NCBI RefSeq assembly: GCF_006345805.1
Contig: NC_043003.1
Span: forward strand, 103,726,001 to 103,790,000
Reading direction: 5' to 3'
DNA from: Octopus sinensis
Lineage: Eukaryota
Length of the DNA stretch: 64,000 bases
The position numbers were made by a program, and so were the translations under genes. Below, one piece after another: positions 1 to 64,000 of the stretch; within the stretch, counting starts at the first letter, position 1, and each line of letters begins with the position of its first letter. A model generated the notes under the pieces. That model ran no database searches. It had not been told where the DNA came from and saw only the letters and a program-made list of their open reading frames with translations.

Positions 1-751
1 GCATATATATATCATCATCATCATCATCGTTTAACGTCCGTTCTCCATGCTAGCATGGGTTGGACGGTTCGACCGGGGATCTGGGAAGCCAGAAGGCTGC
101 ACCAGGCTCCGGTTTATCTGGCAAAGTTTCTACAGCTGGATGCCCTTCCTAACGCCAACCACTCCGTGAGTGTAGTAGGTGCTTTTTACGTGCCACCTGC
201 GCTGGTGCCAGGCGAGGCTGGCATCGGCCACGGTCGGATTGGTGCATTTTATGGAAGCCAGTCAAGGCGGCACTGGCTTCGGCTATGATTCGGATGGTGC
301 TTTTTACGTACCACCGACACGGAAGCCAGTCGAGGCGGCGCTGGCATCCACCACAATTCGGATGGTGCATTTTATGGAAGCCAGTCGAGGCGGCACTGGC
401 TTTGGCTACGATTCGGATGGTGCTTTTTACGTGCCACCGACACGGAAGCCAGTCGAGGCGGCGCTGGCATCGGCCACAATTCGGATAGTGCTTTTTACGT
501 ACCTCCAGTCCCAGGGCCCTGGCATTTGCCAGGTGCTAGTCATAGGATTGGTTCAATTTCGATTTCGATTTCACTTGCCCCAACAGGTCTTCGCAAGCAA
601 GGGGGGTTGCCATAGGTGCCTGTCGTCGGATGAGGTTCGATATCGACTTCGCTTGCCTCAACAGGTCTTTGTGTGTCGATATCGACTTCACTTGCCTCAA
701 CAGGTCTTTGTGTGTCCAAGGGAGGGAAAGGCATGCATAAGTGGGCTGGAC

Positions 752-3483
752 TAACTTGTCCTGCCTGGTCTTCTCACGCACAGCATATTTCCAAAGGTCT
801 CGGTCGCTGGTCATTTCCTCAGTGAGACCGAAGGTTCGAAGGTCGTGCTTCACCACCTCGTCCCAGGTTTTCCTGGGTCTACCTCTTCCATGGGTTCCCT
901 CAACTGCTAGGGATTGGCACTTTTCACACGCCTATCTTCATCCATTCTTGCCACATGACCATACCAGTGCAATCGTCTCTCTTGCACACCACAACTGATG
1001 CTTCTTAGGTCCAACATTTCTCTCAGGGTACTAACGCTCTGTCGAGTATGAACACTGACATTACACATCCATCAGAGCATACTGGCTTCATTTCTCGCGA
1101 GCTTACACATGTCCTCAGCAGTCACGGCCCATGTTTCACTGCCATGTAGCATGGCTGTTCGTACACATGCATCATACAGTCTGCCTTTTACTCTGAGCGA
1201 GAGGCCTTTAGTCGCCAGCAGAGGTAAGAGCTCCCTAAACTTTGCCCAGGCTATTTTTACTCTAGCAGTTACACTTTCAATGCACCCACCCCCACTACTG
1301 ACTTGGTCACCTAGATAATGGAAGCTATCAACTACTTCTAGTTTTTCTGCCTGGAAAGTGACGGAAGTTGTTTTCTGCAGATTTTCAGAGATTATTGCTC
1401 CTGAGCATCTGCCACATACAAAAACTATCTTCCCAGTTAGCCTTCCTTTGACATTGCTGCACCTCTTATGTGTCCATAGCTTACACTGGGTGCATCTTAT
1501 AGAGTTTCTACCTACACCTTTTCTACAGATCGAGCAGGGCCATCTTCCTGAAGACATTTGTGGATTGTCTACCTTCCTACTTATTAGTACTTTGGTTTTA
1601 GCTAGGTTGACTCTGAGGCCCTTCGATTCTAGACCCTCCTTCCACACCCGGAACTTCTCCTCCAGTTCTGACAGTGACTCAGCAATTAGAGCAAGGTCGT
1701 CAGCATATAGGAGCTCCCAGGGGCAACCTGTCTTGAATTCCTCCATAATTGCCTGATAAATAGGAAGGGGCTGAGTACTGAACCCTGGTGGACCCCAACC
1801 TCTACTTTGAATTCTTCTGTGTACATGTTGCCAACCCTTACCTTACTTACGGCATCCCTGTACATGGCTTGCACAGCCCTCACCAGCCATTCATCTATCC
1901 CTAGTTTCCTCATTGACCACCAGATACAGGGGCTTATCTTTGACTAGGTATTTCTCCTGCAGCTGTCTCACCAGAAATATGGCATCAGTGGTGCTTTTCC
2001 CTGGCATGAAACCAAACTGCATCTCGTCCAAATTGACTCTCTCCCTAATCAGTTGGGCTATGACCCTCTGTAACCTTCATTACCTGATCCAACAGCTTGA
2101 TACCTCTGTAATTATTTGTATCTAGGGCGTCTCCTTTACCTTTGTAGCAGTTGACTAGTATGCTGCTACACCAGTCATTGGGTATGACTCCTTCGTGTAT
2201 CACCTGGTTAACTATACGGGTGACTAGGTTATAGCCAACACTGCCAGATATTTTGAGCATCTCTGCAGTAATTCCTGATGGGCCTGGGACTTTCCCTGTC
2301 TTCATGCTTCTAATTGCTTTAACTACCAAAGAATAGTCAACTCGGATGGCTGGTCCCTCTGTTGGGTTGACATTCGGCAGACTCTCTTTATCCCATTCAT
2401 TTTCTTTATTCAGCAACCTTTCATAGTGGCATCTCCAAACCTCTCTCTTTGCATCCTCATTTAGCGCAAGTGAACCATCATCCATGCGGACACATTTCTC
2501 TCCTACCACATCACGATTCTCTCTCACACACTGTCTTGCAACACAAAATACCTCAAGTCTTTCATCCTCACGGCACAGAACATTGGCAAATTTTTTCTTA
2601 TCCGCTTCCCCTCTGGCTAAATAAACCTGTCTCCTAGCTTCCCTTCTGGCTGTCTGATACAATTCCCTGCAACCACCGTTCTTCCAGTCCCTCCAAGCCT
2701 GTTTCTTTTGTCTAATAGCCCTGTCAACCACGTTACTCTGGGTCGAGATGGGACTTTGCTCCATCCACAGATCTGGTCAGTGGCTGTCAGCATATTGTCC
2801 TGTAGAAATCTCCAGTTGTCTTCCACATTAAGTGAAGCTATATCCCCTTCTATTTCGTCAAAGGCTTCGAGTAGTTTGTCTCTAAATCTCTGTCCATTTG
2901 CAGGATCTTTAAGCTTCCAGACCCTTCTCCTCCAAGCTGGTCTTCTTCTGGGCAACCATTTAGCTCTGATCCTGAAGTCGCTAACTACTAATCTATGTTG
3001 AGGAGTACATTCTTCGCCTGGAAAGGTTTTGGCATTTATAAGCAGCCCTCTTTCCCTCTTTCTGGCGAGGATGTAGTCAATCTGGCTAGTGTATCTGCCA
3101 GAACGGTAGGTGACTAGGTGATATGTGGGTTTCCTGAAGTTGGTATTGCAAACCATGAGGTCATTTGCATCGCAGAACTCCAGCAGCCTGGTTCCCTCCT
3201 CATTGCGAGAGCCAAAACCGTAGCCTCCATGAACGCCATGGAAGCCCCCGACATGCCGACCAACATGTCCATTGAAATCACCTGCCACAAGGAGAAGGTC
3301 ACTGTCATTCGTCAACGAGGTAGTCCGCAATAGGGTGTCGTAGAATTGGTCTTTCTGTCCTTCCGGTAGCCCTGGTTGAGGGGCATATGCCGAGATGATG
3401 GTAGCTGACCTATGGTGAAGCACTAATCTAATCTTAAGTACTCTATCACTTACTCTGAGTACCTCGATTACCTTATCTACCCA
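752..3483 (-). pseudogene. Frameshifted RTE ORF2 (APE-RT with PHD insertion)
   Basis: Colinear LINE ORF2 motifs are split over at least 4 reading frames. The APE domain is truncated at the (TA)n tract. The C-terminal boundary is approximate. Confidence 0.9.
1405..1536 (-). other. PHD-type C4HC3 zinc finger inside the RT domain
   Basis: CSIC-x10-CTQC-x4-H-x2-C-x14-CGRC lies between the RT blocks KTKVL and FHYLG in ORF 1072..1746. Confidence 0.8.
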
Positions 3484-4024
3484 TATATATATATATGCGT
3501 ATGTATATATATATATATATATACACAAATAATAAAATGGAGGAACAAATTCATTTCGATCATCAACTTACGGATAAACAGACAAATATAATCTTTAATG
3601 CCTAAGACTATACTACAATGGCATATATGAGCAATTTAAGGTGGATTGTCTCTTGACCATAGGCTGAAACAGCTGTAAGGAGCAGTTTATTTGTATTATT
3701 TTTATTTTATTATTAATTTGCATATTGATGTATATTGTTTTGTTCGATTTTCATGTTCCTATTTGTATAATTAATAAATAATGTGAAATTGTGATATATC
3801 CGTAAGTTGATGATCAAAATGAATTTGTTCCTCCATTTTCCTATTTGTATTATGAATTTACGGTAAAATAATTTTTACCATCACCCATTCAATACAATAA
3901 ATGAATTAATTGCATTGCAATTAAAAGCATTTATGTATTTAGTATTTGGGTACCTTACCAGCAGTATATTGGATAACTGATATCCCATAGTAGGTTACCC
4001 TCATAACCTCTATCTTACTTTGTA

Positions 4025-4163
4025 CTATATATATATATATACATATATGTATATATATACATATATATATGCATATATATACATGTATATATGTGTATAA
4101 ATATACATATATGTATATATATACATATGCATATATGTATATATGTATATATATATATGTATG

Positions 4164-4205
<42 letters not shown>

Positions 4206-5048
4206 CATGCCATGATAGATTGTTAGCCACTACACGCATGTTTTTCTCTCCTTGTTATTTTCTGTGTCCCTTTCTGTAGAAAAGTGTAGGCTCAAAACGT
4301 AAAAGACTTTTTTCAATTCCTGAGCATTATACTAATACAGCTGTTTGTTTTGTACACCACTTGTCTTCGTGTTTTGTTTTTTTTCGTAAACTCTCCCTAT
4401 ATATATATGTATATATATGTATATGTATATATGTATATGTATATGTATATATATATGTATATATATATGTATATATATGTATATGTATATGTATATATAT
4501 ATGTATATATATATGTATATATATATGTATATGTATATATATATGTATATATATATGTATATATATATGTATATGTATATATATATGTATATATATATGT
4601 ATATGTATATATATATGTATATGTATATATATATGTATATGTATATATATATGTATATGTATATATATATAACAATTTAGGAGTGACCCCAACAGGTCAC
4701 TCGTCCACCAGAAAGAGCAGCCATAACTCACACCGCCAAGTAGTATTAATTCAGAAATTAGGTGAAAATTTAAAAACATTTACCCTATTGTTATATTTAT
4801 ATATTTAGTCGATGACTATTTTCTCTTTTCCACCAGGCCGCTGGTTGCGATAAATTTCTATTGAATTTTTTTGCTACCCTAAATTGACTAATGTATATAT
4901 ATATATATATATACACATGTATATGTATATATATATATATATATATACACATGTATATGTATGTATGTATATATACACATGTATATGTATGTATGTATAT
5001 ATACACATGTATATGTATGCATGTATATGTATGCATGTATATGTATGC

Positions 5049-5116
<68 letters not shown>

Positions 5117-5240
5117 ATATTTGTATGTACATATGTGTCTGTGTGTGTTTATATATATATATATATATGTGTGGTGTGTATATTTGTATGTACATATGTG
5201 TCTGTGTGTGTGTATATATATATATATATCTATATATACA
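4025..5240. repeat. Compound (TA)n/(TATG)n/(TATATG)n microsatellite blocks interleaved with short Penelope-like fragments
   Basis: Long TA/TG runs at 4025-4205, 4398-4670 and 4890-5240. These explain the YIYIY ORFs in the track. Confidence 0.95.
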
Positions 5241-5241
5241 T

Positions 5242-5523
5242 ATCACTGTGACCGAGCAGGCTATCAGATGTTGCTACACATCGCTGGTCACAATGCACTT
5301 CACATTGTTTTAGCCTTCAAATGATGCTACCCCTCTGGCTAAGCGAGCAGGCCAACAGAAGAAAGAGTGAGAGAAAGTTGTGGCGAAAGAGTACAACAGG
5401 GATCTCCCCCCCCCCTCCTGGGGCCTCGTGGAGATTTAAGTGTTTTTGCTCAATAAACACTCACAACACATGGTCTGGGAGTCGAAACTGCGAGTCCGCT
5501 GCCCTAACCACTTGGCGATTGTG
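5242..5523 (-). mobile_element. tRNA-head SINE
   Basis: The reverse complement starts GGAGGCACAATCGCCAAGTGGTTAGGG (A-box-like) followed by GTTTCGACTCCC (B-box-like), then a non-tRNA body. Confidence 0.6.
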
Positions 5524-5544
5524 CCTCCATATATATATATACAA

Positions 5545-5830
5545 AACAATATGGAACAAGAACATAACAGGCGAAAACAAAATATTTGCACATTTAGACG
5601 ATACAAAAAAGGACAGAAGAAAACAAGGACAGGTCATTTGGAGCTTTCAGTCTTCAGTCAAGTACCAGATCGTCTTATCAGTTTTGGCCAGTTACTCTCA
5701 AGATTGCTCTAATCTGGTCAGCCCCAAGAAAATGTAAGCTAAGAGCACTAGAATCTTTGGAAGAAAGCGAAAAAAAAAACAAATGGTACACAATTACAAA
5801 TACAAACAACAGGTGTCTCTTGACTAAGGA
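5545..5830 (-). mobile_element. Penelope-like terminal repeat fragment (same family as 58795-59260)
   Basis: Shares AATATGGAACAAGAAC...GGTCATTTG...CAGTTACTCT...ACACAATTACAAATACAAAC with 58795-59260 and is flanked by (TA)n. Confidence 0.5.
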
Positions 5831-6213
5831 CAAATTAATGTAACCTGACATGTGTGGAAGTGAAGCCTTATGGCAGGAACATAGAGGGTGAAAGTCATAG
5901 GAAGGGATATAAGAGATGCTACACAAATGGTTAGTCAAACCAAGAAAGAAAGGTCAGGCTTGGCTGAAGACTGGTCATGTGGAAGGAGATGAGAGAGGTA
6001 GGGGTAGAGGGATGGAAGAATTAAGGAGGGACAAGAAAGAGAGAAAAAAGGAAAGGGACAGAGTGGGATAAAGGAGAAGGAAGGGAAGGCTAAGAAATGT
6101 GAGAGAGGGTGGGAGCGAGAAAACAATGTGGAAGGAACAAAGAAAGTGTGAAAGGGGCTATAGGAAAGAGTAAAAGAGGGGTAGAGAGAGACCAAAAGTG
6201 TACTTATGCTGCT

Positions 6214-6678
6214 AGATAGATAGATTGATAGACTGACTGATAAATAGATAGTCAGGCAGGTAGAGGGAGAGAGAGAGAAGGAGTATCCCCCTTCCTATTC
6301 ACCATTCATTTAGTCCTTTACCATTGTATTGGAATGGGTTTAAGGCTTGTAACCTCTTCTCAAAAAAGAAAAAAAAAAGCAGGTGCTTTTTGGTCATCAC
6401 TGAAAGTCGTTTTGCTTTCTTTCTCTCTTCCCCTTTTCCCTTTATTCCCTCTTTCTTCCATTTACTCCTCTTTGAGTTATATTTGAAATACAAAATGTAC
6501 TGTCTCCCCTTCCAAACATTCAATTTTGAAGGGAATTTTTTGATGAAATATAGTTCTGCATAATCCATTCCAATACAATGGTAAAGGACTGAATAAATAA
6601 ATGGTGAATAGTAAGGGGGAAACCCCTTCTCTCTTTCCCTCTACCCATCTGCCTATCTATATTTCTATCTATCCATCT
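6214..6678. repeat. MITE-like inverted repeat (arms ~6214-6338 and ~6565-6678)
   Basis: TTCACCATT..AGTCCTTTACCATTGTATTGGAATGG is mirrored by CCATTCCAATACAATGGTAAAGGACT..AATGGTGAA, and the flanking purine/pyrimidine tracts are also mirrored. Confidence 0.8.
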
Positions 6679-6936
6679 CCATTGTCATGGAACCTCACCC
6701 AAAGAAACAAAAACATTCTTCTCTTCTACCCCCCCCCCCAATGTTTTTTATAAACGAACAAGCTGTTTGTACATTCACAAAATTTTATTTGACAAGTTCC
6801 AGAAAGGAACAAAAGCACTTATTTTTTTCCCAAAATTCTAATGACTTTTTTCTCAATATGTGTGTGTGTGTATATATATATGTGTGTATATATATATATA
6901 TGTGTATATATATATGTGTGTGTATATATATGTATA

Positions 6937-7140
6937 TCTATAAAATAATATGTTACATTTACTCAATAGTCAAGATAAAACTCTGAGTTTCAGATGCCGA
7001 AGTGGAAATCCACAACACCATCTCTTCGGTTATCCACAACACCATCTCTTCGGTTATCTGGTGTTGTGGATTTCCACTTCGGCATCTGAAACTCAGAGTT
7101 TTATCTTGACTATTGAGTAAATGTAACATTATTTTATAGA
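6937..7140. repeat. Near-perfect palindrome with ~83-bp arms
   Basis: 6937-7020 is the reverse complement of 7059-7140 except for a 2-nt indel. The loop region holds a 24-bp direct duplication. Confidence 0.92.
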
Positions 7141-7207
7141 TAAATTTCCTCTATTTACATAATATTGAGGTCTCTTTCTTTCTTTTGTTATCTTACCGTT
7201 TTTACCA

Positions 7208-7255
<48 letters not shown>

Positions 7256-9182
7256 ATTTATATGTATATGCATATATATGTGTGTGTGTATGTGAAAATA
7301 TTCTAGCCTTTGGAAAAAGAAAACACAGGAGGATTGGTTAATCCTTTCTGAGATTCACACATTTATTGGAACAGCCCTTCAGTTTTTCTAAGTTCTCAGA
7401 ATTTTGGGCTTCCAACCAGAACTTTCATGACTCCCTTAAAGCAAAGCATTTTCCAGCTTCCTCTCGCATTTATGTGTGGATATATGTAACTTTAAAACAT
7501 TCTGTATTCTATGTCTATATTTCCGGTCCATTCATCCCATTTGTTTAATCCTAGTAGCACCAGCTACTGCCAAGTTTTATATACACTCTCCCTTAAAAAT
7601 TGTACAGCTGAGATTCATTTGCATCTTTTCCACTCATATGCACACGTGTGTGTGTAGGTGTGTATAATGTTTGCACTGATGACCATTGCACCCAACAGTT
7701 CTTGGTCTTGGGCATTCTATCACTCCTGTATTCTCTGCCGCTCGCCTCCAGAGGGAGCAAGAACTCATTTTCCCTCTCCAAACTTATAGTCCTTTCATCT
7801 CAAATTCTCCTACCCAATATTTCTAACATTCTTTCTCCCCACCCGCCTCCTGACATACACACACATACCCTATTATACTATCTCGTCAAGACATACATGC
7901 TCCACAGATATCTTCCCTCTGTCCACGTGCACACCCCCACATGCATATCGCTGTCCTCTCGCCCTGAAACATTCACAATCACATGTGTCATTCTGTCTCA
8001 TATGTAAACGCTCACCTGTACTGGAACATATACACGCCTACGTACACCCGTTTTCAGTCATTCATACACCTTCCTTCTCCCCGCCATCTCCCTTTGCTTG
8101 TCAACTGTATTTTACACCACGGCCAGCTTTACTGCACCCAACAAATTCCTTGTATATACTGTTAACAGACACACAATCACATACACCCATGCACGCACTC
8201 GTTCCTGGCGATTCAGTTAAATTAATTTAATAATTAGTCAGTTATGTAATTATCATCTAGTTAGCAGTGTTTCAAGCGAGTTATCGAAACAATTTCAGAA
8301 AAATGAAAATTTTTATCTATAAATGAGATCGAGTTTTCTGTTCTTCTTTATGTATGTATGGTGGCTGTCAACTCATAGACGAGTATCACTAATAAATAAT
8401 CTTATCCTAGTTGTTAAATACCGTGGCTATCAGCAATTCCCGTGCCAAAATTTTAGTTGCAAAACACAGGTAAGATCCACCAACAAAGCTTAATAGTCTA
8501 GAAACGAGCAAGAGCCAGATCTCCGTCGTTGCAATGAGCGAGTGTTATTTGGGGATTTCCTTCTAGAAAGATGTTTAAACAAAAACTTGGAGTGGGGGTC
8601 TGTCACTCTATTGGATGACCGCCGACTACTCAGTTCATCTGCTCTTTGGCAGGCTTTTTTCTTCCTGCATAGTGTCCAACGGAAAACATCCTCCTTACCA
8701 ACCAAGCTTGGTAGGTTTGCTGAGTTAGTCCCCGATGACCCGACCATGCAACAGGTTGTATATATATACACTGTTTAATTAAAACGTCAATTATTACGTT
8801 ATTGCAAGTTTTATTCATTTGTAACGTATTCCCATTCTGATGAAACCCACTACAATATTGCCATGCTTTCCATTGAAGACCATCGCTATAAACCATTAAC
8901 GTAAAACAGTGAACAGCATTTTGTTTCCAAACAGAAACTACCGTTCACTCATTTAATAGCTGTTACTCTCTGTACATGTTTATAACATTTACACCCCATT
9001 TGCAAATAGATCATACCTCCTGTCTCGTATAAACCACTACTTTGGAAGTAAATGCATTTCTAATTGTTTAAATTTCCTTTTTTCTTCAGTATTAAGGTTA
9101 TCGATTGAGGCGAACCTTCGGTATAGGTACACACGTGACTTTGTTTACATTTCTGAAGATAATAGAAACCCTTTTCTCCCAC

Positions 9183-9597
9183 GGATCTTTTCGGTTTGAA
9201 CGGCAGTTTTTTCTATCGGTGTCATGTGAAATTGTCACCCATAATTATGACCCTAGTATCGATCTATTGCATTTCAATCCCTTTTAGGGTTAGTTAGGGT
9301 GGGGGGAAGGGTATCTTTTTTACTTCAGAAATGTAAATAAACCCAATCTGTTTCTTGAACGAGGGACATATTCATACGGCACAGAATGCTTTTTAACTCC
9401 GTAGACGTCATTGATTGGTTGAAATTGCAGAAATTGAAGAAAAAACAACAACAAATATCTTAAAAACTATAGAATTTTCTCAATAAAGCCAAGAGAAAAA
9501 GATGTTTTATAAACACATTCTACCAGTATACGAAGTTTAAAATTTTTTAGTTACCTAGAAATTATGTTAAAAACTGCCGTTCAAACCGAAAAGATCC
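9183..9597. mobile_element. Non-autonomous DNA transposon (MITE) with 8-bp TSD, hAT-like
   Basis: TIRs GGATCTTTTCGGTTTGAACGGCAGTTTT / AAAACTGCCGTTCAAACCGAAAAGATCC, with TSD TCTCCCAC at 9175-9182 and 9598-9605. Confidence 0.9.
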
Positions 9598-10023
9598 TCT
9601 CCCACCCCTAACTCCCCCATATATAAAAAAAACACTTTCTTGAAATGTATCCGGTACTTATACTGAAGTTACGCCTCGATTGGATTGACCATGCAATAGC
9701 TACTAATGTCCTTTTACTATATGAGTTCAAATCTGACTAAGGTAAGTTTTTTGCCTTCCCCGCTTCAGGGGTCAATAACATAAAAACCAGTCAAGTACTG
9801 GATTCGACTTAAATAATCCGTCCGCCACCTTGAATTTACGGCCTTATACCAGCGACGAGCTGGCAGAATTGTTCGCATGTTGGGCAAAATGCTTAGTTGT
9901 GTTTCTTCTGGCTCTTTACTGTCTCACTTCAAATTTTTGCCTTTTATTCTTTTGGAGTCGATAAAATACGGTTAACTTGCAGTTTACCGTCGTAAAAAAT
10001 GTGCCAAGAAATTGCCAGAGAAA

Positions 10024-10046
10024 CCGGAAGTGACGACGATGACGTC
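10024..10046. promoter_or_regulatory. Candidate core promoter: overlapping ETS-CRE composite plus second CRE-like site
   Basis: CCGGAAGTGACG at 10024-10035 and TGACGTC at 10040-10046 in a locally CpG-rich region, with splice-donor-like sites facing away on both strands. Confidence 0.5.
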
Positions 10047-10049
10047 CCA

Positions 10050-10099
10050 TAATTTTACGTAAACGATGTCTCATAACTAACGAAGAGAGAAGACATGAG
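10050..10099 (+). other. Candidate 5'UTR first exon of the ankyrin gene (start approximate)
   Basis: Ends GACATGAG|GTAAAC just downstream of the ETS-CRE motif. There is no transcript evidence. Confidence 0.3.
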
Positions 10100-11639
10100 G
10101 TAAACAGATTATCGCTAGTCGACTTTTCTTCTTGGGGAGCATTTATTGCCCTTCTGTAGTGTCTGTATGGATTCTGTCATCATTTGGATCAACAAAATTG
10201 AGTGAATGGTTGACAAATTCTTGAGTGTAGAAGTTACCGAAGCCCACACATCAGATATCAAGCATGCCCTGGCATCATCCTATTTCTTTACTACCCACAA
10301 GAGGGGACAAACAAGGACAGACAAAGGGATTAAGTCGATTATATCGACCCCAGTGCGTAACTGGTACTTAATTTATCGACCCCGAAAGGATGAAAGGCAA
10401 TATCCAATGCTTTATAATGGGTGTAAATGCTTCGCGTGTGCGATCGGGGACTTCCATCAAGCATCATTTTCTTGTGCCCCTTTCTACTCTACTAAACACC
10501 AAATACCTTTCATTCCACTCTCCTCTGATATTTCCGATGCATGTATTTGGATTCATCTATTCCCACGGTAATGGGACATCTAGCATCGCCCAATCCACCA
10601 CAGTACTGCATGCAATTCACTTGTAATTCAAAAATCATTTCCTTCTGCCGATGGTCGCTTACCCATATGTACATTGGTTGAGTTATTATCGGTAGAATCA
10701 AATGGCTCTGTTCATAAATGGAATTGGCTCGTATAGTTCCAGTGAATCCACAAAAAACAACACCACCGTTTTGTGCCAAAATTCGAAACGTTTAAGGCAT
10801 CGAGCTGGCAGAATCGTTTAGCGCATTGGACGAAATGCTTAAGGGCATTTCTTCTGGCCGAGTTCAAAATCCGCCGAGGTCGACGTTGCCTTTTATTTTG
10901 GCGGGGGGGGGGGGGGTATCGAGCCAACCCCTCTTAGTTTATTTCTTCGGATTCCAATTTTGTACATCACCAAAAATAAATTTAAAAAAAAAACAGCATT
11001 TCAAAATTTCAATGTTATCCATCCCCGACTCCTTTTTTTTCTTTCAGAACTTTTGACGTTTTACGTAGCAAAATAAAAAAACAAAAAAGAATTCCTACAT
11101 TGTCATTCAGCCACAATAGTATTTCGAATGTTTTTAAACGCATTCACTCATTTGCGAATGCGTAAATGTTTTTCCAGCCAGCGCATGAAATGTACTTAAT
11201 GTGGTCTCTCCGCATGTTAAAAATAACAGCCAAATCTCTGCATCCCTTTTGGTTTGCATGCGCAAATAAACAAACGAAAACAACCTGAGGGGAATTGGAA
11301 TTATGAAATGCTGTTTTTTTTTTTTTTTGGCACGCTCGGAGTCTCCTTTGTGGAAAACATTGGAATTGAGGGTGGAGGGGAGAAAAACCGGAAAAGGGTG
11401 GGTTGCATGCCTAACAACTCCGCTAAATGTCTTTTTATGCTCTCTATCCTCTGTCCGCGTATATAGTAATTGGTTGTAATTTTGAGAGTCGAAAATAGAG
11501 GCATTGAATAAGAAAATTGAAAGAACAAAAGCTCGAAGGAAATGTTGTCATGTTCGTGACGTCATATAAGACGATCTTTTCCACCCGAATAAAGGTACCC
11601 CACAAGAACGTAGGAAGGAATACACCTACATATGTGTGC

Positions 11640-12175
11640 CTCCCACCGAATTTATTTTCTCATAACTTTCTAAAAACTTTGTATTTTCTCATGAAATTTT
11701 CTGCAAATACCTTTCAGATAGTGTAGATTATGATTATATTGAAATTTGTGGTGAAAATGTTTTTCGAAGAGGGTGGTTGTGAAGTTCCATATAATTCGGG
11801 TGGCTGTGGAGTTTCGTATAATTCGCGAGTGTTCTTTGTTTTCTCATAACTTTCAGAAAAATGGATAATTTTAAATGAAATTTTCTGCAAATACTCTTCA
11901 GAGGATGTAGATTATGATTATATGTCGGAATTTAATGTAAGTGAGAAAACAAAATTGGTAGACGTGCATTATTTTTCATTTTTTTTTTTCAAGTTTCACT
12001 TTGTAATTGGGTACATACGCGCATAGTAACCCCACCCAACATTAAATTCCGAAATAATCGTGATCTGCACCATTTGAAACATATTTGTTGAAGATTTCAT
12101 TAAAAAACATTCATTTTCCTAAAAATCGTGAGAATATCAAAATTCGGGGTAACAAATTCGAGTGGGGGCACCTTT
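11640..12175. repeat. Unclassified element with internal direct and inverted subrepeats
   Basis: TTTTCTCATAACTTTC...GAAATTTTCTGCAAATAC..TGTAGATTATGATTATAT occurs at ~11654-11740 and ~11840-11925, with a diverged inverted copy at ~12045-12140. Confidence 0.55.
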
Positions 12176-13552
12176 GTATAGGTATGCTCGTAGGAATTGA
12201 AGCGTGTTGCACGTCGAGTGATATTATGTGTGTGTGATCCAACCATGGCAACTCCTTCTTCTGTCGTCTTTCGCCTTCTTCTGGTTAATCAAAACAACAA
12301 TAATTGTGTCGAGCTGCTTCTAACGAGAGGTTGATTTTTATATTTTTATTGATCGTGATCATGTTGGTTATATTTATAAACGTAGTAATTCGTTAGCTTT
12401 TTCTCTCTCTCTCTCACACATACACGTGCACATCCATATTCTCTCTCTCTCTCTCTCTCTCGCGCTTAATCACGTATACACATTTACACAAATTACGTTC
12501 ATATCCATGTCCACACACACACATTTGTTTTCCCTTGTTCATATTTCTATCAGCTTTTAAATGAGTACTTCTTTAGCTGCATGTTTGTCTTGGTCCATCA
12601 GGCTCACGACTAAACCGATACATAAGGCCAAAAACCGTTGAAAAACACTATGCTAGAATATTATAAGAATTAACAGGTTTACCAGTCTGCGTGTATGCAC
12701 GTATGCAGTGTTTTTTTTCTTCTTTTGTTTTTACTGGTTTAAGTCATGCTGCAATCCTGCTGGAGCCCCACCTTACCACCTTCAAGGATACAGGTCAATT
12801 ATATTGCTTTCAAAATTTGGCACAACGCCAGCAATTTTGTGGTTGGGGTGCGGGAGGGGCAAGTCGATTACATCGACCCCAGTGCTCAACTAATGCTCAT
12901 TTTATCGACCCTGAAAAGTCAAAGTCATTCTCGGCCGAATTTGAACTTAGAACATCAAGATAGACAAAATGCTACTAAGCATTTTGTCCAGTGTGCTAAT
13001 GGTTCTACCTGCTCACCGCATTATATAAGGCACTTATATTACATGATTGATACCTGTTTTATCAGGCTTGAAATGATGTGAAAGCAAAATCTGAACTCAC
13101 AACATGAACATAACCAAATGTTACTAGGTATTTTGTGTGATGCAATATCAATCTGCCATTCACATATTTTTAAAAATTTTATCTAGTTTCAGCTCACGAG
13201 CTGTGGCCATGCTGGGGCACCGCCATTTGGTGTTGCTACATGATTTTACTTCACGAATGCTTTTTAGCAACTGCCATTTGGTGCATGAGAGAGTTCGATG
13301 CAGCTGCCCTCATCTGCACCTCCTGCCATGAAGTTGGTTCATCTGGGACATTTTGTATATAAAACATTATATATATATATATATATATATATTAAGGTAT
13401 GTAGAAAAATACAACATGGACAAGAACGTATAACTCTTAGAAGACGATACAATAAACACGGACAGGACATTCGAAACCCTCAGTCTTCAGTCAAGAACCG
13501 GATCATCGTAGTAATTTCGGCTGATTAATCTTGATATATATATACATTCTTC

Positions 13553-13586
<34 letters not shown>

Positions 13587-13670
13587 TCTTCATTTTTAAT
13601 ATATATATATTATATATATATACATTCTTCATTTATAATATATATATATATATATATATATACATTCTTC

Positions 13671-13701
<31 letters not shown>

Positions 13702-13910
13702 ATGTGACCACATGTGTACCGTTGTTGATTTTTTTTCCTCCGTCTTCCTTTCCTTGGATCTTTCCTTTTCCTATGTTTCTGACAAAGCGCTCCACTCGAA
13801 ACGTTAAACCCTCAATCTTTCCTGAGCGTCCAATAATACTATACTTGTTCCACGTCCTTGTGTTGTTTTTTTCTCTTTGTGTTTTCATGTTTGGATTAAC
13901 TTTATATATT

Positions 13911-13942
<32 letters not shown>

Positions 13943-13998
13943 CACACACATACATATATATACATACACACATATATACACACACACACACACAACAT

Positions 13999-14047
<49 letters not shown>

Positions 14048-14479
14048 CATGTTGTTTACATCTGTTTCTATAGAATACATCTATAATACATACATCTTTG
14101 TTTACAATTTTCCTAAAATATCTGTCATTTTAAAAATATTTTTAGGAGTTCAAGATCCTGGTAATTTAAGTCTGGAGAATTTGGTTTACAAGAATCAGAA
14201 AAATAGACAACCAAAAGAAGAAGACCGGCATTATGGAAGAACCTCAAGTAGGATTCTGTGAATGGCATCAGTACTAATCCTAGCCTTCTCAAACAGAAGA
14301 TATGTAAAAGAATTTATTACACCACAGATAATAAGTCTGTTGGTGTTGAAATTCCAAGCATCAGTTAAGTAAACCCGGTAGCTAAAAATGCTACTGCCTC
14401 TTTAAATCAAACTGTCTATTGGTCTTAATAAATTCCACTAAAAATAAATTTTCACAAGGAATCCACTGCCAGTATAGTA

Positions 14480-14970
14480 ATGGCAGCCTCACTCTCATTG
14501 CCATCTCGTCCGGCAACTAGAAACTGTAAAATAAATATGAATAAAAGCTGTGTAAATGTAACAATGAATGGCTCACCTCATAGAACTCCTCATGCCACTT
14601 CTGCACCAGCTTCAGCAAAGGCCCAAATTTCCAAGAAGACTATTGTTCAAAATGGTTTTCTTCAGAATGGATTTGTATCACCACTGCTCTCCAAGAATGA
14701 AAGAAGACTATCACCGGTCAAGCAAAAAACACTCCCTCGCAGGAGGAAGAGATCTCAAAGGATAAAAACATTGATGGATACATCAAGAAGACTTTCTACA
14801 TGTTCAACACCTAGAAGAAAAACCAGAAGGAAAATTCTCAAAGATAGGTGTCAGAGAACTGCGGTGAATAAACTAGGTTCTGAGAAGAAAAGCATTACAG
14901 TGTCATTGAAAAAGAAGTTGTCTAAAACTAACTCTATTAGTTCAGCCACACAGTTCAGGACAAAAATGAA
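14480..14970 (+). CDS. Coding exon 1: basic, Ser/Pro-rich N-terminus
   Basis: ORF MAASLSLPSRP...TQFRTKM, with an in-frame upstream TAA at 14429, donor AA|GTAAGT at 14971, and candidate acceptors at 14145 and 14458. Confidence 0.8.
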
Positions 14971-17900
14971 GTAAGTGTTTTTTGGTTTTCCTTTCTAAGA
15001 TAGTTTTGGCTACAGTCATACAAGAGTTTGTCTTATCCATTATCATCATCCATGCTGACATTGGTTGGATGGTTTGACAGGATCTCATGGATCTGAGAAT
15101 CAGGCTCCCATTTCTGCTTTGGCATGGTTGGATACACTTACAGAATGTACTTAGTTTTTTTTTCCTTTTGTGTGTGTGTGACACCAACGCCATTGAGGTC
15201 ACCACACAGACTCAGATGGGTTTCTTGTTGTAGAGGAGCTACTTGGCTAATCACATTATGGCAGAGTGGGTAAGGCAGCAAGCTGGCAGAATTGTTAGCA
15301 TGACAGGCGATGTGCTTAGCAGTATTTTGTCTGTTGCTACATTCTGAGTTCAAATTCCACTGAGGTTGACTTTGCCTTTCATCCTTTCAAGGTTGATAAA
15401 TTAAGTACTAGTTGAGTACTGGAGTCGATGTAATCGACTTGCCCCTTCCCCCAACATTTCAGGCCTTGTGGGTATAGTAGAAAGGATTATAGAAGGGAAA
15501 TTGTAGTTGTGATACCTGTGCCGGTGGCACGTAAAATGCACCATCCGAACGTGGCCGATGCCAGCGCCGCCTTGACTGGATTCTGTGCCGGTGGCACGTA
15601 AAAAGAACCAACTGATTGTGGCCGCTGCCAGCCTCCCCTGGCACCTGTGCCGGTGGCATGTAAAAAGCACCCACTACACTCTTGGAGTGGTTGGCATTAG
15701 GAAGGGCATCCAGCTGTAGAAACACTGCCAGATCAGACTGGAGCCTGGTGCAGCCTCCTGGCTTACCAGACCACGGTTGAACCGTCCAACTCATGCTAGC
15801 ATGGAAAATGGATGTTAAACGATGATGATGATGATGGGTGGGAGTAACCGAGGTAGAGCTAGTAAGATTAAATAGAGGTGATAAGGTTTCAGGGTAAATG
15901 AGACAAAACGACAGGGGATGAGGGTGGATAGAAATTGAAAGAGTGTACAGTAATATCTCACTTTATGAAGACCTGCTTTACAAGACTGCGGGTTTATGAG
16001 TTTTATTTTTCAGCTCACTTTTGTATGATGAACTGAAATTTTTCAAGCACAAGATCCAAATTTTGAACGAAGTGCAAAAGTTTCTACCACTACAACAAAT
16101 ACTTCTGCATGTTACTGAGAATTTTATAGAGAGTGAAAAAAAAAAAGCTTCTTCTAAGCAAACAACTCTAGACTTGTCTTTGAAAAACAAATCTACAAGT
16201 TTGTCTACGAGTGCTTGTGAATCGGTGATCTACAAGTGATAGTGTGTGCGAGTCTAGTGCTAGGAAAAGTGATTCAGAAAATGATTATAATAATATTTTT
16301 TTTTATGAATGATTTTGACTTTTTTTTACTTTTGTGGCATTATTGTATATGGAGAATGAGGAATGGGTAAAGGTGCAAATAATAATACAGTTTAAGGGTG
16401 GTCAATGGTAAATATACATTAGTGGGAAAGTAAGGAGTAGATGATGATGTGTATAGAGATTGAGTAGGGTTGAGGAGTGGATGTAGTGAATAGTGGACAA
16501 AGGTGGAGGGTGGGGTGACACAATTCTACATAGCTTCACCAGATGGTGACATGCTTTTGCAACTATCATGTTATGACAATACAAGGAGACATTAACACAC
16601 ACCTATATATATATATATATATATATACTATGTCTACAAAATCTATTCATAAGGCATTGGTCAGCCTAAGGCTTGAGCAGAAGACACTTGCCCAAAGTGT
16701 GATGTGGTGAGACTGAATCTAACACCATTTGCTTGGTGGCAAACAAACTTCATAACTTCACAGTCATGCCTGACCCTCCGAAATAATAAAACTGTGTAGC
16801 AAAATTTTTATATTTTTGCTTTGGGTAAATAAATGTTATTTTCTGTACCCTTCAATCTTTGTTTTTGTGATCTGGTCATCAAAGATTTGAAACTGACCTG
16901 TTTTCCATTACATTTCAGACAGATTCAGTGTTGAGTTATTGAAGCAGAAATATCATTATAGTAAATATTTTGCTCAATACCACAGATTCACTTGTTAGTT
17001 ACTTGACTGTAACTACTTGAGCATGTCTCTTAGTGGCTGACAATATGTGCATCTCTGATCATGTGCGGGAGTAGTGACAGGGGTATCATAGCCATATGTT
17101 GAGAGGGATTCTTTGGGGTTTGAATAAATGTAACAAAAGCAAAGTTTGAAGGAAATATTAACCATTTTTCATATTTCCTTGGGATAAGCAAATAGGAAAT
17201 AACAGTTGCTACCCAAGGACAAAAATCATGGGGATCTTTTCGCTTTGACCAGCAGATTTTAAAAATAATTTCTTTGTAACTAAAAAATATTAAACTCCGT
17301 ATACTGGTAGAATGTGTTTATAAAACATCTTTTTCTCTTGGCTTTCTTGAGAAAATTCTGTAGTTTGTAAGCTATTTGGTCTTTAATTTCTTGCATTTCG
17401 GCAATTTCAACCAATCAATGACGTCTATTGAGGTGAAAACGATTTCTGCCATAATGTATCAACAACAATTATTTCCGGTGTCATATGAAATTGTCCCTGT
17501 TATTTATGAGAAAAAAGATACTCTGTGGCCATAAAATGAGGAGTCACTCATAAACAGAGGTGAATAACAAAACCGTTCCCTCTTTAGTGTCCACCCATAA
17601 TTATGACCCTAGTATCAATCTATTACATTTCAATCTGTTTTAGGATTAGGGTTAAGGGTGGGGGGAAGGGTATCTTTTTTTCTTCAGAAATGTAAATAAA
17701 CCCAATCTGTTTCTTAAACGAATATATATGTAATGTGTATATCTGTGCAACAGAGAGGAAAATTAAAACTGCATATGTTGTGAACTTAGAATATGTGTTT
17801 ATTAATAAAAGTTTAATAACGATAATCTTTTATTCATACGAATGTAACTGATATGAAATATGTCATAAATAACAGGGACAATTTCATGTTGACACATTAC

Positions 17901-18776
17901 GGCACAGAATGTTTTCACCTCAATAGACGTCATTGATTGGTTCGAAATGCAAGAAATTAAAGACCAAATATCTTACAAACTATAGAATTTTCTCAAGAAA
18001 GCCAAGAGAAAACAATGTTTTATAAACACATTCTACCAGTATACAAAGTTTAACATTTTTTAGTTACAAAGAAATTATTTTTAAAATCTGCTGGTCAAAG
18101 CGAAAAGATCCAGTCATGGTATACATTATAAGTATTATTTTTACTTATTACAAGAAAGAGAGGCAGGTGCTGTGACTTCTGTTCTTCCCAGGTAGTAAGA
18201 TTGATGTAGTTAATTTTTTGCCTTCATCCTTATATGAAGGTTGATGCCTGTAAAAGAAAAAGAGGATATTGCATAGAGCTACAATTCTGGTGGAAGTACT
18301 TAGTATGCGATCTAAGATCGAGGTACATTAGATTGATGAGAAGAAGTGCATTGGGTGAGCTTGGACAAAGGCGGTGCAAACAATGTTAATTGAGGAATTG
18401 AGGAACACAGAAGTTATTATAGAAATAGAAGAAAGAGACAGAGGAAAGATATAACATGTATAAAAATAGGTTTCTGGTTATAATTTCACTGTTAATATTC
18501 ATGAGAAAGATTTTACTGAATGCCACAACATCCTATTTGATATTTTCTTGTGAATTTGAAGCTTTGCACCTATGTAAGAAATTAATATTTTATGTCACTA
18601 AATCCTTTGAGAAACACTTTGTCATATTCATATTCAGTATATCCAAATCCTTGTGCCTGCATAACAAATGAATTTAATTTTTCTTATTGTTTTTCTATGT
18701 TTTGTGAGGGTGAGCAGATCAATTTCCAAGATTCAGTCTACTTCAGGGAATAAATTGTAAGTATCTATCGTCTAAG

Positions 18777-18827
<51 letters not shown>

Positions 18828-21800
18828 TACATATGAAAATAGTAATGCAATACGAGAGTATTGCTTTCCAGTAAAGGATAGCCCGTGAGGGTAAAATTAT
18901 ACATAAAAGTAAATAAATGGTACAACGAAGCACTAATATATCTATTTTCCAGTAGATATCGGTGCTTCGTTGTACCATTTATTTACTTTTATGTATATAC
19001 ATACGTATATATATATATAAGTGGTTGTCTAAGAAATATATATATATATATATATAAGTGGTTGGCGTTAGGAAGGGCATCCAGCTGTAGAAACTCTACC
19101 AGATCAGATTGGACTCTGGTGCAGCCATCTGGTTTGCCAGACCTCAGTCAAATTGTCCAACCCATGCTAGCATGGAAAGCGGACATTAAACGATGATGAT
19201 GATATATATATATATATACTCGTGCGCACACACACACCTTAACATATATGTATATATTGGGTTGGCAAGAAAGTAATTTCAGTTTTTTAGTGTGAAATAA
19301 AAGTCTTTTGTTTGATGACCATTTACTATCTCTCTGGCAACTTCATGATTCCACACTCATAGAACTTCTGGTCCTTATCAACCAAAAGTGAAGTAAGTGC
19401 AATTTCAGTTCATCATCATTATTGAAAGTTTAACCATTCAAAGAATTTTGCAAACTTCGAAATAAATGGTAATCTGATGGTGCAAGGTCAGGGCTATATG
19501 GTGGATGTGACATCACTTCCCAACTAAGCTCCAATACTTTTTCATGAGTTAGCAAATACATGTATGGTCTAGTGTTATCATGGTGGAACACGATTCCTTC
19601 ATGATTTGCCAATTATGGCCATTTTTCTTTGATTGCTTCCTCCAGTTTCATTAGTTGTTGACAGTAAACACCTAAATTGATTGTTTGGTTCCTTGGAAGC
19701 AGCTCAAAATACAAAATACCATTGTAGTCCCACCAAATTGACAGCATGACCTTTTTTTCGGGCAGTTCAGCATTCGATGTGGTTTGTGCTGGTTCATTAC
19801 GCTTGGACCATGATCGTTTTTGATTGAGGTTATTGTAGACAATCCATTTTTCATCACCAGTGATGATTCGTTTCAAAAAAAGGGTCAGTTTCATTGCCTT
19901 TGGGATGCAAATCTCAAATATTGATTTGTTGTGTTAAGTGAATCTCTTTCAATTTATGTGGAACACAAATATCGAGCTTCTTAACGAGTCCAAGACATTT
20001 TAAGTGATTTTCAATTGTTGTGTGTGATACATTTAACCTCTCTGCAATCTCTCGCACAGTTATACGACAATCATTCAATAACGGCTTTGATTTGGTCATC
20101 ACCAACTTCAATAGGTTGACCAGAACATTGGTCATCTTTGAGTGAAAAATCTCCAGAATGGAATTTTTAAAGTCATTTCTGACAGGTGCATTTTGTCAGG
20201 TGCATTCTGTCAGGTGCATTCTGACAGGTGCATTCTGTCAGGTGCATTCTGACAGGTGCATTCTGTCAGGTGCATTCTGACAGGTGCATTCTGACAGGTG
20301 CATTCTGTCAGGTGCATTCTGACAGGTGCATTCTGACAGGTGCATTCTGACAGGTGCATTCTGACAGGTGCATTCTGACAGGTGCATTCTGTCAGGTGCA
20401 TTCTGACAGGTGCATTCTGACAGGTGCATTCTGACAGGTGCATTCTGACAGGTGCATTCTGTCAGGTGCATTCTGACAGGTGCATTCTGACAGGTGCATT
20501 CTGTCAGGTGCATTCTGTCAGGTGCATTCTGACAGGTGCATTCTGTCAGGTGCATTCTGACAGGTGCATTCTGTCAGGTGCATTCTGACAGGTGCATTCT
20601 GTCAGGTGCATTCTGTCAGGTGCATTCTGACAGGTGCATTCTGTCAGGTGCATTCTGGCAGGTGCATTCTGGCAGGTGCATTCTGTCAGGTGCATTCTGA
20701 CAGGTGCATTCTGACAGGTGCATTCTGTCAGGTGCATTCTGTCCACCATAAACTTCACGTATCTCTTTGTGGGCTTTGGCAGCTTTCTTGCTTTTACAGA
20801 AATAAAAAAGTAAAATATGGCCAAAATGTTCGTTTTTGCACTCCATGTTAAAATTGACACTGAACTGACAGCTGTAAACAAAATTACAGGTAATTTGCTT
20901 CTAAAGTAAGCTAAAAGTAACGGCTATCAAATGTCAAAAGGAAAAAATCATAACATTGACACAAGTCATTAAAAAAAATGTAACTCTATTTGCGAAAAAT
21001 GAAATAACTTTCTTGCCAATCCAGAATATATACATTGTGTGTGTGTTATCCCATAAATAATGTGTTTTTTTATACTTCTTTTATTCTTCAAAATTGAGAT
21101 AAACAAAGTTCTTTTTTAATCTAAAATATACTCTCCTTCATTTTCTTCCATCTATCTGGTAGACTTGCAAAGCCTCTCTTCCAAAATTCACTTGTCTGTG
21201 ACGAAAAATACTCTTCCACTACCGTTCTGATCTCGTCTACAGAATTCGTATTTTTTCTGCCCAAATGATTTTGATAATTAGATGGGGTGAATTTGGTGGG
21301 TGGGGCATCGTTTCCCATTCAAACTGCTCCAGCATTTGGAATATCATCCTCACTGTATGTGGCCAAGCGATGGAAGAACACCTTTTGTCTTGAAACCAAA
21401 GATGGTTGTTTTTCTTCTAACACTGACTTGAATGACTGGTTGAATGACCAAATCCAAGCTTCTCTGCTAGTTCTTCAACAGTTACAATGGGATTTTGTTC
21501 CACTAGGGTTTGCAGGAAGTCCTCGTCAAGCTCTACAGATCTTCCAGGATGAGGCTCATCTTCTGGGCTGTAGTCTCTGGCTTAGAATTTCTGGAACCAC
21601 AGTTGAGACTGGCTTAGGCTTATTATCCAATCCCCATATATTGCATTTAACCATTTAGCATTTAGATTAATCTGTCAAAGCCTGTAAAGCCTGTTTAATT
21701 ACATTCTTTTAAATTAATTGTACAGCATCTTGTAACTCTGAGAGTTTATTTTTAGAATGACTTTGTAGGGTAGGTGTGAGAGGTCAGAGCTGGCTGGTTT

Positions 21801-24528
21801 GAGCATAAAACAGGAAGACAATTTTGGCCTGATATGGCCGGTTTAAACACTAAAGAGTTAATATTCCTCACACTTTCCATTGAATTGTTGCCTTTGTTGA
21901 TCTCATAAAGCACTTTCTTTTTCTATTATAGAAGATCCCAGAGATTGAGCCAACAGACATCTTCACCTCCAAGATCTTCAAGACAACCAATGTAATTGAG
22001 ATTTCTGTCACACTCTTTTTGAAGTCATGGTGGTGGTGGTGGTGTACATGGCATTTCTTGCAATGATTGTATTGAGGAAAATTGGTGTATCTGGCAGTAC
22101 TAGTATTGATGGTAGAGGGAGATGATTGTGATGATACGAAGTGCATTACAGAAGTTTTAAGACTTTTTGAGGAGAGGCAGTTGTAACTGTCCTAGATTAT
22201 TGTAATTTAAGTATCATTATCCGAGCGTGATCGTTGCCAGAGCGGCTGTCTGGCCTCCGTTCCGGTGGCACGTAAAAGACACCATCACTCCAGTGCAAAA
22301 TACAACAAATGAAAAATTACTAGTGGTCAGGTGTTTCTGAGAAAATTCAGTAAAGACTCATAACCAATATATCACTTAACCAAACAACTCTTTAGTCCTC
22401 AATCTTTATCTATAGAACTTCTTGCATCTAAGGACGATTCCTTTGTCTTAATGGATCGTGAGGATATCGTGAAACACTGTAATGAGCGCTTAACTGTTCA
22501 TTCTGCCTCAAATGGACCATTTCCCTACCAATAAAAAAAAAAAATGTTTTATATATATATAAGCACAAGCATGGCTGTGTGGTAAGAAATTTGCTTCTCA
22601 ACCACATGGTTCAGGGTTCTCTCCTGCTGCAGAGTACCATCAGGCCTTGTGAGTGGATTTGGTAGAGGGAAAATGAAAGAAGCCTGTCGTGTGTGTTTAT
22701 TTTTGTTCCCCTCTGCTTGAAAAACATTTAAGTCCCCATAATTTAGCAGTTTGGCAAAAGAGACCAATAGAATAAATACCAGGCTTGAAAAGACAATAAG
22801 TACTGGAACTGACTAGTTTGACTAAAATTTCTCAAGGTAGTGCCCCAGCATGGCCACAGTCTAATGACTGAAACAAAATAAAAGATAAAAGATATCACAT
22901 GTGCATGTGTATGCATAGAAAGATGGGTGATAACACTATGATGGTCATGATATTGATAATTTTATTGTGCAATTAATAACCTCATCAACCAGCCAGTGAT
23001 AGAGACAGGGTTAAACCCCTGTTGATCATTTCTGTCTTAGATATGTTTAACATTATTTTATTACAACTTTTGTACATAATTCATGATTGTTATTGTTATT
23101 TTCAGAAATAGCGAAGTAACTCGTACTCCAAAAATGGACCCATCTCCAAGTCTACCAACCATGATGTAAGTTGAGGATTCTATTCTTGAGTGTGTGTGAG
23201 TGTATGTGGATACCATCACCATCATTTACCATCCATCTTCCATGCTGGTATGGGTTAGACGGTTTGACAGGGTCCAATGGGTAGAGAAACTGCATTGAGC
23301 TCTAATGTTCTCTTTGGCATGCTTTCAAAGGCTGGATGTCCTTCCTAATGTCAACCACCTATTGTACTAAATACTATTTTTGTTGGCACCAACACTAGTG
23401 TAGTTGACATGTGACTTGCAAGATTAAAAAAACCCTTCAACTTTCTGGGAGTAAAGGAGATGGGAGGCAGTGTTTCATCATAGAGAAAAAAGAACAGATT
23501 TCTTGCTATAGAGGAGATACATGGCAACAATGAATTATATTTGGGTTATATAAAGGTGGGAGTGAGATTTTGTGGTGGAACTGAAAACTCTGTATGTATA
23601 TGTATATATATATATATGTGTGTGTGTATGTATTTATAAATGGATATATATATATACAGGGTGCGATGGGTAAATTGTTGCCATCTTATATTTTTTATTT
23701 TGTGCATGCACATTGCTTGTTTTTGATTTTGCTGACTACACACTATAGTAGGGTCAGTTGGGTACTGTCAGTGAGAAAAACAGCACCATTACACAATTCA
23801 CTCTGCCAGTAATTAGGAAACGACATGTGGTACTGCTTGGCATTTGAGCCAGAAGCTCCAATACAAACATTTCAGAGTGTTTGGGTGTCAATCTGAGGAC
23901 ATACACCAAGAGTGATAAAAATCAAACATCCCGTCAACATCACATCATGATGTTTGGAATGATCACTAGTGATGACGACATTATGCCTCCATTCATCTTC
24001 CCACACGGCCTCAGACTCAACATGGAGGCCTACATCAAGTGCCTGGAGGAGGTAGTGCTGCCCTGAGTCACGAGGGTGGCTGCTGGAAGACCCTATGTCT
24101 GGCAACAGGACTCTGCACCATGCCACACAAGCAAGAGAACCCAGTCATGGCCGTCAGAGAATTTCTGCAACCGCATCACCCCTAACATCTGGCCACCTAA
24201 CTCTCCAGACTGCAACCCCCTTGATTATTATGCGTGGGGTGCAGTTGAACAAGAGACCAACAAAACTCCTTGTAACACCAAAGATTAACTGAAGGCAAGG
24301 ATTATGGCAGTATTCACCAACTTAAACAAGGAGACCATCCAGTAGAGTCGCAGGAGATTCTGAAGTCATCTGGAGGCTGTGGTTGAAGCCAATGGCGATT
24401 TTATTGAGTAAATTTACTCTTTAGTATTTCAAGATATTTTTATATAATTTTGGTAAATATATCTGTTAAAATGAGATGTCAATGTTATTTTCATTTTTAT
24501 GTAATTTGGGCAGCAGTTTATTCACTGC

Positions 24529-24573
<45 letters not shown>

Positions 24574-27500
24574 AATGAAAGACGGAAGATGGAATATACG
24601 AGAATTTATTATTAATCTTGACAATTGCTTTGATGCATTTACCATCGATTCCTCTTGGGTGGGACACCCAACAAGTGGTTCAGGAGCATCCGGTGGTGCA
24701 GATGTATCTCGTTGGGTGATAAATAAATATAACTCATTAAAATAACTGTTCTGCAATGTAACTTCTCCTTTTGTAGAAAGGAAAGCAGTCAGACGGAGGA
24801 AATATCTTCATTTATATAGAAGATCGAAAATAAAATCACAGATGGCAAAAAGAGAAATGAACATACAATCTAGCAAGAAAAGTATCTAAAGTGACCCTTA
24901 ACAAATATGGATGTATAAACGCCCTTGGGCAAGCTATGTGGCGTGAGTACACTCACTCATACAAGCATTTGCAAAAATGTGAACATACACACACACGTGA
25001 GGTTTGGTACACTCATGATCACAAAGCGAGTTAGCTGTCTACTTGGTGTTTGTAAGAATGGGGAGGTTAAAAGTAAACTTAAGTCATCCATACCTTAAAG
25101 TAAATCAAATTATGTTAACGGTTACTCAAAATTCATTCCCACTGTATTGTGCGAAAGTACATTTATATGCATGTAGGCATCTTGAGAGTCGTTCAGAAAT
25201 TCTGTTAATGATCTCGTTAGTCCACAAAATAGACAGGGATTCTTCGGAGCAGAGACAGCATCTTCTGGAGATTATATTATATGGTTTTGCATACCTTACT
25301 ATGGATCATTTAATGCTGTACTTCATCTTATCCTCCTTCAGTCGCCATACAAAATCTGCCAAAGATGTTGAATGTCTCTTATTGATTGTATTAAAGCTGG
25401 CAACATGATTATGATAACAATTCTTATATACACACACACACACAAATGTCACTAAATGTGACTAGAGTGTTAGGAAACAGCCACATTGCTAGAAATAAGA
25501 GCTAAACCGCTCTAATGCTGTTTAGCGGTTTAATTCTTATTTCTAGCAATGTAAGTGTTTCCTAACACCCTAGTCACATTTAGTGACATTTGTATTTAAG
25601 TTAGAGGGCTTGCACTTTCTATGGTCATTGAAAACTGTCCAAGGGTGGTCATGCACATCTTTACATTTCCCCAATCACCCCGCAAAGCCATTAAAAAATC
25701 AATAGAAGTTACTTTTTTGTGAATTTTCTATCCCAAACCCAATCAAAATGCCCGAAACTTAATACACCAATTGAATGCCAGTTAGCTGTATGTGATTGGT
25801 CAGAGATTTGGACAGTACTCGCGTGTATGTGCGCATGCACGCAGCTGTGCTAGTATTCATATAAAGGAAGAGGAAGAAAATGGAGATTGTGAAGTTAATA
25901 AGAGTTTATTATTAACAACAAATCAAACACCATCCCTTACACCTGTTTCAATTATACACAGTGAATTAATTAAATATTAAGTTCATATTTCTGAACATAA
26001 TATCTTCAGAAAGAACAAAAATATACCAAAATGTGTATGTATATGGATACATGGATGTATATGTCAGTGTGCATATGTATTAATGTATTCATGCATATAC
26101 ATATATGTACATAAGTGTATATATATATGTATGTGTGATGATATGTATGTGCGTGTGGATGTATATATGTGTGTAAATATATGCGAACGTCTGTGTCTGT
26201 ACGTATATATATATAGCACGGATGAATGTATGTATCCATGTATATACGTACATGTGCCTTATATATATAATGGTAAAGTATTGCTAAGGGTGCATGAGTA
26301 GGGAGTTCACATGAATGTGAAGAAGGGAGAGAGTGCAGTGGCTGGTGAAACCTAGGTAAATAGAGTGAGGGACAACAGGATAATATTGATACTGTGGGCA
26401 GGGCAGTGAGGACAGGCTTGGGCTGCAAAAGTGGAGAGAAAGAGAGATAAGTATAGCGCATGAAAAAAAAATAAATGTGGGTAAGAGGTGAAGGGGAAAT
26501 GTAGTTTGGTTTAGTTGAGTAGGGTGTGTGAAAAATTTTACGCATCACTTCCAGAACTCAATTTTGCTGAAGTGGGCAGGTCTTCTCAAGAAGCTCATAA
26601 TGCCAGACACCTTGGTCCATTGTCATCTCCTCCATCATCATTTTTTTGTTTCAATGTCTATTTTTCCATTCTTGCATGTGTTAAACAGCTTATTGAGGCA
26701 GATTTTCCATGACTGGATACCTTTCCTTTTGCCTACCCTCATCTGTTTCCAAGCAAGTTAATGGTTCCACACAACCAGCCATGTTTCCGCAGAATATTGG
26801 AAAGGAATAGCACTGCTTGTATGACAGCTAACACTCGTTTACAGCTACCAAAATCAAGAGAGACAAATGCAACTAGCGCTCCTTTGGTTGCTACAATGAC
26901 AAGTATTCCACTTGTTCCGATGAATGAAACAGCCTGCTCTGGAAATTAATGCTCAAGTGTCTGAGCATACCCTTAACATAGCTCTCAGGGAAATTCAGTG
27001 TGGTACAGAATGTGACAAGGCTAGCCCTTTGAATCTCAAGTACAACTCGTTTTTGCCAGCTGAGTGGACTGGAGCTAAGGAGCAACATAAGTAAAGTGTC
27101 TTGTTCAAGGAAGCAACATGCCACCAGGAATCAAACTCACAACTTTATGATCATGACCTGAATACCCTAATCACCAAGCCATGTGCCTTCACAGAGCCAA
27201 AAAACACTCCCCCTACACACAAATAATAATAATTATTATTTTTATTTTTTTCTTCTTCACATTTTGGCACAAGGCCAACATTTTTGGGGGAGAGGGTCTT
27301 TTGAACCCAAAAATATGAAAGGCAAGGTGAACCTTGGCAGAATTTGGGCTATAGTAGGAGACACTTTCCCAAGGTATCACATAGTTGGACTAAAAAACCC
27401 AAATCCATATAGTTGTGAAGCAAACTTCTTAACCACATAACCATGCCTACACACACACACACACACATATATGGGTAGTATTTAATGTGCAAATTAACAT

Positions 27501-27971
27501 CAAATTTTAACGGAAGTTTTAATTTAAATCACTTTAACCCTTTTGTTATCATATTTCTTAAAAAAAAATACCTTTGTCTCTATTAATTGTGGGAATGATG
27601 AAAAATTTAGTAGAATACCTTTGTCTTAATTAGTTGGTATTTGGAATGTAAGCTGACATGAAAATTTTAATGGAAAGTTTGATTTAGATTACTTTAAAAC
27701 AGGACATTTGTATTATGGAACCAGAGATTTTTATCAGACAAGCTGGCATCAAAAGGGTTAAGTAAAGGATTTAAAAAATCCCAGATGTCTTTGAAAGCAC
27801 AGAATAATCAGTTATAATGTTAACAAGGAATATGAATATCTTCACATCATCACCATTTCACTCAAGCAGTGACATGTATGAAATAATAACTTTCATACAC
27901 ATCTGTGTGCACATGCACACACACACACTTGATGGGTTTCCTGCAGTTTCCATCTACCACTTTAACTCATA

Positions 27972-28014
<43 letters not shown>

Positions 28015-31000
28015 TTTAGTGATGCAAACTGGAAAAATAGAACTCAAAACATGAGTATGTACTCTCTTTTACTTGTTTCAGTCATTTGACTGCGGCCATG
28101 CTGGAGCACTGCCTTTAGTCGAGCAAATCGACCCCGGGACTTATTCTTTGTAAGCCCAGTACTTATTCTATTGGTCTCTTTTGCCGAACCGCTAAGTGAC
28201 GGGGACGTAAACACACCAGCATCGGTTGTCAAGCAATGCTAGGGGGACAAACACAGACACACAAACACACACACACATACATATATATATACATATATAC
28301 GACAGGCTTCTTTCAGTTTCCGTCTACCAAATCCACTCACAAGGCATTGGTCGGCCCGGGGCTATAGCAGAAGACACTTGCCCAAGATGCCACGCAGTGG
28401 GAGTGAACCCGGAACCCTGTGGTTGGTTAGCAAGCTACTTACCACACAGCCACTCCTGCGCCTATATGTATATTTTTTATTAATATTTAGTAAAAGCAAC
28501 AGAGTGACTCACCCCTTGGTTTCAAATTTTGGTATGGGGCCAACAGTTTTGGGAGAGGGCTTAGTCAATTACATCAACCCCTGTGCTGTCAACCTCAAAA
28601 GGATGAAAGGCAAAATCAACTTCAGTGGAATCGAAACGCAGAATGTGCAGATGGATGAAATGCCATTACGCATTTTGCCTGGTCTGCAAATGATTCTGCA
28701 ACCCCGCCAACTTAAATCTGTAATGATGGTACAAATTTTAGCACAAGGCCAGCAATTTTGAGGGAGGAGTAAGTCAATTACATTAATCCCAGTGTTCAGT
28801 GGGTAACTTATCTTCATCATGTAAGGGTGCTTCTCTGCATATGTTCATTCTACTAGAAATAGCAGTTGAATCTCTCTCAAATCACATCCTACCATCTTAA
28901 AAGGACACATCAGATAATGTGGTCCTGAATGTACTATGTCTGAATAAAAGATGAGGTGGTCAGCCCTGATTTGAGAGTAAACCACATCAATAACCATTTC
29001 CCTTCAGCCACTAGCTGTCTAAAGTTCCATCACAACTGTTGAAGTACATAAGCAGGTCCCTCCATATTTCCAGACCAGACTTCACTCATGGCATCACCAC
29101 TATTGAAACTGTTTAGAAGCAGTGTATTAATGTTGTGGTATATTTTCTCTCTAGGAATGAACCCTTGACCCCTGCTGAAACACCACCCATTCATACAGCA
29201 GATGCAGACCTGCCATCGTTCCTGTAAGTAGAGCTGAATGAACTATGTTTTATTAACCAGCTAGGGTATTATTACAGTATACACGGTCAAGGCTGTATGT
29301 AGACATGATTGTCAAAGGTGTGTGCTTGCTTAAATACTTTTACAATAACAAATAATACTACTGTTTAACACATTTTTTGTCCTTGGGTAGCAGCTGTTAT
29401 TTCCTATTTGCTTACCCTTAAAAATTATGAAAAATGGCTATTTTGATCAACTTTTGCATTTGTTATATTTATTCCGACCCCAAAGAATCCCTCAACGTAT
29501 GGCTATGATGTTCCCTCATTACTCTTGCTTGTGATGCGCATATTATCAACCACTAAGGGACATGCTCAAGTGGTTAAGATCAAGCAAATCTGTTGTCCTA
29601 AGCAGAATATTTGCTTTAACAATGTTTCTACTTCAACAACTCAGCAGTGAATTTGTGTGAAATGTAATGGAAAACCCTTCAGTTTCAAAACAAATGCGAA
29701 ATTTGAAGGGAATAGTAGTTGTTTCTTTATATTTGTAGATAGAAACAAATAGGAAATAACACTTACTGACCAAAGATATAAAAAAATAAAAATAAAAGAT
29801 AAAACTTTGTTACACAGTGTAATCATTTGTGATCTGTTTGCAGAAAGAGATAGACAGAAGAAGACGAAAAATTATGTGCTTACTTCTCAGAGCTGTATGT
29901 AGATAGGGTGGCATAAAAGGCATATGCTGATGGTGGAAGATATTTGTGACATAGGAAGAGGGCACATAAAAAGCACCATCTGAACGTGGCCGTTGCCAGT
30001 GCCGCCCCGACTGGCTTCTGAGCCGGTGGCACATAAAAAGCACCATCCGAACGTGGCACATAAAAAGCTCCAACCGATCATGGCCGATGCCGGAGCCCCC
30101 TAGCACCTGTGCAGGTGGCACGTAAAAAGCACCCACTACACTCGCGGAGTGGTTGGCGTTAGGAAGGGCATCCAGCTGTAGAAACTCTGCCAGATCAGAC
30201 TGGAGCCTGGTGCAGCCCCTGGCTTCCCAGACCCCGGTCGAACCATCCAACCCGTGCTAGCGCGGAAAACGGACGTTAAACGATGATGAGGGAGAAATAA
30301 TAAGGTTTTTTTCTCAGAATGTTGGATTTCACTGATGAGGTGATGGTACTAACTAGGATGAGTGCTAATGTGACATATTTTAACATTTTCTTCTCATACT
30401 GTTTAACTCATAACAGTATAGAAAATGGATGTGATAGCAAGTGGAGTGGTGATGGTAATGCCATTGCTGTTGACTTTCATGAATATTATTATTGTTTTTA
30501 GAGGTATTTCGTGTGATTGGGGTGGGGCAGAGTAGAGATAAAAATAACAGTGATGAGACAGCTGTAATGACATGCATAAGATCTGGTCATCAAATCTAAG
30601 TAGAGATTTCAAACTTAAAATCTTCAAAGCCACAGTCGAACCAATTCTACTATATGGCTCAGAAACCTGGACGTTATCAAAGAAGCTTGAGAGGCGGTTG
30701 GATAGAACTTACATTCGTCTCCTTATGAGAGCTCAAAATCTCTTGTGGAAGCGTCATCCAACCAAAGTACAAATATATGGGAAACTACCACCTGTATCAT
30801 CTCTTGTGAAAGGTAGAAGAGTCCAGTTTGCTGGACATTGTTGTAGAGCTGAAAATGAGGTAATTTCTACTCTTCTCCTCTGGAAGCCATCTGCTCGCGA
30901 TACCGGAGGGCGCACACTCTCCTACCCTGATGTAATCTCCAGGGATACAGGCATCCAGCAACAGAACCTCCGTAATGCTATGATGGACCATGAAGTCTGG

Positions 31001-32946
31001 CGTAACATAGTAAATTCCATTGTCTCGACCACGGTCAAACAATGATGATGATGATGGGCCCCTCAGTGTATAGGGTGAGTAAAAATGAATGGAGCAGAAG
31101 AGCCAGGAATGTGTATGGGTCGATGTTGCAAGCATATATACGAAAGTAAGGTGTGAGGAATGGGGGAAGCAGTGAGTATGATGAATGAAGAACAAGTATT
31201 GAGTGGATGATGAGAAGAGAAGGTGGGGAAGTGTAGGTGACAACTGGAAGGGTTGAAGGGGTGGATAAATGATGGATGAGTGGATTCTGTCTCTAATTAA
31301 AATAAAGCTTGCATGGGAAAATGAAACACAAAAAGGTATCACCAGGTTTTTCTTAATCTTTTAATCCAGGAAGAAGGGCAATGCTCAAGGCCTGTGAGAG
31401 ACAGAGGAAGGTATCCTCCAACCAGAAGCCTTGGTGGACTCGGCTAAAAGCATCCAAGGTGCTGGGCAGCAGATTAAATCTTCTATTCAAGTGAAAAAAA
31501 AAAAGATAGGATAAAGATCCTTCCCAAGTCATATAGACTCATTGGGTCAGTTTCTGTGGTGTATGTTCCCCACTTGGACAGGGCACTAGTCTTTCGCAGG
31601 ATTACTCATTTTTGTCAGCTGAATGAACTGGAGTAATGTGAAATGAAATATCAATTGTTAAATCGCCAGAGCAAATATTGCAAGTTATCTTTCAAACATT
31701 TTAACAATACTGCCAGTTCGCTGCCATAATAATAATATTCATTTTAGACGCAGATGTTCTGGGTTCATTCCTACTGTATGGCACATTGGGCAAGTGTCTT
31801 CTACTATAGACCTGGATTGACCAAAGCCTTGTGAGTGGATTTGTTAGTTGGATACTGAAAAAGGCCCATCACCTGTGTATGTGTTTTGTCTTGACATTGT
31901 GTCGTACAAGTGGTGTTGTTCATTTTTAATATTCTGTGGAAACCTGTTTGCCATGGGGAAATATTACCTTGCTTAGAAATAGGTGAAAGTTGGCAACAAG
32001 AAGGGCATCAAGCTGTAGAAAATCTGCCTCAAATAAACTCTGTCTGACCCATGCATACATGGAAGCGGTCTTTAATTATTATTATTATTCTGTTCTATAT
32101 TTTAGAGATGAAGAATTCTGTACATTATTTACATTGGATGGATATTTGTCCTCATCTGGTTTGTTGTTACCATAGTGTTTCAGCAGATTTACTCTCCAGC
32201 CTTCATCAGGTGTCCTGGTAGAATTCTGAACCCAACCCTGGGTTCTTGTTCCTAAGGTATTTTTTTGCTGATGTTATTATTTTTTCATTCAAGGTACTGT
32301 CTGGAATTGAATTGGAATCTTAGGGGTTAGTAGCCTGCACTTTTAACCATTACACTTGAATAAATAATAATAATATAATAATAATAATAATAACATCAGC
32401 AAAAAAACATACCTTAGGAATGAGAACCCAGGGTTGGGTTCAGAATTCTACCAGGACACCTGATGAAGGCTGGAGAGTAAATCAGCCGAAACATTGTGGT
32501 AACATCAAAGAAGATGAGGAAACATATCCATCCAATATAAATAATGATTATTATTATTATTATTTGTACATAGTCATAAATACAAAAACGGTTTATAGAC
32601 AATATGTAGTAACTTCTGTGGTTTTGGTCTACTTTCAGGAAGGACCAGGCCTACCCTATCAAATGTCCACCTTTCTGTAACAAATGCTGCACCAACAAAC
32701 ACAGCAAACTACTTTTAGCTCTTCTTAACTGTGATGACAGTACTGACGACTTTAAGGAGTCAGTTTCTTTCAAGAATTTCCTGAACACTATTAATTATTA
32801 TGAGGTTGGTATCATTTCTGAGGTATTCAATTTTGTCATACTCTTTTTCCTTCTGAATACCTCTGACTCTCTTTATCTCTCTCTGTCTGGCTGTCCATTT
32901 ATGTATGTATGTATCTATCTCTGTCTGTCTGTCTCTCTCTCTGCGC

Positions 32947-32980
<34 letters not shown>

Positions 32981-35900
32981 ATTAAGGCGGTGAGCTGGCA
33001 GAAACGTTAGCACGCCAGGCGAAATGCGTAGCCGTATTTCGTCTGTCGTTACGTTCCGAGTTCAAATTCTGCTGAGGTCGACTTTGACTTTCATCCTTTC
33101 GGGGTCGATAAATTAAGTACCAGTTATGCACTGGGGTCTAATCGATTTAATCCCTTTGTCTGTCCTTATTTGTCCCCTCTATGTTTAGCCCCTTGTGGGC
33201 AGTAAAGAAATATATATATATACATAGTGAAACCACATGGCTTAGTAGTCAGGGTGTTGCACGCAGGATTGTGAGATCATGGTTTCAATCCCCAGATCAG
33301 GTGTTGCGTTGTGTTCTTGAGTAAACTATTTCATTTCACATTGCTCTGTGATCATTTTTTCATCGGACATGTGGCACATTGTGCACCTGTACAGGTAATG
33401 TCCATTTGATGGAGAGAGTGAGTTTACGTGAACACAAACATTTGATCACTATAAACGAATCACATGTGGTTATTCAGTAAGAAATTACAGAACCTGCAGA
33501 CATTATTCTCATTTTCTCACTCTCGTGGTTTTAAGGTCAGATTAATAAGCTTCATAATGACCCCACTAAACTGAAATCATCATGATTTAATGTCTGTTAT
33601 CCATGCTGGGCATGGGTTGGATGGTTGACCTGAGCTGGCAAGCTGGAAGACTGCACCAGACTCCATTCTGATTTGACATGGTTTCTACGGCTGGATGCCC
33701 TTCCTAATGCCAACCACTCCAAGAGTGTAATGGGTGCTTTTATGTGCCACTGGCACAGGTGCCATTTGCATGACACCAGTATCTGCCACAACTGTGATTT
33801 TACTTGGCTTGATGGGTTTTCTTCTGAAGCACAGCGTAATGCCAAAGATCTCGGTCATTGGACATTGCCTCCGTGAGAGCCACACTCGAAAGGTGCTTTT
33901 CACAAGCCACTGGCATCAGTCACCTTGTCTCCGTGGGGCCCAATGTTTGAAAGATGCTTTTTACATGACATCAGCATTGGCCACGGCTGTGATTTCACTT
34001 GGCTTCACAAGTCTTCTCAAGCACAGCGTATCACTAAAGGTCTCGGTCACAATCATCATTCTTTATTTAACAGATAGCCAATTGTCAAAATTATCAGTAA
34101 ATTAATTACCTATTTATTAAACAATTGATTTTTTTTTTTTTTTTTCAGAAAAAGAACTGGAGGAGAAATTCAGCCATATTTGATGTGAATCCCGAATATC
34201 GATACCCTTTGATGCACTGGGCAGCAATTCTTAGTAAGTTTCAGTTTTGATCTTACTTCCAGTGTAGAGAATGCAAAGAGCAGTAGCTCTGCTAAAAGCT
34301 GTCATCCTTATTACTCTGTTGTTTAACCATTAAGCCTCTCAGCTAGCTTGCTGATTGTTGTAAGAGCATCAGATATGACCAGAAAAATTCAAAAGCCCGT
34401 CTGATTTTTTGAATTTTTAATTTGAGAGCTGATAAGTTCTTTGGAAATTTAATTGCAGCAAAATAACTAACCTAATAGAGGTTACTTCATTAGTTCATTC
34501 TTTATTCATTAATCAAAATCCTTTGTATAATGATATTTGATTTTTTTTTAATAGGTAAATTAAACATTTTGAAGTGGTTGGCATCTGCAGGTTATAACAT
34601 AAATGTTCTACACACCAACACAGGAGACACTGCCTTGCATCGAGTCTTGCTGTGTATCAGGGCAATACGTTTAAATAATCCTGTAATGGTGAAGAAATTT
34701 CCTCAGATTCTTGAAATTCTGGAACCGAATTTAAAAATTAAAAACAGGGCAGGTTTAACACCATTCCTCACAAGCTGTGAGACCGTTGGCATGGATGGTC
34801 GAGCACATTACCGAAATGTTGATCTTCTTAGAGACATCTTGAACTTTGCTAAAGAGCGCCCAGGTGAGTTCTATAAATACAATCCTACACAGTTTTGTTT
34901 GTGTATGTGTTTGTGTGAACATACATGTGCATTTCTGTGTGTGTGTTGTGTGTGTGTGTGTGTGTGTGTGTGCGCACTTGCAAGCAAACTTTTGGACATA
35001 TGTTATTGCTGAAAACTTAATACATGTTAATGTAGTTATGGCTGTGTGGGCCTCTTAGACAAGTGTCTTCTACTATAGCTTCAGGCTAGACAAAGCTGTA
35101 TGAGTAGATATGGTAGACAGAAACTGAAAGAAGCCCATTGTGTGTACATATGTATGTATATATGTGTGTGTTTGTATGCATATATATGTATATATCATCA
35201 TCATTTAACATCCATGTTCCATGCTGGCATGGATTGGATGGCTTGACAGGATTTGATACATGACTGTCTTGAGCACCAATTTCTGCTTTGGCATCGTATT
35301 TACACCTTGATGTCCTTCCTAATGCTAACTACTTTACAGCATGGACTATATACATGCATATGTATAAAAAGTACTCATGCTGGTGTCACGTAAAAAGTAC
35401 ACAGTACGCTCTGTAGAGTGGTTGGCATTAAGAAGGGTATCCAGCCATAGAAGCCATGCCAGAGCAGAGAATGGAGCCTGGTTTTCTAGCTCTGGTCAAA
35501 CTGTCCAACCCATGCCAGCATGGAAAAACGGATGTTAAATGGTGATGATGATGACAAGAAGGACGACAATGATGCAGCAATGTCCCGTGTGTTGTTCTTT
35601 ATTTTAGACAGTAGGGTGTGTTATAAGGATGGTTTGCCTGCTAGTTGTAGCAACTCAACGTACTATATAGAGGCTCCTTCGTTGTGCCGAGAGAAAAGGA
35701 GACAGAAACAATGAAAGAAAAGAAAGAAAGAGTGAATCATTTTATCTAATAAAAATCAAGTTTATACTATTTGTAACATACATACGTTGAAAATGTTAGC
35801 TGAAGTAAACTGTCTAGGGGTGTGATTGGCATTAGGAAGGGCATCCAACCATAGAAACTCTGCCAGATCATGATTGGAGCCTGGTGCAGCCATCTGGTTC

Positions 35901-38900
35901 GCCAGCCCTCAGTCATTCGTCCAACCCATGCTAGCATGGAAAGTGGACGTTAAATGATGATTATGATGATGATGATGATGATTGATTTACTAAAATCACC
36001 TTGAACTATCTAGGGGTGTGGTTGGCATTAGGAAGGGCATTCAGCTGTAAACTATCTATCCATAAACTATCTAGGAGTGTGGTTCGTTAGGAAGGGCATC
36101 CAGCTGTAGAAACTCTGCCAGATCAAGATTGGAGCCTGGTACAGCCATCTGGTTCGCCAGCCCTCAGTCATTCGTCCAACCCATGCTAGCATGGAAAGCA
36201 GACGTTAAACGATGATGATGATGATTGATTTACTAAAATCACCGTGAAACTAAATCTTACAAAGCAACTGTTATGTTATATTGCTGTAAGGATACGGCAG
36301 ACAGCATGGCAGTCATTTATAAGCTTGTGTGACATGGTTGCTTGTATAATGTCCATGTTTTCATTAATTATTTTAGGTGCCTGTGTAGTCACAAGCAGAC
36401 ATAGATACTCTCTTGTCTCACCCCCCCCCACTGACTTAGCAGAACAGCAAGTGGTGGCGGTTGCAGAGGAAGTGTGCTGCACAAGTATTTGGCTGATACT
36501 CAATATCAGCTAAGTGGATAGGAGCATCGAGAAATAATGTACCTGGTTCAAGAGCAGAGCAAGCTGCTCAGATATTGAACGTAGATAGAGAAGCTGGAGA
36601 GAAATGAAGAAAGCATTATCCATTTTTGTGTACTATTATGTGAAAGGTGGAGCATTATGTTGATGTTGTGCCCTGGAGAGACATGTAGAGTAATATGTGA
36701 ATGGCATGTGTGGATTATGTCTGTTGGGTGAGAAAATGCTATTTATTCATAATAGAAGAGAAATTAACTTACCAGGTTAGTGTTACTAGAGTAAAAGTGA
36801 CTAAACTAGGACTACTGGAGCCAAACTGACCAGACTGAGGGTAATGATGATGATGATGATGATGGTAATGATAGTGGTGAGGATGAAGATGATGATGATG
36901 ATAGTGATGATGATTTGTTTCTCTATTACATCTACAGGATTACTGAATATTTTGTTCAATCAGCAGACAAAACATGGGCAGAGTGCTCTCCATTTGATTG
37001 CTCTGAATGATAAGGCATTAGGGGCAATGAAAATGTTGGTGGCTGCTGGAGCTAACGTGCAGTGTTTAAACAAAGAGGTAAGCAACACCTTTCCCCCCTC
37101 CCCTCTATTGCTTCTTCTCCACTATCTTCCCCAGTACACACTTCTCACCACCACCATTTTTCTCTGTTTTATTTCTCTTTTGGTTTTGTTGAATGTCAGA
37201 TAGGAGGAGGTTAAGGTCGAGTGAGGTCGTTGCCAGTACCGCCTGAGTGGCACGTAAAAGTCACCCACTACACTCTCGGAGTGGTTGGCGTTAGGAAGGG
37301 CATCCAGCTGTAGAAACTCTGTCAGATCAGACTGGGCCTGGTGCAGCCTTCTGGCTTCCCAGACCCCAGTTGAACCATCCAACCCATGCTAACATGGAAA
37401 GCGGATGTTAAACGACGACGACAACGATGATGAGGGACAGTGGATGCCTAGTGACCACTTTCTTCATCTCACTTTACCCCTTTCATTGTTATTTTTGTCA
37501 CTGTTTCCTCCCCCTTTCTCTGTCAGTATTCTCGCTCTGCTCATCTCCATTTGTCTTTGCTAATAAAGAAATCTGTAGTTGCATAACAGTGTCAAGGCTA
37601 CGTTTGGCTCAACGATAAGTGACAACTGTTCAGGCATATCTGGGTATTCTGCTTTATTCTTAACTAAGACACGTAACCTATTAGCTCAGTCCACTTAGCT
37701 GTAAATAGGTATCATGTGAAGGTACGGTCTGCTACTAGTGGCAGCAGAAACAGCAGTGGCACTGTTGTTGACCAGTGGTTCGTTAACTTAAAGTGCTTCA
37801 GTGAGATCCTGTTCTGCTAATTTGAGATTTACCACCAGCAGTGTTGTACTGTTCAGACTCACATCACAACTTGCTCCCTGGGTGTTTTTAGTAGAGTCCA
37901 GTCTGTTGCAAACACGCAGGCTAGGTTTCCAGTCCAAGACAACTTACTCCCTTCCTCCGATCATTCATGTAGGCTCCAAAAAAGGGATCATTGGCAATGG
38001 TGCTTCTCTTCTGATCTCTGACCTACTGAATATAATATATCACCAATGATAGTGTACTACAACAGAATATATTTTGTCTTTTATTCACTTGACATTTTTT
38101 CAAAACGATACGGCATGGTTCAAGGATATTCTTCTGACAAGACAGGATGGAATGCAGTGGTTGTTGATCCACCTTATCACAGCTGATCTGAGGTTTAACG
38201 GAAACAAAGAAGTATCTATGCAGTCAATTGGCATGATAGAAACAACAATCAAATCACACCATATCATTCTGAAATGTCAATTAATTAAAAAATAGTTTTA
38301 TACATTCTGTTATAATATATTACCACTGTTAAGGTAGCAAGCTGGCAGAACCGTTAGCACGCCGTTACGTTCTGAGTTCAAATTCCGCCGAGGTCGACTT
38401 TGCCTTTCATCCTTTTGGGGTCGATAAATTAAGTACCAGTTGCGTACTGGGGTTAATCTAGTTGACTAGCCCCGCCCCAAAAATTTTGGGCCTTGTGCCT
38501 AGAGTAGATAAGAATATATTACCAATGTTAGTATACTACCATTGGTAGTAGCGTTGTATTAGTAGTAGTAGTATACCACCACTGGTTGTATTTTACCTTG
38601 AGCAAGACGATTATTTCATGTTGCTCCAATCCACTCAGCTGGCAAAAATGAGTTGTATTTGTGATTCAAAGGGCTAACCTTATCACATTCTGTATCATGC
38701 TGAATCTCTCTGAGATGTACGTTAAGGGTACATGTGTCTGTGGAATACTCAGCCACTTGCACATTAATTTCATGAGCAGGCTGTTCCATTAATCGGATCA
38801 ACTGGAGCCCTTGTTGAAACCAACAAAGTGCCAGTTATAATTATTTGAGGATTATCTCACCAGTAGTAATATTCTACCTCGTACCACCAGTGGTAATATA

Positions 38901-41900
38901 CTATGTTACTTTTAGTATTATATTTATTAGTAGTATTATTCCACCAATGATAATGTAAAAAACTGATGCTAGTGATTTAAGTTTTTGGGTCAGTTTTGAT
39001 CTCCATTTGTTGTTTTGAACTAATCATGCATTATCTTGTAGCTATGAGATTTTGATGAGGTAGCTGTTTATTTTTAAAACGATATTGTAGGGTTGGTGTG
39101 AGAGACCAGATCTGGCCAGTTTGAACATAAAACACGTAGAATACTTTTGGCCGGATATGGCTGGTTTAAATGCTAAAGGGTTAATGATACTCCTGGGAAT
39201 TGAATATAGTCTTCACTTGCTTCTTGTTCCCAGTTATGTAACATTAAATATCTAAGTCAGTTACCCAAATAGATACAATGTTGAACAACTGCTCATATAC
39301 TGGGTTCAAATCTGCTGAAGGATTTCATTGTGATTCTGTTCAAAACACTTCATCTCCTGACTATTTCAGTATATCCTGCTACAGACATTGTAGCATCATC
39401 GCAGTAAACCATTGTGTTGCACTCAAGAGGGGTTCAGCTAGATATATCATTTATGTTGTACATATACGATTTTTTTTCTCATATATGTCATACATTTGTG
39501 ATTCATTTTTTTGTGGAAACTTCCATTTCTTTCCATGTATCACTCATGTTTGTTTTTAATTTCTTTTACTTAAATCTAGGGTCAAACCCCTTTCTCACTA
39601 GCGGTTAACCTTGGTCAATTACGAGTGGCTCAGTACTTAGAAAAACATTCTTTGAATATCACTCCTCCATGTATAGACACTCCATTATCGAGCGCACCCT
39701 CATCAAGAGCCTCCTCTTCTAACTCTCCATCTGAGAGCAATGGAGACCACTTACTTCCACATGAAGCAACAGATGTTGGCCCCAGTGCAGTCAGTTCAAC
39801 AAGTAATGCTGCCAGTGATGCCAGCACCCCACCTTTTTCAAAGAGAATCAAAGTGGAAGGCTCTCTGGTGAGTGTTTGTTTTCATTTTATTCTATTTCAT
39901 TTCTTTTTTCTTTTTATTTATGTATTTAATCAGCACCAAGGGTGTCAGTTTAAGGTGCTACACAAATCTTATTACCACTGATATACTGAATTCCACTTCC
40001 TACAGTTGAGTGATTAGGGGTTGCTACAACCAATAAAGCCTCTAACTCAGCCAAGTAAGAAGAAATTGATGTGAAACAATAAACAAAACAAATCGATGGG
40101 ATTGACAGAATCGTTTGATTATTGACGAAATAATTTGTGGGAGTCATTTGTGTATCATACTGTTGTATATATACCATTGAAAAGCAGGCTGCTGGGGTTT
40201 TTGTCTGAGAGTAGATCTCTTCATTGATATATTGGAGCAAGAACGTTATTGCAGCAGTAACTCACAACAATGTCAGATGCATTTTGACATTTTGGGCCTT
40301 TTCAATAACATGTACTTATTTGTCACATGCTTAAATGAAGTTTGTGCTTTGGTTTGTAGGAAACAGTGAATAATATTACTGAGATGTACTTGCATAGCAA
40401 GTGACTTGATCTGAGATTGTGTGCTGGAATGAAAACAATTGCAGCGTGGAAGGTGTTTGTAAGCCATTTAAGAAACACACAAAAACCGTTAGATTTACTT
40501 CAACATTTAAATTTAATTTGTGTCAAAATATTTTCATTGCTTTGGGACTGCGACCTGTTCACTGACAAAACTTTGTGGTGCAGCATGAAGTTTTGTCAGT
40601 GAACAGGTCGCGATTTCAGAACGCCGAGAATATTTCGACAAATTAAATTTAAATGTTGAAGTGAATCTAACGGTTTTTGTGTGTTTCTTAAATGGCTTAC
40701 AAACACCTTCCAGTGAATAATATGTTCACTGATATTGTGGAATGCTTGTCAAACTGTAAAAAACGAAGTAAATGCAATTGAAGCTACATTAAATTAAAAT
40801 AGACATCTGTGTATCGTACAGGCAGCTTTGGTTTTTTTGTCTGGTAGAAAACCTCTTCATAATGGTAATTTGAATCCCTCTTTTCCTATTGCACACTCCA
40901 ATCATCTTCATGAATCATATGAGAGTATGCAACTTTTACTTCATGCCATTGACTATGAAAGATACTCATGGAAAATATGTGGAGATTTAAAAGTCATTGA
41001 AATGTTAATGAGAATGCAGTCAGGTTCCACAAAATACTGTTGTTTCTTGTGTGTATGGAATAATCAGGCAACTGACAGACATTATTTGGAATCAAACTGG
41101 CAGACAAGAACAGCATACCAGCCAGAGCTGTCTATCATCAAGAATACACCTCTTGTAGATCCATGTAATGTCCTATTGCTTCCTTTGTGCATAAAGATTG
41201 GACAAAACAGTTTGTAAAGTTACTAGGCTTGAGTAGAAAAGTTTCCCCAAATCACACAGGCATAATTGAAAGTGGGTATCTTTGTTGGACCCCAAATTAG
41301 AGAAGTACTCAAAGATGTCAACTTCAAGACAACAATGGATGAACTGGAACTGCCTGCCTGGAATGCTTTTGGTTCTGTGAGAAAGCTAACAAGAAGGCAA
41401 TGGACTCCAAGGATGGCTTCAAGAATCTTCTGAAATGTTACTAAGAAATGGGTTGTCGCATGTCACTGAAAGTTTACTTCTTGGACCCCCATCTGGATTT
41501 CTTCGTAGATAACCTTGGAGCAGTGTCTGATGAACATGGTGAAAGATTTCACCGGGACATTAGTGCTGTGGAGAAATGGTGCCAAGGCTTCTGGAATGAC
41601 AGAATGCTCGCTGACTACTGCTGGACACTTTACCGTGATCAACCAGATCAGGAACACTGCAGGAAATCCAAATCACAATGTTTCTAACTCTATTGTTCTA
41701 ACTTTGTCTCTTTTGTCTGACCCATTTTTTTTGTGCATTCACTCTTTGTAGAACGATAGTAAGGATTTTAAACTCAATATATTCATTTACTTTTTTAAAA
41801 TAATATGTCCTTATTTGTTACGTTATTGATTTCATATATACAAATATGTAAATATTTGAATGTATCTACTCAAAAATTGATGTGCTACATACAAATGGAG

Positions 41901-44900
41901 TGAAATTTTGAAATCTGTATGAAAAATTAAAAAGGTTGGTTTGCATTAATAATGAGTATAATACATTTAATTTTGAGTATAATACATTTAATTTTGTTGA
42001 CCAATGTTATTGGGCACTCAGTTCACTTAAAGTACTCTTTTGACATGATACGAGGGGCGTTCAATAAGTAATGCCCCTGGCCCACTTCCCATAGCAGTAG
42101 AGCAACAAAACTTGGCACAGTTATTAGTCTTTTTCTACATAACCACCCAGTTATTAGTCTTTTTCTACGTAACCACCCAGAGTTACGCATTTCTCCCATC
42201 GTTTGATGCAGCTCTAGAGACCGTTTTTGTAGAAGACCCCAGCTTGGTCCTCCAATCACAACGTGACTTCAGAAATCAAGGCTGCATCATCTGGGAAACG
42301 CTTTCCTTTCAAAAACAACTTCATGGCTGGGAAGAGGTGAAAATCAGAGGGTGCAAGGTCAGGAGAGTAGGGGGGATGGGGGGAGTTCATAGCCGCATGC
42401 CTGTGCTTCTGATCTGGCGACACGCGAGTTGTGGACCGGAGCGTTGTCCTGCAGGAGGAGGATGCCTTTGCTGATCTTGCCCCGCCTCTTGATTTTGATA
42501 GCTTCTCTTAATTTCCTCAAAAGTGAATCATAATAGGCTCCTGTAATTGTGGTACCCTTTGCCAGGAAATCAGTCATCACTACTCCGTCCTGGTCCCAGA
42601 AGACTGTGAGCATGACCATACCAGCGGAAGGCTGCACCCTTGCCTTCTTTGGAGGAGGTTAGTCACGGTGCTTCCACTGCATTGGCTGTGCTTTGGTCTC
42701 TGGATCATAGTGATGGACCCAGGTTTCATCCTTGTGTAATCAGTCTTTTGAAAAATTTTGACTCATCTTCTTGGCACATCTCCAAATTCATCCTCGAGCA
42801 CTCGACGCGTTCTTGCTTCTGGAAAGGTGTGAGCAACCTGGGAATCCATCTGGCAGACACCTTTTGCATATGCAAATGGTCATGAATGATATTTTCCACA
42901 GACCCGGTACTAATCTTAACCTGATGGGCTATTTGGCGAATTGTTATGCGTCGATCTTCCAAAATGGCAGCCTCAACTTGACGGACAGATGCCTCATCAA
43001 TGGCAGAAGGGGGGGGTGACCAGATCTGGGAACTGTTTCCACAGAGTTCTGACCATGTTTGAATTCACGATACCAGCGTTTTACAAGGTCATATGATGGG
43101 GCTTCATCACCATAAGTTACTTTCATTTCATCAAAAGTCTCCTGTGGTGTGCGTCCTTTCAAATACAAAAACCGGATCACTGCTCGACACTCAACAGGCT
43201 CCATTTCACACTTGACTCAGTTCAAACACCTGTAAATCAGAAACCACAATTAGTTCAGAGCTGTAATTTGCCATTTAATCTATAGAGATATAAATAATTG
43301 CACATGCAAAATTTCAGCTAGATCAAACAACTGCAAGTGAGTCAGGGGCATTACTTATTGAACGTCCCTCGTATATGCAAGTAGTACTTTGGTACTTCAT
43401 GTCTCAATGGGTTTTTAAGAAGCTACTCAAATCATCATGGCTCGGCTTCGCGAACGAAGATCAGGAAGGCTGTCCACGTTGCGTGCATGCATGCTCATGA
43501 CTGACAAGTCCGATATGGGAAAGGCAGGTCCGTGAGCAGTGTCCACAGACGAAGGTAACATCTGGTGTGGTGTCAGAGGCAGCTCGCGCCTTCCTCCTGC
43601 ATCTCTTGTCTTTAAGTGCGTTGCTTCTTTGTTCCTCAAACTTGTTGACTGCATCAAAGATCGTGTGGCGCCAGACATCACTGTCCGCAGCCAGGTCTGA
43701 CCAGCATTGGTGGTTAATATGACATGCTACTAGAGACTTCTTGAGGCAGTCTTTGTAGCGCTTCCTCGGAGCTCCTCTCACTCGGTGGCCGGTGGAGAGT
43801 TCGCCAAACAGGGCAATCTTTGGAAGGCTACTCATGTGCACACACAAATCACAAATGTAAACCTAGCTGAAGAATTGTATTGAAGCAACATAGTTTATGC
43901 AATGTGCACAAATAAAAAGTACTTGCTCCATTGATAGTCAAATAGCCAACTAAATAATTCTTTAATATATTGCATTTAGCATGCCATACTTTGATTTACA
44001 GCCTATATCAGACAGGTACCTTGTGGGGTAGCGTCTTTTAGTATACTTGATTCTCCTTTTCTATAGGAACATGTTTTTGACACTGTAACATTGTGACATA
44101 ACAAATGCAGGCATGGCATCTTGGTAAGTGCATTTATCGTAGCCATGGCAAGTGATTTTAGATAAATGGAAACTTTTGGATGGACTGTGCCTGCTGTTCA
44201 AATGTCCAGTTTTATCACACGTATGTCACACTGATTATGCCTGAGCAATTAAATCAAGTTCAGCCACTTTTTATGTTTATTTAATGAGTTGGTTGTCCCA
44301 TTCATCAAACAGCTGGATGCTCATACATTACAATTTATGTGAGAGTCCATCACTGAAAGATTAAATGTTGTCTGCTTGCAGGCAATCTTGGTCAGCTGAC
44401 CTCTCCCAATGTATTTATTTGACTTTACATTCATGTACCAACATTGTTACACTGGTTAACTTGCCCAGATTAAATTTAACCAAAAACATTTTCTCTCCCT
44501 CTCTCTTCCCTCCATATCAGCCTAGCGACTACGAATCTGATGTCAGTGAAAACACAGGACAGTAAGTAATTCAATCCTCTCCTTCATCATTAAATTATTA
44601 TTGTTGTTGTTGTTGATGTTACAAATGGAATTTGGTAGAGAATCACTCTGTAGAAACGTACAGCAAATGTCTGTGTGTCCATGTCTATTTTTTTTACCTT
44701 TTATCCGTTATTTGTTTCAGTAATTAGACTGCAGTTATCATGGGGCACCGCCTTGAAGAATTTTAGTCAACCGAATCAACCCCAGTACTTTTTTTTAAGA
44801 CTTGTACTTATTCTGTTGGTCTCTTTTGCTGAACAGCTAAGTTATGGGGATGTAAAGACACATTGGAGGTCAAGTCGTGGTGGGGGACAAACACATACAC

Positions 44901-45964
44901 ACATAGATATATACATATATGACGGGCTTTTTCAGATTCTGTCTTCCCAGTACTGCTGCAATCCAGTGACTGAAATGGTGAGGTGGATGTGATAACAAAC
45001 TATGAAGAAGACGTTGCCTCCTGTGAGAGGTGTAAAATGTCTCAACCAATTAAATATTTAAGAAAAAGAAAACTCCAAATCAAAATTCACTCATTAGCAT
45101 TTAAACTAGCTGTATCTAGCCCAAATATATTCTACCTGTTTTATACTCAAACTGACCAGATCCAGCCTCTCACACCTGCTCTACAATGTCATTCTAAAAC
45201 TTGGCTGAGTGGTAAGAAGCTTGCTTCCCAACCAGATGGTTTGAGGTTCAGTCCTTGGGTAAGTGTCTTCTACTATAGTCTCAGGCTAACCAAAGCCTTG
45301 ATAGATAGAAGCTCAAAGAAGCTCATTTTGTGTGTGTGTATGTATGTATAATTAATCAAGAAAAAAATAAAGAAAATCACAAGAAAAAAACAATAACGCG
45401 AGGACATGGTACATGCAAAGTATTAAAAGATGCTCAGGGAAGGAAAGGAAGGTAGTTTTATGTGTTGAGCAAAGCTCTTCTTCAGAAACAGGAGACAGAG
45501 GAGAATCCAAGAGAAAAGGAACATGGAAGAAACAAAATCGCCAATGATCCACATGTAGTTACATTTTGAGGTGTGTATATGTGTGTATGTAAGGATTGGA
45601 ATCGAAGGGCCTTAGAGTCAACTTAGCTAAAACCAAAGTCCTAATAAGTAGGAAGGCAGACAAACCACAAATCCCTGCTCGATCTGTAGAAAAGGTGGAG
45701 GTAGAAACTTTATAAGATGTACTCAGTAAGCCAACTGCTCCTTGGCTATTTATTTGTGTATTTTCATTTGATATACATGTGTGTGTATATTTATATATAG
45801 GCGCAGTAGTGGCTGTGTGGTAGGTTCCAGGTTCAGTCCCACTATGTGGCAACTTGGGCAAATGTCTTCTACTATGGCTCTGGACTGGGCAAGGTCTTGT
45901 GAGTATATTTGGTAGACGGAAACTGAAAGTAGCCTGTCGTATATATATATATGTATGTATGTAT

Positions 45965-46001
<37 letters not shown>

Positions 46002-48262
46002 TACAGTGACTGCCCCCTCGTTATCGAGTATGGCCATTGCACGAAGCTTAATCAATATTGTTATCGTGCAATGCCTGTGCAAGAAGATTTTTTTTTAAAG
46101 TGAGGAAAGGCTGTACACAGAGTCAATCCCACTCACTAAGCAACAGCAGCCATAATCCGAAAAGAAGAACAAGTCAACAACATCGGTAACCACTGAGCCA
46201 CAGGTTTTATGCCGGAGTTATCCCAGTTACCTGAGTTACCTTCTCCTAGAAGGATGCCCTAACAAAGGCTAGGAGTCCTTCACTCCCAATGGTTTAACCG
46301 TGCAATCGGGTATTCAGTCTGATTATTTCTATGTCCCCACGCATGATACAGCCTTAAGACATTTATTGGATGGCCATTGACTCTCAAGAGTTCCTCTGCC
46401 CTTTGACGGGTTTTGTTTTTCATCCCACAGGGTGTCCAATAAACACCTTCCTCACCAAGCAAGCTTGGTGGGGTTGCCGGTTTAGTCGTCGGCGACCCAA
46501 CCATGCAACAGGTTGTACTGGGTTACATGTTACCAGTAGCACTCAAAAGTGACCTGACACAATATATATATATTTATATATACTTTATTTAAAGCAGCAG
46601 AAAATTCAACAAAATCTGTTACTCTGAGTTTCTCGTTGCCGTTCATCAGACAGTTTTTGCTAGAATGGAACCAATATATCAATTCAATCCAGACTCTTAC
46701 AAATGCTACACCTTTAAAAAAATGGACTTGTTTATCTTCGAGCGATAAACAAAAAATGAGCTCAAAAATATATGTATATATATATAAAAAAAATTATAAA
46801 AATTCGAGGAAAAAACCTTACATTAAATAAAATACATATTGACGTTAATGAAGAAAATATAATTAATGCATAGAAATTAAAACTTATTATAAATATTACA
46901 CTGCAATACATATTCATATTAAAGTGTACATATATATATCAACATACACAGAAGGATGCGTGCAAACGCCATACATATACAGACGTATAAATATAAATAT
47001 AAAATATACACACAAATGCATGCATACATATATGTACGCAATCTATCTCGCACGCAAGTTAAAATCATCGATGTAGCGTTTCTCATTTACGTAGTAAAGC
47101 TTAAGTAAGGGGGACGTAAAGTTGTATCAGTTAGAGAAAAAACGAAAGAAAGGAAGAGAGAAAAAGGAACGAAGAAGGGGGAAGGAAAAAAGAAAAAGGA
47201 GGGGTGGGGAAAAAAAACGAAATAAGAAAAATTATGTATACAAGCTGCGTAACCGCGTTATTGACATATATGGAGACAAGTATACAAATACACAAGTTCG
47301 AATGGATACATACACATACAGTTGTGTATGTGTGTGCTTAAGCACAAACATACGCTCACTTACACATACACATAGACGCATGCTTACAAATACATATCCA
47401 TGGCTATACACATATTTACATCAAAATTCTAATTTTTGACAACATTGATTTTTTAAAAAAAGGTGAGTGCAATAATGAAAAATATACGAAAGACATATAA
47501 AATATAACACCCTATTTTGGATCATCTATAAATTAAAAATCAAGGTAATCCTATACAATACAATAACATGAAATAAACAAAGCCGAAGGTTTTTCCTAAT
47601 GTATATGTAGAAATATAAACAAAATATATGCATGAGACTTTGCTATACGGAATGAAATCTGCATAGCGCGAAACAAATCCATCGTCGCGTTTACATACTA
47701 GTCCAAGAGTCAAAATCAAAATTTCAAAAATACAAAATATATACACTATCCATATGGTATATTTATATTTGACATTTTAAATTTGGTTGCGTGTCTACGT
47801 AAGTTCATTAGCTCACTTCTTTGATTCAAAGAATTATTGTCTTTGAATAAAATGTATAGTTTTTCTAATAGGCAAAGCTTGCATTTAAAATTATTTCTGT
47901 GTGCTCCATGCCTGTATGGTGCCGCTCTGTCCAGAATGCTCCATGTCACGTTGAAAGGTGGGGTTTCCTTTTCTTTTAGTTCCCAGACATATTTTGCTAG
48001 GCTGGTCCTCTTCCTATTCTCTGGGTATCTAAATGAATTTTTATGTGAATAAAATCGTGTTTTAAATGAATTTTCTGAAGCCCCTGTATATGTCTTGTAT
48101 TCCGATGAGCCTTCTATTTGCACCTTGGCTCTATAAACTACTCCTTTCACTAGACATTTCCCTTCTAACGGACAGGAGTTTTCGTTTTTGCAATTGTATT
48201 TCTTAATGGGGTCGGCACCATGTCTAATCTCAATATATATATATATATACACATACACACAC

Positions 48263-48293
<31 letters not shown>

Positions 48294-51200
48294 TTGTTAC
48301 GCCGTCGCTCAACTCAACTTAGGACCCTAAGTCGGCGATGACGACTACGCTCAGTCAAACGGAAATCCACCACAGAAAGCGGGGGTGGGCAGCGAACGCA
48401 AACCAGTAACCAGAGACAACAGCAACAAAGGAGAGAGACAGCAGAGGCAGTTGCTTACATTTAACAACAATTTATATAATTCACAACATCAATTGAAACA
48501 TTTCAAATACATTTAAAAACAAGGTTAACAGACATTTAACAGACCGTACACAGAGTTGAAAACAATCAAAACAATCAATGTCATTTAGCAGAATACAACG
48601 TCCGGCAACACCGGGTCATAATGCTAATGTATGCATATACAGCTGTGTGCGGGCACACATACACATGAGTTCTGTCCAAATCTCCAACCAATCACATACA
48701 GCTAGCTGGCATTCAATTGGCGTATCAAGTTTCGGGCATTTTGATTGAGTTTTGGATAGAAAATTCACAAAAAAGTCACTTCTATTGATTTTTTAATGGC
48801 TTTGCGGGGTGACTGGGGAAATGTAACGATGTGCATGAACTCCCTTGGACAGTTTTGAATGACCATAGAAAGTGCGATCCCTCTAACTGAAAAATTGTGG
48901 ATTTGTATAAAGGACTCACACACAGACATTTTGCCGTTTATATATAGAGAGATTTTGTTTATTGCATGCTTAAGACCATAAGTTGAAAGGACCAATGAAA
49001 CAGAACCATTTTCAAATATGTATCCATTAAACTAATTGTGTATGTTTGCTTATAACCTTATTTCTGTTCCATTTTAAACAAAACTGTCCAACAAACAGGA
49101 ACAGGAAACTCTGAGTAACAGTTTTTGTGATATTTTTGCTGCTTTTCAATAAAGTATATGTATGCATACATCTATGTGTTTGTCTCCCCCATCACCGCTT
49201 GACAACCAGTGTTGGTGTGTTTACATCCCTGCAACTTAGCAGCTCGGCAAAAGCAACTGATAAAATAAGTAGTAGGCTTAATAGATAAGTCTGGGATCAA
49301 TCCATTGCTCCAGCATGGCCGCAGTCAAATGACTGAAATAAGTGAAAGAATAAAAGAACAATTATGTCATTGAAATTTTGATGCTACAACATGATAAATG
49401 TCAAAATGTAAAGAAATAAACTTTATATTTGCTGGAGTAATCTGAATGCTAATGGGTTGATTACTGAAAACTTTACATGGTCTACTCAAGTAAAGTCTTG
49501 GAATTAGCTTTAGAAGATTTTAAAGTTTTTCTGTTTATCTTTGATGACTTTTTACTATGTTTTTTTAAACCTTCTTTCTTATTTTTCCAGGTATTCTTCA
49601 TCAGGAGACTATCCATCTAAAGTTAAACATGTATTTAGAAAATGTGAGTATCCATAAATATGAAATATTTAAAACCCTTTCATTACCATATTTCTGTTGA
49701 AAGTCACTGCTTTTGTTTCAGTTACTTTTTAAAAGACTGGGGAACTTAGTAAAATAACTTTTGTCACTGTTCAAGGTAGTTTCTAAAACATAATGTGGAA
49801 CTTTGATGGAAGATTTTTATTTAACCCTTGTGTTATCAAACTGCTGTTGAAATAGACTCTCTTTGTTTCGATTAGTTTTGAATTATTAGTAAAATAACTT
49901 TGAAGTGGTTGGTGTTGGGGAGAGCATCCAACTATAGAAACCATGTCAAGGTAGACCTTAGAACTATGCCAGCATGGAATGCAAACGTCAAATGGCAATG
50001 ATTCATCATCATCATCATTGCTTAACATCCGTTTTCCATGCTAGCATGGGTTGGACAGTTCGACAGGGGTCCGGGAAGCCAGAAGGCTGCACCAGGCTCC
50101 AGTCTGATCTGGCAGTGTTTCTACAGCTGGATGCCCTTCCTAACGCCAACCACTCCGTGAGTGTAGTGGGAGCTTTTTATGTGCCACCGGCACAGGTGCC
50201 AGGCAAGGCTGGCAACGGCCCCGATCAGTTAGTGCTTTTTACGTGCCACCGGCACGGAAGCCAGTCAAGGTGGTGCTGGCATTGGCCACATACGGATGGT
50301 ACTTTTTAGGTGCCACCGGAACAGGTGCCAGGGTAGGCTGGCAATGGCCACAAACGTTTGGTGCTTTTTACGTGCCACCGGCACAGAAGCCAGTCATGGC
50401 GGCGCTGGCATAAGATCAAAATTTCCTCAAATTTTGGCACAAGGACTGTAATTTCATTGGAGGTGGTAAGTTGATTACATGAATCCCAGTTCTTGACCAG
50501 TGCATATTTTTTCAACTGAAAAGAATCATAAGCAAAGTCAACTTCAGGAGTATTTGAACTCAAAATGTAAAGACAGAGGAAATGTTGTTAAACACTTTGC
50601 CTGATATGCTAATAATTCAACCAGCTCACCACCAAGAGACTCTCACTCTTTGTGTCTAGTAGGAATATTTCATTGTCTACTGTCTACTGTCAAGTCTACA
50701 TCTGCTAGAATACTCTCTCATCACTCTAACACTCTTTTCATTCTTCTCTCCCTCCCATTGTGTCATATGACTAAAGATGGCAGTGGATTTCTCCTCCTCA
50801 TTGTAACTAAGGATGTCACTGGACCTATCTAACCCTCTCATCTCTTCAACACAACCCCTGCCTCTCTCATCCTCATCAACCTCTATATTTCACTCATCAT
50901 GAGGCTTATAGATAAAGGATCACATCAGATGTGCATGGCACCCTATCCAACTCTACCATTACCTTTTCTATCTTCCTTTCCTTGGACACTTGTTATTGAC
51001 ATTTACTCTTAGCATTTATCCACCTCACCTTTACCCACTGACTTTAATTCCTCTTTGTTGACTTCAACTTCTGTGTCTGAAAGATTCTGGGATAGCTGGT
51101 CTACTATCCCATTGTTCATGCTCTCATCCACCTAGAAAACCCCAGAATAGTTGAACTATGTATGTTACTATCCATCTCTCTCTCTCTCTCCCCCTTTACC

Positions 51201-54133
51201 ACTATCCTGACCCCATTACTCTGTTTTTACCATCACACCCTTACTCCTTTCATCCACTTATCCTGATTCTTTCATCTTCCTTTCTTTTATTCACTGCCTC
51301 GGCCATGTAGCCCTACATGTAGCCCTACAAAAACATGTATAGAGTGATGAGGGCTATTAAGATAGAAAGCAACTTCACTAATTGGTGCCAAAAAATAAAA
51401 GTGTTGCTAAGTGAGTGTAAAGTGGTTGGTAACTGAGTGGAAACATGGGGAGAGGTTGAGAGGACCCTTTAGGCTTGTTGATACCTGATAATCTGTCAAG
51501 TATTGGTGTTGTGATAAAATGCACCCAGTCCACTCTGTAAAGGGATTGGTGTTGGGATGGGTATCCAACCTTAGGAAACCAAACTATAAATTAAATGTAA
51601 TAACAAGGTGTAGTCCCCAACCCATCTAGGAGGGCAGTAATTCTGAATATAAACTGGTTTGGACCGTGATGACCTGGTCAACTCTTACGAGCATTCTACA
51701 GCAAAATTATGATTCAATTTTTTAAAATTAAAAATATATTTTTTTCATTTTATCAATTTTGTCAATTCACTTTAAGGTTCTAACAACACTTCTGACGGAA
51801 TTTTGAAGCAATATTTCCACATCTGCAATGACAGTGCTCGAGAAAACCTTATTGCCAGTATCAACATGGACAAAAACAAGTGTTTGCAAGATCTGAAGGT
51901 CACAGAAGAAAGATTGGCAGGTTCGTGAAAAAACAGAGATTCCCTTCTTTTATCTCATCGTTTATATAGATTGGTGGTGGTCTTGGTCTTATGTTATAAT
52001 TCCATTCACATCTAATATGATTTATAGGAATATTAAATTGATCTAAGTACTTGGCTGGTACTTTATTTTAGTTCAGTCCTCACTGCCTCGCTCAGGCAAT
52101 GCATATAGGCTAAAGGTTCAAACACTTGTGATTCTGAGATACCTGCTGATAACATTGAAGGGTTTCCAACTTTGTGGTGGATTTAGAAGAGCCTGCAAAA
52201 TCTGAGTAGCTCCTGCAGTTTCAGCATGGGACAAAGTATCTCTGGTATTTATTTCACCTTATATGGAACCCAAAAGCACGAGAGGCACAGGGGTTCTCAG
52301 TAGGATTTGAATTCAGAATGTGAGAGGCCATCACTAAATATCACAGGCATTTTGTCTTACGATTCTGCTAATCCACCATCTTGATTGTCATGGTTGGTGG
52401 TGGTGACGTAGGGGTGGCAGGGGCAAGGGTGTCATGGTTGGTGGTGGTGACATAGGGGTGGCAGGGGCAAGGGTGTTCATGCTCAGTCAGCCCTAATTCT
52501 GCTGATCTGTCTTCTTCTTGTCTTGAGACAGCATTCACCCGGGGTGGGTTGTGCTGGCTTCATTCATCTTCAATGCTGCATCTCTCACAAACGCCGACCA
52601 GACCTGGCGATTTGAGGCTCCAACCACTCTTTATTCCAGTGGCAAACGCCGTAGATATGGGGTCCTAGGTTGGGTTCCAGACCAGCCTTGACTGTCATCA
52701 GCCAGGTTTTACGTTGTCCACCACATCACTTTCACCAGCCCTGAAAGGGAGCTGGGGCAATTGCTTCGTAGATCTGTGATCAAATATGTCCTTCCTTTTA
52801 TTAAAATCGTAAACTTATAATCTTTTCTACAATAGGTGCAAGGCCTGAGATATTGGAGGAAGTTACTAATTGATTACATTGGCCTCTAGTACTCATCTGG
52901 AACTTATTTTATCAACCCCAATGAGATGGAAGGCAAGGTCAACCTTGGTGGGATTTGAACTCACAATGTGGTCACTAATCATTCTGTCTAGTATGCTAAT
53001 AATTCACAATGATGATAATAATTCTTTATAATTTTGGCAGAAGGCCAACAATTTTGAAGGGAAGGGAAAATCAATAACATTGACCCCAGTTTTTGTCTGG
53101 TACTTATTTTATTGACCCTGAAATTATGAAAGACAAAGTTGACCTTGGCAGCATTTGAACTTAGATTGTAATGCTAAAAGAAATGCCACTCAGCATTCTG
53201 ACCCAAGATAACAATTCTGCTAGCTTGTCCTGTCTTGATAATAATAATGATTATGATGATGATGATGATGATCATCATCATCATCATCATTTAGCGTCCG
53301 CTTTCCATGCTAACATGGGTTGGACGGTTCAACTGGGGTCTGGGAAGCCAGGAAGCTGCATCAGGCCCAGTCTGATCTGGCAGTGTTTCTACGGCTGGAT
53401 GCCCTTCCTAACACCAACCACTCCGTGAGTGTAGTGGGTGCTTTTTACGTGCCACCTGCACAGGTGCCAGATGGAGCTGGCAATGGCCATGATCGGATGG
53501 TGCTTTTTACGTGCCACCGGCACGGGGGCCAGGCGGGGCTGGCAACGGCCACGAACGGATGGTGCTACGTGCCACCGGTACGGGGGCCAGGTGAGGCTGG
53601 CAATGGACACGAACGTGCCACCGGCACGGAGGCCAGTCGGGGCGGCGCTGGCAACGGCTATGATCGGATGGTTCGCTTACTTAATCCTTTCTACTATAGG
53701 CACAAGGCCAATAACAATTTAGAATAGGTGTAAGAGGCTGGATGTGACCAGTTTCAACAGACAACAGGTAGAATATTTGGAGTGCTATGGCTGATTTAAA
53801 TGCTAAATAGCTAATCATTCACCCATTTATGTAAATGTCAACTTGAAAAAAGAATACTGTTTTGTTTTTCTCATAATTCATTCACCATTTGTTTTTGTTT
53901 CTCTTTATCTCTCCATTGCAGCTTTATCTCGACAGATTGAATCCATATGTACAGAGAAACACAAAAAAGAGACTGAAATACGTCGACTTATGATAGAGAT
54001 AAAAGGGTTTGATCAGAGCTTGGAGAAACTGAAAGAAGAGAAGCAAGAGCTGACAGAAAAGTCCTCCTCACTTGATGCTAAAATCTCTCTATGTGTGTCT
54101 GTCTTAAAGATGGTCCTCAACAAAAACACATGA
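14480..54133 (+). CDS. 12-exon gene, 685-aa ankyrin-repeat / coiled-coil protein (Swi6/Cdc10-like ankyrin block)
   Basis: join(14480-14970,23106-23165,29155-29223,32639-32804,34149-34233,34555-34863,36938-37077,39580-39867,44521-44561,49591-49643,51777-51920,53922-54133) = 2058 nt. All introns are GT-AG, phases 2,2,2,0,1,1,0,0,2,1,1 are consistent, and there is no internal stop. The ATG choice is less certain than the internal structure. Confidence 0.88.
15513..15835 (+). mobile_element. 5'-truncated copy of the RTE 3'UTR with (GAT)n tail; further copies at ~19058-19203(+), 29960-30288(+), 33597-33990(-), 35380-35555(+), 35815-35982(+), 36072-36224(+), 37222-37432(+), 50003-50410(-), 53255-53672(-)
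   Basis: Share GGCACGTAAAAAGCACC, GTGGTTGGCRTTAGGAAGGGCATCCAGCTGTAGAAAC and CCATGCTAGCATGG..TTAAACGATGATG with 13-490. Confidence 0.9.
17231..18111. mobile_element. Foldback-type MITE with ~225-bp TIRs, related to 9183-9597
   Basis: Starts GGATCTTTTCGCTTTGACCAGCAG and ends CTGCTGGTCAAAGCGAAAAGATCC. 17231-17455 mirrors ~17890-18111. The internal block matches 9215-9360. The flanks AATCATG / AGTCATG form an imperfect TSD. Confidence 0.88.
19257..21026 (-). mobile_element. Decayed mariner (DD34D) transposon, interrupted by a minisatellite
   Basis: TIR TTGGGTTGGCAAGAAAGTAATTTC and its mirror at ~20998-21026, TA flanks, and transposase motifs MECKNEHF, IITGDEKW, KKVMLSIWWD, HHDNTRP and HPPYSPDLAPSDYHLF in several frames. 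Confidence 0.95.
20179..20743. repeat. 40 x 14-bp minisatellite CTG(A/T)CAGGTGCATT
   Basis: CAGGTGCATT recurs exactly every 14 nt from 20183 to 20729 (40 units). Confidence 0.98.
21119..21290 (-). mobile_element. Mariner transposase C-terminal remnant
   Basis: NHLGRKNTNSVDEIRTVVEEYFSSQTSEFWKRGFASLPDRWKK matches the typical mariner C-terminus. Confidence 0.7.
21651..21857. mobile_element. piggyBac-like MITE (TTAA flanks); related right end at ~39090-39180
   Basis: TTAA|CCATTTAGCATTT...AAACACTAAAGAG|TTAA. Confidence 0.65.
23106..23165 (+). CDS. Coding exon 2 (60 nt, phase 2-2)
   Basis: TTTTCAG|AAATAGC...CATGAT|GTAAG; encodes NSEVTRTPKMDPSPSLPTM. Confidence 0.8.
23657..24534 (+). mobile_element. 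Internally deleted Tc1/mariner, DD37D (maT)-like
   Basis: TA|CAGGGTGC.. with a mirrored ..GCACCC end. Remnants MMFGMITSD.DIMPPFIFPHGLRLN and WQQDSAPCHTSKRTQ..WPPNSPDCNPLDYYAW. Confidence 0.85.
25442..25593. repeat. Hairpin-forming inverted repeat (~68-bp arms)
   Basis: ACAAATGTCACTAAATGTGACTAG..TAAACCGC is mirrored by GCGGTTTA..CTAGTCACATTTAGTGACATTTGT. Confidence 0.88.
27538..27757. mobile_element. piggyBac-like MITE
   Basis: TTAA|CCCTTTTG...CAAAAGGG|TTAA, 220 bp. Confidence 0.75.
28061..28463 (-). mobile_element. Full-length tRNA-head SINE with internal microsatellite (family B)
   Basis: The reverse complement is nearly identical to 56751-57143; 3' end CAGCATGGCCGCAGTCAAATGACTGAAACAAGTAAAAGAG. 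Confidence 0.88.
29155..29223 (+). CDS. Coding exon 3 (69 nt, phase 2-2)
   Basis: TTTTCTCTCTAG|GAATGAA...TTCCT|GTAAGT; encodes NEPLTPAETPPIHTADADLPSF. Confidence 0.78.
30572..31058 (+). mobile_element. 5'-truncated LINE (RTE/RTEX-like) ORF2 C-terminus with (TGA)n tail
   Basis: ORF with VEPILLYGSETW, RRVQFAGH and WRNIV. The stop codon is followed directly by TGATGATGATG. Confidence 0.9.
32120..32546. mobile_element. Inverted pair of Penelope-like terminal repeats, each with a hammerhead-like motif
   Basis: ~32120-32282 mirrors ~32384-32546; GACAC-CTGATGA-A-GGCTG..CAGCC-GAAAC at 32455-32492. Confidence 0.7.
32639..32804 (+). CDS. Coding exon 4 (166 nt, phase 2-0)
   Basis: CTACTTTCAG|GAAGGAC...TATGAG|GTTGGT; encodes KDQAYPIKCPPFCNKCCTNKHSKLLLALL...INYYE. 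It supplies the phase change needed to enter exon 5. Confidence 0.8.
32984..33211 (+). mobile_element. SINE family A (AAGGCGGYGAGCTGGCAGAA head); near-complete second copy at 60653-60884 and many fragments (9850, 10280, 10795, 12850, 15280, 38335, 53030)
   Basis: Shared GAGTTCAAATT..GAGGTCGACTTTGCCTTTCATCCTTTCGGGGTCGATAAATTAAGTACCAG core and GCCCCTTGTGGG..AAAGAAATA end. Confidence 0.88.
34149..34233 (+). CDS. Coding exon 5 (start of ankyrin repeat 1)
   Basis: TTTTTCAG|AAAAAG...CTTA|GTAAGT; encodes KKNWRRNSAIFDVNPEYRYPLMHWAAIL. Confidence 0.88.
34555..34863 (+). CDS. Coding exon 6 (ankyrin repeats)
   Basis: TTTAATAG|GTAAATT...CCAG|GTGAGT; encodes KLNILKWLASAGYNIN..TGDTALHRVLL..AGLTPFLTSC..KERP. 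Confidence 0.92.
35807..36250 (+). repeat. Local tandem duplication of an RTE-tail copy plus flank
   Basis: The unit ..CTAGG(G/A)GTGTG..TTAGGAAGGGCATCC...GATGATTGATTTACTAAAATCACC occurs twice with a partial third start between them. Confidence 0.85.
36938..37077 (+). CDS. Coding exon 7 (ankyrin repeat)
   Basis: TCTACAG|GATTAC...AAAGAG|GTAAGC; encodes LLNILFNQQTKHGQSALHLIAL..MLVAAGANVQCLNKE. Confidence 0.92.
39580..39867 (+). CDS. Coding exon 8 (last ankyrin repeat plus Ser-rich linker)
   Basis: AAATCTAG|GGTCAAACC...CTCTG|GTGAGT; encodes GQTPFSLAVNLGQLRVAQYLEKH...KRIKVEGSL. Confidence 0.9.
40447..40712. repeat. Foldback element with ~125-bp arms
   Basis: TGGAAGGTGTTTGTAAGCCATTTAAGAAACAC..GCGACCTGTTCACTGACAAAAC is mirrored by GTTTTGTCAGTGAACAGGTCGC..GCTTACAAACACCTTCCA. 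Confidence 0.9.
40815..42007 (+). mobile_element. Decayed DNA transposon, Chapaev3 (CMC)-like transposase remnant
   Basis: LHNGN..PIAHS..HESYESM..WKICGDLKVI..KYCCFLC..LLLPLCIKIG and MGCRMSLKVYFLDPHLDFF..SDEHGERFHRDIS. The family assignment is from recalled motifs. Confidence 0.7.
42051..43371 (-). mobile_element. Full-length (1321 bp) mariner, Hsmar2/irritans-like TIR, frameshifted transposase
   Basis: TA|CGAGGGGCGTTCAATAAGTAATGCCCCTG..CAGGGGCATTACTTATTGAACGTCCCTCG|TA. Motifs MEPVECRAVIRFL, VSARWIPRLLT, VMLTVFWDQDG and LLQDNAPVH are spread over 3 frames. Confidence 0.96.
43427..43840 (-). mobile_element. 5'-truncated RTE (BovB-like) C-terminus with CCHC zinc knuckle
   Basis: LPKIALFGEL..RGAPRKRYKDCLK..WRH..CGHC-x12-H-x3-C, followed by a short 3'UTR ending in a GATGAT-type tail. 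Confidence 0.88.
44521..44561 (+). CDS. Coding exon 9 (41-nt microexon)
   Basis: Long polypyrimidine tract ..CCATATCAG|CCTAGC...GGACA|GTAAGT; encodes PSDYESDVSENTG. Confidence 0.82.
45590..45700 (+). mobile_element. Short internal fragment of the PHD-RTE family
   Basis: TCGAAGGGCCTTAGAGTCAACTTAGCTAAAACCAAAGTC encodes SKGLRVNLAKTKVL, matching 1560-1630. Confidence 0.8.
46575..48235 (-). mobile_element. 5'-truncated Penelope-like element (Neptune-type GIY-YIG endonuclease and 3' region)
   Basis: NCKNENSCPLEGKCLVKGVVY..TYTGASENSFKTRFYSH..CKLCLLEK in ORF 47746-48312. The 3' end carries CTGATGA..GAAAC and AATAAA near 46580-46655. Continuity of the intervening segment is inferred. Confidence 0.8.
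48630..48955 (+). mobile_element. Helentron/DINE-like non-autonomous repeat; inverted related copy at ~25600-25820
   Basis: Shared AATCAAAATGCCCGAAAC / CCCCGCAAAGCCATTAAAAAATC block; ends CAGACATTTTGCCGTTTATATATAGAGAGAT. Confidence 0.5.
49591..49643 (+). CDS. Coding exon 10 (53 nt)
   Basis: TTTTTCCAG|GTATTC...AAAAT|GTGAGT; encodes YSSSGDYPSKVKHVFRK. Confidence 0.82.
51777..51920 (+). CDS. Coding exon 11 (start of helical C-terminus)
   Basis: CACTTTAAG|GTTCTAAC...GGCAG|GTTCGT; encodes SNNTSDGILKQYFHICNDSARENLIASINMDKNKCLQDLKVTEERLA. Confidence 0.82.
52525..52790 (-). mobile_element. RTE LINE C-terminal remnant (SR2-like)
   Basis: The minus strand encodes GQRKTWLMTVKAGLEPNLGPHIYGVCHWNKEWLE. 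Confidence 0.7.
53922..54133 (+). CDS. Coding exon 12 (coiled coil, stop)
   Basis: CTCCATTGCAG|CTTTATC...ACATGA; heptad pattern in IRRLMIEIKGFDQSLEKLKEEKQELTEKSSSLDAKISL. Confidence 0.88.
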
Positions 54134-54352
54134 TCTCAACTTTGTATGTTCTGTTGCAGAATGCAGCTCATTCTGAGAGTTTACCACCCAAGAAATTATT
54201 CTAGCAACCCTCCCCCAAAAACCATCCATTTCTTTCTCGTGTTGAAGAAACCAATGAGAAGGAAGGGGAACGAAAAAAATAACCCAGAAAATTGGAGAAA
54301 ATGAAGAGACAGAAATGACTTTATATTTTATATATATATATAAATATATATC

Positions 54353-54419
<67 letters not shown>

Positions 54420-54495
54420 TGCACATATTCATAATACACACACCTAGTGTCTTGACTTTTGAGTTTAATGATATCAATACATACACATGCATATA

Positions 54496-54531
<36 letters not shown>

Positions 54532-56750
54532 GATGCAGGTATAGGTGTATGGCTAAGAAGTTCACTTCCCAGCCACATGGTTTCAGGTTCAGTCCCACTG
54601 CACAGCATCTTGGGCAAGTGTCTTCTACTATAGCCTCAAGCTGACCAAATCCATGTGAGTGTATATGGTTGGCAGAAACTGTAAGAAGTCCATGTGCATC
54701 ATATATACATGTATATGTATATATGCATGAATATGTGTGTGTGTTTGTTTATGCATGTGTCACCTTGTCTTGACATCATATGATAGTTATAAACAAGCGT
54801 CACCATACAAGCAGTGTTGTTCATTTTCAATCCTCCATAAAAACATGCCTGGCTATGAGGAGATATCACCTTACTTAAAAACAGGTTCAGGTTACAACAG
54901 GAAGAGCATCCAGCTGTAGAAAATCTGCCTCAATAAATTCTTTCTGACCTATGCAAGTATGGAAAAGTGGGCATTAAAATGATGATGACGATGACGATGA
55001 TGATGATGATGATGATACAAACAGCACACACACACACATTTTCCTTCTCTTCATTGTCATTTTAATATCCATTTCTGTTGTATTGGCATAGGTTGGATAA
55101 GTCTGCACTGCAGCAAGCATATTACCATTCTTTATGTTGTGCCATCTCATTTGTGAATCTTAACGTTCTGAGATCCAACATCTTCACCTACTCTATGTTG
55201 CTCTACCATTTTTTGCTTCCACTGATGCTTCAGTCAAATAACTTGGCATACATCATCCACTCAAATCACATGTCCTGTATGTTTCAGATGATATCTTTAA
55301 TGCCTGAACCATTCTCTGACCTCTCCCAATCATCCACATTTGTCTCTCTCTGCCACATAGCGTATTTTCGTATACATATTTCCTGCAGAGAGGAAAGCTT
55401 TCTAAACAATTCCTTAAATCTCTAGTTACTATGCCCTTATAATTACTTTTTATGCTAATCAGATCACTTCAATAACACACCACCATCTATGTCTAGTGAG
55501 CTGTCTGAAATTATGTTCAAGCATTCCAGGGCTTATATTTCAAGAGTGCTATGTCTGTATATCTTTCATCTCTGCAGCCCTGGTCCTCTCTCTAATAACC
55601 TACCAGAGATTTCACTTCATCTTTAGTATGCACACATTGTTTGTACTAAATATACACCATCAGGTTCCTATCTATTCCCTTCCTATATACTGAGTAAGGC
55701 CACAACTGAAATGGTTCTGGTATTTTGTGTTTTCTTTCACTAATTAGCACTTTGTATTTTACTATGTTGACTGTTGGGCCTTTGGATCATTCTTTAAGGT
55801 TTGAAATTTTCTACACATGATCAACAAATTTTACAATGAGATCTGGATCATCTAGCATATAGAATATCCCAAAAACAACCAACTTTGAACACATACAGTA
55901 TTATATCCTCATTCTCTATAATGAATAGTTGTAGGAGGCGGAGGACAGAGTTCTGGTTAACACCTACCTCATAGAATTCACTGCAGGTGTTTATTTATGT
56001 ATATTCTAGCTTTGGCATCTTTTCTTTGCAATGTCTTTTGTTTTTTTTAACTTTCTTTCTCTCATTTTATCCCTTTTATCTCTCTCGCTCTCTCTCTCTC
56101 TAACAAATATTTTTCACTCATGCTAATGAAACAGCATCAACATGGTTGCACAGCCTGTTAGTATCTGCAACCAGTTCTCCACCAAGTCCCATCCTGCTGT
56201 TTTAAATGTTCCCCCATATTGTAGATCTGTTCAATCAGGGCTTGGTAAAAACAGCAGCAACATCTCTCAAGCTTGGGTATCAAATGTAATTTAAGTTTTC
56301 TGCATCTTCACTACTCATGTCACTTGTTAATTCCATTATAGAAAAGTGCAGTTTTTGAGGTGCATTGCCGGCTCTGAAGAGTTCAGGTACTAATCTTTTT
56401 GGGTGCCCTCACAAAACAGGTTCAAGATCTTGCCATAAAGATGTAATCTTAAATTTTGTAATATAAATGAAATTAAATGCAAATTTCCTAATATAATATT
56501 TAATTATAATATATATATATGTGTGTGTGTATGTGTACCTATGTAAGAATATATATAAATCTGTGTGCATGTGTATATATGTGTATGTATATGTGTGTGT
56601 GTGATAATATAAACTAACAAGTATGATACACTCAAAGATGGATCTGAGTGATTAAAGTTGAGACTTTACTTACCATAAAAATATCTCAGACTATACACAG
56701 CACTTCAAATGCTGTAATCAAAGACACCTCAACCTTATATTGTTATAGTT

Positions 56751-57143
56751 AGGAGTGGCTGTGTGGTAAGTAGCTTGCTAACCAACCACATGGTTCCGGG
56801 TTCAGTCCCACTACGTGGCATCTTGGGCAAGTGTCTTCTGCTATAGCCCCGGGCTGACCAATGCCTTGTGAGTGGATTTGGTAGACGGAAACTGAAAGAA
56901 GCCTGTCGTATATATGTATATATATATATAAGTGTGTGTGTCTGTGTTTGTCCCCCTAGCATTGCTTGACAACCGATGCTGGTGTGTTTATGTCCCCGTC
57001 ACTTAGCGGTTCGGCAAAAGAGACCGATAGAATAAGTACTGGGCTTACAAAGAATAAGTCCCGGGGTCGATTTGCTCGACTAAAGGCGGTGCTCCAGCAT
57101 GGCCGCAGTCAAATGACTGAAACAAGTAAAAGAGTAAAAGAGT
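56751..57143 (+). mobile_element. Full-length tRNA-head SINE (family B)
   Basis: TGGCTGTGTGGTAAG A-box-like and GGTTCAGTCCC B-box-like head, internal TA/GT microsatellite, and (GTAAAAGA)n-type tail. Degenerate copies lie at 22563, 31740, 35040, 44700, 45795, 49170, 54540 and 59445. Confidence 0.88.
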
Positions 57144-57525
57144 AACAAAATAGTAATCAGAAAACTGATAATGTAAAACAGATTTGTGAAAACTGAGATC
57201 CTAAGATGAAACGTACCAAATAACCAATGAAATTGTGCCTCATGTATTTATATTATATAATATTGTGTTGTTAAGGAAGGTACTTCATTTTTATATTTCT
57301 TCAGTCTATTCAGCTGAAATGAAAGCCAATAATAAAAGGGATTTGATTTTGCAATAAATGGACTGGGCTCTTGTACAAAGGGTGATGCTGTACTCTGAAT
57401 TGTCATGGCTTGTATACTTTAAATAATTGGCTGGAGAAACATTTTAAACCTATTGGTTGTGTGTGTGTGTGTGTGTATAAACGAACCATGCAAGCATGGA
57501 AAACACATTGAATGACAACAGCAAT

Positions 57526-57563
<38 letters not shown>

Positions 57564-57564
<1 letters not shown>

Positions 57565-57648
57565 TTTATTTAAAAGCAGCAGAAATATAACAAAAGCTGT
57601 TACTCCGAGTAACAGCTTTTGTTATATTTCTGCTGCTTTTAAATAAAG
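57564..57648. repeat. Perfect 85-bp palindrome (42-bp arms, 1-nt spacer)
   Basis: CTTTATTTAAAAGCAGCAGAAATATAACAAAAGCTGTTACTC-C-reverse complement. Confidence 0.97.
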
Positions 57649-57715
57649 CATATTACTCTACCTCTGGTATTTGAGTACTCTTTTTTCTGCCTTGTTTCAC
57701 ATTTGTGTTTACTCC

Positions 57716-57759
<44 letters not shown>

Positions 57760-58581
57760 CATACACACAAATATACATACATACAAAAACATGTACACAC
57801 ATATATGCACATGTGCGTTTATGTGGCATCACAATTTTCTTTTCAATAGTGGCAAAACATTGGCTGAATGAAAACAATAGGCTGTGAGAGAATTAGGAGA
57901 TGGCTTCTAAGGTGGCAGCTTTGGCTAAATGATTATTGGGAGGGTTGAAAGTAAAAACATTTTTGGTAGCGTACAAAAATTCTATATTTGTGTAATAATA
58001 AGATTAGTCAAAAGTAGAGGAATTGTTCCCTAGTTTATTCATATACTGGTACAGAAAGTTTTAAAGTTTTTGAAGGAACTGTATGGGATTACTAATGGTT
58101 AGAGGGTGAATTCTTATATCTAATAATGTAAATATTCTATTTTATTTCATTTCATTTCAAAACTTTTTGTTTTGCTTATATTTCTCCTCCGACCAACTTT
58201 ATTGTTAATACTAATATATATGTAGATGGATATATATATATAAATGTGTGTGTGCATATGTATGTATATATTTATGTTATAAATAGTTGGCAGAAGTTAT
58301 AGAGTGACTCAATGAGTAAGAATTTTGTGCATTGGCACAAAACTCCCAGAACCTCTGCTGAATATTGATAAGAAAACATATATATATATATACACACACA
58401 TACACATGTATATATATATATATATAAATAGGTGAATGAATTATCCCATGTTTATCGTCAGCATGGAAAATTCGTTTAACCGAAACCTGGGTAGCAAATT
58501 CACATCAGAAACACGGTTGAAGCAACCTGTCCAAGGGTAGAAACTCCGGGTTCGTGTGCAGAAATTTGTGTGTTGTATATG

Positions 58582-58753
58582 AATAAATGAAAGAATGGAG
58601 ACGAACGAAGATGTTAACAAAATTCCTTTACTCTCAACATATGTTTCGAAGACAACATGTCTTTATTCCTTTGGAATGAAAACATGTTGTCTTCGAAACA
58701 TATGTCGAGAGTAAAGGAATTTTGTTAACATCTTCGTTCGACTCCATTCTTTC

Positions 58754-58760
<7 letters not shown>
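58582..58760. repeat. Near-perfect palindrome with ~80-90-bp arms
   Basis: 58582-58660 mirrors 58682-58760 with two substitutions. Confidence 0.93.
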
Positions 58761-58793
<33 letters not shown>

Positions 58794-59067
58794 AAAATAT
58801 GGAACAAGAACACGACAGACAACAAAAAACATCCAGACAGATAGACAATACAGACGGGCAAGAAAAAACAAGGATGGGTCATTTGCAGCCTTCTCTCTGC
58901 AGTCAAGTTTCCAGTTATCCTTACAGTTTCAGCCAGTTACTCTTGAGACTGTTCAAATCTGGCTGGTCCCAAAAAGCTAAGCTAAGAGCATTAAATATTT
59001 TGGGAGAAAGAAAGTGAATGTGTACAACAAAGACAAAAAAAAACACAGAAAATGTTACACAATTACA

Positions 59068-59183
59068 TCATCGTCATTGTTCGACCGTGGCCGAGACAAT
59101 GGAATTTACTATGCTACACCATACTTCATGGTCCATCATAGCATTACGGAGGTCCTGTTGCTGGATGCCTGTATCCCTGGAGA
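59068..59183 (-). mobile_element. 116-bp 5'-truncated LINE tail (family of 30572-31058) with 13-bp TSD, nested in a Penelope-like repeat
   Basis: TSD TTACACAATTACA at 59055-59067 and 59184-59196; the insert matches the reverse complement of ~30935-31055. Confidence 0.9.
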
Positions 59184-59609
59184 TTACACAATTACAAATA
59201 CAAACAAGAAAATAACAGGTGTCTTTCAGCTATTAGCTGAAATATAAAGACAAATATAAATACAAACATGTATGTTATATGAGGTGAAACTCTGTGATTA
59301 AGAAGCCCAATTCTCAATCAAGATTTCAATTAGGATACTGAGTGTTCTTGGGTCCATCTTAGAGAGAAACCCTTCTAATTTTTGACCACAAGGACTACCT
59401 ATAGGTGTGAATATATTAATAGACAATATGTACACACACTGCTGGGCATGGCTGTGTGATTAAAGAACCTTACTTTCCAACCAGAAAATTTTGGGGTCAA
59501 TCCCATTGCATGGCATTTTGGACAAGTGTCTTCTACTTCAGTTCTGGGCCTACCAGAATCTTGCAAGTAGATTTAGTAGATAGAAGCTGAAAGAAACTTG
59601 TCATATGTA

Positions 59610-59900
59610 GGAACATGGCTCAGTGGTTAGTGCATTGGGCTTACAATTGTGAGGTTGTGAGTTCGATTCCTGCACCAGGCTGTGTGTTCTTGAGCAAGAC
59701 TCTTTACTTCACATTGCTCTTCTTCACTCAAGTGTAGAAATGAGTTGCAAGGTCACTGGTGCCAAGCTGTATCGGCCCCTTTGCCTTTCCTTTAGACAAT
59801 GTCAGTGGTGTGGAGAGGCGAGACTGGTATGCATGGGCAACTGCTGGTCTTCCACAGACAACCTTATCCAGAACTTTCTTGATGCAATCCCATGATCATA
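59610..59900 (+). mobile_element. tRNA-head SINE (family C); related copy at ~33225-33480
   Basis: A box TGGCTCAGTGG at 59616 and B box GTTCGATTCC at 59661, followed by a TTCTTGAGCAAGAC..CTTCACATTGCTC body. Confidence 0.75.
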
Positions 59901-60229
59901 TATGCACACATATATATATATATCTTTAAATACATTGTGTCTCTGTGGTTGTTTAATTTTGCACTTGCTTCTAAGAAAGCTATGACCTGCAACCAGTGAT
60001 GGTCGTGTCACTTCTGTCAAAAAATCATCTGCTCACTTTGCATCTTCAAAGCTGTATAGAATAAAGTTGTACATGAAAAACAGGTACTTGTTTTTTGGGG
60101 GATCTATCCAAGGTGCTGTGCAATGAGATTGATACCCAAATTTTCTGTACTTGTATAAAAACAAACTAGGGGACAATGCCTATATTTCTCTGCTGACTAA
60201 CTTTATTGTTAATATTAATATATATGTAG

Positions 60230-60367
60230 ATGTGTGTGTGTATATATATATATATATATAAATGTGTGTGTGTGTGCATATAATATATATATATGTGTGT
60301 GTATATATATATATATATAAATGTGTGTGTGTGTGCATATAATATATATATATGTATGTATATTATT

Positions 60368-60398
<31 letters not shown>

Positions 60399-60552
60399 AT
60401 GTATATATATATATTATGTATATGTATATATATATATATGTATATATATGTATATATATATATTATATATATATATATGTATAATATGTATATGTATATA
60501 TATATATATATATATATGTATAATATGTATATGTATATAATATATATATATG

Positions 60553-60584
<32 letters not shown>

Positions 60585-60598
60585 ATGTATATATATAT

Positions 60599-60632
<34 letters not shown>

Positions 60633-60650
60633 ATAATATGTATGTATATT
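60230..60650. repeat. (TA)n/(TATG)n microsatellite
   Basis: Direct inspection of the sequence. Confidence 0.95.
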
Positions 60651-61464
60651 TCAAGGCGGCGAGTTGGCAGAAACGTTAGCGTGCCGGGCGACCTGCGTAG
60701 CCGTATTTCGTCTGTCGTTACATTCCGAGTTCAAATTCCGCTGAGGTCGACTTTGCCTTTCATCCTTTCAGGGTCGATAAATTAAGTACCAGTTACGCAC
60801 TGGGGTCGATGTAATCGACTTAATCCCTTTGTCTGTCCTTGTTTGTCCCCTCTGTGTTTAGCCCCTTGTGGGTAGTAAAGAAATATATATGTATGTATAT
60901 TATATGTGGTGACGCTCTGTGGTTAAGAATCCCACTTCTCAACCACAAGGTTTCAGTTAGGATACCTGCGCAGCAGAAGGAAGATCAAACTTTAAATAAT
61001 GCATCAACATTTTCATGTAACCTATGCTAGCATGGAAAAATTAGTATAAAAACGAACATAGTAATATTATAGGACAAGCAGCCTATTTGAGTATTTTTGC
61101 TTCCCCTCCACTCATGGATAATAGCTTCCTGGCAGAAAGAAGGAATTAAAGCCAGGTAAGATGGTAATGTTAGCCCTGCATCTATTACACAACTTAAATG
61201 AATGTAATTGCCATTTGAATATTTGAAACTCAGTTATGAAGCTGGAGATGGTGAATATCTGTTCTGCCTCTCATGTTATGATATAGATTTATTTATTTGA
61301 GTGCATGTCAGCATAAGAAAGGAGAGAGGAAAAAAATCCCACATTAAAATGTTGATCAGCATGTTTGTATGATTGTATTTATATGTGTGTGGTTTATGTG
61401 TGAAAGCAATAAAATGCACTAATGTGTTTTATTGGTTGTAGTAAAATGTGTAGCCTCATATATA

Positions 61465-61527
<63 letters not shown>

Positions 61528-62819
61528 GGAAGGAATAAGTAGGTAATTCTTTATATCATGGTTATTAACAAGAAACCAAGTAGATGCTAGTAATGTTCAC
61601 TTGATGTAAAGTAGCAGCAGTAATGGAAATGGTGAAAAAAAAATATGTATATGTGTATATATATGTATGTGTGTGTATTTGTATATATATAAATATGATT
61701 CGTATACACATGCAACAGTATTGGTGGAACATGTTACCAACCAGCTGTACTGAGGCATACATGCTAGTGTGTCTTGCAATGATGCCTTTAACATTATATA
61801 TCGATAGTATCGTTTGAATTTGCAGATATGTTATCATTAGGGAATATTTTGCTGCTTTTTATCAAACACACAGATTTGATACTTCAACACATTGTCAGAA
61901 CAAGCAGAGCAACTCCCTGTCGTTATAACATCAACCACTTCCCAGTGCACCAATGGAACGGTCTGTTTCTCAAGTGGATGTCAAATCACAGTACACGTGG
62001 GAAAGAAAGATGAACAATGCTTGCATGTGGTAGGCTTGAACCTGTGAACCCAGCATTTAAACAACAGCAACCTAACAACATATACCCATATTTGTTCTGT
62101 ATTATCTTCTTTTTCTTGCATCTATTTTGGTCATTTTGTATTTTGTTTTTTCTTCTTTTCTCTTTACTTTTCTTTCATCTGTTTTCTTTTTTATTTTCCT
62201 CTTCTGACCTCCACCTCCTTCACTGGGGATGGTCATTATGTTGATCACAGGCAATGGAGATTCACCAATATGGAACCTAATATCACCACTCTTTGCATAC
62301 ACACACACACACACACACATTTACACTCTGAATTACCAGAGAAGAAAGGGTAGGCCTACCCTTCAACCTAATGTTAACATTACCCTCTCCCTCCCAACCC
62401 TGAAAACTTCACATTGATGTTTGCTGTGCCCTCTTCCATTCCAACACTTATCTTAGGTTCATATGTAATTTTCTATAAATATGTTAAAATTTAATATTGA
62501 TACTGACAAATTCACTGCCACCATCTTCAACCAAAATCATCATCACCATCCCTTTCAAACCAAAATAACTACCACCCCCTCCTCCTCTTCCTCCTTTTTC
62601 AAACTTTTTTCCTTTGTTTTCTTTTGCTCTTGATTTCCAAGATTATAAGAAAATCCTATTTCCTAATGAATAAAAATAAAATCCTGTTTTATTATCACCT
62701 GTTTACTATTTTTTGTGTTATTTTTAACTACCAGTCTGTTTGTATGTAAGCAATTGCCTGTGTGTGTATATATATATTTTGTTTAGCATGTAGCTAACTC
62801 CACCAAAAGTATCAAAGTA

Positions 62820-63720
62820 ACTATAGATTACCCCACCAGGCACCCTAACAACAGACTCCCTGTCCTTGATACTGTGAATGACAGAGTGCAACTCCTCCAC
62901 ACCCATTACATGAAACCTATAGCTTCTAAATACTGGTAGCAGGCCTAGTTAGGATAATGCACAATATGTCCCCACTATGCAAAGCCTATGAAACAAAAAA
63001 AAGCATGTACAGAACTTCATGCACCACATGCAATTCTCTGGATATGATCAGAAAGATAGGGTCCGGGCATACAGAGGTGCTTGAAAGAAGTTAGTATTAT
63101 AAATAATGAAACCAATGGTACCTGGCCTAGAGATAAGAGTAAAGACTGGAATAGGACATAAAGAGTTTGTGACAAAGCAAACGGGGAGAACACATGATAT
63201 AAATCGACAAATATCAAGGAGTGATGTTTGTAGAGGCCACAGCCCATGGAGAACTAGCCCATAGATTTAGGAAAGCTCTGAAGGAGGCTAATCTCAATAT
63301 TAAGATCATTGAAAAGCCAGGGAGCTCCATCAGATCACAACTATGTAGGATGTACCCCTTTGAGAATACCACATGCACCAATGATAACTGCATAGTATAT
63401 AAGATTAACCCTGGCATTAACTGTAGAATTAGAAATGTAGTCTACAGCATAAGGTGCATAGAGGGTGCTTGTAAAGACAAGAATGTAATATACATAGGTG
63501 AAACATCTAGAAGCATTGCAGAGAGACTAAATGACCATCTGAGACAATATGATGACAAAAAAACAATCCTCCATGCTCTACCAACACGGAGGCACACTTG
63601 GTTCAACTTGACATCCACATTTTATCCAGGCTCCTGAAGGACCCAACACTCAGACAAATACAAGAGTACATCCGCATTAATGAAACATCCCCAGTACTAA
63701 ATAGGAAATACACATAGGTG
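62820..63720 (+). mobile_element. Decayed Penelope-like element (RT thumb and GIY-YIG endonuclease)
   Basis: LPVLDT..HYMKPIAS followed by CRIRNVVYSIRC..YIGETSRSIAERLNDH and DPTLRQIQE..LNRK, with several stops and frameshifts. Confidence 0.88.
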
Positions 63721-64000
63721 TCATATCCACAGTTTATATAAACACAAGCACATGGATATGCAGAATACATACAATCAAACGTGCATACATATATACAAAC
63801 ACATACATGTGTATGCACACAAACAAAAGAAGAATAGTCAACAACCATTGAAAAGGTTGCAAGATGCAATGAAAATTTTAGTAAAGTAAATGAGTGGAAA
63901 TCAGACCGGTGAATGTGTTAAATTAATAAGGCACTAAAAGAGAATGACTCTCCCCAGACACAATATATATATATATATGTTTATAAAAAAGAAGTTTGAA

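What the first reader, a model, noticed from the sequence alone, without database searches (positions are those of the whole stretch)
14480..54133. Animal gene whose ankyrin block resembles fungal SBF/MBF subunits (Swi6/Cdc10/Mbp1)
The spliced product reads YPLMHWAAILSKLNILKWLASAGYNIN..TGDTALHRVLL..NNP..KKFPQILEILEPNLKIKNRAGLT..TVGMDG..Y..LL..(short spacer)..LFNQQTKHGQSALHLIA..MLVAAGANVQCLNKEGQTP. From memory of the yeast proteins, this follows the atypical Swi6/Cdc10-family pattern rather than regular 33-aa tandem ankyrins: HW in the first repeat, a long second repeat ending F..LL..L.P.L, a degenerate third repeat with GM.G, a spacer, then N.Q...G..L and GA+....NK.G..P. The order ankyrins then C-terminal leucine-zipper-like coiled coil also matches Swi6/Cdc10. 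I see no KilA-N/APSES DNA-binding domain. SBF/MBF is regarded as fungal-specific, with animals using E2F/DP, so a true homologue in a mollusc would bear on the origin of the SBF scaffold and could mark an undescribed animal transcription or cell-cycle complex. Eleven introns argue against contamination or recent transfer. The exon structure is seen in the sequence; the homology is inference and unverified.
Basis: partly seen in the sequence, partly recalled or inferred. Interest (0 to 1): 0.8.

Follow-up and report, generated by a model that had tools for sequence, protein, structure and literature searches.

The report
Octopus ankyrin/coiled-coil gene, Swi6-like look unproven
This is a real, already catalogued but unstudied octopus gene for a protein with five ankyrin repeats and a long C-terminal helix; its ankyrin domain lines up repeat for repeat with the yeast cell-cycle factors Swi6/Mbp1 better than with ten animal ankyrin families I tested, but common descent could not be shown.

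Summary
The gene is real. Fourteen coding exons (14480-54133, + strand) translate exactly to Octopus sinensis XP_029639070.1, "uncharacterized protein LOC115214145", 721 aa. The O. vulgaris copy is publicly labelled "SWI4-like".

Architecture:
- a basic, disordered N-terminus with NLS-like clusters and CDK-type sites
- a Cys/His motif and two cap helices
- five ankyrin repeats, with repeats 2 and 3 irregular
- an acidic, Ser-rich linker
- a ~100-residue C-terminal helix with heptad periodicity

No KilA-N/APSES domain was found. Orthologues appeared only in cephalopods and one bivalve.

Tests of the Swi6 idea were mixed. PDB profile searches and Foldseek list designed or generic ankyrins first, and 1SW6 never appears. 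By hhalign, gankyrin scores as well as the fungal sequences. The regions before and after the ankyrin domain show no significant similarity, and the fungal C-terminal dimerisation motif is absent.

However, in HMMER tests with ~90 control ankyrin proteins, the mollusc and fungal Swi6/Mbp1 domains are each other's best end-to-end match (41-60 and 38-46 bits; best controls 40 and 34). The match also depends on repeat order, unlike nine of ten animal families.

Verdict: a mollusc ankyrin/coiled-coil adaptor. The Swi6 resemblance is real, but homology is unresolved (about 0.3).

The parts
14480..14970 (+). Coding exon 1 (aa 1-164). Basic (pI ~12), Ser/Thr/Pro-rich, probably disordered N-terminus. 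Has NLS-like clusters RRRKR (14738-14752) and RRKTRRK (14813-14833) and three of the four [ST]P.[KR] sites (SPHR, SPVK, TPRR).
   Evidence: ATG and donor GTAAGT; exact match to XP_029639070.1; composition and motifs
18709..18756 (+). Coding exon 2 (aa 164-180), a small Ser-rich exon. Exons 2-4 are the likely source of the shorter annotated isoforms.
   Evidence: isoform lengths
21932..21991 (+). Coding exon 3 (aa 180-200), RSQRLSQQTSSPPRSSRQP, with the fourth [ST]P.[KR] site (SPPR)
23106..23165 (+). Coding exon 4 (aa 200-220), NSEVTRTPKMDPSPSLPTM
29155..29223 (+). Coding exon 5 (aa 220-243), EPLTPAETPPIHTADADLPSF
   Evidence: tblastn with the Argonauta orthologue; sequence
32639..32804 (+). 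Coding exon 6 (aa 243-298). Holds the conserved C-X3-C-X3-C-X3-H motif KCPPFCNKCCTNKH (32661-32702) and two helices that cap the ankyrin domain (SKLLLALL; SFKNFLNTINYYEKK).
   Evidence: conserved in all five cephalopods; helices in the AF2 models
34149..34233 (+). Coding exon 7 (aa 299-327): start of ankyrin repeat 1 (EYRYPLMHWAAILS)
34555..34863 (+). Coding exon 8 (aa 327-430). Rest of repeat 1; irregular repeat 2 (GDTALHRVLLCIRAIRLNNPVMVKKFPQILEILEPNLKIKNRA); first part of irregular repeat 3, including the start of its long helix.
   Evidence: 76% identical to Argonauta in a 1.84-billion-protein search; AF2 pLDDT mostly >90
36938..37077 (+). Coding exon 9 (aa 430-476): short helix LLNILF, then canonical ankyrin repeat 4
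39580..39867 (+). Coding exon 10 (aa 477-572). Ankyrin repeat 5 (to 39648), then a Ser/Pro-rich disordered linker with KRIKVE (39841-39858).
   Evidence: linker pLDDT <50
44521..44561 (+). Coding exon 11 (aa 573-586), the acidic CK2-type stretch PSDYESDVSENTG. The first 12 residues (PSDYESDVSENT) are identical in Argonauta.
49591..49643 (+). Coding exon 12 (aa 586-604), YSSSGDYPSKVKHVFRK
51777..51920 (+). Coding exon 13 (aa 604-652): short helix SDGILKQYF, then the start of the long C-terminal helix
53922..54133 (+). Coding exon 14 (aa 652-721 plus TGA): remainder of the ~100-residue helix with heptad periodicity (presumed dimerising coiled coil)
   Evidence: one continuous helix at model residues 385-483, pLDDT ~90; 62% hydrophobic a/d positions in one register

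Best explanation
This is the Octopus sinensis gene LOC115214145. It belongs to a family seen so far only in molluscs (cephalopods and the bivalve Solemya).

The 721-aa protein most likely works as a nuclear scaffold that does not bind DNA itself. Inferred steps:
- The ~100-residue C-terminal helix pairs into a coiled-coil dimer.
- The five-repeat ankyrin domain, capped by two N-terminal helices and a small Cys/His motif, offers a surface for one or more partner proteins.
- The basic, disordered N-terminus carries two NLS-like clusters next to CDK/MAPK-type Ser/Thr-Pro sites. The acidic linker carries CK2-type sites. Both would place import and partner binding under phosphorylation control.

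In this sense it works like ankyrin-plus-zipper cofactors such as Swi6/Cdc10 or GABP-beta.

Shown: gene structure, conservation, ankyrin fold, long helix, and absence of any recognisable DNA-binding or enzymatic domain. Inferred: nuclear location, dimerisation, cofactor role.

The Swi6-like look of the ankyrin domain is taken here as a shared irregular-repeat layout plus general ankyrin similarity, not as demonstrated common descent.
For: - Exact match of the 14-exon model to XP_029639070.1.
- Orthologues only in cephalopods and Solemya, in a 1.84-billion-protein HMMER scan with the most distinctive exon and in a profile search of 5.8 billion proteins.
- Pfam finds only ankyrin families above cut-off.
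- AF2 model of the domain: pLDDT 82.8, five helix pairs plus cap helices.
- AF2 model of the C-terminal two thirds: disordered linker and a single 99-residue helix.
- Heptad periodicity, basic clusters, four [ST]P.[KR] sites, N-terminal pI 11.9.
- Generic ankyrins head the PDB profile and Foldseek lists.
- hhalign scores: gankyrin 103, Notch1 95, MYPT1 94, against 69-113 for fungal sequences.
- Flanking regions match fungal proteins no better than shuffles: pre-ankyrin 91/200 shuffles reach the native score, C-terminus 7/150.
Against: HMMER tests point to something more specific than generic similarity.
- A 12-sequence fungal Swi6/Mbp1 model aligns end to end with Solemya (59.8 bits), squid-type (~50) and Octopus (~41). 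The best of ~80 generic controls scores 39.9, and ten animal families score 15-30.
- The reverse search gives fungal sequences 38-46 bits against 34 for the best control.
- Native repeat order ranks 1st of 120 permutations against the fungal model. It mostly ranks 1st-2nd against single fungal sequences for Solemya and squid-type, but 22nd-111th for nine animal families.
- An independent public pipeline named the O. vulgaris copy 'SWI4-like'.

Nuclear location, dimerisation and a cofactor role are untested inferences.
Confidence: 0.5

Rival explanations
1. The ankyrin domain, and perhaps the whole ankyrin-linker-coiled-coil layout, is a true but very divergent relative of the fungal Swi6/Cdc10/Mbp1/Swi4 scaffold. 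It would be either inherited from the opisthokont ancestor and lost in most animals, or transferred anciently. It would then act as the non-DNA-binding subunit of an unknown transcription complex, possibly cell-cycle regulated through its CDK-type sites next to the NLS, as Swi6 is.
For: - In-register alignment over repeats 1-5, with the same two irregular repeats.
- Reciprocal best colinear HMMER match among ~90 controls.
- Mollusc scores rose when the fungal model was made more diverse (octopus 24 to 41, Solemya 37 to 60, squid-type 24 to 51 bits), while the top control scores did not rise (39.5 to 36.8 bits).
- The repeat-order dependence is seen with the fungal family, not with nine of ten animal families.
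- In the atypical region, 13 of the top 15 non-mollusc hits are fungal.
- Solemya keeps the family's invariant YY in the repeat-3 helix.
- Same domain order, including a post-ankyrin coiled coil.
- Public label 'SWI4-like'.
- The published claim that SBF is absent outside fungi does not mention ankyrin repeats at all, so the ankyrin scaffold appears not to have been examined there (PMC4862756).
Against: - 1SW6 is absent from the PDB profile and Foldseek lists.
- hhalign does not separate fungal sequences from gankyrin, Notch1 or MYPT1.
- The atypical region gives only 12-15 bits one way and 4-9 bits the other, levels that single controls and PDB ankyrins such as SLF1 or ANKRD27 also reach.
- Much of the order effect could simply reflect long repeats sitting at positions 2 and 3 in both families.
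- The conserved fungal C-terminal motif (LP..LLKARI...K[FY]RR[VL]..LC) and family signatures (LHH, NAQD..GDTALNIAAR, GLRPxDFG) are missing.
- No N-terminal domain was detected.
- No homologues were seen in other animals or holozoans.
- The control panel is small compared with the diversity of ankyrin proteins.
Confidence: 0.3
2. It is a MYPT/PPP1R12-like regulator: ankyrin repeats dock protein phosphatase 1, and the C-terminal leucine zipper binds cGMP-dependent protein kinase. UniProt's automatic name for the O. bimaculoides orthologue suggests this.
For: - UniProt name 'cGMP-dependent protein kinase interacting domain-containing protein'.
- Ankyrin repeats followed by a C-terminal zipper-like helix.
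- hhalign score of 93.7 against the MYPT1 ankyrin region.
Against: - Current Pfam gives no PRKG1_interact hit at E<=1 in four orthologues.
- MYPT1 best-domain scores are 28.7 bits with the mollusc model and 19.5 with the fungal model, with no repeat-order preference (ranks 34-59).
- I saw no RVxF docking motif N-terminal to the repeats when reading the sequence.
- There are five repeats after a 310-aa N-terminus, not eight at the N-terminus.
Confidence: 0.05
3. It is an IkB/Bcl-3-type ankyrin protein that masks or co-activates Rel/NF-kB factors.
For: Irregular ankyrin repeats with extended helix-2/hairpin segments, a nuclear-type basic region and an acidic Ser-rich segment recall IkB proteins (my reading).
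Against: - IkB-alpha and Bcl-3 give only 19-22 bits best-domain with either model.
- They show no colinearity preference (ranks 29-75 of 120).
- This protein has five rather than six or seven repeats.
- IkB proteins have no long coiled coil.
Confidence: 0.05

Closest known systems
Octopus sinensis LOC115214145 (XP_029639070.1) and its orthologues: O. vulgaris CAI9726262.1 'SWI4-like isoform X2', O. bimaculoides LOC106882483, Argonauta hians GAB1598415.1, Solemya velum KAL5007734.1
   Same: The window encodes XP_029639070.1 exactly. The others share the whole architecture at 29-99% identity.
   Different: None has been studied. The names are automatic and disagree with each other (uncharacterized / SWI4-like / cGMP-dependent protein kinase interacting).
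Fungal Swi6/Cdc10 and Mbp1/Swi4/Res ankyrin domain (structure 1SW6)
   Same: - Five repeats, with repeats 2 and 3 irregular.
- In-register alignment over repeats 1-5.
- Reciprocal best colinear HMMER match in my panels.
- Ankyrin domain, then linker, then coiled coil; no DNA-binding domain, as in Swi6/Cdc10.
   Different: - About 21-22% identity in the alignments made (BLASTP and hhalign).
- Family signature motifs are largely absent.
- No fungal C-terminal dimerisation motif and no N-terminal domain.
- No significant similarity outside the ankyrin domain.
- 1SW6 is not recovered by PDB profile or Foldseek searches.
GABP-beta (ankyrin repeats plus C-terminal leucine zipper; the non-DNA-binding subunit of an ETS factor)
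   Same: Works alike in principle: an ankyrin surface for a DNA-binding partner, a C-terminal zipper for dimerisation, nuclear location (established knowledge of GABP).
   Different: - In GABP-beta the ankyrin repeats are N-terminal and regular.
- Best-domain scores are only 18-21 bits, with no colinearity.
- It is not a family member.
MYPT1/PPP1R12 (ankyrin repeats plus C-terminal leucine zipper)
   Same: Ankyrin repeats followed by a long disordered region and a C-terminal zipper. This is the source of UniProt's automatic name.
   Different: No PRKG1_interact match, no RVxF motif seen, a different number and position of repeats, and no colinear match.

Membership tests
Ankyrin-repeat superfamily | Repeats matching Pfam Ank/Ank_2/Ank_3/Ank_4 above gathering score, and a helix-pair solenoid fold | tested here: met
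   Ank_2 45-59 bits, Ank_4 42-55, Ank 33-48, all above cut-offs. The AF2 model shows five helix pairs, pLDDT 82.8. Foldseek probability 1.00 to ankyrin structures.
Swi6/Cdc10/Mbp1/Swi4 (SBF/MBF subunits) | Family-type ankyrin domain: five repeats with signatures HW, GET.L.RA, TN.Y/MD..T/SF, LHH, YY, NAQD..GDTALNIAAR, GLRP.DFG | tested here: inconclusive
   For: colinear end-to-end HMMER match of 41-60 bits against at most 40 for controls, reciprocal, and dependent on repeat order. Against: most signature motifs are absent, hhalign does not separate fungal sequences from gankyrin, and 1SW6 is not found by PDB or Foldseek searches.
Swi6/Cdc10/Mbp1/Swi4 (SBF/MBF subunits) | Conserved C-terminal region that mediates Swi6-Swi4/Mbp1 association (LP..LLKARI ... 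K[FY]RR[VL]..LC ... [LI][DE].[LI]..A[VI][ES]SE) | tested here: not met
   The fungal motif is visible in nine sequences. Full-length hhalign aligns only the ankyrin domain. The full-length fungal HMM gives at most 7.3 bits in the C-terminus. The by-eye 'ISLCV' resemblance has no statistical support.
Swi6/Cdc10/Mbp1/Swi4 (SBF/MBF subunits) | Coiled-coil/leucine-zipper segment after the ankyrin domain | tested here: inconclusive
   The element is present at the same relative position. Sequence similarity is marginal: hhalign 16.1 against shuffles 12.4 +/- 2.3, with 7/150 shuffles as high.
Swi6/Cdc10/Mbp1/Swi4 (SBF/MBF subunits) | Structured N-terminal domain (KilA-N/APSES DNA-binding domain in Mbp1/Swi4/Res; related N-terminal domain in Swi6/Cdc10) | tested here: not met
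   No Pfam match other than ankyrin in four orthologues. The N-terminal 237 aa have pI 11.9 and 34% Ser/Thr/Pro. The pre-ankyrin region matches fungal sequences no better than shuffles (91/200).
Swi6/Cdc10/Mbp1/Swi4 (SBF/MBF subunits) | Partnership with a KilA-N DNA-binding subunit, and binding of Whi5/Nrm1-type GTB motifs | not testable with these tools
   This needs the whole octopus proteome and interaction experiments.
MYPT/PPP1R12 | RVxF motif plus eight N-terminal ankyrin repeats, and a C-terminal PRKG1_interact (PF15898) zipper | tested here: not met
   No PF15898 hit at E<=1. MYPT1 best-domain is 28.7 bits with no colinearity. The repeats start at aa 313.
IkB/Bcl-3 | Six or seven contiguous ankyrin repeats of IkB type | tested here: not met
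   Five repeats. IkB-alpha and Bcl-3 give 19-22 bits best-domain, with native order ranked 29-75 of 120.

The most novel reading that the evidence does not exclude
The mollusc family is a true relative of the Swi6/Cdc10/Mbp1 ankyrin-coiled-coil scaffold. In that case the non-DNA-binding body of SBF/MBF is older than fungi (or moved between kingdoms) and survives in molluscs as the subunit of an undescribed animal transcription complex. Only the KilA-N DNA-binding head would then be the fungal, virus-derived novelty.
Probability: 0.25. Interest if true: 0.8.

Novelty: new member of a known kind. Interest (0 to 1): 0.45.

Why it matters
SBF/MBF is the textbook case of a fungal cell-cycle transcription factor with no counterpart in animals. 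The published survey traces its abrupt appearance to a virus-like DNA-binding domain (PMC4862756). That paper does not mention ankyrin repeats at all, so it appears not to have examined where the ankyrin/C-terminal scaffold came from.

If the mollusc family were a true relative, the scaffold would predate or lie outside fungi, and its animal partners would be worth finding.

If it is not, the case is a useful caution. Automatic names such as 'SWI4-like' and recalled motif patterns can arise from a shared irregular-repeat layout in a fold where every member looks like every other.

Either way, this is an unstudied, conserved mollusc protein that is probably nuclear.

Tried and rejected
1. My first gene model used an ORF at 16014-16224 with good splice sites. 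It is absent from all orthologues and was dropped.

I used a single exon and then database orthologues instead.

3. A word-indexed search with the 274-aa ankyrin region found only two weak generic hits.

4. PDB sequence searches with one protein, the domain profile and the atypical-region profile returned only DARPins, ankyrin-R and similar, never 1SW6. These searches have low power, because S. cerevisiae Swi6 is the fungal member least like the mollusc family.

5. Foldseek's top 50 are all designed ankyrins, and only 50 are shown, so the rank of 1SW6 is unknown.

6. The first fungal HMM (5 sequences) did not separate molluscs from controls. A metagenome scan gave 27 fungal loci and a better model.

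7. By-eye similarities all fail statistical tests:
- VSFKNFLNTIN versus VSFDSLLQEVN
- KHSKLLLALLNCDD versus KRNMLMSLFMNPND
- KQELTEK...ISLCV versus KQSELENKFRRVLSLC

8. Weak Pfam DUF7491 coiled-coil hits (E 0.0016-0.016, below cut-off) were not pursued.

9. The Solemya genomic locus could not be fetched because the gene spans 149 kb.

10. A literature search found no paper on animal SWI4/SWI6-like proteins.

Full report
**What is there**

The quoted peptides lie on the + strand.

A scan of 1.84 billion representative proteins with the most distinctive exon (34557-34862) found one close relative and one distant one. The close one is Argonauta hians, 76% identical. The distant one is the bivalve Solemya velum. 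Everything else was a short generic ankyrin match.

A profile search then returned four more proteins:
- O. vulgaris CAI9726262.1, labelled 'SWI4-like isoform X2'
- O. bimaculoides LOC106882483
- two squid-type proteins from transcriptome assemblies

Guided by these, I built a 14-exon model: 14480-14970, 18709-18756, 21932-21991, 23106-23165, 29155-29223, 32639-32804, 34149-34233, 34555-34863, 36938-37077, 39580-39867, 44521-44561, 49591-49643, 51777-51920 and 53922-54133.
- It translates exactly to Octopus sinensis XP_029639070.1, 'uncharacterized protein LOC115214145 isoform X1', 721 aa.
- Shorter annotated isoforms exist, probably skipping small N-terminal exons.
- The squid-type orthologue is an uninterrupted ORF on ~5-kb mRNA-like contigs from three runs. 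The junctions are therefore used in a relative.

**Anatomy**

| Residues | Feature | Evidence |
|---|---|---|
| 1-237 | Basic (pI 11.9), 34% Ser/Thr/Pro; clusters RRRKR and RRKTRRK; four [ST]P.[KR] sites | |
| 251-298 | C-X3-C-X3-C-X3-H motif conserved in all cephalopods; two helices that pack on repeat 1 | |
| 313-499 | Five ankyrin repeats (AF2 pLDDT 82.8, pTM 0.80) | |
| 501-617 | Disordered, Ser-rich and acidic; contains KRIKVE and SDYESDVSE | |
| 622-720 | One continuous helix, pLDDT ~90; 62% hydrophobic a/d positions in one heptad register | |

Within the ankyrin domain, repeat 2 has a long loop between its helices and lacks the usual Gly-Ala turn. Repeat 3 has a degenerate first helix and a 19-residue second helix, followed by a short extra helix. 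Pfam finds nothing but ankyrin families, so there is no KilA-N/APSES domain.

**Testing the Swi6 idea: results against**

I confirmed the 1SW6 chain sequence through the PDB search.
- PDB searches with one protein, with the domain profile and with the atypical-region profile list DARPins, ankyrin-R, latrotoxin, NOMPC, tankyrase, SLF1 and similar. 1SW6 never appears.
- Foldseek's top 50 hits are all designed ankyrins, with E-values from 4e-8 to 5e-7. 1SW6 is not among them.
- hhalign of the mollusc domain profile gives gankyrin 103, Notch1 95 and MYPT1 94. Fungal sequences range from 69 to 113.
- Full-length profile-profile comparison aligns only the ankyrin domain.
- The pre-ankyrin region scores no better than column shuffles: 91 of 200 shuffles reach the native score.
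- The C-terminal helix is marginal, with 7 of 150 shuffles as high.
- The conserved fungal C-terminal motif has no counterpart.

**Testing the Swi6 idea: results for**

- BLASTP aligns the domain with Swi6 in one register over 183 residues, at 22% identity and 28.5 bits.
- A metagenome scan gave 27 fungal Swi6/Mbp1-type loci.
- A 12-sequence non-redundant fungal HMM aligns end to end (positions 13-171) with Solemya at 59.8 bits, squid-type at ~50, Octopus at ~41 and Argonauta at 32.
- Against that same model the best of ~80 generic controls reaches 39.9 bits. These controls include the world-best hits and the generic loci pulled out by fungal patterns. Ten verified animal families reach 15-30 bits.
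- The reverse search with the mollusc HMM puts nine fungal sequences first, at 38-46 bits end to end. The best control scores 34 bits.
- Mollusc scores rose when the fungal model was made more diverse. The top control scores did not rise.
- I permuted the five mollusc repeats through all 120 orders. The native order ranks first for best-domain score in all three species tested.
- With single sequences, the native order ranks mostly 1st-2nd against fungal proteins for Solemya and squid-type, with native-order scores of 20-39 bits across the three molluscs.
- For IkB-alpha, Bcl-3, GABP-beta, gankyrin, p18, ANKRA2, BARD1, myotrophin and MYPT1 it ranks 22nd-111th. Notch1 is intermediate.
- In the atypical region alone, fungal sequences score 12-15 bits. 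One control reaches 13 and the rest 10 or less. That signal is weak, and in the opposite direction it is lost among controls.

**Weighing**

The colinear signal is reproducible and reciprocal. However, part of it may only reflect that both families carry their long repeats at positions 2 and 3.
- The residue-level signal in those repeats is small.
- hhalign and the structure search do not single out the fungal family.
- Nothing outside the ankyrin domain supports homology.
- The control panel is small compared with ankyrin diversity.
- The only solved fungal structure (S. cerevisiae Swi6) is the fungal member least like the molluscs. This weakens the negative PDB and Foldseek results.

I put a genuine specific relationship of the ankyrin domain at about 0.3. 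I put a functional SBF/MBF-like role lower than that.

**Most likely function**

The protein is most likely a dimeric ankyrin adaptor that is probably nuclear and regulated by phosphorylation. It has no DNA-binding or catalytic domain, so it would be a cofactor in the manner of Swi6/Cdc10 or GABP-beta. Which partner it binds is unknown.
- The MYPT-like reading suggested by UniProt's automatic name is not supported.
- The IkB-like reading is not supported either.

**Literature**

The survey that found SBF and Whi5 only in fungi does not mention ankyrin repeats at all (PMC4862756). No paper on animal SWI4/SWI6-like proteins was found.

Noticed in passing
window 14233-14478: Just upstream of the ATG, the DNA still matches residues 11-83 of the longer Argonauta N-terminus. 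Here the frame is broken by stop codons, and the upstream ATG at 14233 is in another frame. This is either a decayed or alternative coding extension, or the Argonauta model is over-extended.
   Followed up: partly
window 32661-32702 (aa 251-264): A C-X3-C-X3-C-X3-H motif (KCPPFCNKCCTNKH) has its Cys and His conserved in all five cephalopod orthologues, just before the ankyrin cap helices. AF2 confidence is low there. It may be a small zinc-binding knuckle.
   Followed up: partly
window 16014-16224: An open segment with a good acceptor and donor fits the phase of exon 1, but it is absent from every orthologue and annotated isoform. It is a convincing-looking false exon, or possibly an unannotated alternative one.
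   Followed up: yes
window 1072-3528 (- strand): Remnant of a non-LTR retrotransposon upstream of the gene. ORFs match reverse transcriptase (RVT_1) and endonuclease (Exo_endo_phos_2), with a PHD-like finger.
   Followed up: partly
window 24067-24285; 30557-31042; 40798-41684; 63221-63637: Other mobile-element debris, mostly inside introns: a DDE_3 transposase fragment, a reverse-transcriptase-tail-like ORF, two transposase-like ORFs with no Pfam match, and downstream of the gene a GIY-YIG nuclease ORF (possibly Penelope-like).
   Followed up: partly
window 54-518, 15462-15795, 19057-19166, 22211-22286, 29961-30256, 33611-33764, 35378-35468, 35819-35930, 36074-36185, 37247-37388, 50045-50410, 53314-53724: A SINE-like interspersed repeat of ~400 bp with an internal sub-repeat (translating as ...AFYVPPA...). 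At least 12 copies, in both orientations, at 70-92% identity. Most copies lie in introns of this gene.
   Followed up: partly
orthologue names: Three public pipelines give the same gene three unrelated names: uncharacterized, SWI4-like, and cGMP-dependent protein kinase interacting domain-containing. The last is not reproduced by current Pfam.
   Followed up: partly
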